From a virus (Duplodnaviria; Caudoviricetes), in IMG/VR virus record IMGVR_UViG_3300031996_000001, positions 18,692 through 82,691 of that record: a stretch of 64,000 nucleotides of DNA, one strand, 5' to 3'. The position numbers and the translations under genes were made by a program. This document shows, piece after piece, positions 1-64,000 of the stretch. Under the pieces are notes generated by a model. That model saw nothing but the letters and a program-made list of their open reading frames with translations. It did not search any database and was not told the DNA's origin. Numbering within the stretch: the first letter of the stretch is position 1; every line of letters begins with the position of its first letter.

Positions 1-2260
1 CGTCGCGGCGCACCCGGTAGGACGCGACCCCGGCGTCATCGGTGCTGGGCGTCCAGCTCACCGTGATCTGGGTCGTCCCGGTCGGCGTGGCCGTGACGTT
101 GCCGGGCTCGGTGGGCGGCGCGACGTCGAAGGTCTTGCTGAGCGTGACCCGCTCGGTGTTGGTCGTGTCCCGGCCGGAGTAGCGGATGGTGATCGCCGTG
201 CCGGTGTCGGTGATGTCGAGCAGGCCGTGCTGCTGCTCGGTGGTGCCGACGGTGGCCTGGGTCGGCCAGGTGCCCTGCGAGTAGGGGCCGCCCTTGATCG
301 AGGTGGAGTTGCCCAGCGGCGCGGCGCCAGCGACCGGCAGCGAGCCGGTGTTGCCGATGCTCGTGCCGTCGTCGGCCAGCAGCGCGTGCGAGTCGCCGTG
401 GATCAGGAAGACCTTGGCGTTGGCCGTGTGGATGGCGTCGACCAGCCGCTGCGCGGCGGCCTTGTAGCCGCCCCACTTGTCCGAACCAGCGGTCGCCACC
501 TCGACATACGGGACGTCCAGGCAGATGACCTTGACCGGGTAGGCCGGGTCGGCCAGCTCGGCGGCGATCCAGGCCTCCTGGGCCGTGCCGAACATCGTCT
601 TGCTGGCGTTGTCCGTCGCCGAGGACGGGCTCTTGAACGACCGGCCGTCGGTCAGGATGAACTTGACCCGGCCGCGCCCGAAGGACCGGTAGATGCCGCC
701 GGTCGGCAGGTCGGCGTCGACCGGGATGACCTCCCGGTAGGCGGCGTTGTAGCTCGGGGTCCAGGCGGCCGGGCCGCCGGTCCAGTCGTTGTTGCCCGAG
801 TCGTGGTCGGACCACTGGTAGGCCAGCGGCATCCGGGTCAGGACGTCGTGCAGGCCGCTGTTGACCGCGATCTGGTTCTCGATCGAGGTCTGGTGAGTGG
901 CCTGGGTGGTCGAGGTGCTGTTGTCGTAGTGCCAGTCGCCGAGGTGCAGGAACAGGTCCGGGGCGTTGGCCAGGATGTTGTCGAAGGACGTCCGGGTGGT
1001 GTTGCCCGAGGTCAGGCAGGACGCGAAGGCGACCCGGAAGCTCTTGACCGCCCCCGGGTTGTCGGTGGTGAACCGGCCGATCGACGTGGAGAGCACGCCG
1101 TCGACCTCGACCTGGTACCAGTACGCGGTGTCCGGCTGCAGGCCGACGATCATGTGACGGCTGTACTGGGAGACGTCCGGCACCTGCACGGGGGTGTAGC
1201 CGACGCCGGTTGACATGCCCGCGTCCTGGGCGACCTTCAGCCGCACCTGGGAGGCGTAGGCGGTCTTCACCGAGACCGGGACCGAGTTGCCCGTCGGGGT
1301 GCCCGCGATGGCGAAGACCAGGCTGCCGCTCGGCGCCGGGGTGGTGACCGAGGCAGCCGCCGACTCCACCGAGCGGTTCCCGGCCGCGTCGGCGGCCGAG
1401 ACGGTGTAGCTGTAGGTGGTCTGCGCGGTCAGCCCGGTGTCCACGAACGACGTGCCGGTGACCGTGGCGACGTCGACCCCGCCCCGCCGCACCCGGTAGC
1501 TGGCCACGGCGGTGTCGTCGGTGCTCGGGCTCCAGGCGACGGTGACCTGGGTCGGCGAGTTGACGGTGGCGGTGACGTTGCTCGGGACGGTGGGCGACAC
1601 CAGGTCGCCGGTGCCGACCTTCGTGCCGGGCCGGAAGGCCACCCCGAGGGAGACGGCAGCGTTGCTGGTCGCGTTGGTCTTGGTGAACTTGGCGGAGCCG
1701 GTCGCCCCGGCGACGGGGAACCCCTCGTAGGCGCTCTCCATCCGCCGCCCGATGCCGGTGGTGTCCAGGATGAGCGTCGTGCCGGGCGGCGGGGTGAAGT
1801 CGTCGGCGGTGACCGCCAGGACCGCCGCCGCGTAGATGACCAGCTCGTTGGCGAGCGTGGTGGTCATCGACGGCACGGTCGGACCGGCGGTGCTGCTGGT
1901 GGCGTTGTTGGCGGTGACGTCGATCGGAGTGGTCGTGTCAACCGCGTTCAGCCGCATCATCTGGGCCGAGATGCGGCTCGCGCCGCTGGTGTTGAAGCCG
2001 GAGAAGGTGTAGCTGGTCGGTTCGCTGGCGGTGGCCCAGCGGTAGAACAGGGCCATGTTGATGCCGACGTTGGTTGACGACTTGCCCAGGGTCCAGCCCG
2101 CCGGGGTGGCGGGCACGGTCGCCGTGGAGGTGGACTCCGCAACGAGGGCGACCAGCAGCTCACCAGCGAGAACCCCACCGGGGACCGCGATGGTGATCGC
2201 TGTGCCGGTGGAGACCTCGGCGAGCGTGGGGCTCCCGGCGATGAACGGCATCTGAGTCAC
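1..2260 (-). CDS. Virion/minor tail protein with FN3 domains and PhoD-like alkaline phosphatase domain (runs off window start)
   Basis: Own translation from GTG 2260, open to position 1: Thr/Ala-rich beta N-terminus, FN3 (PTVPSNVTAT..VAWSPSTDDTAVASYRV..YSYTVSAADAAGNRS), PhoD motifs FRVAFASC, DLFLHLGDWHY, WSDHD, FILTDGRSFK, LIHGDSH, then a second FN3. Confidence 0.85.
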   Translation of the reverse strand, partial: MTQMPFIAGSPTLAEVSTGTAITIAVPGGVLAGELLVALVAESTSTATVPATPAGWTLGKSSTNVGINMALFYRWATASEPTSYTFSGFNTSGASRISAQMMRLNAVDTTTPIDVTANNATSSTAGPTVPSMTTTLANELVIYAAAVLAVTADDFTPPPGTTLILDTTGIGRRMESAYEGFPVAGATGSAKFTKTNATSNAAVSLGVAFRPGTKVGTGDLVSPTVPSNVTATVNSPTQVTVAWSPSTDDTAVASYRVRRGGVDVATVTGTSFVDTGLTAQTTYSYTVSAADAAGNRSVESAAASVTTPAPSGSLVFAIAGTPTGNSVPVSVKTAYASQVRLKVAQDAGMSTGVGYTPVQVPDVSQYSRHMIVGLQPDTAYWYQVEVDGVLSTSIGRFTTDNPGAVKSFRVAFASCLTSGNTTRTSFDNILANAPDLFLHLGDWHYDNSTSTTQATHQTSIENQIAVNSGLHDVLTRMPLAYQWSDHDSGNNDWTGGPAAWTPSYNAAYREVIPVDADLPTGGIYRSFGRGRVKFILTDGRSFKSPSSATDNASKTMFGTAQEAWIAAELADPAYPVKVICLDVPYVEVATAGSDKWGGYKAAAQRLVDAIHTANAKVFLIHGDSHALLADDGTSIGNTGSLPVAGAAPLGNSTSIKGGPYSQGTWPTQATVGTTEQQHGLLDITDTGTAITIRYSGRDTTNTERVTLSKTFDVAPPTEPGNVTATPTGTTQITVSWTPSTDDAGVASYRVRRD

Positions 2261-2326
2261 GCGGCACCACCGGGCATGGTCAGATGATGGCAGGCGGTGA
2301 TCGAGCGATGACGCCGCGCGACGGGG

Positions 2327-2488
2327 TCAGCTCCTCGGCAGGCTGCTCTGCGGGGTCAGATCACAACTCTCGCAGACCGCCCAGGCGGTGGCCTTCCCCT
2401 CCTTGCTGGCCGGGTGGACCACCACGTACTGCCGCTGCCCGCCGCAGCAGTTGCACTTGCGCGTCCGGTTCAGCTGCAGCTCGGCCAT
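2327..2488 (-). CDS. Small Cys-rich hypothetical protein
   Basis: MAELQLNRTRKCNCCGG..VCESCD, two CxxC-like pairs, abuts upstream stop. Confidence 0.5.
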   Translation of the reverse strand: MAELQLNRTRKCNCCGGQRQYVVVHPASKEGKATAWAVCESCDLTPQSSLPRS

Positions 2489-2489
2489 C

Positions 2490-2849
2490 TCACTCGCCGC
2501 CGCCCCCGTGCACCGGCTTCCCCGCCTGGGTCCAGCCGCTGGTCGCGTAGGCCCGCACCTTCTTGCTGAAGTGCCGGGCCAGCTCGGTGGGGACGTCCCC
2601 GTTGTGGATCATCAGCTGGCGCATGAACTCGTGGATCGAGTAGTGGCCGTTGCAGCAGACCGAGATCCGGTTGGCCGCGACGTTCGGTCCGCCGAGGCCT
2701 TCGGGCCAGACGTGGTGGGACTCGATCGGCACCCACTCGCGGTGCCGGTGGACGACGCACTCCTCGCCCATCGGCATGGTCGCCACCAGGTGGGCATGGC
2801 CCGCATCGTGGATGCTGGGCTCAGCTACCGACTGCGCGTTCGCCGTCAC
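2490..2849 (-). CDS. HNH-endonuclease-like protein
   Basis: ESHHVWPEGLGGPNVAANRISVCCNGHYSIH matches the HNH pattern. Confidence 0.65.
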   Translation of the reverse strand: MTANAQSVAEPSIHDAGHAHLVATMPMGEECVVHRHREWVPIESHHVWPEGLGGPNVAANRISVCCNGHYSIHEFMRQLMIHNGDVPTELARHFSKKVRAYATSGWTQAGKPVHGGGGE

Positions 2850-2950
2850 ACACAGAGAGTGTCATGGGCGGGTCGAGGGTTCGGTCCCGCCGCAGTGGCA
2901 TCCGAAGTGCCTGCGCGAACACGGCGACGAGAGCATCCTCGACCCGGGCT

Positions 2951-3316
2951 TCACGCTTCTGTCTCTGGGCCGCGACCTCGTCCATGAGCGCAGTGTGCGG
3001 GATCGACTCCGCTCTCCCGGGGACCTCGGTCGTTCCCTGCGCTCGCGCGTGTCGCTACAGCGGCTGTACCGAGATCGGCCGGGAAGCACAGGTTGCACCT
3101 GGTTGACACGGTTGAGGGCGCAGTCCCCTCTCGCTGGGTCGGTAACCTCACCGGAAGCCGAGAGCCCGGACCCGCTTCCCAGGGGTCCGGGCTCTTGCGT
3201 TCGTCGGCGATCCGGATGCCGCGACCGATGAACAGCGCGCCCAGCAGGCCCACGGCCAGCCAGGCGCCCAGCCCGATCAGGACGATCGTGAGCAGGAAGA
3301 ACCAGTCGATGATCAT
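2951..3316 (-). CDS. Hypothetical membrane protein
   Basis: MIIDWFFLLTIVLIGLGAW.. N-terminal TM; ATGA overlap with upstream gene; 3' part has poor codon bias. Confidence 0.4.
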   Translation of the reverse strand: MIIDWFFLLTIVLIGLGAWLAVGLLGALFIGRGIRIADERKSPDPWEAGPGSRLPVRLPTQREGTAPSTVSTRCNLCFPADLGTAAVATRASAGNDRGPRESGVDPAHCAHGRGRGPETEA

Positions 3317-3546
3317 CGGGCTCCCTGGTTGGTCTCCTCGTCCTGCTTGGCTTCCACCCGCGCCGCCTGCCAGGCCGAGAACGACCCCAGGAACAGCGCG
3401 ATCATCGAGACGAAGCTGACGAAGATGACGCTCTCCAGCCAGCCCAGGGCGTAGGCCACGGCGGTGAACGGCAGCCAGAACGCCGTGCACCAGCCGTGGA
3501 AGGCCCGCAGGAAGTTCGGGCGCCCGAACAGCGCGAAGATCCTCAC
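3313..3546 (-). CDS. Hypothetical membrane protein
   Basis: MRIFALFGRPNFLRAFHGW.. two hydrophobic segments; GTGA overlap. Confidence 0.6.
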   Translation of the reverse strand: MRIFALFGRPNFLRAFHGWCTAFWLPFTAVAYALGWLESVIFVSFVSMIALFLGSFSAWQAARVEAKQDEETNQGAR

Positions 3547-3719
3547 CGGGCGACCCGGCGGTGCTCCCGGCCGTCCAGGCTCATGTGCATGTAGGCGGCC
3601 ACCAGCTCGTCGGGGCCGAACGCGCGGGCGACCAACGTGCTGGCCGGGCCGCAGACGCAGTCGGCGGAGCGCTCGTGCTCGATGAGGTCGCCGACCGGGA
3701 TGATGTGCATCGGCTTCAC
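3543..3719 (-). CDS. Small hypothetical protein (HIIPVGDLIEH..CVCGP..HMSLDGRE type)
   Basis: GTGA overlap, GC3-rich codons. Confidence 0.6.
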   Translation of the reverse strand: MKPMHIIPVGDLIEHERSADCVCGPASTLVARAFGPDELVAAYMHMSLDGREHRRVAR

Positions 3720-3994
3720 GCCGCTGCCACCGCCAGCAGCTCGATGTCCTCGTCGCCGAGGTCCATGTCAACCGAGCACGGGCACCAGCCGGGGCACATC
3801 GCGGCGACGCCCTGGTGCACGCCCAGCTTCTCGAAGACCCAGCACTTCAGCTCGTCGGGGGCGTTGAGCCAGTCGGTGAGCAGGACCGGTCGCAGCGCGA
3901 GGAGCGCGAGGGCCGTCCGGACCACGCGACCTCCACGGCCATCCAGAGCGCGGTCCCGAAGGCCAGCCAGTCGCTCCACCGCAGGTGCACTCAC
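3716..3994 (-). CDS. Hypothetical protein
   Basis: ORF track; 4-bp overlaps on both sides. Confidence 0.55.
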   Translation of the reverse strand: MSAPAVERLAGLRDRALDGRGGRVVRTALALLALRPVLLTDWLNAPDELKCWVFEKLGVHQGVAAMCPGWCPCSVDMDLGDEDIELLAVAAA

Positions 3995-4083
3995 GACGCC
4001 CTCCGCTCGACTGGCTCAGGGAAGGGCAGCTCCAGCTGGCCCTCGACGGTCTCGCGCGGGTCCAGGGTCGTCCGGCGCGTCAT
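3991..4083 (-). CDS. 30-aa hypothetical protein
   Basis: ATGA overlap with thyX stop, GTGA overlap with next gene. Confidence 0.4.
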   Translation of the reverse strand: MTRRTTLDPRETVEGQLELPFPEPVERRAS

Positions 4084-4805
4084 GGCGCGACCCGGCCGAA
4101 CTCGCAGAACGCGGCGTGGGTGATCGGCATCAGGGTCTCCAGGGCGTCCTCGTACCCCGCCGCGACCTGCTGGATCTCCCACATCGGCTTGCTCGGGTAG
4201 GCCGCCGCCGGGTCCTCGGTGCGCAGGCTCAGGAAGGCCATCAGCGACCGGGCGTTGCAGGTCGTCCAGTAGGTGGTCATCAGGTTGACCGGCAGCACCA
4301 TCCGGGCCACCTCGCGGGCGACGCCGCTGGCCAGCAGCGACTCGTACTCGCGGAAGGCCTCCCGGGCCAGCCGGGACAGCGAGCCGGTCACCTGGGCCCG
4401 CTGGAGGTAGCTGCCGGGCTGGATGTCGTAGGACATCGCCTTGCCGACCTGGGTCAGCCCGCGCTCGCTCGGGGGGATGTAGAACGTCGGGTCGAAGGCC
4501 TTGAACCGGCCGGACTCGCCGTTGTAGCTCCAGCCGATGCGGTGCCGCAGGTGCTCGGTGGCCACGCAGAGCGGCATCTGCACCCGGAAGCTGAAGGAGT
4601 TGTGCTCGAACGGGCTGCCGTGTCGGTCGCGCATCAGGGCCCGGATCAGGCCTTCCACCGGCCGGTCGATGTCCTCGGCCATCTGCCCGGCGGTTGACAC
4701 GCGGGCGGCCGAGGCTACGAAGGCGTCCCGGGCGTTGGCGCTGGAGACCAGCTCGACGCTGATCTGACTGGTGAGCTGAACGTCCTGCACATCACTGGCT
4801 GCCAC
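4080..4805 (-). CDS. thyX: FAD-dependent thymidylate synthase ThyX
   Basis: HGSPFEH, EHLRHRIGWSYNGESGRF, EVARMVLPVNLMT..NARSLMAFLSLR signature motifs. Confidence 0.95.
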   Translation of the reverse strand: MAASDVQDVQLTSQISVELVSSANARDAFVASAARVSTAGQMAEDIDRPVEGLIRALMRDRHGSPFEHNSFSFRVQMPLCVATEHLRHRIGWSYNGESGRFKAFDPTFYIPPSERGLTQVGKAMSYDIQPGSYLQRAQVTGSLSRLAREAFREYESLLASGVAREVARMVLPVNLMTTYWTTCNARSLMAFLSLRTEDPAAAYPSKPMWEIQQVAAGYEDALETLMPITHAAFCEFGRVAP

Positions 4806-5007
4806 GAACCGTGTCTACAGGGTGACCCTCGATCGGAGTGTTCCGCCGCCGCAGCAGTAGGTTGACGCCCACCGCGCCGCTGATGCAGACCGAGCAGGGC
4901 ACCGTCGCGGCGTCGATGCCGAGCATCAGCCCGTAGACCAGCATGAAGACCCCGGCGAACCCGAAGATCACCATCACGTCGCACAGGAAGCGGTCCCAGG
5001 GGTTCAT
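4792..5007 (-). CDS. Small membrane protein
   Basis: Two hydrophobic segments, overlaps neighbours. Confidence 0.55.
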   Translation of the reverse strand: MNPWDRFLCDVMVIFGFAGVFMLVYGLMLGIDAATVPCSVCISGAVGVNLLLRRRNTPIEGHPVDTVRGSQ

Positions 5008-5465
5008 CGGACCAGCGCTACCCGGGCGCGCGGCTGCTCACGCAGGTCCGGGATCACCCAGCCCCGTCGGGTCATGTCGTTGACGACGTCGGTCTTGTAG
5101 CCGATCGCCAGGCCCGCCTCCACCAGCTTCCAGGCGTCGCGGGTCTGCACCCGCATGTAGGGCAGGCAGCCGTGCAGGACGATCGTTGCGCGGGCCCCAG
5201 TGACCTGCCAGCGCAGCGAGGAGGACTCGATGCGCATGTGTTTGTCCGGGCAGTGCTCGGTGCACTGATGGCGGTTGTAGGCCTTCGGGATCGAGCGCAC
5301 CTTGACCCCGGTGACCAGGGCCAGCCAGTCCAGCGCGGCGATCCGCCCCTGGATGGTCACCTCGGGCAGGCCGGTCCCCCGGTAGTCCCGTACCCGGAGC
5401 ACCGCGAAGGAGTCGACCAGGGCGGCGGCGTAGGCCAGGTCAGCGGGCTCCAGTTTGGTTGACAC
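5004..5465 (-). CDS. Degenerate LAGLIDADG-fold protein
   Basis: ADLAYAAALVDSFAVLRV resembles a LAGLIDADG helix; ..LRWQVTGARATIVLHGCLPYMRVQ; likely start GTG 5465. Confidence 0.55.
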   Translation of the reverse strand: MSTKLEPADLAYAAALVDSFAVLRVRDYRGTGLPEVTIQGRIAALDWLALVTGVKVRSIPKAYNRHQCTEHCPDKHMRIESSSLRWQVTGARATIVLHGCLPYMRVQTRDAWKLVEAGLAIGYKTDVVNDMTRRGWVIPDLREQPRARVALVR

Positions 5466-5490
5466 AGCCCTGAATACTACGGTGGCGCGG
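5457..5490. promoter_or_regulatory. Overlapping divergent promoters with GGTTGACAC site
   Basis: + strand TTGACA(5459-64)-8nt-AATACT(5473-78); - strand TAGTAT upstream of GTG 5465. Confidence 0.5.
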
Positions 5491-5798
5491 TGCAGCTCTG
5501 GTGGCATCTCTACGGCGCGGACATCCCGGAGAAGGGCTACGCCTGCCAACTGCTGATCGGCGGCACCGACAAGGGGCCCGACGACATCCCCGCCACGATG
5601 CCCTTCGAGCTGGGCACGGTCATCGAGGACGGCACGACCGCCCGCCAGCTCCCCCGGCTCGGGTCATGGGACCACCGGCCGACGATCGCCGAGCAGAACG
5701 CCGTGCGGATCTTCGGCGGCCTGGACCCGGAGGTCCCGGCCGACAACGTGGACGACTACGGCGACGACCTCGACGGGCACCAGGACGACGACTGGTGA
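5490..5798 (+). CDS. Acidic hypothetical protein
   Basis: ORF track, GC3-rich codons. Confidence 0.6.
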   Translation: MQLWWHLYGADIPEKGYACQLLIGGTDKGPDDIPATMPFELGTVIEDGTTARQLPRLGSWDHRPTIAEQNAVRIFGGLDPEVPADNVDDYGDDLDGHQDDDW

Positions 5799-5800
5799 GG

Positions 5801-6604
5801 TCAGAAGACGCTGGTCAGCTTGTAGTTGCAGCCGATCTCGATGATCTGGCCCGCCAGCGGGGTGTCGAAGCGGCCGGAGGTGAAGACGACCTCGAAGTGC
5901 CCCTTGGTCGTGTTCGCCGTGACTTCGTAGTTCAGCGTGGCCGTGATGCCGTCGCCGAACAGACCGTTGAGCGTGCCGGTCTTCACGGTGCCCGGGTGGA
6001 AGACGATGTAGGCGCCGCCGAACCAGACGCTGTAGATCGCGTTGGGCGCGTCGGTGTCGCTGGGCGCGATCGGCCAGTCACCGGTCAGCGTGAAGGCCTC
6101 CTGGGAGCCCATGTCGGCGCCGAGGACGTGCTGGAACTTGTTGAGCACCGGCATGTTGATGCCCCAGCTGTAGGCCGAGATGTGGTCGGCCGGGACCACT
6201 CCCCCACCGCCAGCGGGCGCCGGGGGCGGGGTGGGCAGCGCGGAGAGCCGGGAGATCAGCTCGTCCTCGGTGACCAGGTCGACCAGCGGGCCGTCCAGAT
6301 TGTCCAGGATGGCGATCCGCGCGATCGAGACCGTCGTCGCCGGGATCTCCATCGGCACCCGGACGACCACCGGGTGGTCCTCGATGCCGGTGACCACGTA
6401 GGTCGGGGTGCCGTGCCCGGGGTACTTGGGCAGGTCCCAGGTCAGGTTGCCGTGGCTGTCGCTGATCGCGTTGACCACGCCGACCTTCTGGAAGGTCCCC
6501 GGCGTCGGGCTGTCCGGCCCACCCAGGTAGACCGCGACCTGCGCCTTCCGCCCCGAGATCGGGTGGTTGCTGCCGTCGACTACTACGTGGCTGAGGGTGG
6601 TCAC
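5801..6604 (-). CDS. Putative structural (minor tail/fibre-like) protein
   Basis: Beta-rich Gly/Thr composition, Pro linker; CATCCT-6nt-GTG leaderless start. Confidence 0.55.
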   Translation of the reverse strand: MTTLSHVVVDGSNHPISGRKAQVAVYLGGPDSPTPGTFQKVGVVNAISDSHGNLTWDLPKYPGHGTPTYVVTGIEDHPVVVRVPMEIPATTVSIARIAILDNLDGPLVDLVTEDELISRLSALPTPPPAPAGGGGVVPADHISAYSWGINMPVLNKFQHVLGADMGSQEAFTLTGDWPIAPSDTDAPNAIYSVWFGGAYIVFHPGTVKTGTLNGLFGDGITATLNYEVTANTTKGHFEVVFTSGRFDTPLAGQIIEIGCNYKLTSVF

Positions 6605-6651
6605 GAACCCAGGATGACAGGTCCACTACGCGCAGTGATGGACGCGGTCCG

Positions 6652-6690
6652 TGTTGACACTGTTGACACGAAGGGTGCATACTCTCCGCA
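6652..6690 (+). promoter_or_regulatory. SigA-like leaderless promoter with tandem TTGACA
   Basis: TTGACA 6654-59, second TTGACA 6663-68, CATACT 6678-83, 6 nt, ATG 6690. Confidence 0.85.
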
Positions 6691-6950
6691 TGGTCACTTG
6701 CCCGAGCTGCGGTCACGCCTTCCACCCGAAGGCCTGCACCCCCTGCCCACCCGAACCGCCCGTCGGCACCTGGATGAAGGACCGCTTCGGCGGCACCACC
6801 CAGCGCCGCGTCTACCAGGGCCACGACGGCTGGGGGCAGCCCGGCGTCTGGAACTACGGCGTCTGGGAGTCCATGTGGGCCGCGCGCGGCCCCTACACCG
6901 AGTGCGGCCCCTGGGGCGCCGAACTGACCACCAACCAGAAGGAGGCCTGA
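6690..6950 (+). CDS. Hypothetical protein (CPSC..CTPC zinc ribbon)
   Basis: Leaderless ATG after promoter. Confidence 0.65.
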   Translation: MVTCPSCGHAFHPKACTPCPPEPPVGTWMKDRFGGTTQRRVYQGHDGWGQPGVWNYGVWESMWAARGPYTECGPWGAELTTNQKEA

Positions 6951-6951
6951 C

Positions 6952-7347
6952 ATGGCCCAGCGTGTGATCACCTACGTCCAGTACACCGACGACCTGACCG
7001 GCGAGGAGTTCGGCGAGCAGGACGGCGAGACCGTCGTCTACGCCATCGACGGCGCGCACTACGAGATCGACCTGGTCGCCTCGAACGCCAAGGCGCTGCG
7101 CGAGCTGCTGGCGCCCTACCTGCAGGTGTCCCGCAAGACGGTTGACACGCGCGGCCGGAAGCTCGTGAAGGGCGGCGGTCAGGGCACCCACCCGGAGAAG
7201 AAGCGCCGCCGGACCAAGGACGAGATGGCGCGCATCCGCGCCTGGGCCAAGGAGAACGGCTACCCGACCGGGGAGAACACGACCACGCCCAACCGCGTCC
7301 CCTTCGACACCGTGCAGGCCTACGCCCGGCTGGTGGAGGAGGCGTGA
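6952..7347 (+). CDS. lsr2: Lsr2-like nucleoid-associated protein
   Basis: YTDDLTG..YAIDGAHYEIDLVASNAKALRELLAPY and IRAWAKENGY..RVP..VQAY motifs; AGGAGG RBS. Confidence 0.9.
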   Translation: MAQRVITYVQYTDDLTGEEFGEQDGETVVYAIDGAHYEIDLVASNAKALRELLAPYLQVSRKTVDTRGRKLVKGGGQGTHPEKKRRRTKDEMARIRAWAKENGYPTGENTTTPNRVPFDTVQAYARLVEEA

Positions 7348-7565
7348 TCAAGGCCGTCGCCACTCAGAAGGACGGCAGCACGGCGGTGTTCCTGGGGCTG
7401 TCCCGGGAGAACGTCGACCGGCTGCTGGCCAACCAGCCGATCGCGGTCAAGCTGCGCGAGCTGCACCCGGACCTGCCCGACCTCACGGTCATCCTGCTGG
7501 GCGGGGAGACCGAGGCGGACATCGCCGAGGACCTGCGGGTGCTCGGTCCGATGCCCTCTAGTTGA
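7344..7565 (+). CDS. Hypothetical protein
   Basis: GTGA overlap; FLGLSRENVDRLLANQPI. Confidence 0.6.
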   Translation: MIKAVATQKDGSTAVFLGLSRENVDRLLANQPIAVKLRELHPDLPDLTVILLGGETEADIAEDLRVLGPMPSS

Positions 7566-7598
7566 CATTGTTGACAAGCGTGCCATACCATGAGGGCA
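7560..7598 (+). promoter_or_regulatory. SigA-like leaderless promoter with tandem TTGACA
   Basis: TTGACA 7562-67, TTGACA 7571-76, TACCAT 7586-91, 6 nt, ATGACGCAG 7598. Confidence 0.85.
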
Positions 7599-7897
7599 TG
7601 ACGCAGATGGATGGCCCCAGCCTCGATGACCTCCTCCCCTTCCGGCACGTCGCTCAGGAGCAGCAGGACCTGATCCTCGGCCTGGACCACCTGGACGACG
7701 GCGAGAAGGCCAGCGTGCTGAGCACCCTGGACGACATCGCCAGCGGTGACTACTTCTGGCCGCGCACCGAGGAGCAGCTGCACGACTCGATGGCCGACGT
7801 CTACGGCCTCGTGCGCGGCTCGGACGGCCTCTGGCGGGACGCGCTGGTGCCCGATGGCAAGGGCGGCTGGGTGCTCGACCCGTCGGTGGTCGCGTGA
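7598..7897 (+). CDS. Hypothetical protein (MTQ start)
   Basis: Leaderless start, GC3-rich. Confidence 0.7.
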   Translation: MTQMDGPSLDDLLPFRHVAQEQQDLILGLDHLDDGEKASVLSTLDDIASGDYFWPRTEEQLHDSMADVYGLVRGSDGLWRDALVPDGKGGWVLDPSVVA

Positions 7898-8304
7898 GCG
7901 CCAAGCCCCGCCCGCGCCCCTGCGCGTCCTGCCCCTACCGGCGGGACGTGCCCAGCGGCGTGTGGGCGGCCGAGGAGTACGAGAAGCTGCCCGGCTACGA
8001 CGGGGACACCGCCTACCAGCACCCCAGCGCCTTCTTCTGCCACGCGCAGGACGGCTCGGTCTGCTCGGGCTGGCTCGGGCACACCGACCCCTATCACCTG
8101 CTCGGGGTGCGCCTCGGGATCTCGATGGGGACCCTGGACCCGGCCTGCGCGGAGTACACGACCGACGTCCCGCTGTTCGCCAGCGGTCAAGAAGCGGCCG
8201 AGCACGGAGTCGCTGACATTCAAGATCCATCGCCGAAAGCGGCGGAGATCATTCGCAAGATCATTCACAAGCGACGGGTCGAAAGGCTGCGGGGAAAGCC
8301 ATGA
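7894..8304 (+). CDS. DUF6283-like Cys-rich protein
   Basis: PCASCPYRRDVPSGVW..FFCH..CSGW pattern. Confidence 0.7.
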   Translation: MSAKPRPRPCASCPYRRDVPSGVWAAEEYEKLPGYDGDTAYQHPSAFFCHAQDGSVCSGWLGHTDPYHLLGVRLGISMGTLDPACAEYTTDVPLFASGQEAAEHGVADIQDPSPKAAEIIRKIIHKRRVERLRGKP

Positions 8305-8474
8305 TCAGCAAGGCCACGAAGTGGAAGTTCTTGGCGGTCAACGGCTGGTTGATCTTCTTCGGCGCCGTGATTGGTTGGTCTTCACCAACATTTCCGTGGG
8401 GCGTCTTGGCCATCGCCGTGGGACTCAGCTGCCTGGCTGTCTCGGCCACGCTGAAGGAGCGGGACCGGCACTGA
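8301..8474 (+). CDS. Small membrane protein
   Basis: MISKATKWKFLAVNGWLIFFG.. two TM segments; ATGA overlap. Confidence 0.5.
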   Translation: MISKATKWKFLAVNGWLIFFGAVIGWSSPTFPWGVLAIAVGLSCLAVSATLKERDRH

Positions 8475-8547
8475 GCCGGAAGTTACCGGCGAGTCAGACG
8501 CCGCTTTGGCTTGTGGCCGTCTTAGTTGACATGGTCCCCTATTCAAC

Positions 8548-8811
8548 GTGGGCGCAGACACACCCCGACTTGGTCGCTACTTCGGAACGCAGGAGCAGGT
8601 GGATTCCTGGCAGGGAGACTGCACAGCGAAGCACCCAACCTTCGGTGTGCTCTGCCTTCTCAGTGGTCACCCGCACCGCGTCAGCCACTTCGCTAGAGGC
8701 GTCACAGACGACGGCCAGATGTGGCAGTTGCACTGGTGGCTACCGCGCGCTCAGCACGAAGCGCCGGACATGAAGGCCGACCACGTTCCGGAGTGGGCCG
8801 AGGTCATCTAG
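8548..8811 (+). CDS. Hypothetical protein
   Basis: ORF track; AGTTGACAT at 8524 upstream. Confidence 0.5.
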   Translation: MGADTPRLGRYFGTQEQVDSWQGDCTAKHPTFGVLCLLSGHPHRVSHFARGVTDDGQMWQLHWWLPRAQHEAPDMKADHVPEWAEVI

Positions 8812-8898
8812 GCCATCTCGTAGGCTGTCCAGCACAGACGGGTTGACCCCAAAGGTGCTCGGCTGCTCTGTCCCTTCGAGCAGCTGGAGGCTGCCCGC

Positions 8899-9168
8899 AT
8901 GTCAACCACTGTCGCCGCCCGCTTCTACGTCGCCGAGGTCCACAAGAAGGCCTACGGCGGCCCCGGCACCGAGCCCCAGCGCGACGTCAAGCTCCAGGCC
9001 GCCACGCGCGGCGAGGAGAACAAGTCCTGGGCGCAGTACACCCCCAGCGGCTGGATCACCATGACGGTCAACGGCCCGGCCGGTGAGTGGTTCGAGGAGA
9101 ACCTGGGCCGCGACATCGCGGTCAGCTTCGCGGTGGCCGAGGAGGCCGGGCCGACGAAGTTCAGCTAG
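8899..9168 (+). CDS. Conserved phage hypothetical protein
   Basis: ARFYV..ENKSWAQYTPSGWITMTVN pattern; GGAGG RBS; start overlaps ATGTCAACC. Confidence 0.75.
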   Translation: MSTTVAARFYVAEVHKKAYGGPGTEPQRDVKLQAATRGEENKSWAQYTPSGWITMTVNGPAGEWFEENLGRDIAVSFAVAEEAGPTKFS

Positions 9169-9274
9169 AGCTTGGCGAAGGTGCTGAACTCGCTGACCGC
9201 CATCGCGGTGACCCCGTCGACCCGGGGGCCGTGCCAGTAGCGGTAGCGCTCCAGCGCCTTCAGGAACGCCCGGC

Positions 9275-9308
9275 AGGCCGGGGGCAGGCAGAGACCTGCC
9301 CCCGGCCT
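9275..9308. terminator. 14-bp stem hairpin at convergence of + and - operons
   Basis: AGGCCGGGGGCAGG-cagaga-CCTGCCCCCGGCCT. Confidence 0.7.
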
Positions 9309-9328
9309 TCCTGCGGCTCTGGGGGCGC

Positions 9329-9712
9329 TCACGCGGCGAGCGCGTGGGCTTCGGGGTGCGGGCACCGCTTGGTGACCGTCACCGAGGCGACCTTGACCGT
9401 GACCACGCCGGACCAGACCAGGGACACCGCGTGCGTGCGGTCCCGGGCGCCGATCTTGGCCATCACGTTGCGCAGGTGGCTCTTGACCGTGTCCTCGGAC
9501 AGGCCGTAGTCCCGGGCGATCATCCGGTTGGACTTGCCCTCGCACAGCGACTCCAGGACGGCGCGCTCCATCCGGGTGACCAGCACCTGCAGGCTCGGGC
9601 CCCGGTGCAGCTCGGGCTCCCAGTCCTCCAGGTCGGCGATCTCCTCGGCGCCCAGCGGCGTCCCCTTGGGGGTGCGCATCGGCGGCCGGGGCTTGGGCGC
9701 CAGGACCTTCAT
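9329..9712 (-). CDS. LuxR-family HTH DNA-binding protein
   Basis: TRMERAVLESLCEGKSNRMIARDYGLSEDTVKSHLRNVMAKIGARDRTHAV. Confidence 0.9.
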   Translation of the reverse strand: MKVLAPKPRPPMRTPKGTPLGAEEIADLEDWEPELHRGPSLQVLVTRMERAVLESLCEGKSNRMIARDYGLSEDTVKSHLRNVMAKIGARDRTHAVSLVWSGVVTVKVASVTVTKRCPHPEAHALAA

Positions 9713-9885
9713 CGCTCCACCCGCCGGTTGACATGGGACTTGCACTGCGGGCAGGCGTCCCGGTTGCCGACGGGCATGATGCCGTCGCTGTCGATGTGCA
9801 GCACGGGGAACCGCATCAGCGTGTGGTCCCCGCAGGTACGGCACCACAGGCCGAGCGTGGGCTCCCCCAGCTCGATGGTCTTCAC
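9709..9885 (-). CDS. Small zinc-ribbon protein
   Basis: WCRTCGD..ACPQCK; ATGA overlap with luxR-like gene. Confidence 0.55.
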   Translation of the reverse strand: MKTIELGEPTLGLWCRTCGDHTLMRFPVLHIDSDGIMPVGNRDACPQCKSHVNRRVER

Positions 9886-9898
9886 GCGGCGCAGTCTC

Positions 9899-10489
9899 TC
9901 AGTGACGCACGGTCGTCAGGTGCCGCTGCCGCTCGAACTGCAGGTAGGCGCGCGAGGCCTGCGGCCCCTCCTGGCCTTGGTAGTGGCTGCCCAGGATCTT
10001 GGAGCCGTAGGGGTTCTCCGCCCGGCTGGTCAGGTCGAAGAAGCACACCTGGCCGATGAACATCCCCGGCCACAGCAGCACCGGGCGCGGCGCGACGTTC
10101 TTCAGCTCCAGGGTCACGTAGCCGTCGAAGCCGGGGTCGATGAAGCCAGCGGTGGAGTGCACCTCGATGCCCAGGCGGCCGATCGAGGACTTGCCCTCCA
10201 GCCGCCCGGCGATGTTGTCCGGCAGTGTCAACCGCTCGACCGTGCTGCCCAGCGCGAAGGCGCCCGGCGCCAGCTGGAAGGCGTCCCCGTCCTCGACGTC
10301 GATGGTCAGCATCGACTCGGAGACCTTCGGGTCGATGGGGAGGTTGTCGGGTCCGCCGAACATCAGGAACCGGGCGTCCAGCCGGACGTCGACCGAGCAC
10401 GGCTGCATCGCGCGCGGCGCGGCCGGGGAGATGGAGATCTGCCGGTTCTCGACGGCGCGGGCGATGTCGCGGTCACTCAGCATGGACAT
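9899..10489 (-). CDS. dcd: dCTP deaminase
   Basis: LSDRDI, QPCSVDVRL, RLEGKSSIGRLG..HSTAGFIDPGFDG..TLEL, YQGQEGP motifs. Confidence 0.95.
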   Translation of the reverse strand: MSMLSDRDIARAVENRQISISPAAPRAMQPCSVDVRLDARFLMFGGPDNLPIDPKVSESMLTIDVEDGDAFQLAPGAFALGSTVERLTLPDNIAGRLEGKSSIGRLGIEVHSTAGFIDPGFDGYVTLELKNVAPRPVLLWPGMFIGQVCFFDLTSRAENPYGSKILGSHYQGQEGPQASRAYLQFERQRHLTTVRH

Positions 10490-11220
10490 CAGCCCTGCTC
10501 CTCGCGGACCTTGCGCACGCGCAGGTCGAACATCGCGCCGCCGGGCAGGCCGGAGCGCACCAGGGCGCCCTGGCTGGTGGCCAGGATCGCGGCCTGTCCC
10601 AGGGTCAGCCGGGTGCGCAGGCCGGGGCCCTCGTGGAACCACTTGCCCGCGCGCTCGTAGCGGACCACCTCGGTCCCGTCGGCCAGCTGCGCGTGGATCC
10701 GCCGGTCGGTCTGGAGCGGCAGGGCGGCAGCGGCCTGCCGCGCCTCGCGCTCGATCTGCTCCATCAGCTGCGCCACGGTCATGTCCAGCGGCGACGTCGG
10801 CGGAGCGGTTGACACGGGTGTTGCCTGTTGCGCAACAAGCAACAGCTGGTTCCGGTCGGCCGCGATCATCTCGGGCGAGATCGCGGCCAGCTCGGTGGTC
10901 TCGGCGGCGATCCGCCGGTCGTTGCTCTCGCGCAGCCGGGCGTAGGGCGCCGGACGCGGCGGCGGTACCGGGATGTTGACCTGCGTCGGCGCCACGACCC
11001 CGGGCATCTTGACCTGGCCGGGGCCCTTGGCGACGTGCGGGCTGCCGGAGTGCCGGATGCGCAGGGCGTCGCGCTGCACCTCGGAGGCCGACAGCGCCCG
11101 CCGGATGACGGTGTCCGGGCCGGGGCTCGGCTTCTTGCGGGTCAGGTGCCAGGCCAGCGCGCCCAACAGCGCGAGGATCAGCACACCCAGCACGATCAGC
11201 ACCAGGTGGTGCGCGGTCAT
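10489..11220 (-). CDS. Membrane-anchored hypothetical protein
   Basis: N-terminal TM; C-terminal EVVRYERAGKWF..GLPGG..FD domain. Confidence 0.7.
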   Translation of the reverse strand: MTAHHLVLIVLGVLILALLGALAWHLTRKKPSPGPDTVIRRALSASEVQRDALRIRHSGSPHVAKGPGQVKMPGVVAPTQVNIPVPPPRPAPYARLRESNDRRIAAETTELAAISPEMIAADRNQLLLVAQQATPVSTAPPTSPLDMTVAQLMEQIEREARQAAAALPLQTDRRIHAQLADGTEVVRYERAGKWFHEGPGLRTRLTLGQAAILATSQGALVRSGLPGGAMFDLRVRKVREEQG

Positions 11221-11221
11221 C

Positions 11222-11632
11222 TCAGCTCCAGTCGTCTGCGTCGTCCATCGGGATCAGCTCGGCGTCGATGACGCCGTCGCTCAGACCCTCGACGTCCTCG
11301 GGGTAGGCACTCTCGGTGATGTCGCTCGGCATCAGCGCGGGCGCCAGCGCGGCGAGCTTGTTGCGGATGACCTCGGCCGGGGAGAGCTGCTGGGTCTCGT
11401 TGCCCTCGCTCGGCTGGACCCGGAAGTGGACCTCCTTGGGCGGCGCGAGGCCGACCCGGTCCAGGATCGCCTGGGAGGCCTGCACCCGGGCGATCTCGCT
11501 CTTGCCGTTCTCGGCGATGTCAACCAGCGCATCGGCGGCCGTGGGGGCGCCGTGCGCGAGGATCGACCAGGCGGAGCGCACGGCCGAGATCGCCGAGGAC
11601 TGGTCACCCTTGGCGACCGGCTCGTTGCTCAC
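11222..11632 (-). CDS. Hypothetical protein, terminase small subunit-like
   Basis: AADALVDIAENG..EIARVQASQAILDRVGL pattern. Confidence 0.5.
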   Translation of the reverse strand: MSNEPVAKGDQSSAISAVRSAWSILAHGAPTAADALVDIAENGKSEIARVQASQAILDRVGLAPPKEVHFRVQPSEGNETQQLSPAEVIRNKLAALAPALMPSDITESAYPEDVEGLSDGVIDAELIPMDDADDWS

Positions 11633-11681
11633 CGTTCGAGTATGAGGGCAGGCGTCAACGCCCCGTGTTCCGCCGGGGCGT
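11632..11681 (-). promoter_or_regulatory. Leaderless promoter (TTGACG-8-CATACT-6-GTG) preceded by a hairpin
   Basis: TTGACG 11658-53, CATACT 11644-39, GTG 11632; stem ACGCCCCG/CGGGGCGT 11658-11681. Confidence 0.6.
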
Positions 11682-11694
11682 CGGCGTGTCGGGC

Positions 11695-12159
11695 TCAGAG
11701 GCCGCGCGCGTACCCGTCCGAACCCACGAGGGACTTCAGCTGCTCGACCGGCACGCCGGTCATCGTGACCACCCGCTCGATGTGGTAGCCCTGCTTGATC
11801 AGGTGCCGGGCCTCGGCGGGCGTCCAGCTGATCGGCGCGGGCTTGGTCTCGCGGCTCGGGGTCTTGGCGGGGGCGGGGGTCTCGGTCATCTGCGTCTCCT
11901 CGATCGGTTCCGGGCGGTAGGGGATGTGGGTCTGGCCATCCAGCTGCGCGTCCAGCGCCGCCAGCGCCCGCTCAGCGGCCTCGCGCTCCTGGCGCGCTCT
12001 CACCAGTCGCCCGTCGGTGGCCAGCCGCGTCTGGCGGCGTACAGCGGGGTCGTTCTTCTTGTTGCGGCCCCAGCTCGACCCGTGGGTGCCGACCTCGCGG
12101 CGCTGCTGCTTGCTCGACCCGCGCTCGTCGCGCTTGCGGCGTCCGGCGTCCTTCGCCAT
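11695..12159 (-). CDS. Basic protein with C-terminal HTH-like motif
   Basis: ARHLIKQGYHIERVVTMTGVPVEQLKSL. Confidence 0.6.
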   Translation of the reverse strand: MAKDAGRRKRDERGSSKQQRREVGTHGSSWGRNKKNDPAVRRQTRLATDGRLVRARQEREAAERALAALDAQLDGQTHIPYRPEPIEETQMTETPAPAKTPSRETKPAPISWTPAEARHLIKQGYHIERVVTMTGVPVEQLKSLVGSDGYARGL

Positions 12160-12614
12160 CAGCGGCGCACCGGTGCGGGGATCGTCGTGCGCTTCGCGGC
12201 CATGCCCGACAGCTCCTCGGCGTGCATCTCGCGCTGCAGCTCCAGCTTGCGGCGGGCCCAGGGCTCCAGCTTCGGATCGGTCAGCTGCTCGTCCAGCGCG
12301 GCGATCTGGGAGCGGACCTCCTCGGCCCTGGCGCGGCGCTGCGCGATCACCGGGCCGATCCAGAAGCGCCAGGTCACGAACGGCAGGAAGGTGCCCAGCA
12401 GGCCGCTGATGAACCAGACGGCCCACATCGCCCAGCTGTGGTCCAGCGGTGTGCCGTCCACGGCCAGGTCGACCAGGGCGAGCACCAGGACGATGGCCGA
12501 CCACATCCAGGCCCGCCACTGTGTCAACCAGTAGTGCGTGCCGGAGCGGTAGTCCCAGCGGATCGCGCGGGGACGGGGGACGAAGCGGAAGCAGTTGATG
12601 CTGATGGATCGCAT
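12159..12614 (-). CDS. Membrane protein
   Basis: Two TM segments plus coiled coil; ATG 12614. Confidence 0.65.
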   Translation of the reverse strand: MRSISINCFRFVPRPRAIRWDYRSGTHYWLTQWRAWMWSAIVLVLALVDLAVDGTPLDHSWAMWAVWFISGLLGTFLPFVTWRFWIGPVIAQRRARAEEVRSQIAALDEQLTDPKLEPWARRKLELQREMHAEELSGMAAKRTTIPAPVRR

Positions 12615-12657
12615 GACTGAGGTGTGAGTGCTCTCTGGGAAGGCAGCGCCGGATGTC

Positions 12658-13707
12658 TCAACGCTGCAGGGAGTAGACCTTCTCGGACACGATGAGCGGA
12701 CGGCCCTCGGGTCCCTTGGTGTACGGCGCGATCCACACCCGGACGCGGAACCGCGTCGGGTCCTCGGGGTACGGCTCGGCCAGCGGGTGGTTCGGCCCGC
12801 ACGCCCGCCACGCGGGGTGGCCACGGACGACCCACCGATGGTGCCACTCGACCAGCGACTCGCCCTCGGCCCGCGCGGTCTTGCGGTTGCGCAGCCGGAT
12901 CACGACGACGCGCGGCGGGATGTTGGCCCGCCCGGCGCGCTTGCGGAACGGCCGGGGGACGTCGGCCGGGCCGATGTCGGTGACGGTCTGGTTGCACAGC
13001 AGCCAGAAGGCGTGGATCAGCCGGGTCAGGTTGCTGTACTCGACCGGCACCCCGCCCTCGGCCAGGATCGTCTCGATCTTGGCCTCCGGTGCGGGCTGCC
13101 AGGCCGGGCCCAGCCGCTGCTGGTCGGTGATCGACTGCGCGCCGGTGAAGCCCCAGCGGCCCTGCAGCTGGTTGCGCAGCGCCTCGACCTCGGGCTCGTC
13201 GCGGGCCAGCTCCAGGGCGACCTGGTCGGGCTCCTCCCGGTGGTCGTTGAACATCCAGAGCATCGTCCACTCGGTGGGCTCCCCGGAGTCGTGACGACGG
13301 CTCTCGGCGATGATCGGGCCCCAGACGATCCAGGAGATCCGCATCTGCTTGCCGCGCACGTCCTGGAAGGGCAGGCCGCCCTCGAACCGGGCGATGCCCG
13401 CCCGGGTCGGCATCATCAGCCGGTTGATCCGGTCGGTCTCGTCCAGCTGCGTGGCGGCGAAGGAGACCAGGCTGGTCATGTCGGCGGTGACGTGGAAGCA
13501 CTCCGCCTCGGGCAGCACCCGGCGCAGCGTCTCGATGGTGACGGCGGCGTTGTTGCGCGCCCGCGACTCGTCCAGGCCCTCCTTGGCCGCGATGTCGGAG
13601 TCCTTGAAGTCCAGGAACACCTGGTGGCGCCAGGCGCCCTTCAACGTCGGGTTCTCCAGCCGGGCCATCAGGTCGGCCTTGTGGTCCAGCAGCTCCGGCG
13701 GGTTCAT
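12658..13707 (-). CDS. Conserved actinophage hypothetical protein
   Basis: 349 aa, strong codon bias, C-terminal WHHRWVVRGH..VWIAPYTKGP motif. Confidence 0.8.
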   Translation of the reverse strand: MNPPELLDHKADLMARLENPTLKGAWRHQVFLDFKDSDIAAKEGLDESRARNNAAVTIETLRRVLPEAECFHVTADMTSLVSFAATQLDETDRINRLMMPTRAGIARFEGGLPFQDVRGKQMRISWIVWGPIIAESRRHDSGEPTEWTMLWMFNDHREEPDQVALELARDEPEVEALRNQLQGRWGFTGAQSITDQQRLGPAWQPAPEAKIETILAEGGVPVEYSNLTRLIHAFWLLCNQTVTDIGPADVPRPFRKRAGRANIPPRVVVIRLRNRKTARAEGESLVEWHHRWVVRGHPAWRACGPNHPLAEPYPEDPTRFRVRVWIAPYTKGPEGRPLIVSEKVYSLQR

Positions 13708-13898
13708 CAGACGGTCCGCAGGTACTCGGCGAAGCCCTCGTGGTCGCCCTCGTAGCTGCCCAGGCCGAAGGCCAGGCTCGGCAGGTCCTCGCCGTAGACC
13801 TTGCCGTCGCGGCGGGCCACACGGACGGTGTTCAGGTCGTTCTCCCGCAGGAAGTCGGCGGTGACCTGGCTGGTGGGGATGATCCCTGTCTGCGTCAT
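13707..13898 (-). CDS. Hypothetical protein (MTQT start)
   Basis: Leaderless after tandem-TTGACA promoter. Confidence 0.7.
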   Translation of the reverse strand: MTQTGIIPTSQVTADFLRENDLNTVRVARRDGKVYGEDLPSLAFGLGSYEGDHEGFAEYLRTV

Positions 13899-13934
13899 GC
13901 CCTTAGTATGCCATGCCTGTCAACAGTGTCAACA
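13898..13934 (-). promoter_or_regulatory. SigA-like leaderless promoter with tandem TTGACA
   Basis: TTGACA 13932-27, second 13923-18, CATACT 13910-05, 6 nt, ATG 13898. Confidence 0.85.
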
Positions 13935-13943
13935 CGGGGGCCA

Positions 13944-14543
13944 TCAGTGCCACCGGCGTGTCTCGGAGTCGGTGTTCGCCACGGAGGCGTCGACCTTGGC
14001 CCGCAGCGGGTCCAGCCGCACCGGCCCGGCCTGGTGCTTGCGCACCTCGCGGTAGAGCCGCTTCAGGCTCTCCTCCAGCGCGGGCAGCGGCACCTCTTGC
14101 CCGTTGCGCACTGCGCTCGACTGCGCCGCGCGCCGTGTCAACCGGGGCCAGTCGCCCCGGTTGATCAGGTCCGCGCAGACGCCGCAGGCGCTCCAGGCGT
14201 TGGTGGACCCCCAGTCGGTGATCGTCCGGTCCAGCCGCATCGGCATCTCGAAGTCGGCGACCGGCAGCTCCCAGACCACGCCCTCGTAGGTCAGGCAGAA
14301 GTCGCAGCGCAGCCGGACGTTGGCCTCGCCCAGCACGGAGTACGGGATCGGCTCGACCGCGTGGTTGACACCCTCGTCGCGGTCGGGCTCGGTGTGGTCC
14401 CAGACGACGCCGTGCACGGTGCGCTTCTTGGTCACCGGGTCGACGGTGACGTCCTCCAGCCGCTCCAGGGACCGCCTGCACACGCGGCAGGCCATCCACT
14501 CCTCCATCGGGCCCATCGTCGGCCCGGGGCGGGGTCCGGTCAC
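13944..14543 (-). CDS. Cys-rich hypothetical protein
   Basis: CRVC..DH..CDFC..WSACGVCADLI pattern; GTGA overlap. Confidence 0.7.
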   Translation of the reverse strand: MTGPRPGPTMGPMEEWMACRVCRRSLERLEDVTVDPVTKKRTVHGVVWDHTEPDRDEGVNHAVEPIPYSVLGEANVRLRCDFCLTYEGVVWELPVADFEMPMRLDRTITDWGSTNAWSACGVCADLINRGDWPRLTRRAAQSSAVRNGQEVPLPALEESLKRLYREVRKHQAGPVRLDPLRAKVDASVANTDSETRRWH

Positions 14544-14944
14544 GACCAGCCCAGGCGCCGGTGGTCGGAGTCGACGGGGGCGTTCAGCGGGTCGATGGCG
14601 TCCGGGCGGTCGAACTCGCGCATCTCGACGCTCTGCACCGGGCTGCTCAGCAGCATCCCGGAGCCGTCGGGCATCTCGCAGACCATGAACATCCCCTCGG
14701 TCAGCTCCTCGCGCTTGACCGCCTCGCGCCAGGGCAGCACCAGGGTGTTGGTCTTGCGGCCCTCCTCGTCGGTGAAGCCGATGATCCGGCGGGGCTCGGT
14801 GTAGCCGCCCAGGTGGTTGGGGATGACGCCGTCGCTGGCCCAGGCGTGCACCGGGTAGGGCAGCTTGGTCAGCTCGGTGCCGTCGTCCAGGACGTGGTCC
14901 ACGACCGGCGCGGGCTGCAGGGTGATCAGGTTCTCGCGGCTCAC
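14540..14944 (-). CDS. Hypothetical protein
   Basis: MSRENLITLQPA..; GTGA overlap. Confidence 0.7.
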   Translation of the reverse strand: MSRENLITLQPAPVVDHVLDDGTELTKLPYPVHAWASDGVIPNHLGGYTEPRRIIGFTDEEGRKTNTLVLPWREAVKREELTEGMFMVCEMPDGSGMLLSSPVQSVEMREFDRPDAIDPLNAPVDSDHRRLGWS

Positions 14945-15438
14945 AGGTGCTCCTCGATGTCGTCGGCGGCGTAGGGCTCGCCGGTGTAGGGGCGGATCTC
15001 GGACGGTGCGTCGAACAGGCGGCGATTGACACCGAGGAAGCGGTGCAGGCGGCCCAGCTCCTGGTCCTTGTCCCGCCAGGGGCGGCCGTCGAAGCGGAGC
15101 AGGTCCCACTTGCTGTCCACCGGCGGCCGGGACGGCTTGTGCTCCCAGGACTTGCGGGCCCGGTAGCGGAAGTGCCACCGCTCGACCAGCAGCTGGACGG
15201 CGTCCTTCTTGGTCCGGACGTCCTTGGCGATCAGCTCCAGGCCGTTGACCGGGTCGTTCGGGATCGTCATCCAGACGTCCCAGGTGACCAGCCGGGACAC
15301 GCTGCCGATCGGCCACTCCGGGCCCCAGCGGTCGATGAACACCGTGGAGGCCTCGCCGTTCTTGATCGCGTGCACGCCTCGGTAGACGGCCACGGGGTCG
15401 CCCCCGGGGTCGCCCGGCTCGTAGACGGTGATGATCAC
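14941..15438 (-). CDS. Hypothetical protein
   Basis: MIITVYEPGD..; GTGA overlap. Confidence 0.7.
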   Translation of the reverse strand: MIITVYEPGDPGGDPVAVYRGVHAIKNGEASTVFIDRWGPEWPIGSVSRLVTWDVWMTIPNDPVNGLELIAKDVRTKKDAVQLLVERWHFRYRARKSWEHKPSRPPVDSKWDLLRFDGRPWRDKDQELGRLHRFLGVNRRLFDAPSEIRPYTGEPYAADDIEEHL

Positions 15439-15656
15439 GCGGTCCCCCTCGGCACCGCGTAGCGGGTGCGGCCGTCCTCGGTGAACCGCACGCAGCCGCA
15501 CACCGGGCAGGTCTGGCTCTCGCCCTCGGCGGGGAAGTCGGTGACCGGGAACGGCGTCCCGGGCTTCCCGCCCCAGTTGTGCCCGTCCTTGCGGCACGCC
15601 TCGACCGGCGGCCAGGGGCCGTACCAAGCCTCGTTCTCGGCCGTCCACGCGGGCAT
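15435..15656 (-). CDS. Hypothetical protein (C..H..CPVCGC)
   Basis: ORF track. Confidence 0.6.
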   Translation of the reverse strand: MPAWTAENEAWYGPWPPVEACRKDGHNWGGKPGTPFPVTDFPAEGESQTCPVCGCVRFTEDGRTRYAVPRGTA

Positions 15657-15727
15657 CAGGGCTGCCGCCCCAGGCCGTCCATCAGGTGCAGGACGACGAA
15701 CAGCGCGGCCAGCGCCAGCAGGATCAC
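15656..15727 (-). CDS. 23-aa single-TM peptide
   Basis: MILLALAALFVVLHLMDGLGRQP; GTGA overlap. Confidence 0.4.
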   Translation of the reverse strand: MILLALAALFVVLHLMDGLGRQP

Positions 15728-15840
15728 CGGTGGCCCCGCAGCGTCCAGAAGACGTGCACGGCGAAGAACGGGACCGCGTGCTGGGTCCACCAGGGCTGCG
15801 CCCGGTCGGCGGCGGGGTCGGGGAACACTGTCTGCGTCAC
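15724..15840 (-). CDS. 38-aa leaderless peptide (MTQT start)
   Basis: GTGACGCAGACA 6 nt after TATAGT. Confidence 0.5.
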   Translation of the reverse strand: MTQTVFPDPAADRAQPWWTQHAVPFFAVHVFWTLRGHR

Positions 15841-15878
15841 GCATTGACTATAAGTCGGGAGTGTCAACAGTGTCAACA
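15840..15878 (-). promoter_or_regulatory. SigA-like leaderless promoter with tandem TTGACA (inside 3' end of upstream gene)
   Basis: TTGACA 15876-71, second 15867-62, TATAGT 15852-47, 6 nt, GTG 15840. Confidence 0.85.
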
Positions 15879-16333
15879 GGGAGCACTCCCCGGTGTGTCC
15901 CGTCCACCGGCGGGGCCAGCACGTCCTTCAGCCGGGCGTCGCCGACCCACACGCCGCGCTCGATGTTGGTGGCCAGGTGGTTCAGCAGGTCGGCGAAGTT
16001 CCAGCTCAGCCGGTTGAACACGGTGTCCGACGTGCGCGGGTTGTCCAGCCGCCGCTTGACCTCCAGCAGCCGCTCCACGGTGACCTCGTAGGTGCTCGGC
16101 AGCTTGGGCGGCGGCGCCGGGGTGTAGCGGGCGAACAGCGTGCGCAGCTCCATCTCGTCGGCCGCGCTGCGTGTCTCCTGCTTGGTCAGGTCGGTGTAGC
16201 GCTTGACCCCGATCAGCCAGGCGTCGGCCCGGTCGTTCTGCTTGGGCATGGCCACCTCGATGCCCTGCTCGCGCAGCATCCGGTCCTGCCAGGCCTCGAC
16301 CGTCTCGCCCTCGCCCCAGGCCATGTCAACCAC
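15848..16333 (-). CDS. Hypothetical protein
   Basis: ORF track, GC3-rich. Confidence 0.7.
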   Translation of the reverse strand: MVDMAWGEGETVEAWQDRMLREQGIEVAMPKQNDRADAWLIGVKRYTDLTKQETRSAADEMELRTLFARYTPAPPPKLPSTYEVTVERLLEVKRRLDNPRTSDTVFNRLSWNFADLLNHLATNIERGVWVGDARLKDVLAPPVDGTHRGVLPVDTVDTPDL

Positions 16334-16508
16334 CCCTCGTCGGCGGCGTCCCGGCGATCCGGTCGGTGCCGTCGGTCAGCAGGACGACGTTCGTCCAGCC
16401 CATCTGCTCCAAGGTCTGCGCCACGGCTTTCATCACGGCCGCCGCGACAGACAGAGACAGCGGCAGCTCCAGGCGCACCACGGACTCGGTGCCGTCGGGC
16501 AGCCTCAC
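16326..16508 (-). CDS. Hypothetical protein
   Basis: MRLPDGTESVVRLEL..; GTGA overlap. Confidence 0.55.
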   Translation of the reverse strand: MRLPDGTESVVRLELPLSLSVAAAVMKAVAQTLEQMGWTNVVLLTDGTDRIAGTPPTRGG

Positions 16509-16903
16509 CCCAGCACCAGCTGCAGCCGCTCGCGCAGCGTCGCCCCGTCCGGCGGGTTCCCGGCCGCACTGCGCCAGCCCAGGGCGTCGTGGAAGTCGGC
16601 CAGCACCCGGTTGTCCGGGTCGTGGGTGTAGATCCACTCGGCCAGGGCGTCGATGGCCAGCAGCACCGGGTGGACGCGGTTGACAGCCGGGTGCAGCGGC
16701 ATCCAGTAGTCGGCGCGCTCCGAGGGCGGCGGGATCGGCTCGTCCAGGAAGAACACCAGCGGCCCGTTGGCGGGGTTGGCCAGCAGCTCGGCGCAGCCGT
16801 AGCAGTAGGCAGTGCGCTCGGTGCGCATCCCGTCGTGGGAGCGGTAGGTGCCGCGCACGGTGGCCTCGTTGGTGCACCGCACGCTCGGGCAGCGCTCAGC
16901 CAT
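16505..16903 (-). CDS. Hypothetical protein (CPSVRC..CYGC)
   Basis: ORF track. Confidence 0.65.
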   Translation of the reverse strand: MAERCPSVRCTNEATVRGTYRSHDGMRTERTAYCYGCAELLANPANGPLVFFLDEPIPPPSERADYWMPLHPAVNRVHPVLLAIDALAEWIYTHDPDNRVLADFHDALGWRSAAGNPPDGATLRERLQLVLG

Positions 16904-17498
16904 CGGCCCGCTCCTCGCGCTCGCGGGCCTCGTCCTCGGCGTCGGCCCCGGCCTGCCGGTAGCCGATGTCGCGGGCCAGCCCGATGGTGCGGGCGATCAC
17001 GGCCTTGGCGTCCTCGTAGAGGTGCTGCAGCCCGGCCTCGAACGCGGCGTGGTCGATCTGGGAGTCCAGGGCCGCGTCGCCGGTTGACACCGGCTCCGGC
17101 CTCGGCTTGGCCAGCCGCTCGGCCAGGAACGGCACCTCGCTCAGCTGCGCGCGGGCCATCTTGCGGTAGTAGTCCCGGCCGGGCTCGGACTCCTGGCCCC
17201 AGTTCAGGTGCTCGGTGTCGAAGTGGTGGTGCAGCCAGCGGGCCAGCTGCTCGATGTGGTCGGTCTCCTGGCGGATCAGGGCGGCCTCCTCGGCCCCGGT
17301 CACCGGGTCGCTGGCCTGCCCGGCCCGCTCCTGGTCGACGGCGATCAGGATCCACTCGACCCGGTCGGCCTCGTCCAGCTCCAGCCACGTCTTGGGCGCG
17401 TCGGGGCGCCTGCGCTCGTACAGCTCGCGGCCCAGCTCCTGGTGCCGCTCACGCTCGGCCTGCAGCTCGTAGCGCTCGGCCTCGTCGTCCCTGCTCAT
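16896..17498 (-). CDS. Hypothetical protein
   Basis: ORF track, AGAGGA RBS. Confidence 0.7.
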   Translation of the reverse strand: MSRDDEAERYELQAERERHQELGRELYERRRPDAPKTWLELDEADRVEWILIAVDQERAGQASDPVTGAEEAALIRQETDHIEQLARWLHHHFDTEHLNWGQESEPGRDYYRKMARAQLSEVPFLAERLAKPRPEPVSTGDAALDSQIDHAAFEAGLQHLYEDAKAVIARTIGLARDIGYRQAGADAEDEAREREERADG

Positions 17499-17519
17499 CG
17501 GTGTCCTCTCAACGCGGGC

Positions 17520-17549
17520 GGGCCCGCCACCAGGTGCGGTGGCGGGCCC
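17520..17549 (-). terminator. Hairpin downstream of 17565-17879 gene
   Basis: GGGCCCGCCACC-aggtgc-GGTGGCGGGCCC. Confidence 0.6.
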
Positions 17550-17564
17550 AGGGGGGCGGGCAGG

Positions 17565-17879
17565 TCAGGCGTCGTCGTCCTCGTCGTCCTCGATCTGGAT
17601 GCCGGGCATCCCGGGCACGCTCACGCCCTTGCGGGCGTAGGTCTCGGCCTGGGTGGGCTTGGCGCCCTCGTGCAGGACGGTGATCTGGTCCAGCGGGATC
17701 AGGTAGTCCCGGCTGCCCTTGACCACGATCGCGGGCAGCGGGCCCTCGGGGTACACGGCCAGCAGCTCGTAGGGCCCCCAGGTGCGGCTGGACTTGGTCC
17801 GCACGGTGACCTCGGAGCCGATCAGGCTGGCCAGGAAGGCGATGGACGTGGTGGGCGTGTCGTTGCTCGTCTGCGTCAT
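17565..17879 (-). CDS. Small beta-barrel protein, possibly Sm/Hfq-like (MTQT start)
   Basis: FLASLIGSEVTVRTKSSRTWGPYELLAV..IVVKGSRDYLIPLDQITVL, acidic tail. Confidence 0.7.
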   Translation of the reverse strand: MTQTSNDTPTTSIAFLASLIGSEVTVRTKSSRTWGPYELLAVYPEGPLPAIVVKGSRDYLIPLDQITVLHEGAKPTQAETYARKGVSVPGMPGIQIEDDEDDDA

Positions 17880-17916
17880 GGGTTGAACTATAGCGGACTT
17901 GTCAACTACGTCAACA
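17879..17916 (-). promoter_or_regulatory. SigA-like leaderless promoter with tandem TTGAC
   Basis: TTGACG 17914-09, TTGACA 17905-00, TATAGT 17892-87, 7 nt, ATG 17879. Confidence 0.8.
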
Positions 17917-17929
17917 CGGGGGTGCACGA

Positions 17930-17971
17930 AGGGCCCGGCTACCAGGGCTTGAACGCCTTGGGCCGGGCCCT
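17930..17971 (-). terminator. Hairpin terminating the tRNA transcript
   Basis: AGGGCCCGGC..GCCGGGCCCT followed by TCGT on - strand. Confidence 0.55.
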
Positions 17972-18059
17972 CCTGGCGACGCCATGCACGCCGCCTGCCG
18001 CTGCGACGGGATGCACCCGGCGCATGGAAACCGGGGAGTGCCGCCGGGTTGCGAACCCG

Positions 18060-18132
18060 CAGGGCTGGAAGGACTCGAACCTCCGACACGCGGCTTTGGA
18101 GACCACTGCTCTGCCAGCTGAGCTACAACCCT
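18060..18132 (-). tRNA. trnW: tRNA-Trp (CCA), no encoded 3' CCA
   Basis: AGGGTTG TA GCTC AGCTGGCA GAGC A GTGGT CTCCAAA GCCGC GTGTC GGAGG TTCGAGT CCTTC CAGCCCT G folds as a cloverleaf. Confidence 0.92.
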
Positions 18133-18282
18133 GAGACCCGCCCGGTTCCCGGTGCGCTCAGCCGCTCATGCGTCCCCGCAAGGATCGCTGGCTCTGGTCG
18201 TCACTGTCGGGAGTCCGGACGGGCAGGACGGACTATAGCCCCTTCACACGTCCCCGACGTGGCACCGGGGCGTGTTGTCCGG

Positions 18283-18606
18283 TCAGGCGGCTACTCGCTC
18301 TGTAGATCGGCGGGGGACGGGCACGCCCAGCCCGGTGGCCAGCCGCTCGACCAGGGCCTCCTGCAGCTCGGTCAGTGCCGGGCGCAGCTCGGGGTGGTCC
18401 CGGCGCTCGTGCTCGGCCTGCACGGCCGCGAAGAACGCCTCCTGCCCCTCGTGGTCGGCGTAGGCCACGGTCAGCGGCGGGCTCTCGTCCCCTGTCAACC
18501 GCAGCTCCAGCTCCGGCAGGGAGAACCGGAAGCCGCAGCCGGAGGTCTCGTCGTGCGGGCAGGTGTGGTGGGTCCAGCGCGCGGTCACCAGGTCGGCCTT
18601 GGTCAC
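18283..18606 (-). CDS. Hypothetical protein
   Basis: MTKADLVTARWTHHTCPH..; GTGA overlap. Confidence 0.6.
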   Translation of the reverse strand: MTKADLVTARWTHHTCPHDETSGCGFRFSLPELELRLTGDESPPLTVAYADHEGQEAFFAAVQAEHERRDHPELRPALTELQEALVERLATGLGVPVPRRSTERVAA

Positions 18607-18773
18607 GGCCTCGATGCTGCTCCCACCGGTCTCAGCGGCCGGTCCCGTCTCGGTGCCCGGCACATGCCCATCAGCTGCAGGTACAGGCAGTTGCTGGCCG
18701 ACCAGAACCCGTCCGGGCAGCCGCCGGGGATCCTCCCGACCTGCTCGCTGGCCCAGCGGTGCGTGCGCTTCAC
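18603..18773 (-). CDS. Hypothetical protein
   Basis: GTGA overlaps on both sides. Confidence 0.45.
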   Translation of the reverse strand: MKRTHRWASEQVGRIPGGCPDGFWSASNCLYLQLMGMCRAPRRDRPLRPVGAASRP

Positions 18774-19066
18774 TCGGCCACTCCCCCGATCCGCGCCGCC
18801 TCCAGCACCCGCAGCTTCGCCCAGGCCTTACGGTGCCACCAGCGCAGCCGGACCCAGTAGATCCCGCCCGACCAGCCGTCATCAGCGTGCCGGGACACGA
18901 ACAGCCGCCCGCAGCCGAAGCACCGCGCCACGGCGTTCTCCAGCTTGGTCTTCACCTCGGCCGGTTCCCCACCGTCAGGCGCGGGCACGTAGCGGGTGAG
19001 GCTCGGGACCGGCGGCAGGTCGTGGATGTGCGTGGCGGCGTCGCCGGTGGCCAGCAGCTCGCCCAT
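18770..19066 (-). CDS. Hypothetical protein (RCFGCG)
   Basis: ORF track. Confidence 0.6.
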   Translation of the reverse strand: MGELLATGDAATHIHDLPPVPSLTRYVPAPDGGEPAEVKTKLENAVARCFGCGRLFVSRHADDGWSGGIYWVRLRWWHRKAWAKLRVLEAARIGGVAE

Positions 19067-19073
19067 CAGCCCC

Positions 19074-19331
19074 TCATCGCAGGATGCAGCCCTTGTGCGG
19101 GATGGCGTGACGCGGCGGTTGACAGCGTTCCCGCAGCTCAGCGGCCCGCCGGTGCTCGGCCGGGGTCAGCTTGCCGCCCCAGGCGAGGTCCCGGGCGGCG
19201 TTGCGGTGCCAGCCCCGGTGGTGCTCGGCGAACCGGCACTCGACCAGCAGGCCGCTCTCCAGCCCGGCCGCCCAGGCCTGTGGGCAGGGCGCCAGGACGG
19301 GCTCAGGGGTGGGTGCGGGCTCAGTCCTCAC
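19074..19331 (-). CDS. Hypothetical protein
   Basis: ORF track. Confidence 0.55.
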   Translation of the reverse strand: MRTEPAPTPEPVLAPCPQAWAAGLESGLLVECRFAEHHRGWHRNAARDLAWGGKLTPAEHRRAAELRERCQPPRHAIPHKGCILR

Positions 19332-19677
19332 CGGGCTCCCTCCAGGCGCTCAGCGGCAGGCTCGCGGCCTTGCACAGGGCGTCGCGCTGGTTCCACGCCC
19401 GGACCTCGATCCGGAACGGGGTGACCAGGTCCTCGGGCATCCACTCGGCGTCGGTGTGCCCCTCGACGCCCACCACGCCGTAGCTGCCCCGGCTCGTCGC
19501 GGTCAGCCGGAAGGTGTGCCCGGCCTCGGGGTCGTCCCGCTCGGCCCGCCACTGCTCCTCGGTGAACGGCGCGCGCTCGGTCTCGGCCAGCAGCGCCATC
19601 ACCGCCTCGGCCGCTCGGGGTGCGGTGCGGCCCATCACGGCCAGCTCGATCCGGTGCTGCAGCTCGGTGTCAACCAC
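19321..19677 (-). CDS. Hypothetical protein
   Basis: ORF track; start overlaps GTGGTTGACAC; GGAGG RBS. Confidence 0.7.
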   Translation of the reverse strand: MVDTELQHRIELAVMGRTAPRAAEAVMALLAETERAPFTEEQWRAERDDPEAGHTFRLTATSRGSYGVVGVEGHTDAEWMPEDLVTPFRIEVRAWNQRDALCKAASLPLSAWREPGED

Positions 19678-19852
19678 GCTCGGCCTCCTCCTCGTGTAGT
19701 CGTCGGTGGGTCTCCTTGGCGATCTCCGGGCCCAGCCGCCGGTCGACCGGGTGCTCGTGATCCACGCCCAGGTGCTGCAGCAGGCCCTCGACGCCCAGCT
19801 GCTTGTGCACGATCGGCAGCGGCCTCGGGTGCTGCCCGGCCTGCAGGGTCAT
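19670..19852 (-). CDS. Hypothetical protein
   Basis: MTLQAGQHPRPL..; ATGA overlap. Confidence 0.55.
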   Translation of the reverse strand: MTLQAGQHPRPLPIVHKQLGVEGLLQHLGVDHEHPVDRRLGPEIAKETHRRLHEEEAERG

Positions 19853-20103
19853 GCGCGCTCCTCGACGTCGGGGCCGAACAGCGTGATCGGGAACGCCGTG
19901 CCGTCCACCACGGCCGGGTTCATCGTGGAGAACCGCACCGTCCAGCCGCTGGCCGGATCGGCGCGCTCGACCACGGAGCACAGCCCGTCGGGGTTGTCCG
20001 CGCTCGGCAGCTCGCCGCACTGGTGCCGGACGTCGGCATCGGGGTGGTGGCGCGGCAGCGCGCAGCCGTGGCTGCCCCAGAACGTCTGGCACAGCGTGCT
20101 CAC
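19849..20103 (-). CDS. Cys/His-rich hypothetical protein
   Basis: CQTFWGSHGCALPRHH. Confidence 0.6.
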   Translation of the reverse strand: MSTLCQTFWGSHGCALPRHHPDADVRHQCGELPSADNPDGLCSVVERADPASGWTVRFSTMNPAVVDGTAFPITLFGPDVEERA

Positions 20104-20699
20104 GGCTCGACCCCCTCGACGCCGCAGTCACAGGGCCCGGCCTTGCCCTCGTCGTCGGGCAGGCTCGCGCAGCTCGGGTGGTGCACCAGGTGCACGCTCT
20201 CGACCAGCGGGTGCTCGGCCAGGTGCTCGGCCAGCCGGTGCAGCTCGGCCTGCTCCTGCTCGACCTCCTCGACCCGCAGCTCCTGGGTGGCGTAGCGCTG
20301 GAAGCGGTGGCTGCTCGTGCACTCGGTCATGCACTCCATGCCGAAGCACACGGCCGCCTCGCAGCCCGCCGGGCGGTCGCCCTCGGTGTCAACCGTGGCC
20401 ACCTGGGTCAGGCTGGCGTGGATGGCCCGGACGACCTCGTCGTCCAGCCGCTTGGCGCCCAGCGGCAGCGGCATCGTGGCGTCGGCCAGCTCGGTGATCA
20501 GCCAGTTCGGCCCCGGCAGCGGCCAGCCCAGCTGGCACCAGGGCCCGTAGGTGTGCCCCTCGCGGCAGTCGGACAGGCAGGCCGCGCCCCGCTGGAAGCC
20601 CCTCAGCTGCCGCCAGGACAGCCCGGCCAGGTCCAGGGCCCCGATCGCGGGCTTCAGCGCCTCCAGCACGCGCACAGCGGCACGGAACAGCCCTCTCAC
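20100..20699 (-). CDS. Hypothetical protein
   Basis: GTGA overlap, GC3-rich. Confidence 0.6.
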   Translation of the reverse strand: MRGLFRAAVRVLEALKPAIGALDLAGLSWRQLRGFQRGAACLSDCREGHTYGPWCQLGWPLPGPNWLITELADATMPLPLGAKRLDDEVVRAIHASLTQVATVDTEGDRPAGCEAAVCFGMECMTECTSSHRFQRYATQELRVEEVEQEQAELHRLAEHLAEHPLVESVHLVHHPSCASLPDDEGKAGPCDCGVEGVEP

Positions 20700-21295
20700 G
20701 TCGGGCTCCCCGGCTCGGTCGACGGGATCAGCTTGCCCAGCGTCTCGATCACCGACCGGTGCGCCTCGACCAGGTGCGCCCGCACCGCCTTGTCCACCGC
20801 GCCGTCGTGCAGCCGCCGCAGCACCCTCGGCGAGGGGTACAGCTCGAAGTTCTCGATGAAGTCCCCGGCGAAGCTGTCCAGGCTGGTCTCCAGCGTCCAC
20901 GGGCAGTTGCGGAACGGGCAGCGGTACTGCGTGGCGTTCGGCTCCCCGACGGGCGGCACGGCCTCCTCGGCGCCGATGTCGACCAGGTGCAGCGCGGTGA
21001 CCACGCCCCACAACGCGCCGGTGCTCGCCGACTCGATCATGCTCGGCTCGGCGATCCGCATCAGCTGCTCGACCCGCTTGACCCGGGCGTGGAAGTAGGC
21101 GTCCCGGGCGTAGCGGTTGACACCGGCGATGTAGTGCCCCAGCTCCTCGGACAGCCGCCGGTCACTCGCCCCGGTCTCGGTCCCGTGCTCGGGGAACGGG
21201 CAGGGCACCGTGCGGTCGGCCTTCGGCCCCGGGCAGCGGCACTGGGACACGACCCGACCGTGCGGGCAGACGTCGCGGTTGTGCAGGTGGCTCAC
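20696..21295 (-). CDS. Hypothetical protein (CPHG..CRC; YRCPFRNCPW)
   Basis: GTGA overlap. Confidence 0.65.
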   Translation of the reverse strand: MSHLHNRDVCPHGRVVSQCRCPGPKADRTVPCPFPEHGTETGASDRRLSEELGHYIAGVNRYARDAYFHARVKRVEQLMRIAEPSMIESASTGALWGVVTALHLVDIGAEEAVPPVGEPNATQYRCPFRNCPWTLETSLDSFAGDFIENFELYPSPRVLRRLHDGAVDKAVRAHLVEAHRSVIETLGKLIPSTEPGSPT

Positions 21296-21624
21296 AGCTC
21301 GACGCCTCCCGCCTGGCCCAGTGCCTGCAGCTCGGCCAGGTCCTGGTCCGGGGAGTACCGGCCGACCAGCTCGCCGACCCACGGCGGCACAGCGGCCCCG
21401 GTGGCCCGCCAGGACGCCAGCAGCGGCCCCGGTGTCCCCGCACCCCAGGCCGTGGCCCGCACGATCGTCCACACCCCGCTCAGCGGGCTGCCGGGCTCGT
21501 CCACACGCTGGTAGTCGGCCACCAGCTCGGTGACCCGCGCGCCGTCGATCTCGTGCTCCTCGGCCACCGTGAGGTAGACCCGCAGCTTGGCCTTGCGCAG
21601 TTCTGCCATCAGCATCTCCATCAT
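21292..21624 (-). CDS. Hypothetical protein
   Basis: ATGA overlap. Confidence 0.55.
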   Translation of the reverse strand: MMEMLMAELRKAKLRVYLTVAEEHEIDGARVTELVADYQRVDEPGSPLSGVWTIVRATAWGAGTPGPLLASWRATGAAVPPWVGELVGRYSPDQDLAELQALGQAGGVEL

Positions 21625-21899
21625 CTGGCCCGCTGCTCGCGGGCGATCACAGCCAGCAGGCTGCCAGCCGGTCTGCGTCGGACGGCCGACGTCAGCATCT
21701 CGTATGGGACCTCGCCGTCGATCCACCGCATCTCGCACCGCTCACAGCGCTCCAGGTGCGCCGCGATCGTGGCCAGGAAGCACAGGTCCACCTGGCCCAG
21801 GAAGGCCGCCTCGACCCCGTCAGCGGCCCGCAGCAGGCCCTCGGAGCGGTTGACCATGCCGGTGAGCGCCTGGTTCCACACCTCGAAGGCGTGGCGCAT
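21621..21899 (-). CDS. Hypothetical protein
   Basis: MRHAFEVWNQ..HLERCERCE; start uncertain. Confidence 0.5.
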   Translation of the reverse strand: MRHAFEVWNQALTGMVNRSEGLLRAADGVEAAFLGQVDLCFLATIAAHLERCERCEMRWIDGEVPYEMLTSAVRRRPAGSLLAVIAREQRAR

Positions 21900-21991
21900 G
21901 GCAGGCCCCCGCGCCCTCGACAGCGAGTCGGGGAAGGCCCCGATCCGCGCCGCTGCTCGCTGCCCCGGACGCTGCCTCGGCTGCCTCCTCG

Positions 21992-22282
21992 ACCGTGTCG
22001 CACCGTGTCGCAAGGATCAGCCCCCCGTGTCGCAGACAAAACCGCAGGTCAGCACCGTGTCGCACCATGTCGCAGTGTCGCAGGTAGATACCGAATAGAG
22101 TATTACAACTCTCTCAACAAAAATGCGCGCGCGCGGGCTACTCTGAGTAACCATCCGACCCCTCTCCCCCGACCTGCCCAGAAACCCTTGCGACACTGCG
22201 ACATGGGCGCTGACCTGCGCTTTTACCTTGCGACACGGTGTGCGACACGGCTCCCACGCTGCGACACGGGACTGACCTGCAG
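21992..22282. repeat. Putative replication origin: inverted TGTCGCA iteron arrays around an AT-rich core
   Basis: TGTCGCA at 21996, 22006, 22028, 22058, 22068, 22076; TGCGACA at 22189, 22197, 22229, 22241, 22260; GCAGGTCAG 22044 vs CTGACCTGC 22210 and 22272; AT-rich core about 22085-22152. Confidence 0.75.
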
Positions 22283-22315
22283 TTTCGCGCCGTTGACCGC
22301 GTCCAGGCACAACGA

Positions 22316-22347
22316 AGCCCCCCGCCTCGACCTGACAGCGGGGGGCT
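22316..22347 (-). terminator. Intrinsic terminator after helicase gene
   Basis: AGCCCCCCGC..GCGGGGGGCT then TCGTT on - strand. Confidence 0.65.
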
Positions 22348-22363
22348 CGATGACTACGCACGG

Positions 22364-24124
22364 TTACGGAACGGAGACCCCGACCTTGGCCCGACCGGCC
22401 GCCGTGAGGCGGTAGCGCGCCGTCGACACCGTCCCGCTCGCGTTGGTCGTGCTCGACCCCGGGACCACCTCGACCAGGCCCTCGGACTCGATCCGCTTCA
22501 GCTCGGTGCGGAAGTACGGGTTGTTCCCCGACCGGGTCGGCATCCAGTTGCTGGCGACCTTGAACACCGCGCTCGGCAGGAAGCCCTCGGCCGCCGCCAG
22601 CCCCGCGCCGTTCTCCAGGTTGACCATCGCGCGCAGCAGCTTCGGCCCGCCGGACAGCTCGACGCCCTTGGGGTTCTTCAGCGTCTGCGTCTCCACGAAG
22701 ACCCGGCCGCTCTCCTCCAGCCGGTCGGCCATGACCTTCCACCACTGCGCCCACAGCCACGGCATGACCCGGGTGGCGACGTCCTCCATGTAGCCGACGT
22801 CGATGCTCGTGGCGTCCGGGTCGTCGGCCAGGCTCATCAGCGCGCTGATCCGCATCGCGTGGTCGACGTAGCGCAGCGCCAGGGGGTCCAGCAGCTGAGC
22901 GATCCCCGGGTTGTGCGCCTCGGCGGCGGCGACCGCGCCGCGCAGCTGCGCCCGCAGCCGCTGCATCTTCAGCATCACCAGCAGCGCGGCCTTGCGCGCC
23001 GCCGGGTCGGACTTGTCGTAGATCGACAGCCGCTGCCGCTTGATCTCGGTCGGCCGCTGCAGCCACTCGTACTTGGCCACGGCGTTCTTCCACGCGCTCT
23101 CGATGCCCTTGGACACCCGGTAGGCGTTGGTGCGCTCGACCAGCCGGTCCATCGCCGCCTGCATCTGCTCGCGCATCGCGCCCAGCGGCGTGGCCATCGT
23201 CGTGTCAACCGGGGCCAGCTCGCCGTCCAGCACCGACATCCAGGCCTCGAACTTGTCGACCACGGGCGTGCGCTCGGCCTTGCACAGCAGCGTGCGGCTG
23301 AAGACACCCCGGTCCACGAAGCGGTCCCGGACCTCGCCGCCGCCGGTGAACTCGGTGAACGACTCGGGCTGCGTGAGGATCACGAAGGGCAGCGAGGGCT
23401 CGCGCGCCGACTGGGGGTCCGAGACACGGTCGGAGTCCAGGTCCTCCTGCCCCCAGCCGCGCAGCATCAGGCCCAGCGAGCCGGACTTGCCCTTGCCCTG
23501 GTACTGGCTGATCTCGCCCAGCACGTCGGGCTCGGCGGTGAGGATCATCCGGTGCCCGCCGTTGGTGGCCAGCGCCTTCTTGATCCCCTCCTGCGTGCCG
23601 GAGTCGGTGACCGAACTCGGGCACAGCCCGCCGGAGTAGACCGCGCCCACCACCTCCTTGTCGAAGTCGCCGCCCACCTGCGCCTCGTGCGCCTTGACCG
23701 CCTGCGCCCGCGCGTCGGCCACCAGCTGGCGCCGGTGATCCAGGCCCTTGCGGTCCAGCGCGAAGCGCAGCGAGCCGTTGACCTCCTTCAGCACGGTGGA
23801 CTTGCTCTGCCCGGCCTCGGCGATCCCGATGAACTGGACCACCAGCGGCGTCCAGGTGTAGAGGTCGTGCCCGCCCTGGGTGAGGTCGTGCAGCATCGGC
23901 GCCTCGAAGCCGCCCTGCGTGGCGCCGGACAGCGCGCCCAGCAGGGTGGGCAGCGCCATGCCCAGCTCGACGCCGTATTCGGCCTCGATCTGCCGGGCGT
24001 AGGCCTCGACCAGGCCGCCACTGGCGAAGCCGTGCGCCAGACCCTCGACCGGGTCCTGGCCGCCGTTGATCATCGTCGTGATCCGGGACAGCGCGCCGTC
24101 CCAGTCGCCGGTCTCCCCCAGCAT
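22364..24124 (-). CDS. DUF3987/YfjI-like P-loop helicase, C-terminal wHTH
   Basis: FIGIAEAGQSKST Walker A-like; LTAEPDVL; coupled to prim-pol. Confidence 0.75.
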   Translation of the reverse strand: MLGETGDWDGALSRITTMINGGQDPVEGLAHGFASGGLVEAYARQIEAEYGVELGMALPTLLGALSGATQGGFEAPMLHDLTQGGHDLYTWTPLVVQFIGIAEAGQSKSTVLKEVNGSLRFALDRKGLDHRRQLVADARAQAVKAHEAQVGGDFDKEVVGAVYSGGLCPSSVTDSGTQEGIKKALATNGGHRMILTAEPDVLGEISQYQGKGKSGSLGLMLRGWGQEDLDSDRVSDPQSAREPSLPFVILTQPESFTEFTGGGEVRDRFVDRGVFSRTLLCKAERTPVVDKFEAWMSVLDGELAPVDTTMATPLGAMREQMQAAMDRLVERTNAYRVSKGIESAWKNAVAKYEWLQRPTEIKRQRLSIYDKSDPAARKAALLVMLKMQRLRAQLRGAVAAAEAHNPGIAQLLDPLALRYVDHAMRISALMSLADDPDATSIDVGYMEDVATRVMPWLWAQWWKVMADRLEESGRVFVETQTLKNPKGVELSGGPKLLRAMVNLENGAGLAAAEGFLPSAVFKVASNWMPTRSGNNPYFRTELKRIESEGLVEVVPGSSTTNASGTVSTARYRLTAAGRAKVGVSVP

Positions 24125-25245
24125 CAGGACGCCACCTGCTGCTTCTTCAGCCGGTCGATGCCGCTGCTCAGGCCGCTGTCCACCGTCGCGCCGACGCCGT
24201 GGGTGCCCACGGCCATCCCGGCCTTCACCAGGCGATCACGGACCTCCTGGTAGCCGTGTCCGGCCATCACGGCCTTGCTCCCCGCGTGATACGAGACGGC
24301 ATTGAGGAGGTTGTTCCGGCCGGTCTTGGCGCCCATGTCCTCCAGCCGCCCGATCCAGCGCTCCAGCTCGGCCCAGGTGAACTCCAGCTCGGCGTCGGAG
24401 CCGTCGAAGTTCAGCGGGCCCATCTCGATCTCGACCCCGCCGGTCCGGCTGTCGATCCAGTCCCTGATCCAGGGCTCGGCCGTGTCAACCGCCCACGGCG
24501 CCTTCCCGTCGGCCGGGCCCATCCGCCACGCGGGCATCCCGAACAGCTGGCCCCGGATGACCTCGGTGAAGTCGGCGAAGCTGATCCAGCGCCGCGCCGG
24601 GTGCTGGCCCGGCCAGACGACGTACCGGTTGGACCCGGTGCGGACGTCCAGTAGGAAGCCCTTGCGCCCGGCCACGGCCTCGTCGGTGCCGCTCCAGCCA
24701 CCAGCAGGGGCCAGCCAGGCCGCCATCGCGTCGTTGAGCGCCTTCTGGTTCCACCCGGGTGCATCCAGCCAGACGTGGTAGCCCCGGGGGCTCGTGGAGA
24801 CGCCCAGCACCTTGGACTTCGGGACGGTGAAGGACAGCCGGGCGAAGTCCCGCAGCGCGCGCGGGGAGTCCAGGTCGACCACCAGGACGTCGTCCAGGAC
24901 GACGGCCAGCTGCCGCGAGCCGGTCAGCCCGTACTGCGCCAGGACCTCGTCGTAGTGCAGCGCGTCGGCCGCGCCGTGCTCGAAGCCCTGGACCGCGCCG
25001 TCGACCTTGGTGACCCACGGGTGCTTGCCCGGCCGCTGGCAGTTGCCCGCCCAGCCGGTGGCCGCGCTGCCGTCCTGACGTCGCACCGTGCCCCTCGGGC
25101 AGCAGCACTCGCCCAGGAAGTCCCGGTTCCACACCAGCAGCCACCTCGGGCCACTCAGCGGGCCCACGCCGGGCTCCGGTCCCACCTCGACCGGATGAGG
25201 TTCGGCCCGCTCGGTGACGGCGGGCCATGCGGCTGCTGCTGGCAC
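24124..25245 (-). CDS. Bifunctional DNA primase/polymerase
   Basis: CCCPRG..CQRPGKHP, LVVDLDSP, STSPRGYHVWL, DVRTGSNRYVVWPG, GRNNLLN motifs; start GTG 25245 chosen. Confidence 0.8.
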   Translation of the reverse strand: MPAAAAWPAVTERAEPHPVEVGPEPGVGPLSGPRWLLVWNRDFLGECCCPRGTVRRQDGSAATGWAGNCQRPGKHPWVTKVDGAVQGFEHGAADALHYDEVLAQYGLTGSRQLAVVLDDVLVVDLDSPRALRDFARLSFTVPKSKVLGVSTSPRGYHVWLDAPGWNQKALNDAMAAWLAPAGGWSGTDEAVAGRKGFLLDVRTGSNRYVVWPGQHPARRWISFADFTEVIRGQLFGMPAWRMGPADGKAPWAVDTAEPWIRDWIDSRTGGVEIEMGPLNFDGSDAELEFTWAELERWIGRLEDMGAKTGRNNLLNAVSYHAGSKAVMAGHGYQEVRDRLVKAGMAVGTHGVGATVDSGLSSGIDRLKKQQVAS

Positions 25246-25488
25246 TACTCCCCCTACTTCGGCTCTCGACTGACCCCGCGAGCGCGTCCAGGTGATGGGC
25301 ACTCCGAGCGGGGATCCCGACCGTAATCGGCGGGTGACGCGGAGTGTCGGACCTTGGGCGCGTGTCGGCCCTGGCAGGTTCTGCCAGCGCGGGGTCGTCG
25401 TGGTTGTGCGACTGGAACATCTAGGGGTCGTCGTCTGCACCGACCCCAACATCTAGTGCCGGGCTACCGCCCGTCGATCTCCGCCTTG

Positions 25489-25809
25489 TCAGGCAGCGTG
25501 GCGCGTGGGCTCGCTCGGCTGCCTGTAGATCGGCGTGCCCTGCGACTCGGCGATCTCGCGGCACCGCGAGCACGGCGCCCGCCGCTCCAGCTCGGCCAGC
25601 AGGCCCTCGCCGAACCTCGACCCCTCGGGGTCCCAGGTGTCAACCACGGCCAGCGTGATGCCGCCGGAGCACCGGGCCCGGATGTCGTCGTAGGCGCCGA
25701 CCGCGCCGGGTGCCTGCAGCCGCGAGCGGTGCTTGTCGACCAGGTGCTTCTTGCCGCCGTAGCCGCTGCCCCAGACCGACCGGTCCAGCTGCGCCTGCGT
25801 CATGCCCAT
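25489..25809 (-). CDS. Hypothetical protein (CSRCREI)
   Basis: ORF track. Confidence 0.6.
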   Translation of the reverse strand: MGMTQAQLDRSVWGSGYGGKKHLVDKHRSRLQAPGAVGAYDDIRARCSGGITLAVVDTWDPEGSRFGEGLLAELERRAPCSRCREIAESQGTPIYRQPSEPTRHAA

Positions 25810-26462
25810 CAGGACCGCTCCTCGCGGCCCAGCCGCCGTCCGGCCTCGAAGGCGTCGTTGGCGTTGACCGCCGACTCCTCGGCGATCAGCTCGATCGCGC
25901 GCATCAGCCCGTCCTGGAAGCCGGTCTCGTAGGACTTCGGCGTGCCCGCCGGGCGCATCTGCACCTCGGCCAGCAGGATCTGCAGCGCCGGGGAGGCGCC
26001 GCGCTCCATCCCCTCGCGGAAGATCGTGTCAACCGCCTGCCGGAAGGGCTCGCTGACCAGCAGCGTCTCGGCCCGCTCCAGCCAGTGGCCGCTGACGATC
26101 TCCGACGCGGCGCCCCACAGGTTCTCCCGGACCGCCTGCTCCGGCGGGATGCCGGGGTGCGCGGTGATCACCAGCAGCTCGGCGATCCGGTCGCGCAGCT
26201 GCGCTCGGCCGGTCGTCGGGTGCGGGTGCTCCTCCTCGTAGATCTTCCCGCGCAGGTAGACCGCCAGGTCCAGGACCTCGCCGTAGGCGTCCAGCAGGAA
26301 GGACCGCCCGTTGAACGGCCGGAGTCCGGTGCCGTACTTCTTGATCCCCAGCGCCAGCCGGTCCTGCAGGTCGTCGGTGACCAGGTTGTGCATGATCGGC
26401 AGCCGCTCGTCGGCCACGGTGGGCAGAGGCTGGTCGGACTCGGGGTCTCGGACGTCGCTCAC
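25809..26462 (-). CDS. All-alpha NTP-pyrophosphatase (MazG/dUTPase)-like protein
   Basis: RLALGIKKYGTGLRPFNGR..LDAYGEVLDLAVYL; function inferred. Confidence 0.55.
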   Translation of the reverse strand: MSDVRDPESDQPLPTVADERLPIMHNLVTDDLQDRLALGIKKYGTGLRPFNGRSFLLDAYGEVLDLAVYLRGKIYEEEHPHPTTGRAQLRDRIAELLVITAHPGIPPEQAVRENLWGAASEIVSGHWLERAETLLVSEPFRQAVDTIFREGMERGASPALQILLAEVQMRPAGTPKSYETGFQDGLMRAIELIAEESAVNANDAFEAGRRLGREERS

Positions 26463-27088
26463 GCGCTGATCTCCATCGTCATCGTCATCTCGGGGTCGTG
26501 CTCAGGGGTGGTGCGGGGTGCCGGGACCAGTCTGGTCACCGGTGCGAGCGTGGCCGCCTCGGCCCGTGCGCGCCGCTTGGCCGCCAGCCGCTCGAAGCGC
26601 CGGTTCTCCGCCAGCGCCTCGGTGTGCGCCCGGAAGATCTCCTCCGGCGAGACGTAGGCGGGGTTGTCCAGCTCGTCGTCGTCCCAGGCCATCGGCGGCA
26701 GCCAGCCCTTGCGCGCCGCCAGCAGCCGCGTGCGGGACGACGGACCGGCGGTGGCCCAGAGCTGGTCGTAGAGCTTGACCATCGCGTCGTGGGTGGACCG
26801 ATGGACATGACCGCGCCGCATGATGTGGGTGATGTCGAACCGGATCCCGGCCATCTCGATCTGCGTGTCGGTCGTCCAGCCCAGGCAGCACAGCGCCCGG
26901 TACCGCCGGATGAACCCGACCGCGCTGACCCGGGCGGGCATCCCGCGCTTGGCCAGGTAGTCAGAGCGTTTGCGCTGCTCAGAGCGCCGCTTCTTCGCCT
27001 CGGGGGACTTGCAGCCGTAGTAGTAGGCCGACGCCGTGTGGTGGCGCGGGCTCGGACAGGCGGGCACGCACAGCGCGCGGTCAGGCAC
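26459..27088 (-). CDS. Zn-binding plus HTH DNA-binding protein
   Basis: CVPAC..HH..YGCK; RRYRALCCLGWTT..; W..PMAWDDD.LD actinophage pattern. Confidence 0.65.
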   Translation of the reverse strand: MPDRALCVPACPSPRHHTASAYYYGCKSPEAKKRRSEQRKRSDYLAKRGMPARVSAVGFIRRYRALCCLGWTTDTQIEMAGIRFDITHIMRRGHVHRSTHDAMVKLYDQLWATAGPSSRTRLLAARKGWLPPMAWDDDELDNPAYVSPEEIFRAHTEALAENRRFERLAAKRRARAEAATLAPVTRLVPAPRTTPEHDPEMTMTMEISA

Positions 27089-27344
27089 CGAACCCCCGCC
27101 ACTGCAGCATGACCGTGCCGCGCTCCGTGCAGAGCACCACCCCGCAGAGCAGGGCCAGCTTCTTCAGCCCGCGCGCCTCGTCCTTCAGCACCGACCGGCC
27201 GTCGCGGTGCGCCAGCAGCGGGGTCACCCGCCCGTAGATCGTCTTCCCCCGCAGCCGTGTCAACCGGGCGAGCCGCAGCGGCCCCACCCAGACGTCCGCC
27301 GAACTTCCCGTCGCCGCGTGCTCGACCAGCACCAAGGACTTCAT
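27081..27344 (-). CDS. Hypothetical protein
   Basis: ATG 27344 with GGGGAG RBS. Confidence 0.55.
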   Translation of the reverse strand: MKSLVLVEHAATGSSADVWVGPLRLARLTRLRGKTIYGRVTPLLAHRDGRSVLKDEARGLKKLALLCGVVLCTERGTVMLQWRGFGA

Positions 27345-27549
27345 CCCGCTCCCCGCACAGACCCACCGGCGCACCTCCTCGTGTGCGCTCCGTAGATGAT
27401 GTGTCGACGGGGTGCAAGGGCCCTATGGCAGATTCATCCAAACGTGTTACCGGAACATCATCGACTTTCGCTATACCCAGGGAACCCGGCATGTCGCGGT
27501 ACGTTACCGGCTATAGTGCTTCCACATCAACAAGACGCAGGAGGTCTTC

Positions 27550-28566
27550 GTGACCCTCGCCGTACCCGCCGTACCCGCGCTGATCCCGGCGAACACCATC
27601 GCCAGCTACTCCGATCTCGGCAAGCACGGGCAGTGCAAGCGCGCCTGGTGGCTGTCGACCTACCGGCGCCTGCGCCCGCTGGACGAGCCGCCCACGGGCC
27701 CGCTGCCCTTCGGCTCCCGGATCCACGCCGCGCTGGAGGCCTACTACGACGGCACGGTGCCCTCCCCCGTGCTCGCCTGGAGCGCGCTGATGGCCCACGA
27801 GTACGCCGTGGACGAGAGCAACGGCGGGATGCACACCGCGAGCCTGGACAAGGAGTCGAAGCTCGGCCACACCATGCTGGAGGGCTACCTGGAGTGGGTG
27901 GACGAGTCCGGCGAGGACGCCAAGTACGAGGTCATCGGCGTCGAGACCCAGATGGCCCAGCACCTCTCGATCGACGTCCGGGTCGACGGTGAGGAGTACA
28001 CCGTCTCGGTCCTGGTGCGCGGCAAGCTGGACCGCCGTTTGCGCAGGAAGACCGACGGTGCCGTGCTGGTCGGGGACTTCAAGACCACCGCCAGCGTCGC
28101 CGAGACCGCCATCGCCGACCAGCTGGCCAGCCCGCAGCCGCGCCTCTACCTGATGCTGGAGCGCGCCCACGCCGAGCCCGACCAGTGGAGCGCCGGGTTC
28201 GTCATCACGATGCTGCGCAAGGTCCTGCGCACCAAGACGTCGTCCCCGCCGTACTACATGCGCCTGGAGCACACCGTGACCCCGGTGGAGCTGGAGGCCT
28301 ACACCGCCCGCCTCCGGGGCGCCGTGGAGGACCTGGCGACCACCCAGCTGCGCCTGGACAACGGCCGCGACCCGCGCGAGGTGGCCTACTTCAACCCCGG
28401 CTGGTGGTGCAAGAGCTGCCCGTTCAAGCTCGCCTGCGACCTGATGCAGACCCAGCCCGCCGGTGCCGAGGCGATGCTGTCCGACCTGTTCTACGAGGGC
28501 GACCCGTGGACCCGGTACCTGGTCGGTGAGGCCACTGAGGCCGGTGAGGCCTCAACCAACTTCTGA
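27550..28566 (+). CDS. Cas4/RecB-like PD-(D/E)xK exonuclease
   Basis: SYS..CKRAWW, GKLD..GDFKT, CKSCPFKLAC (four Cys); GGAGG RBS. Confidence 0.85.
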   Translation: MTLAVPAVPALIPANTIASYSDLGKHGQCKRAWWLSTYRRLRPLDEPPTGPLPFGSRIHAALEAYYDGTVPSPVLAWSALMAHEYAVDESNGGMHTASLDKESKLGHTMLEGYLEWVDESGEDAKYEVIGVETQMAQHLSIDVRVDGEEYTVSVLVRGKLDRRLRRKTDGAVLVGDFKTTASVAETAIADQLASPQPRLYLMLERAHAEPDQWSAGFVITMLRKVLRTKTSSPPYYMRLEHTVTPVELEAYTARLRGAVEDLATTQLRLDNGRDPREVAYFNPGWWCKSCPFKLACDLMQTQPAGAEAMLSDLFYEGDPWTRYLVGEATEAGEASTNF

Positions 28567-28731
28567 GACAACCCGCTACCGGGGGACTACCGAACGCGAC
28601 GGGGTACTGCTACCGTCTGTCAACGAATCGCACGCCGATCCATCAAGATCAACCGATCCATCCATCAGCCTGAGACATCATCAGTTGTCAACAAACTCTG
28701 TGGTCTCGGGCACCGCACGATCGGAGCCCGC

Positions 28732-29661
28732 ATGTCAACCACCGCGACGCCGAGCCCGGCTGAGCTGAAGGCCGCCAAGGCCGCTCAGACCGGCACTGGC
28801 CTGCACCGCGCGCTGAGCATGATCGTCCACGGCCCGTCCAAGGTCGGGAAGTCGCTGCTCGGAGCGTCCACCCCGCCGCCTCGCGTCATCTTCGACGTCG
28901 AGAGCGCCGCCCGGTTCCTGCCGCTGAAGGCCGTCACCTGGAACCCGGACAACCCGCCGCCGGTCTTCGACGGTACGTGGGACACCGCTGTGATCCCCGT
29001 CCGGTCCTGGCTGGACGCCACCAAGGGCCTGGCCTGGCTGCAGACCGGCCAGCACCCGTTCAAGTCGGCCACGATCGACTCGATCTCGGAGCTGCAGTAC
29101 CGGTACATCGAGCACCAGACCGGCCGCGAGCAGATGAAGATCCAGGACTGGGGCAGTGCGCTCCGCGAGGTCGGTGGGTTCGTCCGTGACCTCCGCGACC
29201 TCACGATGCACCCGACCAAGCCGCTGGAGGCCGTGCTGGTCACCGCGATGACCCGCGAGGACCAGAAGGGCGTGAGCCGCCCGGCGCTGCAGGGCCAGCT
29301 GGGGACGCAGATCCCCTACCTCCCCGACGTCTGCGCCTACCTCTACGTCGAGCCCGACGAGAACGGCGTGGAGACCCGCTACCTGCGCACCCGGCGCACC
29401 AAGGAGTTCGAGGCCGGTGAGCGCGTCGGCGGCCGGATCCCCGAGATCCTGAAGCTGCCGCAGGTCACGGGTTCGACCCTGGAGGAGATCCGGGAGAAGA
29501 ACACCACCTTCGCCAAGATCATCAACATGGTCTTCAAGGAGCTGGCGCCCCTGATCGCCGAGCCCGCGCACATCACCGCCCCTGAAGCTCCGGCCGCTCC
29601 GGCGTCCGGTGACGACGTGTCAACCACCAGCACCGCCAACACCAAGGAGAACGCAGCATGA
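28732..29661 (+). CDS. AAA-family ATPase (Sak4/AAA_24-like)
   Basis: IVHGPSKVGKS Walker A; TIDSISE; PALQG..YLPDVCAY. Confidence 0.85.
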   Translation: MSTTATPSPAELKAAKAAQTGTGLHRALSMIVHGPSKVGKSLLGASTPPPRVIFDVESAARFLPLKAVTWNPDNPPPVFDGTWDTAVIPVRSWLDATKGLAWLQTGQHPFKSATIDSISELQYRYIEHQTGREQMKIQDWGSALREVGGFVRDLRDLTMHPTKPLEAVLVTAMTREDQKGVSRPALQGQLGTQIPYLPDVCAYLYVEPDENGVETRYLRTRRTKEFEAGERVGGRIPEILKLPQVTGSTLEEIREKNTTFAKIINMVFKELAPLIAEPAHITAPEAPAAPASGDDVSTTSTANTKENAA

Positions 29662-30203
29662 GCACCTTCGACTTCGCATCCGAGTTCGAGAGCTTCGGCG
29701 ACGACCTGAAGGGCACCGCCTACGAGGGCGACTTCGTCATGGTCGTCCGCAAGGCGGAGCCGGGCACCACGGCCAAGGGCAAGCAGAAGTTCCAGCTCAC
29801 GCTGGAGTTCGTCGGCGGCCCGAACCACGGCAAGACCGTGCCGCAGCAGCTGGTCTGGAGCCCGGAGAACGACACGGCGGCCAAGATCTTCGCGTCCTCG
29901 CTGCGCGTCCTCGGTGCGCCGCAGGAGTGGATCATGGCCACCAAGCCCACCCCGGAGCAGATCGCGCAGCAGATCACCGGCACCAAGTTCGAGGCCCGCT
30001 GCAAGGCCGGGGAGTTCAACGGCCAGCCGCAGACCAACGTCAGCTTCCGCAAGACGCTGTCGGTGGACACGCCGGTCGCCGGTGCGGCCAAGAGCGAGGC
30101 CGCGTCGGCCGCCGTCTCCCTGGACGACGAGCCCGCCGCTGCGCCATCGGCCGCCGAGGTCAAGGCTGCCGCCGCCGACCCGGACAACCCCTGGGCCGCG
30201 TGA
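29658..30203 (+). CDS. DUF669-like ssDNA-binding protein
   Basis: OB-like beta pattern, acidic tail ending DNPWAA. Confidence 0.7.
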   Translation: MSTFDFASEFESFGDDLKGTAYEGDFVMVVRKAEPGTTAKGKQKFQLTLEFVGGPNHGKTVPQQLVWSPENDTAAKIFASSLRVLGAPQEWIMATKPTPEQIAQQITGTKFEARCKAGEFNGQPQTNVSFRKTLSVDTPVAGAAKSEAASAAVSLDDEPAAAPSAAEVKAAAADPDNPWAA

Positions 30204-30391
30204 GCACCGTCTTCGGGTCGTCACGCGCTGAGCAGGCCGGGGGCGTGACCCTCGGCCAGCTCAGCGACGTGATCGACCGGGCCAAGGCCTACGCGCTGAC
30301 CTTGGGCAAGAGCCCCGATCAGATCGAGCCCAAGGTGCGCGTCACCTTCGGCGGCAAGATCCGCAACATCGAGATCGAGATCGAGGACTGA
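30200..30391 (+). CDS. Hypothetical protein
   Basis: GTGA overlap; MSTVFGSSRAEQ.. Confidence 0.6.
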   Translation: MSTVFGSSRAEQAGGVTLGQLSDVIDRAKAYALTLGKSPDQIEPKVRVTFGGKIRNIEIEIED

Positions 30392-30395
30392 CCCA

Positions 30396-32183
30396 GTGTC
30401 TGCCGTGCCGAACCTCCGGATCGACGTGCTGACCAGCCCAGACCGCGTGAGCGAGTTCTGGGCCTGGTTGACACGGCCGGGCCGGGCCTATGTCGCGGTG
30501 GACCTGGAGACCACGGGACTGGACTGGTGGAACCCGGGATTCCGGATCCGCCTGGCGCAGTTCGGTGACTCGGCCGGGGGCTGGGCCATCCCCTTCGAGG
30601 GGTGGCCCGCCCTCGTGGCCGGGGCCCTGCAGTGGTGCTCCGAGCACCGCGTCAAGATCGTCTTCCACAACGGCATCGGCTTCGACGCGCTGGCCTTCCG
30701 GTCAGCGGGCATCGAGCTGGACTGGTCGATCCTGGAAGACACGATGGTCTGGGCGGCCGTGTCCGGCTTCGCCGACCAGGACCGGATGCTGAAGAACCTC
30801 GCCATGCGCGAGTTCGGCCCGTGGGCTGGCGCCGGTGACCGGCTGCTGAAGACCGGCATGAAGAACGCGGGCTGGACCTGGGCGGATGTCCCGCTGGACT
30901 GGAAGCCCTATCCCCTCTACGGCGTGGTTGACACCTGCATCACCGCTGGCCTCTGGGAGGCCTGGGAGCCGCGCCGCAAGCGCTGGGCGGGCGACCACGC
31001 GCTGGAGGTCGCCACCAGCCGGATCGTCAACAACATGCAGTGGAACGGCGTGGCCACCGACGGCGCCTACCTCTGGGACCAGATCAGTGCCCACGAGGAC
31101 CGCGAGGCCGAGATCCAGGCGCAGCTGAAGGCCCTGGGCATCACCAACCCGGCGCAGAACGGCCAGCTGGAGGTGCTGCTGAAGAAGGACGGCTTCCCGC
31201 TGGAGGAGAAGACCGCCAGCGGCAAGGCCAAGCTGGACAAGGACGTGCTGGAGCACATCGACCACCCGGCCGCCAAGCTGGTCCAGGCCTACCGCTGGAA
31301 CCACCGCGTGCTGGGCACCTACCTCCGGCCGATCTTCGAGGGCAGCGGCGCCGTCCTGGAGCGCGGCACGCTGCACCCCAACATCAAGCCCATCGAGGCC
31401 AAGACCGGCCGGATGAGCGTCGAGAACCCGCCGATGCAGCAGCTGCCGAGCGATGACCCCGTCGTCCGCCGCGCCATCATCGGGCGCACCGACGAGGAGG
31501 TCGTCCTCTCCTCCGACTTCGGGCAGATCGAGCTGCGCCTGTGGGGGTCCATCAACGGCGACCAGGCGCTGATCGACACGATCAAGACCGCCGACGAGAT
31601 CGGCGGGGACTTCTTCGTGGAGGTCGGCAAGGCCGTCTACGGCGAGCCCGACTTCAAGAAGGCCGACCCGCGCCGTCGCCAGCTGAAGTCCACGATCTAC
31701 GCCAAGCTGTTCGCCGGGGGCATCGAGACCGCCGCCGGGCAGGCGGGCGTCAACGTCTACTCCCTGGTGCCGACGTGGAAGCTGCTGGAGCAGACCTACC
31801 CGTCGCTGCAGGACCTGGGCACCAAGCTGATCGAGACCCGGAAGGGCCCGGACGGTGACGAGCACGTCGTCACCAGCCCGTGGGGCCGCGAGTTCAAGGT
31901 CAAGGACCCCACCGAGCGCCGCAAGCTGGGCAACTACGTGACCCAGGGGTCGGCCGCGATCACACTGAAGAAAGCCCTGGTCAGCCTGGACGCCGCTGGC
32001 TTCGGCCCGCACATGATGCTGCCCGTCCACGACGAGATCCTGATGAGCGTGAGCAAGGCCGAGGCCGAGGAGGCCAAGGCCGAGGTCGCCGCGTGCATGG
32101 ACGCGATCATCGACGCCGAGCAGTGGGGCATCGCCGTGACCGCAGAGCCCGGGATCGGCGCCAACTGGGCGGAGGCGCACTGA
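30396..32183 (+). CDS. polA: Family A DNA polymerase with 3'-5' exonuclease
   Basis: AVDLETTG (exo I), SDFGQIELRL (A), KSTIYAKLFAG (B), VHDEI (C). Confidence 0.93.
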   Translation: MSAVPNLRIDVLTSPDRVSEFWAWLTRPGRAYVAVDLETTGLDWWNPGFRIRLAQFGDSAGGWAIPFEGWPALVAGALQWCSEHRVKIVFHNGIGFDALAFRSAGIELDWSILEDTMVWAAVSGFADQDRMLKNLAMREFGPWAGAGDRLLKTGMKNAGWTWADVPLDWKPYPLYGVVDTCITAGLWEAWEPRRKRWAGDHALEVATSRIVNNMQWNGVATDGAYLWDQISAHEDREAEIQAQLKALGITNPAQNGQLEVLLKKDGFPLEEKTASGKAKLDKDVLEHIDHPAAKLVQAYRWNHRVLGTYLRPIFEGSGAVLERGTLHPNIKPIEAKTGRMSVENPPMQQLPSDDPVVRRAIIGRTDEEVVLSSDFGQIELRLWGSINGDQALIDTIKTADEIGGDFFVEVGKAVYGEPDFKKADPRRRQLKSTIYAKLFAGGIETAAGQAGVNVYSLVPTWKLLEQTYPSLQDLGTKLIETRKGPDGDEHVVTSPWGREFKVKDPTERRKLGNYVTQGSAAITLKKALVSLDAAGFGPHMMLPVHDEILMSVSKAEAEEAKAEVAACMDAIIDAEQWGIAVTAEPGIGANWAEAH

Positions 32184-32689
32184 TGCGGCAGGTCGTTCTA
32201 CGGGGGCACCAGCGGATCCTGGCCGTGGACCCGGGCGGCACCACGGGGTGGGTGCTGTTCGAGCCGTCGGCCGAGGTCGAGGACTGGGGCGGCTACGGGA
32301 TCAACGTCATCGAGTGGGGCGAGGAGCCCGACCCGGACGCGGTCGGTGACCTGGTCTGGCGCTGGAAGACCGCGCGGCTGAAGTACGAGCGGTTGACAGC
32401 GATCGTCTGCGAGCGCTTCGTGCCGCGCCCCGGCGTGCGCACCTGGGAGCCCGAGCCCGTCGAGATCGCCGGGAACCTCCGCTGGCTGATCGGCAAGGAG
32501 CGCTTCTTCCTGCAGCAGCCCTCCGACGCCAAGGCCTTCGGCACCGGCACCAAGATTCACAAGTACACCCGGGGCTGGGACCTGCCGTTCAACGTCGGCC
32601 GGGGCGGCGCCGGGCACGCGCACGATGCGCTGCGCCACGCGCTGCTGTTCACCAACGTCCGCTGGAGCCCCGAGGAGGCCGCAGCATGA
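32183..32689 (+). CDS. RuvC-like Holliday junction resolvase
   Basis: ILAVDPGGTTGW, IVCERF, HAHDALRH. Confidence 0.8.
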   Translation: MRQVVLRGHQRILAVDPGGTTGWVLFEPSAEVEDWGGYGINVIEWGEEPDPDAVGDLVWRWKTARLKYERLTAIVCERFVPRPGVRTWEPEPVEIAGNLRWLIGKERFFLQQPSDAKAFGTGTKIHKYTRGWDLPFNVGRGGAGHAHDALRHALLFTNVRWSPEEAAA

Positions 32690-33006
32690 CCGTCCTGGCC
32701 CTGATGTCCCCGGAGACCGCCGTCGAGCGTCTGGCGGCGCTGAGGGCGCTGCACCAGCCCTTCGGGATCTACGACGAGTGCGGGCACGACCACACCGAGG
32801 AGGACTTCGAGGCCGGTCGCTGCATCGAGGTCGACCTGATCGGCTACACCTGCGAGGAGGGCCTGCAGTACCGGATCTGCACGCACTGCTGCACCGACGA
32901 CGCGACCTTCGAGCAGTACCAGACCGAGCGCTGCGCCGAGGGCCACGACCACGGCGCCGGGGTCCCGATCTGCAAGACGATGGCCATCCTGGAAGGCGCC
33001 GCGTGA
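32686..33006 (+). CDS. Cys/His-rich hypothetical protein
   Basis: LRALHQP..CTHCC..CKTMAIL pattern. Confidence 0.7.
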   Translation: MTVLALMSPETAVERLAALRALHQPFGIYDECGHDHTEEDFEAGRCIEVDLIGYTCEEGLQYRICTHCCTDDATFEQYQTERCAEGHDHGAGVPICKTMAILEGAA

Positions 33007-33227
33007 GCGCCCAACGTCTGGGTGAAAAGTCCATCCGGCGCTTGGAACGGGCCACTGGCCAGGACATTCTTCGTGCCTGGGGCAACGGCGGCTACGTGCT
33101 GTCGTTCGTGGCCACCGCCCACCGGCACGGCTGGTTCGACAAGAAGACCGAGCAGTGGGGCTGGGACGACGCGCCTGTCCAGCACTACGTGAGCTGCCGC
33201 GAGCTGTTCCCCGAGGAGTACCGATGA
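33003..33227 (+). CDS. Hypothetical protein
   Basis: GTGA overlap. Confidence 0.55.
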   Translation: MSAQRLGEKSIRRLERATGQDILRAWGNGGYVLSFVATAHRHGWFDKKTEQWGWDDAPVQHYVSCRELFPEEYR

Positions 33228-35164
33228 CCGCAGTCCTGAGCAAGCCGGTTGACACGAGCAAGTTGGCGTCCGCGACCCCGGGGATCTACCCCTACGAGCT
33301 GACCAGCGGCAACTACGCCGGGCGGATGGCCGTCTACGTCCCGCCGACCTACATGCCGCGCGTCCAGCAGATCCCCGGCGCGCGGTACTCCAAGGGCGAC
33401 CAGGTCTGGACGCTGCCCAAGGCCTACCCGGCCGTGCTCTCGCTGTCGGCGATGGCCAAGGAGACCGGGCTGCGGATCCTGCCGCACCCGGAGCTGAACG
33501 CCTGGGTGATCGAGCAGAGCAAGCACTGGAAGGCCCTGCGCGCCCTGTCGGCCGCGTACACGCCCGGCGCGACCAAGGGCCCCGACGACCTGTTCTACCC
33601 GCACCAGGAGGACGACGGGGAGTGGTTCGCCTACGGCGACGGCGTCGAGCCGATGCGCGCCCGGCTGCTGCTCTCGGAGACCGGCATCGGCAAGACCGCC
33701 GGGACGATCAACGGGATGCGCAAGCTGGGCCTGCCCGCCGAGGGTCGGCCGGTGCTGATCGCCGCGCCCAAGAAGACCCTGAAGACCGCGTGGGTGGACG
33801 ACCTGGAGCAGTTCCTGCCCGGCGCCGTGGTGTCCCTGGCGCGCGGCACGGTGACGCAGCGGCGCAAGGCCATCCAGAAGGTGGCCGACGGTGAGGCGAA
33901 CGTGCTGGTCATCGGCTGGGACTCGCTGAAGACCCACACCCGCTTCGCCGCGTTCCCCGGCCAGGCGCTGAAGAAGTGCGAGGCCTGCGGCGGGCCCAAG
34001 CAGTCCGAGGAGAACGCCGTCTCCGAGACCCGGTGCCAGAAGCACGAGAAGGAGCTGAACGCCATCGACTGGGCCCTGGTCGTCGGCGACGAGCTGCACC
34101 GGGTGATGAACGCGACCAGCCAGACCACGATGGCGCTCTGGGGCCTCGTGCGCTCCGCGCCGGAGGCGTTGCGCTGGGGGCTGACCGGCACGCCCGTGTC
34201 AACCGAGGTCGAGCAGGCCTGGACCCTGCTGCACTACGCCGACGCCGAGGCGTGGCCGGTGAAGTCCGCCTGGGTCGACTACTACGCCGAGTCCGGCTAC
34301 AACTACTCCGGCTACTACGAGACGTCCGGCTTCAAGCCCGCGCGCCACCAGGAGTTCCAGGACGTCTTCAGCGGGATCACCCGGCGTCGCCTGAAGGCCG
34401 AGGTGCTGGACCTGCCGCCGCTGCTGATGGGTGGCGGGCTGATCCGCGAGGTTGACATGGCCAAGGAGCAGGCCGCCGCGTACAAGCAGATGCGCGAGGA
34501 GATGCTGCTGAAGGTCTCCGAGGGCGTCATCGTGGCCGCCAACCAGATGGTCGCCGCCGGTCGGCTCACCATGCTGGCCAGCGCCACCGGCTACCCGGAG
34601 GACCCCGAGGCGACCGGCGCGAGCACCGAGGACGACGTCCCGGTGAAGATGCTGCTGCGGATGCCCAGCGGGAAGATCGACGCGGTCATCGAGGACCTGA
34701 AGTCCGGCGAGTTCGGCACCGACTCCGTGGCCATGAGCCTGGAGTCCCGGCGGCTGCTGCGGCTGCTGGAGGGCCAGATGATCGAGGCCGGGATCGGCCC
34801 GGACCAGATCGCGGTGATCGCCGGGGACATGAGCCAGGCGGCCTGTGATCAGGCGATCTACGACTTCCAGGACGGTAAGAAGCGCTACATGCTCTACACC
34901 TACGCGGCCGGAGGCACGGGCGTCACGCTGACCGCCGCGCGCTGGCTGCTGCGGGTCCAGCGGTCCTGGAGCCCGATCCTGTGGAAGCAGGGACTGGACC
35001 GGGTGCACCGCATCGGCTCGGAGCGGCACGACTCGATCAACGTGGTCGACTACATCACCAGCGGGACGATCGAGGAGAAGCAGATCGACCGCCACGGCGA
35101 GAACACCCACCTGCTGGAGCAGGTCGTCCAGGACAAGCCGAAGCTGAGTGCCCTGTTCGAGTGA
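33224..35164 (+). CDS. SNF2-family helicase
   Basis: SETGIGKT, VVGDELHR, GLTGTP, AGGTGVTLT, QGLDRVHRIG. Confidence 0.9.
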   Translation: MTAVLSKPVDTSKLASATPGIYPYELTSGNYAGRMAVYVPPTYMPRVQQIPGARYSKGDQVWTLPKAYPAVLSLSAMAKETGLRILPHPELNAWVIEQSKHWKALRALSAAYTPGATKGPDDLFYPHQEDDGEWFAYGDGVEPMRARLLLSETGIGKTAGTINGMRKLGLPAEGRPVLIAAPKKTLKTAWVDDLEQFLPGAVVSLARGTVTQRRKAIQKVADGEANVLVIGWDSLKTHTRFAAFPGQALKKCEACGGPKQSEENAVSETRCQKHEKELNAIDWALVVGDELHRVMNATSQTTMALWGLVRSAPEALRWGLTGTPVSTEVEQAWTLLHYADAEAWPVKSAWVDYYAESGYNYSGYYETSGFKPARHQEFQDVFSGITRRRLKAEVLDLPPLLMGGGLIREVDMAKEQAAAYKQMREEMLLKVSEGVIVAANQMVAAGRLTMLASATGYPEDPEATGASTEDDVPVKMLLRMPSGKIDAVIEDLKSGEFGTDSVAMSLESRRLLRLLEGQMIEAGIGPDQIAVIAGDMSQAACDQAIYDFQDGKKRYMLYTYAAGGTGVTLTAARWLLRVQRSWSPILWKQGLDRVHRIGSERHDSINVVDYITSGTIEEKQIDRHGENTHLLEQVVQDKPKLSALFE

Positions 35165-35170
35165 TCACAA

Positions 35171-35209
35171 AGTTGACAGAGTTGATCGTTCGCCATACTC
35201 TGGGCCGCA
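35171..35209 (+). promoter_or_regulatory. SigA-like leaderless promoter
   Basis: TTGACA 35173-78, variant GTTGAT 9 nt later, TACTCT 35196-201, 7 nt, ATG 35209. Confidence 0.7.
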
Positions 35210-35520
35210 TGACCACAGCTACAGCAACGGTGACCGAGCAGGAGCCGCGCAAGACGCGCTCTCGCGTCCTGTTCGAGCCGTTCGAGCAGGTGGCCGAGAC
35301 CGTCCGGGCCAACCCGGGTCAGTGGCACCTGGTCGGCGGCGGACCCAAGGAGCGCTACGGCGTCTTCAGCCAGACCGCCTACCGGATCCGGCGCGGTGAC
35401 ATCGCCGCGTTCCACGAACCTGTAGGTGGGACGTGGGAGGTCCAGGTGTCAACCGACACGACCGTCCCGCGCGAGTACCCGGTGGAGGTCTACCTCCGCT
35501 TCGTGCCCGTCAAGGGCTGA
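35209..35520 (+). CDS. Conserved actinophage putative DNA-binding protein
   Basis: VRANPGQW..AYRIRRG..AF..VYLRFV pattern. Confidence 0.7.
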   Translation: MTTATATVTEQEPRKTRSRVLFEPFEQVAETVRANPGQWHLVGGGPKERYGVFSQTAYRIRRGDIAAFHEPVGGTWEVQVSTDTTVPREYPVEVYLRFVPVKG

Positions 35521-35536
35521 CCAGGCGGTACCTCAC

Positions 35537-35568
35537 GAGGCCCGTCCCGCGTTTGCGGGGCGGGCCTC
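35537..35568 (+). terminator. Terminator hairpin
   Basis: GAGGCCCGTCCCGC-gttt-GCGGGGCGGGCCTC. Confidence 0.7.
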
Positions 35569-35651
35569 TCGCGTATCCAGGCGGGACAGCAGCGCGTTAC
35601 CACATCGGTACGGTGTGTGCCGATCCCAGCTTCCCGACGTGAGGTGCCCCC

Positions 35652-35990
35652 ATGACTGCTCGCAAGCCCGCCGCCAAGGCCGACGAGACCCCCGCCGAGG
35701 CCCCCGCCGAGGCTCCCGAGGTCCAGGCCGACGAGGCTCCCGAGGCCCCCAAGGGCGTCGACACCAAGGCCCTGGGCGAGTCGCCCGAGGTCACCGACGG
35801 TGTCTCGGCCGACGTGCAGGCCGTGCGCGACGCGCACGCCAACCTGCCGGTGCTGGAGGTGCTGCCGACCCACGCCGCCGAGGAGACGCAGTCCGAGGTG
35901 CTGGAGCGGCTGAGCCGCGAGCGCAAGGCCCAGCAGCTCGCCTCGGACCTCGTGCCCGACAACGCGCCCGCCGCGCCCGACGCCGAGTAG
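35652..35990 (+). CDS. Acidic Ala/Glu/Pro-rich hypothetical protein
   Basis: ORF track, GAGG RBS. Confidence 0.7.
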   Translation: MTARKPAAKADETPAEAPAEAPEVQADEAPEAPKGVDTKALGESPEVTDGVSADVQAVRDAHANLPVLEVLPTHAAEETQSEVLERLSRERKAQQLASDLVPDNAPAAPDAE

Positions 35991-35998
35991 CGGTTGAC

Positions 35999-36319
35999 AT
36001 GACCGACCCGACGCCGTTCCAGCCGGACCCGGTGCCGACGCCGACGCCGGTGGTCGACGCGGGCCAGGTCTCTGGACTGATCAGCGCGCTGATCATCACC
36101 GTGGTGACCTTCGTCTTCGAGGTCGTCGGCCACGCTGACACCAACGCGCTGATCCAGACCGTCACCGCTGTCGTGGGTGCGGCTGCCGCCCTGGTCACCT
36201 ACTTCACCCAGGTCGCGCAGGCGAAGAAGGCAGCGGCCAAGGTGACGCCGCTGGCCAAGCCCAGGGACAACCTGGGCCGTCGTCTCATCCCCCACCCCGA
36301 GGATGTCCGGGCCGCCTGA
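35999..36319 (+). CDS. Holin-like protein
   Basis: Two TM helices then basic ..AKVTP tail typical of actinophage holins; ATG overlaps GGTTGACAT. Confidence 0.65.
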   Translation: MTDPTPFQPDPVPTPTPVVDAGQVSGLISALIITVVTFVFEVVGHADTNALIQTVTAVVGAAAALVTYFTQVAQAKKAAAKVTPLAKPRDNLGRRLIPHPEDVRAA

Positions 36320-36984
36320 TGACCACCCTGCTGCACCGCACCTCCAACGCCTGGCAGACGTTGTGCGCTCTGAAGCTGCGAGGCCCGTGGCGGCCCGGCG
36401 CGCACAACATCGTCGTGCTGGTCGTCCAGATCGCTTCGATCTGGGGTGCGGCGCAGCGGGGCATGGACTACTTCCAGTCGGCCGCGCACGACGGCCAGGT
36501 GCTGTCGGGCATCGAGCAGTCCATCCCGCTGCAGTGGCTGGGGCTGAGCTTCCTGATCCCGGCCGGGATCGCGTTCTTCGGCCTCGCCAGCGGCTGGGCC
36601 CGCCCGCTGGTCGTCGGCCACCTGCTGATCGGCACCACCTACCTGGTGCTGGGCATCACCTACCTGCGCCAGTCCGAGGTCGCTGACGTGCCGCTGGCCA
36701 CCGGAGGCTCGGCGCTGCTGCTGCTCGCCGCGTTCCTGCTGGCCACGAGCTTCCGCAAGATCCCCGACGCCGTCGCCCTGATCACCGGCATGGCCGCGAT
36801 GATCGTCGGCGGCTGGCTGGCCGCCAAGGGGCTCGGCTTCGGCTACCGCACCGGCAACGGCTTCCTGGTCGGCGCCGTCAACCACTTCGCCTTCGGCTTC
36901 GGCACCCAGGTGATGGCCCACCGCGAGCGAGTGCTTCGTCGGGAGGACGAAGACGACTTGGCGGCCCTGAAGGCCGCGCTGTAG
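36319..36984 (+). CDS. Multi-pass membrane protein
   Basis: Several hydrophobic segments. Confidence 0.75.
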   Translation: MTTLLHRTSNAWQTLCALKLRGPWRPGAHNIVVLVVQIASIWGAAQRGMDYFQSAAHDGQVLSGIEQSIPLQWLGLSFLIPAGIAFFGLASGWARPLVVGHLLIGTTYLVLGITYLRQSEVADVPLATGGSALLLLAAFLLATSFRKIPDAVALITGMAAMIVGGWLAAKGLGFGYRTGNGFLVGAVNHFAFGFGTQVMAHRERVLRREDEDDLAALKAAL

Positions 36985-37430
36985 TGGGCGATCTCCCCAG
37001 CAATCTGCTGGACAGCGTCAAGGACAACCCGGTCGTCCAGTGGGCAGTGATCGGCTTCGTCGTCGTCTTCCTGACCACCAACGCAGCGACCCGGCTGAAG
37101 GGCCCCGTCGGCGGAGCCGCCCGCGCGCTGCGGCAGCTCGGTGCCCGTCGTGTCAACCGCGAGGTGGCGGAGCGCCAGGCCGCTCGCCAGGCCCTGATCG
37201 ACCAGGCCAACGAGGGCCGCGAGTACGTCGCGCGCGAGCTGAAGGAGCTGAAGGACAAGGTCGAGGAGCTGCTGATCGACCGGGAGGCGCTGGCTGACCT
37301 GGTCGACCAGCACCTGGGCTGGGACTACGACCGCAAGCAGCAGCTGATCGAGCTGGGCGTGCCCGTCCACCAGATCCCGCCCGCTCCCCCGCTGCGCGTC
37401 ATCAAGAACACGCAGGTCAGCACCGCGTAG
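36984..37430 (+). CDS. TM plus coiled-coil protein (lysis-cassette type)
   Basis: N-terminal TM, coiled coil, C-terminal PPAPP. Confidence 0.7.
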   Translation: MGDLPSNLLDSVKDNPVVQWAVIGFVVVFLTTNAATRLKGPVGGAARALRQLGARRVNREVAERQAARQALIDQANEGREYVARELKELKDKVEELLIDREALADLVDQHLGWDYDRKQQLIELGVPVHQIPPAPPLRVIKNTQVSTA

Positions 37431-37438
37431 AGGCCCCG

Positions 37439-37476
37439 TGTTGACAGAGTTGACACGGGTTGCTATTCTTCTTGCA
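37439..37476 (+). promoter_or_regulatory. SigA-like leaderless promoter with tandem TTGACA
   Basis: TTGACA 37441-46, second 37450-55, TATTCT 37464-69, 6 nt, ATGACGCAGAC 37476. Confidence 0.85.
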
Positions 37477-37727
37477 TGACGCAGACGCCCCAACACCGAC
37501 TACGCCTCAACGGATTCTCCCGCGAGAAGGCCGCGCTGATCCGGCAGATGGAGGACGACGGCTGGACCGGCCGCGTCTCCACCCGGGGCCACGCCCTCAT
37601 GCGCTCGCCTGACGGCACCATGACCTGCTCCGTGGCCCCCAAGACGGGCAGCCCGACCAGGGACATGGGCAACTCCCAGATGATCTACAAGCGGTGGAAG
37701 CGCTCCATCACCGCTCCCTCCCGCTGA
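37476..37727 (+). CDS. HicA-like small protein (MTQT start)
   Basis: EDDGWTGRVSTRGHALMRSPDG..SVAPKTG resembles HicA GW..GH..P pattern. Confidence 0.55.
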   Translation: MTQTPQHRLRLNGFSREKAALIRQMEDDGWTGRVSTRGHALMRSPDGTMTCSVAPKTGSPTRDMGNSQMIYKRWKRSITAPSR

Positions 37728-37746
37728 CAGACAGGACGACGCAGAC

Positions 37747-38607
37747 ATGTGGATCTTCACCGAGCACGGCTTCTTCACCTTCGTGGTGGACCGCAAGGAC
37801 CCCAGCTACGTCTGGCTGCGGGCCCGGATGCGTGAGCACCTGGAGGACAACTTCCCCGGCATCGAGGTCACCGAGCACCCCGGCGCCGACTACTTCTTCC
37901 GGGCCAAGGTGACCCGCGCCTACCTCGCCGAGCAGATGTCCCGGCTGGTCATGGACGCGAACATCACCAGCCACTTCAAGGACGAGATGAACCGCCGCGC
38001 GGCCAAACCGCGCTGGGGCTCGATCTCCCAGGTGATGTACGCGGTCTGGAACGGCGCCGCGCAGTGGCAGCCCTACGCGCCGTACTCCAAGGTGCCCAGG
38101 CCCGAGCCCAAGCCGTTCGTGCCTGCCGCCAAGGGCACCCAGGGCGCGCTGTTCCCGGACTACTCCCGCTACGGCGGCAGCCGGGCCGGGGACTACGACT
38201 GGACCACCGGCACCTGGAAGGGTGGTACCAAGGTCGGGGAGAGCGCGCCGGACCCCCGTGTCAACCAGAGCACGGACATCGCCCCGGAGCGGGCCCGGCA
38301 GATCGCCGACATGCTCGACGGTCTCACCGAGGACGACTTCGAGGAGATCTGGCCGACGCTCTCCGCCGACGAGCAGGCCGCGTACCTGGACTACCAGGAG
38401 GAGCTGGCGGACGCCTGGGATGCCGGGGATGCACCCCAGGCGTCCGTCTCCACCCCGGCAACGCCTGCCCCGGTGTTCTCCCACACCGAGGAGGACCACG
38501 GGGCCCAGGCACGGCTGGAGGAGTGGTTCACCTCCCGCAAGGAGAACGCCTACGCCGCGCCCAAGGGCGGCGGGCGGCGGCGAGGGCGGAAGCGCCGCAA
38601 GAAGTAG
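37747..38607 (+). CDS. Hypothetical protein
   Basis: MWIFTEHGFF..VRAR..L..FP..DY.FRA family pattern; basic tail. Confidence 0.75.
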   Translation: MWIFTEHGFFTFVVDRKDPSYVWLRARMREHLEDNFPGIEVTEHPGADYFFRAKVTRAYLAEQMSRLVMDANITSHFKDEMNRRAAKPRWGSISQVMYAVWNGAAQWQPYAPYSKVPRPEPKPFVPAAKGTQGALFPDYSRYGGSRAGDYDWTTGTWKGGTKVGESAPDPRVNQSTDIAPERARQIADMLDGLTEDDFEEIWPTLSADEQAAYLDYQEELADAWDAGDAPQASVSTPATPAPVFSHTEEDHGAQARLEEWFTSRKENAYAAPKGGGRRRGRKRRKK

Positions 38608-38637
38608 CCTGGAGACCTACCCCGCCAGGTAGTAGAG

Positions 38638-38668
38638 GGCCCCCGGACTCCGGTCCGGGGGCCTTCTT
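38638..38668 (+). terminator. Intrinsic terminator
   Basis: GGCCCCCGGAC-tccg-GTCCGGGGGCC-TTCTT. Confidence 0.75.
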
Positions 38669-38715
38669 GTCGTCCACCCTTCGTAGGGTCCGGTTGACGC
38701 GCCGTCACCCTGTCT

Positions 38716-38755
38716 TGTTGACATTCGTTGACATAGCGGCGCATACTCGGAGCCA
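38716..38755 (+). promoter_or_regulatory. SigA-like leaderless promoter with tandem TTGACA
   Basis: TTGACA 38718-23, second 38728-33, CATACT 38742-47, 7 nt, ATGACGCAGAC 38755. Confidence 0.85.
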
Positions 38756-39123
38756 TGACGCAGACGATCGCCAGACCCGGCACCTACATGAACACCGTCC
38801 CGGCGCGGGTCTCTGACCGCGTGCAGATGGCCCAGACCGTCGGCTACCGCGACTCCCACCTCGGCCTCCGGCTCTACCGCTACGACCTGGTCAGCGTGGC
38901 CGAGGCGCGCGAGGAGTTCGGCGCGACGCTGGAGGACGCCCGGTCCTTCGTCGGCAACTCGACCTGCCAGGAGTGCGGGCTGGCCGCCTGCGAGCTGCGC
39001 GAGTGCTTCGAGTGCGAGACCAAGGGCTGCGCCTGCCTGATCCGCGAGGGAGACCACGATGACCACTACTGGTGCGCTGACTGCACCCGCCCCTGCTACG
39101 GCCGCTGCTGCACCGACGACTGA
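38755..39123 (+). CDS. Cys-rich hypothetical protein (MTQT start)
   Basis: Multiple CxxC pairs. Confidence 0.7.
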   Translation: MTQTIARPGTYMNTVPARVSDRVQMAQTVGYRDSHLGLRLYRYDLVSVAEAREEFGATLEDARSFVGNSTCQECGLAACELRECFECETKGCACLIREGDHDDHYWCADCTRPCYGRCCTDD

Positions 39124-39334
39124 CGTCCTGGTCTACCAGCTGGAGGTCGACGTCGTCCGCGACCGCAACGCCCGGCCGTGGCGCGAGCGCACCCACCACG
39201 TCACCGTGGCCGTGGACGACCAGCCCAGCCTGACCCGGGCCGACACCGAGGCGCGCAACCTCGCGGCCTGGATGTGCTGGCACGTCCGGGGCTCGATGGT
39301 CACCGCCGTGCGCATCGTGGCCGTGGAGCTGTGA
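39059..39334 (+). CDS. Hypothetical protein
   Basis: ORF track; start uncertain (overlaps previous gene). Confidence 0.5.
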   Translation: MTTTGALTAPAPATAAAAPTTDVLVYQLEVDVVRDRNARPWRERTHHVTVAVDDQPSLTRADTEARNLAAWMCWHVRGSMVTAVRIVAVEL

Positions 39335-39342
39335 AGAAAGTT

Positions 39343-39390
39343 TGTTGACACTGTTGACATCGTTGACAGAGAGGAGTCATACTGTGTCCA
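39343..39390 (+). promoter_or_regulatory. Leaderless promoter with triple TTGACA
   Basis: TTGACA 39345, 39354, 39363 (9-bp period), CATACT 39378-83, 6 nt, ATG 39390. Confidence 0.85.
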
Positions 39391-40070
39391 TGATGATCAA
39401 AGAGCCCAGCGCCCCCGCCAGCCCGGCCCAGGTCAGCTACCTGGAAAGCCTGGTCAAGGACCGCGACCTGCCCGCCATCTGCGAGCGCTACCAGCTGCTG
39501 AGCGAGCTGGGCGCGCTGACCAAGGGCCGCGCCAGCGAGTTCATCGACCAGCTGCTGAAGGCGCCGAAGAAGGCCCACAAGGCCACCGTGATGGCCCAGC
39601 CGGTCGTCGCGCCGATCCCGAACCTGGTCCCCCAGCTGAGCGAGCTGCCCGCCTTCGGGTACTACAAGCTCGGCGAGGACGTCCTCTACTACTGGGACGT
39701 GACCGGCAAGGACGCCTACCCCCAGCTGCGGAAGCTGCACATCGGCCAGAGCTACAACTACTCGACCGGCAGCTACGTCACCAAGGGCAGCTGGAAGAAG
39801 ATCTACGGCAGCTACAAGGACGCCAAGGTCACCGCGACCTTCAAGCCCTACGGCGGCAAGGGCTACTACACCGGCGAGAAGACCAGCCAGGTGAGCGTCC
39901 CGAAGGTGCTGGCCGAGGCCGTGGTCGCCGGGTTCAAGCCGCTGACCCAGGCCGAGGCCGGAGCGCTCGGCAAGCAGTTCGGGTTCTGCGTCCGGTGCGG
40001 CGCCACCCTGACCGACCCGGTCTCGGTCGCCGACGGAATCGGCCCGGTCTGCAAGACCTACTGGTTCTGA
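39390..40070 (+). CDS. DUF6011-like protein
   Basis: FCVRCGATLTDPVSVADGIGPVC C-terminal motif. Confidence 0.75.
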   Translation: MMIKEPSAPASPAQVSYLESLVKDRDLPAICERYQLLSELGALTKGRASEFIDQLLKAPKKAHKATVMAQPVVAPIPNLVPQLSELPAFGYYKLGEDVLYYWDVTGKDAYPQLRKLHIGQSYNYSTGSYVTKGSWKKIYGSYKDAKVTATFKPYGGKGYYTGEKTSQVSVPKVLAEAVVAGFKPLTQAEAGALGKQFGFCVRCGATLTDPVSVADGIGPVCKTYWF

Positions 40071-40084
40071 TCCCCACCACGAGA

Positions 40085-40108
40085 GGCCCCCGGTTGACAC
40101 CGGGGGCC
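40085..40108. terminator. Hairpin whose loop is TTGACA
   Basis: GGCCCCCGG-TTGACA-CCGGGGGCC. Confidence 0.6.
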
Positions 40109-40128
40109 CCTGCACGAGAGGAGGCCTG

Positions 40129-40434
40129 ATGGCCTCGAAGAAGAACCAGCCGCTGTGGGTCATGGAGAACCTGCCCGAGCCGCCGATCGTCAAGGGCTAC
40201 TGGGACTACGGGACGGTCTTCTCGGTCTACGCCCACCGGCCGCGCATCGACTACTGGCGCGACCTCTGGCACCAGCTCTACTGGGGCCTCTGGTCCTACT
40301 ACTACTGGGGCAAGAAGGTCCGGAAGTCCCTGCCCTACGCGCTGGCCGACCTCCGGAACTGGCTGCTCCGGCGGCCGTCGGCCTCACCCGCCAAGGTGAC
40401 GAAAGGCCCTGCAGCTGAGAAGACCGGCGTATAG
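40129..40434 (+). CDS. Trp/Tyr-rich hypothetical protein
   Basis: AGGAGG RBS. Confidence 0.7.
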   Translation: MASKKNQPLWVMENLPEPPIVKGYWDYGTVFSVYAHRPRIDYWRDLWHQLYWGLWSYYYWGKKVRKSLPYALADLRNWLLRRPSASPAKVTKGPAAEKTGV

Positions 40435-40472
40435 TTGTCACTGTCAACACGTCGAGTGAGAGGAGGACTCCG

Positions 40473-40850
40473 ATGAGCTACCAGGTCAACGTGGACCATC
40501 CCGAGAACGACGAACGGCAGGCGAAGGACTGGTTCGCCTGGTTCCAGTGGTCGCAGACCCACGCGCCGCTCGCCGGAGTCGGCATCGACGTGATGGCCAA
40601 CATCCTGACCGCCGTGTGCGCCCAGGACGTCGCCGGAGACATCTGCCGGATCCTGGACCTCGGCGGCAAGCTCAGCTTCGTCCAGGCCCGCCTCGTGGCG
40701 AAGATGGCCGACAGCGTGATGAACGATGAAGTCCGGGCGGTCTTCAAGAACGCCGTGGACAACGGCTACGGCGTGACCGTGGAGTTCAGGCGGGGCGGCT
40801 TCGGCGCTCCCAGCGCCTCGGAGTACCGCGAGAAGGAAGCGTCGGCCTGA
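40473..40850 (+). CDS. Hypothetical protein
   Basis: AGGAGG RBS. Confidence 0.7.
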   Translation: MSYQVNVDHPENDERQAKDWFAWFQWSQTHAPLAGVGIDVMANILTAVCAQDVAGDICRILDLGGKLSFVQARLVAKMADSVMNDEVRAVFKNAVDNGYGVTVEFRRGGFGAPSASEYREKEASA

Positions 40851-41299
40851 CCGCACTGAGCCAGCACCTCGCGGACCAGCAGCGGCAGCTGAAGCTGCGG
40901 GCGCCCCTCGGTCAGCGTCTCCACCGCGTGCTCGGCGTTCGGCGCGATGATCGCCTTGAACCGGGTGCACTCCAGCAGCGCGTCGTTGGCGATCGGGTCG
41001 ACCTCGGGACGGCAGTCCTCGCATGGCACCCGGCGCTCCAGGTGCTCGCCGATCTCGATGGCCTTGTGCCAGGGCACCATGCGGCGGTTGACACGGGCGC
41101 ACCACGGCGCGTGCGCGACCGAGGACCGGCCGATCTTCGAGATCAGGTAGGTGCCGTCCTCCAGCCGGTAGACCGCCAGCTCGCTCCAGCGCGCTGAGCC
41201 GGTCCTGGCCGAGGTGGCCGCGCCGATGACGGCCGCCCGGAAGCGCAGCACGCGCGACCCGTCCCGGACCTGGTGCACGGCCACCGAAGGGGCGGTCAT
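40766..41299 (-). CDS. Hypothetical protein
   Basis: RWSELAVYRLEDGTYLISKIGRS pattern; convergent overlap with previous gene. Confidence 0.65.
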   Translation of the reverse strand: MTAPSVAVHQVRDGSRVLRFRAAVIGAATSARTGSARWSELAVYRLEDGTYLISKIGRSSVAHAPWCARVNRRMVPWHKAIEIGEHLERRVPCEDCRPEVDPIANDALLECTRFKAIIAPNAEHAVETLTEGRPQLQLPLLVREVLAQCGQADASFSRYSEALGAPKPPRLNSTVTP

Positions 41300-41301
41300 G
41301 C

Positions 41302-41595
41302 TCAGCTGTCCGAGTCGCGCTTGACCCGGTAGAGGCTGGTCCCCGGGCCGTTGGCCGGTCCGCCCGGCGGCCGGATGCGCACCATGAGGCCTCGGCCGAC
41401 CAGCGCCTTCAGGCGGCTGGCCACCCGCTGCGTGGTGGCGTCCTCGAAGTCGACCTGCACCTTCTTGGCGATGTCAACCGGCCGCATCGCGTCCGTGGCG
41501 ACATCCATGATGCGCTGGTCGAGGGGCATTACCGGTCGGCGAGCGGTGCCCGTGCGGGCTGGAGGCTCCCGGAGCACGATCGCGTCAGCCGTCAT
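41302..41595 (-). CDS. Winged-HTH protein
   Basis: RPVDIAKKV..VASRLKALVGRGLMVR..LYRV; TATTCT-7nt-ATG. Confidence 0.65.
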   Translation of the reverse strand: MTADAIVLREPPARTGTARRPVMPLDQRIMDVATDAMRPVDIAKKVQVDFEDATTQRVASRLKALVGRGLMVRIRPPGGPANGPGTSLYRVKRDSDS

Positions 41596-41665
41596 GCTGC
41601 TGAGAATAGTGCTGAAAGCTCAACAGTGACGGCTGAACGCGCTCGTGTCACCGAATAGAAGGTGC

Positions 41666-42430
41666 TCAGGGGGTCGGCGTGGGCGCAGGACCGAGGCGCA
41701 CGATGGCGCGCGGCGACGTCTCGATCAGCGCCTCCTGCGTCACCTGGATCATCTCGCGGTTCTGCTGGATCGCCAGCATGACCTTCTCCTCGTTGATCTC
41801 GGAGATGGTGATGCGGATGGGTCCGGTGAAGAAGACGCGCGGCGAGCCGGTCATCCCGGGCAGGTCGTAGTAGCCCTCGCTGATGACGACCATGTCGCCC
41901 CAGGCGCTGTAGTCCTGGCCGTCCTGCGGGTTGATCGTGATGACCCCGGCGACCCGGAGCTTGGGCGCGATGTCGGGGTGGACGTGCATGATCGGCCGGT
42001 TCGCCGAGCGCTGGAAGAACTCCCGGCGCGCGTCGGAGATGGCCGCGATGAAGACGTCGAGGTCGGCCAGGCCGGGGTCGGCGACTTCCAGCGCCTCCGG
42101 GCTACCCACCCAGACGTCGGAGAGGCCCTGGCGGACCAGGAAGCCCATGCCGATGGCCATCTCGTTGTGCTCGGCCAGCGCCTTCTTCAGCCAGGTCTCG
42201 TCGTCCGGCTTCTGCGTGCGCGTGTTGCGGCGCAGCGTGGCCACGATCGGGAAGGCGTGGGTGCGGTACGGGCAGACGATCGACCCGTCGTCGCCGATGA
42301 CGTCGGCGGTGACAGCGGGATCGCAGTCGGCCAGGTAGATGGACAGACCGGCCTCGCGGTCGTCCACGCTCTCGCCCCGGTTCCAGTTCCCGGTTCCGGT
42401 CGTGACCTCGGCAGCGTCGAGCAGGCGCAC
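41666..42430 (-). CDS. Putative capsid pentamer / minor capsid protein
   Basis: LLDAA..W..G..C, FPIVA, GDMVVISEGY..FFTGPI..N.. resembles cluster-B-type pentamer protein; GAAGGAG RBS. Confidence 0.55.
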   Translation of the reverse strand: MRLLDAAEVTTGTGNWNRGESVDDREAGLSIYLADCDPAVTADVIGDDGSIVCPYRTHAFPIVATLRRNTRTQKPDDETWLKKALAEHNEMAIGMGFLVRQGLSDVWVGSPEALEVADPGLADLDVFIAAISDARREFFQRSANRPIMHVHPDIAPKLRVAGVITINPQDGQDYSAWGDMVVISEGYYDLPGMTGSPRVFFTGPIRITISEINEEKVMLAIQQNREMIQVTQEALIETSPRAIVRLGPAPTPTP

Positions 42431-42477
42431 GTCTTCTCCTTCAGAGTCGGCGGCCGTCGCCGCGCGTGATCAGGGTG

Positions 42478-43191
42478 TCACAGAGAGGTGAGTGTGATGG
42501 TCCCGTTGCCCGTCAGGTGGGCGTCGAAGATGGACGACCGGGCGACGATGCCCTTGGCCGTGCCGCTGGCCAGGTCCTTGCCCCACTGCAGCGGCAGGTT
42601 GACCGTGGTCGTCGTCCCCAGCGGCACGCTGAAGGTCAGCGGGTCGCTGTAGGTGTTCAGTGGCAGCGAGCGGTCGACGTTCTTGTGCAGCGCGAGCTGC
42701 ACCGTGCCGGAGTCGACCTCCAGCGTCATCGCCACCGAGGCCAGCTTCTTGGTGCTGAAGCTGCTGAAGGCCCCGGCGGCGTAGAACCAGGCGCCGGTTG
42801 ACACGAAGTCCTGGGACTGGGTGAGCCCGAGCGTGCCGTCGGAGCGCCAGTGCCCCGCCGGGTAGGCCGTGGTGATCTCCCAGTTGTCCAGGATCGAGGG
42901 CGCCACGACCAGCGTGCTCGGCGCAGGTGGTGCGGCGGGCGCGGCGGGGGCCACCGGCGAGCCGATCGCCAGCGAGCCGAAGGTGGCCTGGATGAGCAGG
43001 TAGCAGATGTCGTTGACCGCCGGGGCCCAGCTGCCCTTCAGGTAGGGCACGTTGCTGAAGACGTCGCCGTCGACCGACACCGTCAGCGCCCCCGTGGCGA
43101 CCGCCGTGACCTTGCCCTTGCGCAGCACCGCGCCACGGTCGCCGAGCGTCGCCAGCACGCCCAGAAGCGGATCGTCGGCCATCTCAGGCAC
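42478..43191 (-). CDS. Minor tail protein
   Basis: RKGKVTAV..LTVSVDG..VPYL..AP.V.D gp5/OB-like N-terminus; position in tail module. Confidence 0.75.
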   Translation of the reverse strand: MPEMADDPLLGVLATLGDRGAVLRKGKVTAVATGALTVSVDGDVFSNVPYLKGSWAPAVNDICYLLIQATFGSLAIGSPVAPAAPAAPPAPSTLVVAPSILDNWEITTAYPAGHWRSDGTLGLTQSQDFVSTGAWFYAAGAFSSFSTKKLASVAMTLEVDSGTVQLALHKNVDRSLPLNTYSDPLTFSVPLGTTTTVNLPLQWGKDLASGTAKGIVARSSIFDAHLTGNGTITLTSL

Positions 43192-44281
43192 CCTCGGGAG
43201 GCTCGGAGGTCAGACACGTCGCGTTCCAGGCGCCGGTGCCCAGCGGCAGCGTCGTCTGCTGCAGCAGGTAGGTCTTCAGGTGGTTGCCGTCGGGGTCGGA
43301 GGTGGCCACCGGGTCCCCAGCCTCCAGCAGCGGCAGCGGTCCGGCCGACAGCGTCATGGTCGCCTTGTAGGCCAGGCTCTCGGCCAGCAGCCGCTGCGCG
43401 TAGGCGACGCACTGCGCGTCCTGCGTGAAGAACTGGGACGAGTAGAAGCCGGTGATCTTCCCGAATCCGGTCGCGCTGTAGTAGGTCGGCGAGGTCGGGT
43501 CGTTGTCGCTGGCGAAGCCCCAGCACGGCGGGACGTTCGCGTCGGCGGACTGGCCCGAGACCGACCAGGCGTTGTAGACCCCGTCGCGGCTCTCGCCGTA
43601 GGACTCCTCGATCAGCACACCGGCCGGACCGGCGACGACGGAGAAGACCGGCACCAGGTTGGTCAGGTCCGGGGCGTCCACGATGTACCAGCGGCCGTCG
43701 TAGCCGCAGAAGACCTCGGCGTGGATCGACTTGGCCAGCCCCGTGATGGTGTCCCACCGCTCCTTGTCCCAGGCGGCGGTGTCGGTGACCATCTTGTCGA
43801 GGGAGTTCAGCGCGACGATCTGCGCGTCCGGCACCGACTCCAGGATCAGGCTGGAGATCGTGTCAACCGTGCTCGCGCCGTAGGGCGGGGTGCGCGGCCG
43901 GATGAACCGGTCGTCAATGACCAGCTGCTCCAGGCCCTTCAGGGTGATCGCCAGCGAGCCCTTGTAGCCGTTGTCGTAGTCGTAGGCCAGGTACTCCCCG
44001 ACCTGCACGGACTCCTTGATGCCGATCGAGGTGACGCCCATCCGGATCCGCACTCGGGTGCCGTCGATGGCCAGCTGCGTGCTGGCGATGTCCCACGAGT
44101 ACATGGCCAGGGTCGCCGAGGCCGTGTAGCGGGTGTTGGAGCCCCGGTCGCAGGTGACCGTGCCGTCGACCACGGGGATGTCGGCGGCGACCACGACGCC
44201 GTCCCGGACGATGTCCAGCTCGGTGAACATCGTCCGGGAGTAGGACATCGACTCCCGGAACAGCTTGCTGGTGGGGATCAC
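43184..44281 (-). CDS. Minor tail (baseplate hub-like) protein
   Basis: IPVVDGTVTCDRGSNTR..RTP..YN.W.VSG pattern; GTGA overlap. Confidence 0.8.
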   Translation of the reverse strand: MIPTSKLFRESMSYSRTMFTELDIVRDGVVVAADIPVVDGTVTCDRGSNTRYTASATLAMYSWDIASTQLAIDGTRVRIRMGVTSIGIKESVQVGEYLAYDYDNGYKGSLAITLKGLEQLVIDDRFIRPRTPPYGASTVDTISSLILESVPDAQIVALNSLDKMVTDTAAWDKERWDTITGLAKSIHAEVFCGYDGRWYIVDAPDLTNLVPVFSVVAGPAGVLIEESYGESRDGVYNAWSVSGQSADANVPPCWGFASDNDPTSPTYYSATGFGKITGFYSSQFFTQDAQCVAYAQRLLAESLAYKATMTLSAGPLPLLEAGDPVATSDPDGNHLKTYLLQQTTLPLGTGAWNATCLTSEPPEGA

Positions 44282-46488
44282 GGGGCCCCCGGCGCGACCA
44301 GCGCGGCGTCCAGCCAGTTGGTGCGGGCGGAGAAGATGTCCAGCCAGTTGACATAGCCCGCCTTGGCCATGCCCCAGGTGACGACCGTGGAGGCCTCGAT
44401 CAGGCCGGTCGGCCGCTCGACCACGGTGAACGGCACGGTCCACAGCCGCTGCTGCTGGTTCTCCGCCCCGTCGCCCAGCGGGTCCTTCACCGTGTCCCCG
44501 ACGGCCAGGTAGAGGTAGGGCTCCTGGTAGCGCGGGTCCGGGTTGCGGTAGAGCAGGATCCGGCCGGAGGCGAACAGCACCTCGGCCACCTCGGCGTCCG
44601 AGTCGGTGTAGGTCATCAGGGTCATCTGGCCGGTCGGCTTGCCCCGCACCTGGCTGACCGCGATCCGGTAGGCCTTGGAGAGCACGTCGTACTCGTTCTT
44701 GCGCGCCGGGAAGGTCAGGCTGCCGAACTTCTGCAGCTCGAACCACAGCGCCAGCTGCGGCGCCACCGGGTCGCTGAGCAGCACCGGCGCCTTGGCGGGC
44801 AGGCTGGCCGGAGCCGACAGGGTGAGGTTGGTCGACGTGGCGACCTTGCTGGGCCCGGAGAAGACCGACGGCGAGTTGTTCACCGTGCCCGTCCAGGCCA
44901 TCGAGGCGTCGCCGGAGTTGTCCGCCCAGTGGCTGCCCGGCAGCATGTTCGCGGCCGGGTTCGCGGGCAGCACGGAGTCCCCGTCGAAGTAGGTCAGCCC
45001 GCCGCCGCTGGTCATCTCCGAGTTCAGGCAGACCATGATCGTGCTCAGGTGCCAGGACACAGCGAACTCGCGCTGGCTGGTCCCGTGCATGAAGGCCAGG
45101 CGGCAGTTGGCCGGGGCGCCCGCCGGGATGGTGATGACCCCGGAGAAGGTCAGCCACGACCCGCCCAGGCCGACCTGCGCGCCGATGATCTGGAACGGCG
45201 CCACCCAGGTCGCGTAGTCGGTGACCTGCGCGACCGAGGCCGAGGCGAACGCGGTGCCCGACCAGGCGTAGGTGGTGGCGCCGACCGCTGCGCTGCCGCC
45301 GTCGAAGTAGACGCCCAGCGTGGCCGAGGCCTCGAACAGCGCGCCGTCGACCTCCAGGTAGTCGTTGACGGCCATCGCCGTCCCGGAGCCGGTCACGTAG
45401 AAGGCCAGGGTGGCCGACACGGCCCCGACGGGTGCGGTGCCGGTGAGCGAGATCCGCTGCGCGCTACCGGCGGTGACCGCGATGGCAGACCCGAAGCTGC
45501 TGGAGATCGTGCTCCCGCCGGAGTTCTTCCAGTCGATCTGCGCCAGCACCGACTGGCCCTTGTTGCAGCGCACCCAGCCCGAGCCGGTGTAGGCCGTCCC
45601 GGCGGTGACCGCCATCCCCGGGAAGTACGGGCCGCCGCCCTGGCTGACGTTGGTCTGCGCGGTGGTCCAGGTGCAGCGCAGGTAGTGCGTGCCCAGGCCC
45701 ACGGCGATCGAGGTCCCGGTCTGGATCGCCAGCGAGCAGGCACCGCCCAGGCCGCCCCAGGCACTCCAGGCGCCGACCGCGCCGCCCTCGAAGCTCGGCG
45801 TGGTGACCAGGTTGCGGCGCAGCTCGGTGGTGGTCAGGTTCGGGTCCAGCACGGCCGCGTAGAGGCTCGTGAAGGCCTGCTGGGCCGTCAGGCTGCTGGA
45901 GGACCGGACCTGCGACCAGCTGGTCTTGGTGGCCTTCAGGTTGGCCCAGCTGCCCTGCGTCTTGACGTCGGTCCAGTTCCACAGGTCCGGCGAGGAGTAG
46001 AAGACCTGACCGGAGACGAAGTAGGTGCCCGGCCCGAAGCCCGACGGCTGGCAGGAGGCGATCCGGCGGTCGGCGTACTGGGCCGACGCCGACCCGGCGG
46101 TGTTGGCGCCGATCGACAGCGAGGTGACCGCGTCCCGGGGCGGAGCCAGCGCGGTGGCCGTCTCCCGGGTCAGCGTCCGGCCGGGCCCGGCCAGCCAGTT
46201 GCTGGTGTTCGTCCCGGCCTTGGGGTTCAGGCAGCGGTTGGTCTGGATCGTCCGGATGGCGCTGGAGACCGTGTCAACCACCGTGTAGGTCAGCGGCTGG
46301 CCGAACGGGGCCTCGGGGTCCTCGACCACGAAGCCGCCGGTGAGCACGTCGAAGCTGCCGCTGCGGACCTCGCTGGGCACCCCCTTCAGCGTGCGCGTGA
46401 CCAGCAGCGACCCGTTCGGCACCGTCTCCTGCGAGGAGAGGACGACCGAGCCCTTGGCGACGTTCGGCTTGGCGGACAGGACGCCCAT
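44278..46488 (-). CDS. Minor tail (distal tail-like) protein with carbohydrate-binding insertions
   Basis: VEDPEAPFGQPLTY; RNLVTTPSFE..; YFDG repeats; follows tape measure gene. Confidence 0.85.
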   Translation of the reverse strand: MGVLSAKPNVAKGSVVLSSQETVPNGSLLVTRTLKGVPSEVRSGSFDVLTGGFVVEDPEAPFGQPLTYTVVDTVSSAIRTIQTNRCLNPKAGTNTSNWLAGPGRTLTRETATALAPPRDAVTSLSIGANTAGSASAQYADRRIASCQPSGFGPGTYFVSGQVFYSSPDLWNWTDVKTQGSWANLKATKTSWSQVRSSSSLTAQQAFTSLYAAVLDPNLTTTELRRNLVTTPSFEGGAVGAWSAWGGLGGACSLAIQTGTSIAVGLGTHYLRCTWTTAQTNVSQGGGPYFPGMAVTAGTAYTGSGWVRCNKGQSVLAQIDWKNSGGSTISSSFGSAIAVTAGSAQRISLTGTAPVGAVSATLAFYVTGSGTAMAVNDYLEVDGALFEASATLGVYFDGGSAAVGATTYAWSGTAFASASVAQVTDYATWVAPFQIIGAQVGLGGSWLTFSGVITIPAGAPANCRLAFMHGTSQREFAVSWHLSTIMVCLNSEMTSGGGLTYFDGDSVLPANPAANMLPGSHWADNSGDASMAWTGTVNNSPSVFSGPSKVATSTNLTLSAPASLPAKAPVLLSDPVAPQLALWFELQKFGSLTFPARKNEYDVLSKAYRIAVSQVRGKPTGQMTLMTYTDSDAEVAEVLFASGRILLYRNPDPRYQEPYLYLAVGDTVKDPLGDGAENQQQRLWTVPFTVVERPTGLIEASTVVTWGMAKAGYVNWLDIFSARTNWLDAALVAPGAP

Positions 46489-46490
46489 GC

Positions 46491-49400
46491 TCAGCCCTTC
46501 CGGCCGGTGGCCAGCGAGCTGGCCAGGTTCTTGTTCTTCTTGTCGACCTCGGTGCGGACGATGTGGGTCAGCTCGGTGTCGCCGATGAAGACGCGCACGT
46601 CAGTGCCGCCAGCGGCGCCGTCGCCGATGAGCTTCAAGATCGCGTGGTCGCGCTTGGACAGGCCGTTCTCGTCCAGCGGCTCGACCCGCTCGGAGCGCCC
46701 GGCCTCGGCGATCAGCGCCAGCGTGCCGCCGCTGCTCGGGGAGACGACGCCGCCCTTGGCCAGCTTGGGGATCTCCGGGATGGTCGGGATGTCGACGCCG
46801 GGCAGCTTGTTGGCGATCCCGATCATGTTGTTGAGCCCGTGGATCGCGCCGTTCACGACGCCGATGAAGAAGTTGACCCCGGCCTTCAGCCCGCTGACGA
46901 TGTCGCTGCCGACGTTCTTCAGGCCGTTCCAGATGCCCGACCAGATGTCGCCGATGGTGCTGGCGGCGCCCCGGATGAAGCCGATGACGTCGTTCCAGAC
47001 CCGCGTGATCGTGTTCCAGATCGAGGACATCGCGCCGGAGACCCAGCCGACCACCGCGTTCCAGACGCTGGAGATCGTGTTGCCGATCGCCGACATGACC
47101 CCGGAGATGAACCCGTGGACCGCGTTCCAGACCGAGGTGATGATCCCCCAGGCCCAGCTCAGAGCTGCGGAGATGCCGCTCACGATGGCGTTCCACGCGG
47201 CGACGATGAAGTCCCAGATCGCCTGGATGATCGGCTGGATGAACCCCCAGACGGCGTTCCAGACCGAGACGATGAAGCCCCAGACCGCCGTCAGGGCGGT
47301 TGACACGCCGCTGACGATCCCGTTCCAGGCCCCCACGATGAAGTCCCAGATGGCCTGGATGATGGGCTGCAGGAAGCCCCAGATCGCGTTCCAGACCGTC
47401 GTGAGGACGGTCCAGATCATGTTGATCGCCCAGCTGATCGCGGCGACCAGGCCCTGCCAGACGAGGATGACGATGCCCTCGAAGACGCGCAGGGGCAGCA
47501 GCAGGATCGGGAAGATCCGGATCCAGATCTGCCAGATGATGTTGAGGACCGTCTCGACCACGGTCCGCACCGCGTCGAAGATGACCACGAAGACGTCCCA
47601 GATCGCGGTGAGGACGGTCTTCACCGCGTTGAAGATCGCGGTCCAGATGGTCACGTAGAAGTTGAAGATCGCCGTGAAGACGGTCTTGATGACGTCCCAC
47701 ACCGCGTGCGCGACGGTTGACACGACGTCCCAGACCTTGTGGAAGGCGTCGCTGATCGCCGACCAGATGTCCTTGGCGACCTTGACGATCCACTGCCAGG
47801 CGGTCTTCAGCGCATCCACGACGGCGTGGAAGGCGACCACGATGGCGTGACCCGCCGCGCTGATCGCTTCCTTGATCGCCTTCCAGACGACCTCGATGAT
47901 CTTCTGGCCGATCTTGGTCTGGGTGAAGAACCAGATCAGCGCGGCGACGACCGCCAGGATGATGGTGACCGGCAGACCGAGCACCCCGACCAGGGCGGAG
48001 ATCGCCGGGACCAGCAGGTCCATGATCACGAAGCTCAGGACGTCGATGATCGGGCCGACGACCATCCAGACCATCTTCAGCGTCTTGGCGAAGACCAGGA
48101 ACGTGGCAGCCAGCGAGAGCAGCTGACCCACCCCGGGCAGCGCCAGCAGCTTGGAGAGGATCAGGAAGAAGTCGCTCAGCGACTTGGCGATGATGCCGAT
48201 CGCGCCGGACGCGGCCAGCTGCTCGATGACCTTGGCGAAGTTGGCGAAGGCCTGCTGCCAGGCGCCCCCGGCGTTCTTGCGGATCGCGTCGAACATCTCG
48301 GCCAGCGGCTTGCCGAAGCTCTCCAGGGTCTTCAGCCCGGACAGGATGCTGTCGACGTTCATGTTGCCCAGGCCGCCCCCGGCGGCCTTGCTGATCTTGC
48401 CGAGGATCCGCAGGACTTCGTCAGTGACGATGCGGGCCTTGGTGAAGAAGTCGAGCATCTTCTTCTGGCCCGCGTCGCTGCCGGTCCACTCCTTGAACTT
48501 GGCCGCGATGCCCTGCAGGTTGGTCAGCATCCCCCCGCTGGCCCCGAAGGCCGCGTGGAAGACGTTGACGATGCCCTTGCCGAAGTCGACCACGATGCCG
48601 ACCAGCTGGGTGAAGCTGCCGAACATCTTGGTGATGAAGGCGTCCAGCTTGCCGCTGGCCTCGGCCGCCTCCAGCGAGCGGGCAGCCCACTCCCCCAGGT
48701 CCTTGGCCCCGCTGGCCAGGTACTCGATGACCGGGGACAGGTGGTCGAACAGGATCACGAAGGCCTGGATCAGGCCCTGGATCCCGGCGCCAAAGCCCTT
48801 CACCGCGTCGTTGTTGACCGTGAGGATGCGCTGCAGCCGGGCCATGTTGTCGGCCGAGCTGAGCATCCGCGAGATGTTGATGGCGATGTCGCCGACGTTG
48901 TAGCCGAACTCCCGGAGCATCGGGTTCAGGCTCTTGACCAGCGGCTGAGCGATCCGCATCGCGGCGTTGAAGCCGGAGAACAGCCCCTCCTGGATCGGCT
49001 TGGCCAGCGTCTCCTTGAAGGACTCCAGGCGCTTCTTGAAGTCGGCCAGCTCCGGGGTCTTGGCCTTCATGGCCAGCCCCAGCAGGCCAACCGAGAGCTT
49101 CAGGGTGCCCAGCGCCGCGACGCCCACCAACGCGCCACCGGCGATGGCCGGACCGAGCGAGGCCAGCGCGGTGACGGCGAAGCCCACGAAGGACCCGATG
49201 ATCGCCCCGGCGAAGGCGATGGCACTGGGCAGCGCGGTGATCAGGCCCGCGATCAGCGGGACCAGGATGTCGGAGAACTTGAAGTCCTTGCCCGCCTTGG
49301 ACAGCTTCTTCTTCAGCTTGCCGAACTCGCCGAGGAGGCCGTCGCCGCCCTTCTCGACGTCCTTCTTGGCCTGGTCGAACCAGGTCTTGGCGCCGCTGAA

Positions 49401-49889
49401 GGCCGACCCGATCCTGGCGAAGCCGCTCTTGGCGCCGTTGCTGATCGCGCCCAGCACGCTCTTGAAGGCACCCAGCAGCCTCCCGCCGAAGGAGCGGGTG
49501 TCGCCCTCCTCCTTGACGAAGATGCCCTTGATGCCGTCGAAGATCCGGCCGACCTCGTGCACGCCGGTTGACACGCCGGACTTGACCTTGCTGAAGACGT
49601 TGCTGAAGGCCGTCAGCAGCTTGACCCCGATGGTGTTCGGGATCGCCTTGCCCATCTCGTTGCCGATGGCGCGGCCGAAGTCCTCGGCGACGTTCTTGCC
49701 GAGCTTGGAGGACTCCTTGGAGACCTCCTTCTCGACGCCGCTGGTGAGCTTCTGCCCGACCTCCTCGCCGGACTTCTCCAGGTCCGAGGTGGAGGCGTTG
49801 ACCGACGTCTTGACGGCGTCGGTGATGTCCTTCTTGAGCTTGTCCCCGATGACGCGCAGGCGGACGTAGGCGGTACCGACGATGGCCAT
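46491..49889 (-). CDS. Tape measure protein
   Basis: 1132 aa helical, W/F-periodic repeats, IPKLAKGGVV..ALIAEAG..E.VEPL C-terminus. Confidence 0.92.
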   Translation of the reverse strand: MAIVGTAYVRLRVIGDKLKKDITDAVKTSVNASTSDLEKSGEEVGQKLTSGVEKEVSKESSKLGKNVAEDFGRAIGNEMGKAIPNTIGVKLLTAFSNVFSKVKSGVSTGVHEVGRIFDGIKGIFVKEEGDTRSFGGRLLGAFKSVLGAISNGAKSGFARIGSAFSGAKTWFDQAKKDVEKGGDGLLGEFGKLKKKLSKAGKDFKFSDILVPLIAGLITALPSAIAFAGAIIGSFVGFAVTALASLGPAIAGGALVGVAALGTLKLSVGLLGLAMKAKTPELADFKKRLESFKETLAKPIQEGLFSGFNAAMRIAQPLVKSLNPMLREFGYNVGDIAINISRMLSSADNMARLQRILTVNNDAVKGFGAGIQGLIQAFVILFDHLSPVIEYLASGAKDLGEWAARSLEAAEASGKLDAFITKMFGSFTQLVGIVVDFGKGIVNVFHAAFGASGGMLTNLQGIAAKFKEWTGSDAGQKKMLDFFTKARIVTDEVLRILGKISKAAGGGLGNMNVDSILSGLKTLESFGKPLAEMFDAIRKNAGGAWQQAFANFAKVIEQLAASGAIGIIAKSLSDFFLILSKLLALPGVGQLLSLAATFLVFAKTLKMVWMVVGPIIDVLSFVIMDLLVPAISALVGVLGLPVTIILAVVAALIWFFTQTKIGQKIIEVVWKAIKEAISAAGHAIVVAFHAVVDALKTAWQWIVKVAKDIWSAISDAFHKVWDVVSTVAHAVWDVIKTVFTAIFNFYVTIWTAIFNAVKTVLTAIWDVFVVIFDAVRTVVETVLNIIWQIWIRIFPILLLPLRVFEGIVILVWQGLVAAISWAINMIWTVLTTVWNAIWGFLQPIIQAIWDFIVGAWNGIVSGVSTALTAVWGFIVSVWNAVWGFIQPIIQAIWDFIVAAWNAIVSGISAALSWAWGIITSVWNAVHGFISGVMSAIGNTISSVWNAVVGWVSGAMSSIWNTITRVWNDVIGFIRGAASTIGDIWSGIWNGLKNVGSDIVSGLKAGVNFFIGVVNGAIHGLNNMIGIANKLPGVDIPTIPEIPKLAKGGVVSPSSGGTLALIAEAGRSERVEPLDENGLSKRDHAILKLIGDGAAGGTDVRVFIGDTELTHIVRTEVDKKNKNLASSLATGRKG

Positions 49890-50088
49890 CTGTGCCGCCT
49901 ACGTCCTTCCCTGTCGTGTCAACTTGCTCAGTGCCCCAGCAGGTGGGGCGGGGTGTTGCTGAGGTCGATGTCCGGGTCGGCCATCTGGACGGCGGCCTTG
50001 GAGGCGCGAGCGAGGGTGGCCCGGACCTTGTCCCTGGCCTCGGACTTCTCCTTCTCCTCGGTCGCGCGCTCCTCCATCCAGTGCTCGG

Positions 50089-50565
50089 CTAGATCGAAGA
50101 CGGTGTCAGCTCGGGCCGCGAGTAGGTCGGCATGGCCACAGGCGGCGGCATAGCCGGAGAACCTTCGCCAGACAAGATCCCCGCAGAGGTAGGCGACGAG
50201 GTCGCTCCAGTAGGGCGCTCACCGGAGTAGACCTCCGAGAGCCAGCCCGCGATCTCGACCAGGGTGTCCAGCGGGATGCCCTCGTCGTCGTCGTTGATCA
50301 TCTGCCAGAAGCGGGGGCGGCCCTCGGGCTTCAGGCACCGGTCGAAGAACTCGCGGATCGCCGGGATCGCGCTCACGCCCTGCTTGGCGTTGCTCGCCTC
50401 GTCGTCGGACTCCTCCAGCGCGGAGAACGTCTCGGCGAAGCGCATCAGGGTTCCGGCGGCCAGCCGGTCGCGGCACTCGAAGTTGCGCAACCCGGAGATG
50501 GAGCCCTCCAGGTCGAAGCTGATCGGCTCGACGGCGGCTGCCACTCGGAAGCTCTTGCGGGGCAT
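50089..50565 (-). CDS. Tail assembly chaperone (probable -1 frameshift product ends at 49928)
   Basis: Directly upstream of tape measure; ..YSGERPT; overlapping -1 frame open from about 50212 to TGA 49928. Confidence 0.75.
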   Translation of the reverse strand: MPRKSFRVAAAVEPISFDLEGSISGLRNFECRDRLAAGTLMRFAETFSALEESDDEASNAKQGVSAIPAIREFFDRCLKPEGRPRFWQMINDDDEGIPLDTLVEIAGWLSEVYSGERPTGATSSPTSAGILSGEGSPAMPPPVAMPTYSRPELTPSSI

Positions 50566-50632
50566 CAGGACCTCATCCTCATCTCGGCCGCGCGTAGTCG
50601 CGCAGTCACGCTGCGAAGTCTCGCAGGAGGGG

Positions 50633-51049
50633 TCATCCGCCTCGTTCCCACATGCGCATCGCCTTGTCCAGGGCGCGCTCCAGGAACTTGTAGGGCTTGT
50701 TGCCGGGGTGGTGCACGGACTTGAAGTGCACGACCTTGCCGACCTTCGGCCAGTAGAAGCTGAGGTACGGCGCGTTCTTCGCGGTGATGACGTGCGGCTC
50801 GGTGCCCTGGTCCACGAACAGCGAGTACGGGATCGGCGTGCCCGCGTCGAACTGGATGCCGCCGGACCACTGGCCCTTGATGTAGTGGGCCCCGGCGGCC
50901 ATCGCGCCGGTCTTCTTGTTGGCCAGCGCCTTGATCCGGAAGACCGTCTCCTTGGCCAGCCGCTCGGTGGAGCGCCCGACCGGGCCGCCCCAGCCGACAA
51001 ACTTCTTCAGCTCGGGGTCGTCAATCTCTACGACGACGTCCTCGGCCAT
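50633..51049 (-). CDS. HK97 gp10-like neck/tail-completion protein
   Basis: YSLFVDQGTEPHVI..VHHPGNKPYKFLERAL. Confidence 0.75.
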   Translation of the reverse strand: MAEDVVVEIDDPELKKFVGWGGPVGRSTERLAKETVFRIKALANKKTGAMAAGAHYIKGQWSGGIQFDAGTPIPYSLFVDQGTEPHVITAKNAPYLSFYWPKVGKVVHFKSVHHPGNKPYKFLERALDKAMRMWERGG

Positions 51050-51606
51050 CAGAAGCTGCCGGTCGGGAACAGCTGGACGTTCAGCTCCACGGTCTGCATC
51101 GCGCCCTGCGGGGCGTGCGCGACCACCGTCAGGTCCGGCCCGACCTCGGACAGCCGCCCCACGGCGCCGATCAGCACCTCGCAGTCGTCGGAGGCGATCC
51201 GGCTGGCCGCGATCATCGCGTCGGGGCTCACGGCCTTCTTCAGGCCCTGCTTGGCCGGGACGGCCGGGGAGTTGCGGGTGATGGCGACCGAGAAGCCCGC
51301 CATCCAGCGGAAGGGGCGCTCGCGGACGGTCGGGCCGATCTGCACCGGCCAGGGCGTCCAGCCGTTGAACAGCACCGCGACCTGCTCGCAGTCAGCCGGG
51401 ATCGGCGCCATGTAGACGATCTGGCGGCTCGGGAGCGTGACGCTGAGGCCCGCAGCGGAGGCGGTCACGACATCCAGGAGGGACGCGCCCAGCCCGGCCA
51501 GCGTGTCAACCGCCGGAAGCTCGGCGGTCAGCCGGACGGAGTCGGCGACCTCGTCCAGCACCTCGCGCTCGGAGGCGAAGGGGTCCGGCCGGGAGAACTC
51601 GGTCAC
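51049..51606 (-). CDS. Tail terminator-like protein
   Basis: Position between adaptor and neck genes; GTGA overlap. Confidence 0.6.
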   Translation of the reverse strand: MTEFSRPDPFASEREVLDEVADSVRLTAELPAVDTLAGLGASLLDVVTASAAGLSVTLPSRQIVYMAPIPADCEQVAVLFNGWTPWPVQIGPTVRERPFRWMAGFSVAITRNSPAVPAKQGLKKAVSPDAMIAASRIASDDCEVLIGAVGRLSEVGPDLTVVAHAPQGAMQTVELNVQLFPTGSF

Positions 51607-52367
51607 CAGCCGGTCCGGCGGTTGCTCACCGGCACGCCCACGGGGCTGTCGGGGGTGTAGACGGCGGCCGGGCGGTGCGAGCGGCGCGGGTTGACCTGGG
51701 CCAGCCAGGTGTCCACGCGCGGCAGGCCGATCTTGCCCTTGTCGATGTAGTCGGTCGGGGTGAGCAGCTGCAGCGACAGGCCCTCGCGGGTCACCGATGT
51801 CACCCGTTCCGGGAGCGCGCAGGAGTCGCTGTCGTAGATCGACAGCCAAAGCTCGCGGGCGTACTCCAGCACCGCGCGCTTGGCGCCGGGGGTGACGGTG
51901 CTGGCGTAGTCGTAGTCGATGCGGACCGACACCTGCACCGGCTGGATGTCGGCCATCGGCCGGGAACCGATCCCGGCGAAGGCGGCGCCGATCACGCCGT
52001 AGTCCCAGGAGAGCGGGAAGAAGCCCTGGTAGGGACCGGTGAACTCGATCGCGCCCGCCACCAGCCGCCACGGGCGCTGGGTGTCGACCCAGACGTCGTT
52101 GCGGTCGTCGTAGACCTTGACCGAGTTGACGGTCGTGACCGGCCCGATCAGCGGGGAGAAGCGGCGCAGCCGCCGCGTGCAGTACGCCTCCTCGACCACG
52201 TTCCCGGCCGGGTGGATCTTCTGGCCGGTGGCGTGGGTCAGGTTCTCGCTGGCCACCGCGAGCACGGTGCGGACCTCGGCCAGCGTCTCCTCATCGAGGG
52301 TCGCCGGGGCCTCCGGCCCCAGCACAGCAGCGACGACGGAGGGATCCGCCGGGTCAACCCAGAGCAT
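51603..52367 (-). CDS. Head-to-tail adaptor
   Basis: ASENL..ATG; CALPERVTSVTREGLS..IGLPRVDTWL..VNP. Confidence 0.75.
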   Translation of the reverse strand: MLWVDPADPSVVAAVLGPEAPATLDEETLAEVRTVLAVASENLTHATGQKIHPAGNVVEEAYCTRRLRRFSPLIGPVTTVNSVKVYDDRNDVWVDTQRPWRLVAGAIEFTGPYQGFFPLSWDYGVIGAAFAGIGSRPMADIQPVQVSVRIDYDYASTVTPGAKRAVLEYARELWLSIYDSDSCALPERVTSVTREGLSLQLLTPTDYIDKGKIGLPRVDTWLAQVNPRRSHRPAAVYTPDSPVGVPVSNRRTGW

Positions 52368-52414
52368 CGAACCCCTCCGTCGTCGCTTACTGCCGTGTCA
52401 ACCGCTCCCCAGGA

Positions 52415-53566
52415 TCAGGGAGCGTTGCCCGCCGCCCAGGCCGTCCCGGTCCAGTAGGCCGTGGTCGAGTCGCCGAGGACGACCCGCTGGCCCGTGATCC
52501 AGGCGGTGGTGGGGCTGGCGGTCACGCCGGAGAGCGCCGCGAGGTTCGCCGGAGCCGTCGCGCCCGCAGGCGTGAAGGAACCGGGCGAGCCCGCCGTGGC
52601 GCCGGTGGCCGGGATGACCACCGCCGGGGTGCGACCGGACTGCCAGGTCGTGCCGTCCCAGTACGCCTCGCTCGCGTCGGCGAGGGTGACGTACTGGTTG
52701 GACGTCCAGGCGGTCGTGTTGCCCAGCGCACCGAGGGCACGCAGCGCCGCCAGGCTGGCCGGGCGGGTCGCGTTGCTCGGGTTGTAGGTCGCCGGGTCGC
52801 CCGCGTCGATGGACACGATGGCCACACCGAGGTTGGCGAAGACGCCCTTCAGACCGATCGGGGCGTTCATCGTCCGCGCGTACATGAACGCGCGGTCGGT
52901 GTAGCCCGGGAAGCCCCAGTCGAAGGCTCCGGCGGCAGGCACCGGGGTGACTCCGGTGAGGTCCATGTTCGGACCCGTCCCGAAGGCCTCGTTGCCCTGG
53001 CCCTCACCCGCGAAGGAACTGGCGACCGCGTTGGCGTCGACCACCCGGTCCCCGTCCAGCCGGAACTTGGCGTGGGGGATCAGGTAGTGCCAGTACGGCG
53101 CCCGGTTCGCGGACTTGCCGTTGATGATCGCGTCGGCCCAGACCTCGACGGCGACCCCGTTGGGGTTGCCCTCCAGGCCGGTGGACTCCGCCGCGTACCC
53201 CACGGCCACCAGGTCGCTGGCGTCGGAGCCCGCCGGAGCGAACGCCGACGTGCCACCCGCCGTCAGCACGTCGCCGCCGACCAGCATCTGCGTCAGGACC
53301 GGGTCCGGGTCGCAGATGTCGAGCTTCAGCGTGACGTTCTTCAGGGTGTCCGGCAGCTTGTAGTAGACGCACACCTCACCAGCAGCGTTGGTCACCTGGA
53401 CCTCGTTGCCGGTGTTGTAGGCGGCCGTGAAGCTGAAGGTGATGAAGCCGCCCGTGAGGTAGACGTCCGCCGCCGAACCGGTGACGGGCGCCCCGTCAGA
53501 ACCGAGCTGGGTCACCCGGAGCGCGCGGCCCCGGACGGACCCGGCGTTGTCCTGGACGTAGGTCAT
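52415..53566 (-). CDS. Major tail protein with C-terminal extension
   Basis: SVRGRALRVTQL..G.P; GGFITF; CDPDP..G; AVEVW..YWHYLIP. Confidence 0.8.
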   Translation of the reverse strand: MTYVQDNAGSVRGRALRVTQLGSDGAPVTGSAADVYLTGGFITFSFTAAYNTGNEVQVTNAAGEVCVYYKLPDTLKNVTLKLDICDPDPVLTQMLVGGDVLTAGGTSAFAPAGSDASDLVAVGYAAESTGLEGNPNGVAVEVWADAIINGKSANRAPYWHYLIPHAKFRLDGDRVVDANAVASSFAGEGQGNEAFGTGPNMDLTGVTPVPAAGAFDWGFPGYTDRAFMYARTMNAPIGLKGVFANLGVAIVSIDAGDPATYNPSNATRPASLAALRALGALGNTTAWTSNQYVTLADASEAYWDGTTWQSGRTPAVVIPATGATAGSPGSFTPAGATAPANLAALSGVTASPTTAWITGQRVVLGDSTTAYWTGTAWAAGNAP

Positions 53567-53610
53567 GTCAGTCCCTCCTCTCTCGTGTCAACCGCTCGTG
53601 GGAGGGGGGA

Positions 53611-55257
53611 TCAGACGTTGGTCGCGGAAGCGACCAGGTCACCGGCGGCCCGACCGTTCGGGACGAGGGCGGAGGTGATCCACAGGGACTCCCCGCCGAT
53701 CCGCGTCGCCGACTCGAAGGTCTCGGAGAACGTCTGGTAGTCGTTGCTCCGGACCAGCTGGGAGTCGCGGACGATGCCCAGGTCGAGCTGGCCGCCGTCG
53801 AGGAACAGCCAGCTGCCCTCGATCATCAGCGCCCACTCCAGCGTCGTGGGGAACGCCGGGATGGTGCCCGAGTTGTCGGTCGCCATCGCCGCGTAGAAGC
53901 CACCGCCGTTGGTGCCGGGGGCGGGGCTGTCCATCGTCCAGGTGACGTTGATGTGCCGGTCGTCGAAGAACGACTGGATCTCGTCCAGGGACATGCCGAA
54001 GTTCTCGGCCATGTCGGCCGTGGAGGCCTTCTGGAAGGTGACGTCCGAGTTGATCGCGGAGATCATCCAGACCGGGAAGATGGCCCGCAGCGGGGTCGTC
54101 GGCGCGAGGCGGTGACGGTCCCGGTAGTAGGCACCGGCGCGGTCGACGGTGTTGAGCAGGCCGCGCAGGAAGCTGATCCCGGTGGGGATCACGCCGCCGG
54201 TGACCTTGTTCGAGCCCGCCTTGATCTGCGAGAGCAGAGCGGACTCAGCGAGACGCGCCTGGGCCACCAGGGCCAGGTTGTTGTTCGCCGTCACCAGCTC
54301 GGGGAAGACGCGGGACTGCATCACGCCGAAGGTGAGGCAGAGCGTCACGGCCTGGACGAGAGCGTCCTGCTCCGGGGGGCAGGAGACGCGCGCGCAGACC
54401 TTCCAGGTGGAGCTGTCGGTCGCGGAGACCGCAGCGTCGTCGGCGCAGGTCCAGAAGCCCACGGCCGCACCCACGGCGTCGAGGGTCGGGCCCTCGAAGT
54501 AGCGGATGCCGCCACGGTCGGCGCCGAAGCCCGCGAGGCTGGCCTTGATCGGGCGGTCGGTGTCGCCGATCTGGAACAGGTCGTAGCGGGTGGTCAGCGG
54601 GGCGCAGCAGCCACCGGCGGCCGTGAGGGCGTCGATGTTGGTGAGCGCCTGGATCTTCTCGGCGTTGCCGATCGGGTCCCCGTACTTCAGGAAGCGGTCC
54701 TCGGGGATGTCCGAGCGGATCGAGGCCACGAGGACCTGCTCGCCGTCACCGCCGACCTTGTTCAGCTGCTCGATGCGGCGGGCCATCGCCTGCGACACCT
54801 GCGAGAGGCTGTCGAAGGTCTGACCGGGCGTCATCCCCTGCAGGTTGGCGCCAGCCACGACGGTCGAGGTGGACTGGGCGAGGACCGGCTGCCGGTCCTC
54901 CGGGACCTCGGGCTCGGTCACGACGGTCGAAGCGGTCACGGCAGGGTTCTCCTGGTCGGCGGTCTGGTCCTCGGACGCGGGCGCGGCCGGGGTCTCGGGG
55001 GCGGTCTCGGCAGAGGCGGCCACGGGGGCAGCGGTCGGGTCGGCGACGGGCTCGGCGGACGGGGCGTTCGATCGCTTGGCGATCTCCTCCCGGACCTGGT
55101 CGAGCGCGTCGGCGATGGCGGACGACGAGGCGTCGTCGCCGCCCTGGTCGGCCTGGTCGAAGGCGTCCACCAGCTGCTGCTCCAGCGCCTGGATGTCGTC
55201 GTCGCTCAGGTCAGCCAGGTCCGCCAGCTGCTGCTGGAAGTTGGCGAGGGGGTCCAT
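53611..55257 (-). CDS. Major capsid (hexamer) protein with N-terminal scaffold-like domain
   Basis: Acidic coiled-coil N-terminus; LTAAGGCCAP..YD; RGGIRY; FLFLDGGQLDLGIVRDS..NDY..F.E.FE. Confidence 0.88.
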   Translation of the reverse strand: MDPLANFQQQLADLADLSDDDIQALEQQLVDAFDQADQGGDDASSSAIADALDQVREEIAKRSNAPSAEPVADPTAAPVAASAETAPETPAAPASEDQTADQENPAVTASTVVTEPEVPEDRQPVLAQSTSTVVAGANLQGMTPGQTFDSLSQVSQAMARRIEQLNKVGGDGEQVLVASIRSDIPEDRFLKYGDPIGNAEKIQALTNIDALTAAGGCCAPLTTRYDLFQIGDTDRPIKASLAGFGADRGGIRYFEGPTLDAVGAAVGFWTCADDAAVSATDSSTWKVCARVSCPPEQDALVQAVTLCLTFGVMQSRVFPELVTANNNLALVAQARLAESALLSQIKAGSNKVTGGVIPTGISFLRGLLNTVDRAGAYYRDRHRLAPTTPLRAIFPVWMISAINSDVTFQKASTADMAENFGMSLDEIQSFFDDRHINVTWTMDSPAPGTNGGGFYAAMATDNSGTIPAFPTTLEWALMIEGSWLFLDGGQLDLGIVRDSQLVRSNDYQTFSETFESATRIGGESLWITSALVPNGRAAGDLVASATNV

Positions 55258-55399
55258 GAAGGGGGTCCTCCGGTAGATGGGGTCATCACGCGCACATCAC
55301 CGGAGGGCCAACCGACGGGAGCAGTCACCGTCAGTCGTCGCTCAGTGGCTGAAAGCTACACGAGGCCGTTGGTCCACCCGTCCCGCTTCCGGGGGAACG

Positions 55400-55437
55400 A
55401 GTTGACAGAGTTGACATGACCTGTAATACTTCTTGCA
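55400..55437 (+). promoter_or_regulatory. SigA-like leaderless promoter with tandem TTGACA
   Basis: TTGACA 55402-07, second 55411-16, AATACT 55425-30, 6 nt, ATG 55437. Confidence 0.8.
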
Positions 55438-55694
55438 TGACAGACGACCGGGAGCCGGTGGAGTTCGAGACGCACGGGACGCAGTTCGGCCCGTTCTTCT
55501 CCAGCACCACGCGCGAGGTCACGGCGGACGACCGCCGCTACCGCGAGCGCCGCAACGCCTGGATCTGGGTCGCCGTCGCCGTCATCCTCTTGATCACCGG
55601 GAACTGGCTCATGGCCATCCCGGCGGCCATCTGGGGCGGACTGTCAGTGGCCAGTGCTATGACGCAGACACCCACGAAGGAGACCGACCGATGA
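55437..55694 (+). CDS. Small membrane protein
   Basis: Two TM segments; leaderless start. Confidence 0.7.
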   Translation: MTDDREPVEFETHGTQFGPFFSSTTREVTADDRRYRERRNAWIWVAVAVILLITGNWLMAIPAAIWGGLSVASAMTQTPTKETDR

Positions 55695-56068
55695 CTCAGC
55701 CCGACCAGCTCTCGCTCCGCAAGCTCCGCCACTCGATCCGGAAGCGCGCCTACGTGGTCATGCGCCTCACGGCCGGGATGCCGGGCCTCACGAAGGACCA
55801 GCAGATCACGGTCCTCGACCAGCAGATCATCATGCTGAAGGAGGCCTTGGAGAAGGCCCAGCAGGCCCGCGACATCGTGTTCCTGCGGGACTTCGACGCC
55901 CACCAGGAGGCGAAGGCCCAGCAGGCCCAGCAGACCTCGGCGGTCACGCTGGAGTTCGACCAGCTCACCCAGGGCCTGACCTGGGACGAGGCGTCCGGCA
56001 AGTTCGTGGACGACGAGGAGGCCGAGCCGCAGGCCGAGAAGGCCGAGGGCGACAAGCCCCCGTTCTGA
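55691..56068 (+). CDS. Coiled-coil hypothetical protein
   Basis: ATGA overlap, AAGGAG RBS. Confidence 0.7.
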   Translation: MTQPDQLSLRKLRHSIRKRAYVVMRLTAGMPGLTKDQQITVLDQQIIMLKEALEKAQQARDIVFLRDFDAHQEAKAQQAQQTSAVTLEFDQLTQGLTWDEASGKFVDDEEAEPQAEKAEGDKPPF

Positions 56069-56077
56069 CCCCGCACA

Positions 56078-56116
56078 GACGAAAGGCCCGGTCCCCCAGG
56101 GGACCGGGCCTTCGTC
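56078..56116. terminator. Bidirectional terminator
   Basis: GACGAAAGGCCCGGTCCCC-ca-GGGGACCGGGCCTTCGTC between convergent genes. Confidence 0.75.
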
Positions 56117-56126
56117 GTGTCAACCG

Positions 56127-56387
56127 CTACTTCATCGCTCCGGCGGCGGCCTCAGCGAGCGCGGCGTACTGCTCGTCGTTGATCTTGCCCCGGGCGTAGT
56201 ACCCGGCGACCTCGCTGAACGATCCCTCGGGGTCGGGCTCCGGGTCCATGTCCTCGGCCTGGAACGGGTCGCTGGTCGGCTGCGGGTCCGGCTGCGGCCA
56301 CTGGCGGCTGCCGAAGTCGCTGACCACGGCATCCAGGTCGACCTGTCCGGCGGCCAGCTGGTCCAGCTGGTCGGTCACGTCGCTCAC
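56127..56387 (-). CDS. Small acidic partner of Zeta-like kinase (putative antitoxin/immunity)
   Basis: GTGA overlap with kinase gene; similar to 61893-62291. Confidence 0.7.
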   Translation of the reverse strand: MSDVTDQLDQLAAGQVDLDAVVSDFGSRQWPQPDPQPTSDPFQAEDMDPEPDPEGSFSEVAGYYARGKINDEQYAALAEAAAGAMK

Positions 56388-58978
56388 GGCGTCACCCCCT
56401 GCTTCTGCCTGTCGGCGTCGGTGAGCCCCTTCTCCGCCTCAGCCGTCAGCGCGGGCAGGTCGGGGGACGTCTTCGAGTATACAAGTCGGGGATCACGTTT
56501 ATCAACACTGTTATCCCAGACCTGCCAGTTGTCGAACTGGTCGCGCAGCGCCTCGAAGTTCTTGCGGTTGGCCGAGGAGAACGACGTGGAGGCGTTCTTC
56601 CGGATCACCGACGGCGGGACGTACCGGCCGCCCGCGCCCTTGCCGTTGCGGTAGGCCTCCATGCCGCGCTGGTAGCGCGACATCGCCCGGGTGACCGAGC
56701 CCTCCACCGGGATGTCCACGAAGATGGCGTCCAGGTTGGTGTAGCCGTTCTTCTTCATCTCGGCGATGCGCTTGGCCACCGACCCCTCGGAGGCCATCGT
56801 GATGTCCCAGGTGACGTTCTTCTTGTCGGCGTAGGCCAGCTGGGCCAGCAGGTTGGCGATGTGGCTGGACTCCTCGTGGATCAGGGCGACCTTCTCCATC
56901 GGGGACAGCTTCACCTCCCCCGGGATCTCGGGGATCATGCCGCGCTCGGCCAGGATCTCCTTGATGTCGTCGGGGTTGATCGTCAGGAACTGGGACTGGT
57001 CGATGCCGGTCTTCGGGTTGCCCAGCGTGGTCGTCTTGCCCGCGCCGCCCAGCCCGCCGGAGAACAGGCCCTTGCCCTCGTTCGGGACGTGCGCGGCCTT
57101 CGCGTAGAGGTCCTGGACGATCTCGTTGTGCAGCTTGGCCCGCTCGGGCGCCCAGACCTGGCCCTTGCCGTCCAGACTGAACTGCGCGTCGGTTGACAGG
57201 CCCGCCTTGACGGCCGCGTCGACCTGGGACTCCACCGCCTCGACGTGCTTCTTCAGCTCCTCGTCGGTCAGCGGCGGCACCGGCTGGTGCGGTCCGGCCA
57301 TCGGCACCTGCGCTCCGTGCGGCACGGCCACCGTGTGCTGCTGACCGGACTGGGTGTCGGTGGCCGTCACGGTGTGCCCGGTGGCGTTCTTGGCGACGCC
57401 GTCGACCTTCAGGGTCTTCTTGGACCCGTCCTTGCCGTAGGCGTGCATCAGGTCGCCCTGGGCCAGCTGGTGACCCTCCTTGGGCAGGAAGTCCGGCCCG
57501 CCCGCCTCGTAGTTCGGGTTCCAGCCCGCCGGGGGTTCAGCGGGCTTGGCCGGGGCCGCCGGTGCCTTGGGCGCCTCGGGCGCTGCGGGCTTGGGAGCCG
57601 CGCCGTGCCCGTGCGGGAGCGGGCCCTCGTGCACCTTCACCGGCGGGTTGCCGGGCAGGTCCTTGGTGCCCGTCTTGCCGTCGGGACCGGTTGACATGAC
57701 CGAGGTGTGCGTGCCGCCGGTGTGCTCGGGCTTCAGGACGCTGCGGGTGACGTGCACGCCGGAGCCGTCCGGGTGGTGGAAGGCCTCCCCCGGCTTCAGC
57801 TCGCTGGCCTTCTTCTCCTTGCCCAGCAGCCCGGCGGTGTGGTCCACCAGGCCCTTGGTGGCGTGGTCCAGCCCCTTGACCGCGTCGCCGTGCCCACCGC
57901 TGGCCAGCTTCTGGACGCTCTTGCCCTCGACCTCCTTGACCTTGCCGGAGGCCTCGCGGACCTTGACGGTCCCCTTCTTGTCGCCCATCCCCTCGACCTT
58001 GCCGGTCACCCCGCCGCCGTGGACGATGTCGCCCACCTCGATGAAGCGCCCGTGCGCGTCGCGCGGGTGGCGCAGCTTGTTCCAGACGCCCGCCGTCAGG
58101 CCGGAGGCGGCCATGCCGGGGTTGGACTGCGCCTCCTGCATCGTCTGGGGCGTGACCGGGGTGAGCTTCTTCTTCCCGGCCGGGGTGGTCCCCATCAGCT
58201 GCTGCCACTGCGCGTTGAGCTTGGCGGCCGACTCGGTCCCGTTGATCAGGGACTCCGCTGCCGCCTCGCGGGCCGCCTCGATCTGCGCGGCGTGCGCCTG
58301 AGCCGTGGCCTGGGCAGCGGCCTGGGCCTGCTGCGCCTTGACCTGGGCAGCCTGCTGAGCGGCGGCCTTGTCGGCCGTCGTCTTCGCCTTGGCCGCCGCC
58401 GCCGCGTCCTTGGCGAGCTTGGCCTGCTGCGCCTTGGCCGCCGCGTCGGCCGCCTTCTGGGTCTTGGTCTGCGCGGCCACGACCTTGTTGTGCGCGGTGA
58501 CCGTGGGGTCGGCCTTCGGGTTGGGGCTGACCACGACGGGGCCGCCGTCGTAGCCGTACTTGTGCGGGTCGATCCCGCGCGCCGCCAGCTCCTGGACCAG
58601 GACGTCCTGGGCCGCCTGGTTGCGGGCGTTGTCCGTCTTCACCGAGAACACCGCGTCGGCCGCCTTGGTCAGGTCGGCGTTGCTCATGTTGTGGGCGTTG
58701 CGGGACATGTCGGACTTCTTGTCCGAGCCCATGAACGTGTCGTAGCTGGCCTGGGCCCCGGCCTGCTGAGCCTTGCCGTGTCCCAGGGGTGCACCGATCG
58801 GCAGGTGGTAGCGCGCCGAACCGGCCGGGGTGGCGACGTGCCGACCCCCGCCGTGAGCCTTCTTCTTGCCGCTACCGCCGGAGGCGAAGTCCGCCGCCGT
58901 GCGACCGTTCGAGGTGCGCAGCGCGTCCTGCGCGGCGACCAGCGCCCCGGCAGCCACCCCGGCGGTGGCCGAAGCCAC
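56384..58978 (-). CDS. Head-module multidomain protein with C-terminal Zeta-toxin-like P-loop kinase
   Basis: HVATPAG..YHLPIG; Ala/Lys coiled coil; HPRDAHGRF; SH3/KOW-like repeats; SGGLGGAGKTT, INPDDIKE, IHEESS, WDIT. Confidence 0.85.
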   Translation of the reverse strand: MASATAGVAAGALVAAQDALRTSNGRTAADFASGGSGKKKAHGGGRHVATPAGSARYHLPIGAPLGHGKAQQAGAQASYDTFMGSDKKSDMSRNAHNMSNADLTKAADAVFSVKTDNARNQAAQDVLVQELAARGIDPHKYGYDGGPVVVSPNPKADPTVTAHNKVVAAQTKTQKAADAAAKAQQAKLAKDAAAAAKAKTTADKAAAQQAAQVKAQQAQAAAQATAQAHAAQIEAAREAAAESLINGTESAAKLNAQWQQLMGTTPAGKKKLTPVTPQTMQEAQSNPGMAASGLTAGVWNKLRHPRDAHGRFIEVGDIVHGGGVTGKVEGMGDKKGTVKVREASGKVKEVEGKSVQKLASGGHGDAVKGLDHATKGLVDHTAGLLGKEKKASELKPGEAFHHPDGSGVHVTRSVLKPEHTGGTHTSVMSTGPDGKTGTKDLPGNPPVKVHEGPLPHGHGAAPKPAAPEAPKAPAAPAKPAEPPAGWNPNYEAGGPDFLPKEGHQLAQGDLMHAYGKDGSKKTLKVDGVAKNATGHTVTATDTQSGQQHTVAVPHGAQVPMAGPHQPVPPLTDEELKKHVEAVESQVDAAVKAGLSTDAQFSLDGKGQVWAPERAKLHNEIVQDLYAKAAHVPNEGKGLFSGGLGGAGKTTTLGNPKTGIDQSQFLTINPDDIKEILAERGMIPEIPGEVKLSPMEKVALIHEESSHIANLLAQLAYADKKNVTWDITMASEGSVAKRIAEMKKNGYTNLDAIFVDIPVEGSVTRAMSRYQRGMEAYRNGKGAGGRYVPPSVIRKNASTSFSSANRKNFEALRDQFDNWQVWDNSVDKRDPRLVYSKTSPDLPALTAEAEKGLTDADRQKQGVTP
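56476..56505 (-). promoter_or_regulatory. Internal SigA-like promoter in 3' end of kinase gene
   Basis: TTGATA(56505-00)-18nt-TATACT(56481-76), encoded by a run of rare codons. Confidence 0.7.
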
Positions 58979-58995
58979 CGCCGGAGCGCCGGGGC

Positions 58996-61890
58996 TCAGA
59001 CGTTTCCCAGGCCTGCCGGGACACCCGGGGCCGCCGGAGCAGCCGGAGCAGCCGGAGCAGCCTTGGGCGCCGCGTCCTTCTTCTTCGGCTTCTTGACCTT
59101 GCCCGCCGCGAGGTCGTCGGCGAACGCCTTGGCGTCGCCCGCGTAGTCCCCGTGCAGCGACTGGACGGCCTCGTCGTGCTTCAGGTCGCCGATCGGCATC
59201 TTCCCGGCCAGCATCGCGTTGATGGCCTCCGGCGCGAGGCCGGGCAGCGGGGCGGCGTACTCGGTGTCGGGGTCGGTGTCGTCACCGGCGCCCGGGTCCG
59301 CGCCGCCGTCGGTGTCGGCGTCCTCGACGCTGGCAGAGCCGGAGTCGGCGGCACCGTCGGAGACCGGGGTGACCTCCTTCTTCTTGGCGAACGGCGGGGC
59401 ACCGTCGGCCGCGACCGGGACCTTGCCGTGCACCCGCTCGCGCAGCGCGAGGCGACGCGACTCCATGTCGGCCTTGCGCGCCGCCACGGCCTCGCGGGCC
59501 CGGCGGACGGCGTCGGAGACCTGCGGCTCCTCCGCCACAGCCGCCGGGGGCTCCTCGCCCGTGTCAACCGGCTCGCCCTCGGCGACCGGCTCCAGGGTCA
59601 GGGCCTCCTCGATCTCGCCCTCCAGCTCGGGGCTGACGACTACCGCCGGAACGCCCTCGCCGGGCGCACCGTCGGCCTCGATCGCCATGTCCGGCTCGCC
59701 GACCAGGGACTCCTGGTTCTGGCCGTAGACGAAGTTCTCCAGCTCGGCGATCCGGGCCGCCAGCTCGGCGTCGGCCAGCAGCGCGAGCTTGCGGGCGGCC
59801 AGCGGGCGGGCGCCAGCGGCGACCAGCGCGGTGATCGCACCGGAGGCCACGCGAGCGCGGGCGACCGGGAAGCCGGGCACGTTGACCTGGCAGCAGGCGA
59901 CCAGCTCCAGGTGGCCGTTGATCGGCCGCCAGTCACCGGACGGGGCCGAGGCGCGCAGCGTGCGCAGCTGCTGCGGGGTCACCTCGGGACGGGTCGCACC
60001 GGCCACCCAGATGCCGTAGCGGTCCTCGCCGATGTTGAGGTCGCAGACGCTGGAGGCGGTGTTGTCGTAGTGCGCCACGGCCGCGCTGGCGTCGGCGTTG
60101 AGCGGCGCGTGCCCACCGGAGAGGGTCAGCTGGCCGACGTTGATCTTCGCGCCGGAGGCGGTGACCAGCTGGCCGGTCTTGAAGTAGGCGTAGTCCGACC
60201 GCGACTTCGGGGCGTGCACGCGGCCGGGCAGGCCGATGTGCGCGACGTCGAAGGTGGCGATGTGGCCGTAGACCCGGCCGTCGTCTTCCACGGTGAGCGG
60301 CGTGGGGCCGTCCAGCTGCGGGTTGGCGAACCACTCGTCGGGCGGGTTGACCGGGAAGCCCCCGGCGGTGAGGGTGCGGAGCAGGGTCACGTTCTCCCCT
60401 GCCTCGGCGTAGACGCCGTCCTTCAGGGTCATGCCCTTGTCTCCACTTCCGTCCGGTCCCAGCCAGGACCCGGTTGACACAGAGGCCACGAGTGCGGCCT
60501 CCAGGGACAGAGCCGGTCGGGGAGCCCCGGCGGCCGTGACGTGCGACCGGTGGCCGTTGCCACCGGGGTTCTTGGCGTTGCCGGTCCAGATGCCGGTCGC
60601 GCGCTTGTGGAGGTTCTGGCAGTAGCCCTTGGCCCGCGTCCCCATGAACTTGGAGAGGTGCCGGTAGCAGCGCTTCCAGTCCCCCGGAGTGCCCCAGCGG
60701 ACCTTGACGCCGCCCTTGCCGGAGGTCCAGTAGCGGCGCAGCTTCTCAGCGCGCGGGTCCGGGCTGACGGTCAGCGGGACCTTGTCCCCGGCGACCAGCG
60801 CGCCGGGCGCTGCGGCGGCGATCGGCCGGATGGCGTCGATGTTCGAGGGGTCCACCGAGCCGTCGGGCGTGCAGCTCGCGGCGGCGGCCTTGGCCTGGTC
60901 CAGGTGGCTGTCGCAGGCCGGGACGTAGGCCATGCCCTCGGAGTGGATGACCCGCTGGGTGGCCTGGTCCTTGCAGAACTCGCACTTCTGCTTCTTGGGC
61001 AGACCGGCGGCGGCCACGGCCTGGCCGCTGCTGTCGATCTGCGACATCACGTTGGTCAGCTGGCTCTCGTCCAGCTCGACCAGCGGCGGCGGGTTGACAC
61101 CCTGCAGCCGGGAGAGCAGGTCGGGGTTCTCCACCCACTTGCCCTGGTCGTAGTCGGCCAGCTCGGGGCCCGGGGCCAGCCGGATCAGGTTGAGCACCGC
61201 GCCGGGGTCCAGGTCGTCCACGACGGCGTACTCGGTCCAGCCGTCGCTCGGACCGGCCGTCACCTTCGCCTCGGACTGCGCCTTGTCGACGTTCTTGGCG
61301 TCCTTGGCCGCAGAGGCCCCGTCCGTGCCCTCAGCGGGCGCTGCAGCCGCCGTGAAGGCCTCCAGGGCCTCCTGGGCCACGGTCATGGTCTGCGGCGGCA
61401 GGAAGGCCTTGGGCCAGTAGAAGCGCCGCACCAGGCCGGTGGCCCCAGCGGTCAGCGCCTCGGCCAGGTCCCCGGCCAGCTCCTCGTCCAGGATCTCCAG
61501 CCGCTGGTCCCAGACCGGCGTGTAGGGCGCCCACGCGCCCGCGACCAGCTGCTCGTAGCCGCCCTCGCCCTCGCGGCGCAGCAGGCCGGTGAGCAGGTCG
61601 GGGTCGTTGGCGTCGGTGAGGCCGTAGAAGCCCAGGTCCACGCAGTCGGGGCAGTCGACCTTGTCGCGGTAGCGCTCGACGGCGGAGGCGACGATGGCGT
61701 CGATGGTCTTCTCGGCCCAGGCCGCTGCGCCTGGCATCGCCGAGGCGCGCAGCTCGAACAGGTCCCAGGCGCGGATGGTGCCGGTTGACACGCGCTGGGC
61801 GAGGGAGCCCTCAGAGGAACGGGCCGCTTCGCGGAGCGTCCGAGTCGGCAGATGCTGGCGATCGAACCCAGCCATCAGCAGAGGCGGCAC
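58996..61890 (-). CDS. Capsid maturation protease fusion protein
   Basis: RRYW..WGTPGDWKRC..GYCQNLH domain; PPDEWF.P.L.GPTPLTV..GRVYGH.A; LSGDWR-like PSGDWR..LELV..VNVPGFP; start GTG 61890 with AGGAGG RBS. Confidence 0.8.
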   Translation of the reverse strand: MPPLLMAGFDRQHLPTRTLREAARSSEGSLAQRVSTGTIRAWDLFELRASAMPGAAAWAEKTIDAIVASAVERYRDKVDCPDCVDLGFYGLTDANDPDLLTGLLRREGEGGYEQLVAGAWAPYTPVWDQRLEILDEELAGDLAEALTAGATGLVRRFYWPKAFLPPQTMTVAQEALEAFTAAAAPAEGTDGASAAKDAKNVDKAQSEAKVTAGPSDGWTEYAVVDDLDPGAVLNLIRLAPGPELADYDQGKWVENPDLLSRLQGVNPPPLVELDESQLTNVMSQIDSSGQAVAAAGLPKKQKCEFCKDQATQRVIHSEGMAYVPACDSHLDQAKAAAASCTPDGSVDPSNIDAIRPIAAAAPGALVAGDKVPLTVSPDPRAEKLRRYWTSGKGGVKVRWGTPGDWKRCYRHLSKFMGTRAKGYCQNLHKRATGIWTGNAKNPGGNGHRSHVTAAGAPRPALSLEAALVASVSTGSWLGPDGSGDKGMTLKDGVYAEAGENVTLLRTLTAGGFPVNPPDEWFANPQLDGPTPLTVEDDGRVYGHIATFDVAHIGLPGRVHAPKSRSDYAYFKTGQLVTASGAKINVGQLTLSGGHAPLNADASAAVAHYDNTASSVCDLNIGEDRYGIWVAGATRPEVTPQQLRTLRASAPSGDWRPINGHLELVACCQVNVPGFPVARARVASGAITALVAAGARPLAARKLALLADAELAARIAELENFVYGQNQESLVGEPDMAIEADGAPGEGVPAVVVSPELEGEIEEALTLEPVAEGEPVDTGEEPPAAVAEEPQVSDAVRRAREAVAARKADMESRRLALRERVHGKVPVAADGAPPFAKKKEVTPVSDGAADSGSASVEDADTDGGADPGAGDDTDPDTEYAAPLPGLAPEAINAMLAGKMPIGDLKHDEAVQSLHGDYAGDAKAFADDLAAGKVKKPKKKDAAPKAAPAAPAAPAAPGVPAGLGNV

Positions 61891-61892
61891 CC

Positions 61893-62291
61893 TCAGCCCT
61901 CCTGAGTCGTCACCTGCCGATCTGGTGCCACGAAGCGAGCCAGACCCTGCAGTTCCTTCACCTGGTCGCGTGTCAGCACTCTCTGCCACTGCGCCGCACT
62001 CACAGTATCGGTGAAGGAATCTGGGACCGGGACGTAATCCCAGCGATCAGCCAGCTCGTCCAGGCTGCTCGCGGAGGGCCGGATGGCGAACTGCGCGCCC
62101 TGCACGGCGGTCTTCAGGGCGTCGAAGCTGCCGGTCCCCTGGCGCAGCGCCTCGATGGCGTCGCGGACCGGCTGGACGTTCACGCCCTGGGGCTGCGGCG
62201 GACGGAAGCTCTCGGTCTCCGGCGCGACGCCCTGCTCCTCGTCGGTGCCGTAGTAGTCCTCCGCCGTCCGGGCGTCGCGGACCGGCTTCAC
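61893..62291 (-). CDS. Small acidic partner of Zeta-like kinase (putative antitoxin/immunity)
   Basis: ATGTGA overlap with kinase gene; similar to 56127-56387. Confidence 0.7.
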   Translation of the reverse strand: MKPVRDARTAEDYYGTDEEQGVAPETESFRPPQPQGVNVQPVRDAIEALRQGTGSFDALKTAVQGAQFAIRPSASSLDELADRWDYVPVPDSFTDTVSAAQWQRVLTRDQVKELQGLARFVAPDRQVTTQEG

Positions 62292-64000
62292 ATGCCCTCC
62301 TCGGGCTGCAGGTCGGCCACGGCCGAGGCCGACACCCCGCTGCCATCGTCCTCCGACGGGTAGAAGCCGGGCATGTTGCCCACGTCGGCCACGGTGGTCG
62401 CCGTGCCCGACAGGAACTTGGGCTCCTCACCCGAGTTGTCCCAGATGGCCCAGCGCTGGAAGACCGGCTTGATCGTGTCGAAGTTGACCGCGTTGACGCT
62501 GTTGAACTTCTCGGCCAGCGGGTCGTCCTTGGACAGCGTGTTCTTGGCGATCAGCGAGCCGGGGACCACCCGGCCGCCGAACTGCACCGCGTCCTTGGCG
62601 GCGCCCTCGGTCAGGAAGCCCTGGCGCAGCGCGTCCAGCCCGGCCTGGTGCCGCTTGGCGGCCCGCGTCGCCGAGGTGGTCGGCGGGATGTCCACGAACA
62701 GGCCGTCGACCTTGTAGCCGTTGCCGGTCTTCAGCTGCTGGACGATCTTGGCGACCCAGGGCTCCTCGCCGTCGCGCTCCCGGCCGCCCATCGTGATGTC
62801 GAAGACGACGTTGTAGCCCTCGGCGATCAGCAGCTGCTCCAGCATGTGGTTCATCTCGGAGCTGGCCTCGTGCAGCAGGGACGCCGTCTCGGCCGGGGAG
62901 AGGCCGACGATGTTGGGGAACATCCCCTTCTGCAGCATCAGCTCCTTGAAGTCGTCGGGGTTGGCGACGACCCACTCCTCCTTGCGGAGCATCCGGGCCT
63001 TCTGCATCGCGTCCAGCGTCGTGGACTTCCCGGCGCCGGGCATCCCGCCGAGCATGATCGCGCGCTTGTTCTTCGGCTTCGTCTCGTTGGCCGTGGCCGT
63101 CTGGAAGACCTCGTTGACGGTCTGCTCGAAGAACTGGTGGGCCTCCTCCGACCACAGGCCGTAGGAGTCCTTCAGCGCCTTGTCGAAGCTCAGCTTCGCC
63201 TTGATCGCGTCGTCGGTGACCTGGTTGACATAGCCCTGGTGGGCGATGAAGTCGGAGGCCGAGACGGGGCCCTGACCAGGCTTGATGACCGCCGCCTGGT
63301 CCCCGTACTCCGTGCCGTACTTCGTGGCCGCCTCCCGGTTGAACGCGCTGATCGCGCTGCTGTACTCCTCCAGCGTCTTGGCCGGGGCGTAGCTGTTGGC
63401 GGCGAACTCGTCGGCCGCCGACTGGCCCTCCACCTGCGGGTAGTGGGTGTGGCCGTCCCGCTCGCCGGTGGCCGGGTCCAGGTGCGCCTTCGGCTGCGGG
63501 GCCGTGGCGATCTTGTCGCCCAGCTGGTCCACCGGGATGATCGAGGGGTAGCCCGCCGCCTCGTCCTCCGGGACGTGCTGCGGCTTGCCGTCCGGGCCGG
63601 GGTGCACCGCGTCGAAGTAGGAGACGTAGGCGCCCTGCGGCGTCAGCCGGTCGATCTTGGCGCGGCGGCGCCGGGCGTGCGGGTCGTTCAGGCGACCCAG
63701 GTCCCCGTCACCGAAGACGTTGACCCAGGTGTCCTTGACGATGAACTGGCCGTCCTTGCCGCGCGGGTGCAGCCAGTCCTGCCACCGCGACGCCGTCAGC
63801 ACGGCCGGATCCTGCAACAGACCACTGACACGCGCGCCAGCGACGATCGACGCGAACATGCCGCGCGGCGGCCGGTGCCCGGCGGCGACCAGGTCGCTGA
63901 ACAGCCGGGCGCGCTGGCGCACCTGCTCGGCTGCCGCATGAGAGGGATTATAGTCCCCCGTGTCAACCGCCTGAGCTGCGGCTACATCTCCAGCTCCGCC
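62288..64000 (-). CDS. Head-module protein with Zeta-toxin-like P-loop kinase (5' end outside window)
   Basis: Frame open to 64000; HPRGKDGQF; LGGMPGAGKST, ANPDDFKE, LHEASS, FDIT. Confidence 0.85.
   Translation of the reverse strand, partial: GGAGDVAAAQAVDTGDYNPSHAAAEQVRQRARLFSDLVAAGHRPPRGMFASIVAGARVSGLLQDPAVLTASRWQDWLHPRGKDGQFIVKDTWVNVFGDGDLGRLNDPHARRRRAKIDRLTPQGAYVSYFDAVHPGPDGKPQHVPEDEAAGYPSIIPVDQLGDKIATAPQPKAHLDPATGERDGHTHYPQVEGQSAADEFAANSYAPAKTLEEYSSAISAFNREAATKYGTEYGDQAAVIKPGQGPVSASDFIAHQGYVNQVTDDAIKAKLSFDKALKDSYGLWSEEAHQFFEQTVNEVFQTATANETKPKNKRAIMLGGMPGAGKSTTLDAMQKARMLRKEEWVVANPDDFKELMLQKGMFPNIVGLSPAETASLLHEASSEMNHMLEQLLIAEGYNVVFDITMGGRERDGEEPWVAKIVQQLKTGNGYKVDGLFVDIPPTTSATRAAKRHQAGLDALRQGFLTEGAAKDAVQFGGRVVPGSLIAKNTLSKDDPLAEKFNSVNAVNFDTIKPVFQRWAIWDNSGEEPKFLSGTATTVADVGNMPGFYPSEDDGSGVSASAVADLQPEEGM
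63947..63966 (-). promoter_or_regulatory. Possible internal promoter: TTGACA-8nt-TATAAT
   Basis: TTGACA 63966-61, TATAAT 63952-47 inside an open frame written with rare codons. Confidence 0.45.

Follow-up and report, generated by a model that had tools for sequence, protein, structure and literature searches.

Genome-wide occurrence of the word GGTTGACA in an uncultured actinophage

An uncultured high-GC phage of actinobacteria and five related phage genomes carry one 11-letter DNA word about once per kilobase through their own genes, evenly spaced and in either orientation, and a one-letter variant of the word sits on their early promoters. It would appear, from sequence evidence alone, that a still unidentified protein probably reads the whole phage chromosome. 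The window, i.e., the whole stretch of DNA that was analysed, comprises 64 kb (bases 18692-82691) of a virus record of 82,691 bases with 70% GC. The observation that a GGTTGACA(C/T/G) word is dispersed over the window, which came from a sequence-only reading, was confirmed and could be extended to the complete genome.

In the window GGTTGACAC occurred 44 times, whereas 0.44 copies were expected from dinucleotide shuffles (maximum 5), and GGTTGACA followed by C, T or G occurred 61 times (1.0 expected), the first copy at 1208 and the last at 63968, as the sequence-only reading had stated. The word runs through all of the record, with 79 copies of GGTTGACA and 58 of GGTTGACAC, and it is the most frequent 8-mer to 12-mer of the genome. 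The sequence logo extended the word to the asymmetric consensus Y-GGTTGACA-Y-S with an exact core; position -1 was C in 55 and T in 21 copies, position +9 was C in 58 and T in 14, and position +10 was G in 53 and C in 21. Nothing was conserved beyond these positions, and no -10 element was present. The copies in the window were as follows (sense and antisense refer to the gene).

1208-1216 (+), box CGGTTGACATG, in gene, antisense (M-S-T)
1935-1943 (-), box CGGTTGACACG, in gene, sense (A-V-D-T)
3101-3109 (+), box TGGTTGACACG, between called genes
3765-3773 (-), box CGGTTGACATG, in gene, sense
4692-4700 (+), box CGGTTGACACG, in ThyX gene, antisense (V-S-T)
5457-5465 (+), box TGGTTGACACA, on a gene's start codon (GTG TCA ACC)
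7140-7148 (+), box CGGTTGACACG, in Lsr2-like gene, sense
8899-8907 (-), box TGGTTGACATG, on a gene's start codon (ATG TCA ACC)
9726-9734 (+), box CGGTTGACATG, in gene, antisense
10225-10233 (-), box CGGTTGACACT, in dCTP deaminase gene, sense (R-L-T)
10807-10815 (+), box CGGTTGACACG, in gene, antisense
11517-11525 (-), box TGGTTGACATC, in gene, sense; kept at the same place in G001 (G001 and G002 are two of the related word-bearing genomes)
12521-12529 (-), box TGGTTGACACA, in gene, sense
14135-14143 (-), box CGGTTGACACG, in gene, sense
14363-14371 (+), box TGGTTGACACC, in gene, antisense
16323-16331 (-), box TGGTTGACATG, across a gene junction
16678-16686 (+), box CGGTTGACAGC, in gene, antisense
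17082-17090 (+), box CGGTTGACACC, in gene, antisense
18492-18500 (-), box CGGTTGACAGG, in gene, sense
19117-19125 (+), box CGGTTGACAGC, between called genes
19667-19675 (-), box TGGTTGACACC, second to fourth codon of a gene, sense
20386-20394 (-), box CGGTTGACACC, in gene, sense
21115-21123 (+), box CGGTTGACACC, in gene, antisense
23202-23210 (-), box CGGTTGACACG, in DUF3987 helicase gene, sense
24482-24490 (-), box CGGTTGACACG, in Prim-Pol gene, sense; kept in G001 and G002
25637-25645 (-), box TGGTTGACACC, in gene, sense
26026-26034 (-), box CGGTTGACACG, in gene, sense
27257-27265 (-), box CGGTTGACACG, in gene, sense
28732-28740 (-), box TGGTTGACATG, on the start codon of the AAA_24 (Sak4-like) gene
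29617-29625 (-), box TGGTTGACACG, in gene, antisense
30466-30474 (+), box TGGTTGACACG, in DNA polymerase gene, sense
30926-30934 (+), box TGGTTGACACC, in DNA polymerase gene, sense; G002 has the synonymous GGTGGACA here
32391-32399 (+), box CGGTTGACAGC, in gene, sense
33247-33255 (+), box CGGTTGACACG, in SNF2 gene, sense
34196-34204 (-), box CGGTTGACACG, in SNF2 gene, antisense
34450-34458 (+), box AGGTTGACATG, in SNF2 gene, sense
35446-35454 (-), box CGGTTGACACC, in the conserved 96-aa gene, antisense
35992-36000 (+), box CGGTTGACATG, bridges a stop codon and the next start codon
37150-37158 (-), box CGGTTGACACG, in gene, antisense
38258-38266 (-), box TGGTTGACACG, in the clade-specific 286-aa gene, antisense
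40092-40100 (+), box CGGTTGACACC, intergenic, in the loop of a GC hairpin
41086-41094 (+), box CGGTTGACACG, intergenic, kept in G001 and G002
41471-41479 (-), box CGGTTGACATC, inside the winged-helix candidate gene, sense
42796-42804 (+), box CGGTTGACACG, in tail gene, antisense
43860-43868 (-), box CGGTTGACACG, in tail gene, sense
46271-46279 (-), box TGGTTGACACG, in tail gene, sense
47298-47306 (+), box CGGTTGACACG, in the 1132-aa gene, antisense
47715-47723 (+), box CGGTTGACACG, in the 1132-aa gene, antisense
49566-49574 (+), box CGGTTGACACG, in the 1132-aa gene, antisense
51503-51511 (-), box CGGTTGACACG, in gene, sense
52395-52403 (-), box CGGTTGACACG, intergenic, kept in G001 and G002
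53585-53593 (-), box CGGTTGACACG, intergenic just upstream of the capsid gene's ribosome site, kept in G001 and G002
56117-56125 (-), box CGGTTGACACG, just after a stop codon and before a terminator-like hairpin
57191-57199 (+), box CGGTTGACAGG, in zeta-like gene, antisense
57689-57697 (+), box CGGTTGACATG, in zeta-like gene, antisense
59561-59569 (-), box CGGTTGACACG, in the 931-aa gene, sense
60472-60480 (+), box CGGTTGACACA, in the 931-aa gene, antisense, kept in G001 and G002
61092-61100 (+), box GGGTTGACACC, in the 931-aa gene, antisense
61783-61791 (+), box CGGTTGACACG, on the start codon of the 931-aa gene, kept in G001 and G002
63223-63231 (+), box TGGTTGACATA, in zeta-like gene, antisense
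63960-63968 (-), box CGGTTGACACG, between called genes near the contig end

Selection acts on the DNA and not on the protein. Of the 79 copies in the genome, 66 (84%) were located in coding sequence according to our own gene calls, 35 in sense and 31 in antisense orientation and in four frames (VDT, RLT/WLT, VST/MST, VN); the flanks Y and Y-S held in every frame. Shuffling of synonymous codons within genes left about 2.5 coding copies. Rare codons exist largely for the word, since 26 of the 45 GTT codons of the genome were found in it, as well as 20 of 30 TCA, 9 of 27 ACA and 9 of 34 TTG codons. The frame TGT CAA, which had been listed in the sequence-only reading, was not used in this genome (0 of 66). 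The core is sharp; 79 exact cores were found against at most 10 for any single mismatch other than the promoter variants described below.

The copies were spaced far more evenly than random. The coefficient of variation (CV) of the gaps was 0.586, compared to 0.99 for random placement (0 of 5000 simulations as low), and the minimum gap was 147 bp. The pitch is about one copy per kb, and not one per gene as had been proposed; long genes held 3-5 copies and about half the genes held none. The longest gaps in the window were 2.5 kb (53593-56117) and 2.4 kb (43868-46271), both longer than the 2.1-kb gap at 21123-23202 which had been taken for the longest. Orientation was random along four genomes (runs tests not significant), and coding copies in four genomes split into 107 sense and 99 antisense. 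The union of sites was evenly spaced, with a pooled CV of 0.56, 13 gaps under 400 bp against 74 expected and 5 gaps over 3 kb against about 25, whereas each strand on its own was no more even than after shuffling of the orientation labels.

The same word was present at similar density, 0.66-0.96 per kb, in the phage described here and its five relatives (G000, G001, G002, G005, G006 and G009), whose GC contents range from 64 to 71%. It was absent from two equally related phages, G007 and G008, which have capsids 63-65% identical, and from 44 further, more distant relatives, and it was at background level in 401 genomes of Actinomycetota. Thus, the array is specific to one phage clade rather than to the host phylum. 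It is maintained by selection rather than by descent alone, since only 16 of 28 (G001) and 9 of 27 (G002) alignable sites were kept, yet density was kept, and density was equal in core and accessory genes (0.88 and 0.92 per kb).

A one-base variant, HGTTGACA, forms the -35 box, plus a second box inside the spacer, of about a dozen leaderless promoters, as inferred from sequence. Non-GG boxes fell into two classes, 15-18 nt and 7-9 nt before a -10-like hexamer, in all four complete genomes; by contrast, 78 of 79 GG boxes had no -10. Tandem boxes numbered 11, 11, 9 and 5 in the word-bearing genomes and 1 and 0 in the word-free relatives. The same GTTGACA box also stands at a promoter position where sigma region 4 cannot be the reader, which suggests, although indirectly, a dedicated box-binding factor other than sigma. 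The following promoters were found in the window.

6654-6692 (+), TGTTGACA boxes at 6654 and 6663 (18 and 9 nt before CATACT), leaderless ATG (end approximate)
7562-7600 (+), two boxes (16 and 7 nt before CATACC), leaderless ATGACGCAG at 7598
13896-13932 (-), two boxes (16 and 7 nt before CATACT), leaderless start at 13898
15826-15876 (-), two boxes (18 and 9 nt before TATAGT), leaderless GTGACGCAG
17877-17914 (-), TTGACG at the -35 place, perfect box 7 nt before TATAGT, leaderless start at 17879
37441-37478 (+), two boxes (17 and 8 nt before TATTCT), leaderless ATGACGCAG (end approximate)
38718-38757 (+), two boxes (18 and 8 nt before CATACT), leaderless start at 38755
39345-39392 (+), three boxes 9 bp apart (the last two 18 and 9 nt before CATACT)
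55402-55440 (+), two boxes (16 and 7 nt before a -10-like hexamer), leaderless ATG (end approximate)

Of the six candidate genes which had been named in the sequence-only reading, the one at 9329-9712 (a LuxR/GerE HTH) was absent from the other phages that carry the word, and only 41302-41529 and 35230-35520 were conserved across the clade. The candidate readers, for which the assignment rests on sequence comparison only, are the following.

41302-41529 (-), 75-aa winged-helix-like protein, best candidate reader; recognition helix QRVASRLK and wing GGPANGPG are invariant in five word-bearing genomes and different in two word-free relatives; weak match to the Z-alpha winged helix (E 0.025); atlas neighbours are all winged-helix families
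37747-38607 (+), 286-aa protein found in every word-bearing genome, including the one with 64% GC, and in neither word-free relative; second candidate
35230-35520 (+), 96-aa protein, the best-conserved small protein of the clade (72-75%), without an assigned fold; weaker candidate, because a 43% homologue exists in word-free G007

The analysis shows that the 11-bp asymmetric word is a selected recognition site in duplex DNA; everything that follows, including binding itself, is inferred. The word would be read by one sequence-specific DNA-binding factor which belongs to this phage clade and is most likely phage-encoded, the best candidate being the 75-aa protein, and this factor would read the word whatever its orientation and whatever the direction of transcription. 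The same factor would also read the variant HGTTGACA on the leaderless promoters, where one box sits at the -35 place and a second one 7-9 nt before the -10, where a bound protein would exclude RNA polymerase; in this view, the factor works as an operator-binding regulator of those promoters, probably a repressor. The least certain step is that the factor, through some 80 evenly pitched high-affinity sites, also occupies or marks the whole phage chromosome about every kilobase. Such occupancy could perhaps be a non-polar roadblock, shielding, compaction, a mark that tells phage DNA from host DNA, or a titration buffer for the promoter switch. This reading as a whole is tentative, with a probability of about 0.45.

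Other readers have to be considered. The core of the word is the consensus -35 hexamer, so host sigma A is a ready alternative; with the host unknown, a host-specific factor cannot be excluded. The link of the candidate protein to the word is only co-occurrence within one clade that shares many genes. No protein of the clade carries a Pfam DNA-binding domain that would predict a TTGACA-like site, and the only protein of LuxR/sigma-region-4 type is confined to G000, the phage described here. An array that blocks transcription in both directions would hinder a lytic phage's own late genes, so the roadblock version needs an extra assumption.

The interpretation given in the sequence-only reading, i.e., that one protein coats the whole genome as a non-polar stoperator-like repressor, as an organising or protecting factor, or as a sink for a host regulator, was supported in part: selection on the DNA, the lack of polarity, the even genome-wide distribution and, indirectly, one dedicated reader were borne out, while coating, organisation, protection, repression and involvement of a host factor remain possibilities on present evidence. 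The word is not USS-, Chi- or nick-like. Membership of the L5-type stoperator system was not supported, since no homologue of gp71 was present and no integrase was found, and since the sites of this array are intragenic and non-polar.

The IMG/VR virus record to which the window belongs (bases 18692-82691 of 82,691; referred to as G000) has a GC content of 70% and is estimated to be 94% complete. It encodes a family A DNA polymerase, a Prim-Pol, a DUF3987 helicase, an SNF2 helicase, a PD-(D/E)XK nuclease, an AAA_24 (Sak4-like) protein, a large terminase, ThyX, a dCTP deaminase, an Lsr2-like protein and a LuxR-type protein. The large terminase lies at the left end of the record (G000 1817-3406, outside the window) and the rest of the head operon at the right end; thus, the contig breaks inside the structural operon, which fits a circularly permuted or circular assembly. 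A megablast search with 25 kb against 50,697 phage records gave no match, and the nearest cultured phages, i.e., phages of Arthrobacter, Microbacterium and Gordonia, share only about 32% DNA polymerase identity. These relatives and the Lsr2 domain place the virus among phages of Actinomycetota. A profile of the capsid protein found nothing in 185,579 species genomes, and ThyX gave one Streptomyces genome at 51% identity, which was used only as a centre for the phylum-wide count described below and not as a host assignment. No tyrosine or serine integrase (PF00589, PF00239) was found in G000 or in the three complete related genomes G001, G002 and G006, and no partition gene appeared among about 70 proteins scanned with Pfam, a scan that was not directed at partition families; a lytic life style is the simplest reading.

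The observation made in the sequence-only reading, a word dispersed over the whole stretch, was confirmed. GGTTGACAC occurred 44 times in the window against 0.44 expected, and GGTTGACA followed by C, T or G occurred 61 times against 1.0 expected. The whole record contained 79 copies of the 8-mer, which is the commonest 8-mer of the genome. Aligned copies gave the consensus Y-GGTTGACA-Y-S and nothing else within 25 bases on either side; in particular, there was no -10 element. Based on our own gene calls (117 genes, 89% coding), 66 copies were located inside genes, 35 sense and 31 antisense, using four of the five stop-free frames. Shuffling of synonymous codons within each gene left about 2.5 coding copies. 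The word accounted for 26 of the 45 GTT codons, 20 of the 30 TCA codons, 9 of 27 ACA and 9 of 34 TTG codons in the genome. Selection is therefore on the DNA. Single-mismatch variants of the core were not enriched (at most 10 each), except for changes of the first G, which are the promoter boxes described below. Several copies occupied particular positions:

40084-40110, intergenic copy which forms the loop of a GC-rich hairpin (stem ggccccc/gggggcc)
56090-56125, copy between a stop codon and a terminator-like hairpin
5457, 8899, 28732 and 61783, and position 3398 of G000, starts of five genes, among them the large terminase and the AAA_24 gene, which begin with (G/A)TG TCA ACC, so that the reverse of the word supplies their start codon and the residues Ser-Thr

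In G000 the coefficient of variation (CV) of the gaps was 0.586, whereas random placement gave 0.99 and never fell below 0.70 in 5000 trials. Pooled over four complete genomes (270 gaps) the CV was 0.56, with 13 gaps under 400 bp against 74 expected and 5 gaps over 3 kb against about 25 expected. Orientation along the genome was random by runs tests and did not alternate; 34 copies were on the plus strand and 45 on the minus strand in G000, with similar splits in three other genomes. Each strand alone was no more evenly covered than when orientation labels were shuffled. Over the four genomes, 206 of 274 copies were inside genes, 107 sense and 99 antisense. Among the non-coding copies an excess of sense orientation (39 to 14) was seen, but this is probably an artefact, since antisense copies contain GTG/ATG and are called as start codons, and it was not relied upon. 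The constraint is therefore one site per stretch of duplex in either orientation, which argues against strand-reading processes such as priming, nicking, Chi and polar transcription stops, and favours a reader of double-stranded DNA.

Relatives found through the polymerase and capsid proteins fell into two groups. The array was present, with the same consensus, in G001 (70 copies in 85 kb), G002 (66 in 86 kb), G006 (59 in 90 kb) and in the fragments G005 (15 in 18 kb) and G009 (28 in 39 kb, only 64% GC). It was lacking in G007 (107 kb, 3 copies) and G008 (0 copies), although their capsids are 63-65% identical to that of G000, which is as close as G002. The array was also lacking in 44 further relatives of a tail protein and in the more distant polymerase relatives. 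A search for a different dispersed word in word-free relatives found none of comparable strength; G007 contained 12 copies of GAGCAAAGGA, against about 0.15 expected from base composition. In a partial 14-mer scan of IMG/VR, only members of the clade were rich in the word. Two nearly identical contigs, L150 (10845-10981) and L158 (9001-9137), represent an unrelated 58% GC phage with four copies of CTGTGGTTGACAGC within 130 bp, one of them inverted, which look like clustered iterons or operators. A phylum-wide sample of 401 Actinomycetota genomes had at most about 36 copies per genome, equal to the reversed-word control, and the result was the same without the 15 unpublished genomes of this sample. 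Thus, in the genomes searched, the word is a property of one phage clade and not a host uptake, Chi or architecture word. Where site surroundings could be aligned at 70-75% nucleotide identity, 16 of 28 sites were kept in G001 and 9 of 27 in G002, which is more than neutral decay would leave, but far from all. The sites kept in all three genomes included most of the intergenic and start-codon copies. Elsewhere, one genome has the word where another has a synonymous non-word, for example, GTT GAC against GTG GAC. Genes unique to G000 carried 0.92 copies per kb and shared genes 0.88; density and pitch are what is maintained.

Every TTGACA in the four complete genomes but one was preceded by G. 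An avoidance of TTGACA without a preceding G was considered and dropped, since high-GC relatives have only 0.03 TTGACA per kb and about 1 per genome would be expected anyway. Boxes preceded by GG are the dispersed copies, and 78 of 79 had no -10-like hexamer within 24 nt. The 33 others in G000 were almost all intergenic and fell into two sharp classes. One class lies 15-18 nt before a CATACT/TATAGT-like -10, the normal -35 place; the other lies 7-9 nt before it, inside the spacer. The two usually form a tandem pair 9 bp apart, in front of a leaderless start which often reads (A/G)TGACGCAG. The arrangement of a sigma-70-type promoter, a -35 hexamer with a -10 hexamer 16-19 bp downstream, is not shown by the GG boxes, but is shown by the non-GG boxes. 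About a dozen strong sigma-70-like promoters with a TTGACA box at -35, a second box 9 bp downstream inside the spacer, a CATACT/TATAGT -10 and a leaderless start are predicted from the sequence, at the following places in the window:

6654-6692, promoter
7562-7600, promoter
13896-13932, promoter
15826-15876, promoter
17877-17914, promoter
37441-37478, promoter
38718-38757, promoter
39345-39392, promoter with three boxes
55402-55440, promoter

The same two classes appeared in G001, G002 and G006. Tandem pairs numbered 11, 11, 9 and 5 in the array-bearing genomes, against 1 and 0 in G007 and G008; array and tandem boxes are inherited together. Region 4 of the sigma factor of a polymerase using that -10 cannot occupy the spacer box. 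Its conservation is therefore the best, though indirect, evidence for a separate protein that reads GTTGACA. A protein bound there would act as an operator-bound repressor.

Proteins conserved in all array-bearing genomes were compared with those of the array-free relatives, in order to find a candidate for the reader. The following genes of the window, the candidates and others noted in passing, are described here:

41302-41529, 75-aa protein, predicted winged helix
37747-38607 (+), 286-aa protein with a predicted alpha/beta N-terminal domain
35230-35520, 96-aa protein, the best-conserved small protein
11222-11632, TerS-like protein
6952-7347 (+), Lsr2-like protein (dimerisation domain, E 1e-18)
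9329-9712 (-), LuxR/GerE-type HTH protein (E 3e-17)
56384-58978 (-) and 62288-63802 (-), two large head-module proteins with a zeta-toxin-like P-loop domain (E 4e-15 and 1e-18)
37548-37727 (+), 59-aa gene, the N-terminal part of a longer protein in G001, G002 and G006

The 75-aa protein looks like a stand-alone winged helix; its profile matched the Z-alpha winged helix weakly (E 0.025), and its Atlas neighbours were all winged-helix families. Its presumed recognition helix (QRVASRLK) and wing (GGPANGPG) are invariant in five array-bearing genomes, while its 34%-identical homologues in G007 and G008 differ exactly there. That helix pattern was found in no other viral contig. The 286-aa protein is present in every array-bearing genome, including G009, and absent from G007 and G008. 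Its AlphaFold model has a confident N-terminal alpha/beta domain (pLDDT 80-92), followed by an acidic middle and a basic arginine/lysine tail, but no convincing PDB match was obtained (best matches Foldseek E 0.29 and VIA Z 4.3, on a helical piece), and the Atlas gave unnamed clusters. A homologue of its N-domain lies next to a ThyX homologue in a 38% GC phage contig (L175) that lacks the word. The model of the 96-aa protein has a pLDDT of 87, with a best VIA Z of 4.8, to small nucleic-acid-binding folds, which is not decisive, and the protein exists also in G007. The Lsr2-like and the LuxR-type proteins, which had been considered as readers because of their domains, are confined to G000 within the clade. 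No sigma region 4, WhiB or DNA methyltransferase families are shared by the clade. Homologues of the zeta-toxin-like proteins exist in the array-bearing genomes, including G009, but not in G007 or G008. The longer protein corresponding to the 59-aa gene continues into zinc-finger-like CxxC...H motifs in G001, G002 and G006, and a leaderless in-frame start at about 37476 may extend the gene in G000. These data are co-occurrence within one clade, and the role of any of the candidate proteins as reader is putative.

Taken together, we read the array as a real, strongly selected and clade-specific DNA signal, and this much follows directly from the counts, the codon shuffles and the distribution among genomes. 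It is inferred, from sequence alone, that it most likely works as the binding site of one dedicated duplex-DNA-binding factor which also controls the early promoters; binding itself, and any role of the candidate proteins in it, belong to this inferred part. The interpretation of the sequence-only reading, that one protein coats the whole genome as a non-polar stoperator-like repressor, as an organising or protection factor, or as a sink for a host regulator, was supported only in part. A more far-reaching possibility, which appears doubtful, but is not ruled out by the data, would be that an apparently lytic phage clade addresses its entire chromosome with an orientation-blind, evenly pitched array of about one high-affinity site per kilobase for a small phage-encoded DNA-binding protein. 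The result would be a sequence-programmed coat, a kind of phage chromatin, that tells phage DNA from host DNA. The coat could serve shielding from host nucleases or silencers, compaction, or selective handling of phage DNA, and it would double as the switch that closes the early promoters through a lower-affinity variant of the same word. No such system is known to have been described for any virus of bacteria, and literature searches for the word and for similar arrays found no description.

Other explanations were considered. The reader could be the host RNA polymerase holoenzyme, the dispersed words being perfect -35 hexamers without a -10, bound by region 4 of the principal sigma factor, alone or with a host partner such as WhiA/WhiB; they would then act as landing pads which concentrate host polymerase on phage DNA, or as a sink which starves the host. 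The invariant core contains TTGACA, the same hexamer is the -35 of the phage's own strong promoters, and 58 of 79 copies also contain GACAC, the WhiA motif, which is read in the same way as sigma region 4 reads the -35 (PMC10243135). Even, orientation-blind coverage would suit a capture antenna, and no conserved phage protein with a known DNA-binding domain was found. However, sigma region 4 reads the hexamer, yet the GG before it and Y-S after it are as conserved as the hexamer, 21 copies lack the last C of GACAC, promoter boxes never carry the GG, and a box is conserved 7-9 nt before the -10, where sigma region 4 cannot sit on that promoter. Relatives with equally similar capsids use TTGACA promoters, but have no array and almost no tandem boxes, and we infer that about 80 sites per genome would be a small sink for an abundant sigma factor. 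This explanation appears unlikely, although it is the strongest of the alternatives. Still less likely is a strand-specific enzymatic signal, e.g., a start site for the phage Prim-Pol primase, a site-specific nick, or a Chi-like stop signal for a helicase-nuclease. The core is exact, as for enzyme recognition sites, the pitch of about 1 kb resembles the length of Okazaki fragments, the phage encodes a Prim-Pol, a DUF3987 helicase, an SNF2 helicase and a PD-(D/E)XK nuclease, and conserved nick-associated words exist in other phage groups (PMC11780129). On the other hand, spacing is even only for the union of both orientations, known nick words lie on one strand and are unevenly placed, word-free G007 has homologues of the Prim-Pol, helicase and nuclease, and the word is not enriched in any of the 401 Actinomycetota genomes searched, as a host Chi should be.

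A target of DNA modification, by which a phage or host enzyme would mark phage DNA so that it is told apart from host DNA, would be compatible with an exact and asymmetric 8-11-bp site, with even coverage and with a function that is per length of DNA, and the phage has genes of nucleotide metabolism (ThyX and dCTP deaminase). Yet no N6/N4, C5 or Dam-type methyltransferase was found in four complete word-bearing genomes, ThyX and the deaminase are not shared by the clade, and modification targets are not usually enriched 100-fold; this reading is therefore considered improbable. The same holds, somewhat more so, for molecular drive without a benefit to the phage, whereby a recombination or repair bias would copy the word into neighbouring DNA, as proposed for uptake sequences. 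The turnover of sites at constant density, which is the same in accessory and core genes, would fit, but drive alone does not predict the strong shortage of both short and long gaps, the strict separation of GG boxes from promoter boxes, or the conservation of the identical word across genomes whose proteins are only 45-70% identical. A classical L5-type immunity system, in which a prophage repressor would bind an operator at the early promoter and polar stoperators that stop elongation, thereby maintaining lysogeny, is suggested by an asymmetric site which contains the -35-like TTGACA and is repeated over the genome, with related copies on the early promoters (parallel drawn from PMC9283540 and PMC6550527). 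It is already largely refuted, since the array is non-polar, 75-84% of the copies lie inside genes, it is three times denser than the "more than twenty" sites of L5, and neither a gp71 homologue nor an integrase was found in the searches described here.

If one protein reads this word, these phages carry the densest and most regular array of specific binding sites known in a phage genome, imposed on nearly every kilobase of coding sequence at a visible cost in codon choice. The question of how a virus marks, organises or protects its own DNA inside the cell would then become directly testable, since the word, the promoter variant and a short list of candidate readers are all defined, and since six natural genomes with the array and two close relatives without it serve as controls. 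The array also provides a clean example of selection on DNA words inside genes, which gene finders, codon models and synthetic recoding of high-GC phages would need to respect.

With respect to known systems, the array resembles the DNA uptake sequences of Pasteurellaceae (USS) and Neisseriaceae (DUS) statistically. In these, a short exact word occurs about once per kb, in both orientations, mostly in coding DNA and in several frames, more evenly spaced than chance and with turnover of sites; however, USS and DUS belong to the bacterial chromosome and its competence machinery, whereas the present word is confined to one phage clade and is at background level in the 401 Actinomycetota genomes. 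The nick-associated words of phages T5, phiKMV, tf and Rembedalsseter (WACTRTGAC) are likewise conserved, asymmetric 9-bp words of unknown function, enriched in a whole group of related phages and mostly inside coding sequence (PMC11780129), but they lie on one strand only, number about 10-13 per 45 kb and are clustered toward one genome end, and those of tf-like Pseudomonas phages are single-stranded and unevenly placed; here, both strands are used equally and the word is about six times denser and evenly spread. The core TTGACA(C) is the union of the sigma-70-type -35 element and of the WhiA motif GACAC, which mimics it (PMC10243135); GACAC is the only base-specific element of a WhiA target site, while the invariant GGTT, which WhiA is not known to read, lies outside it, and the invariant GG and the flanking Y and Y-S are not part of either motif. 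The nearest known system is that of the operators and stoperators of Cluster A mycobacteriophages (L5 gp71, Bxb1 gp69, TipsytheTRex repressor) and of Streptomyces phage R4. The L5-type site has a TGTCAA core. It is an asymmetric 13-mer, bound by a monomeric repressor at the early promoter and at more than twenty intergenic sites, predominantly in one orientation relative to transcription (PMC9283540, PMC6550527, PMC10276819). Shared with it are an asymmetric site of 11-13 bp, repeated over the whole phage genome (an 11-bp word with 79 copies in G000), a -35-like core, related copies overlapping the -35 of the early promoter (the one-base variant HGTTGACA on about 12 promoters), and a plausible monomeric reader. 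The present array differs in having 60-80 copies rather than 20-36, in the location of the copies inside genes rather than in promoters and short intergenic spaces, in the lack of orientation bias relative to transcription, in the even spacing, and in the fixed flanking base by which dispersed copies differ from promoter copies. A phmmer search with L5 gp71 against all open frames of eight genomes, which is a test at the sequence level only, gave a best E of 0.5, and no integrase was found in the four complete genomes. In our view, the array represents a non-polar, intragenic and evenly pitched version of the stoperator idea.
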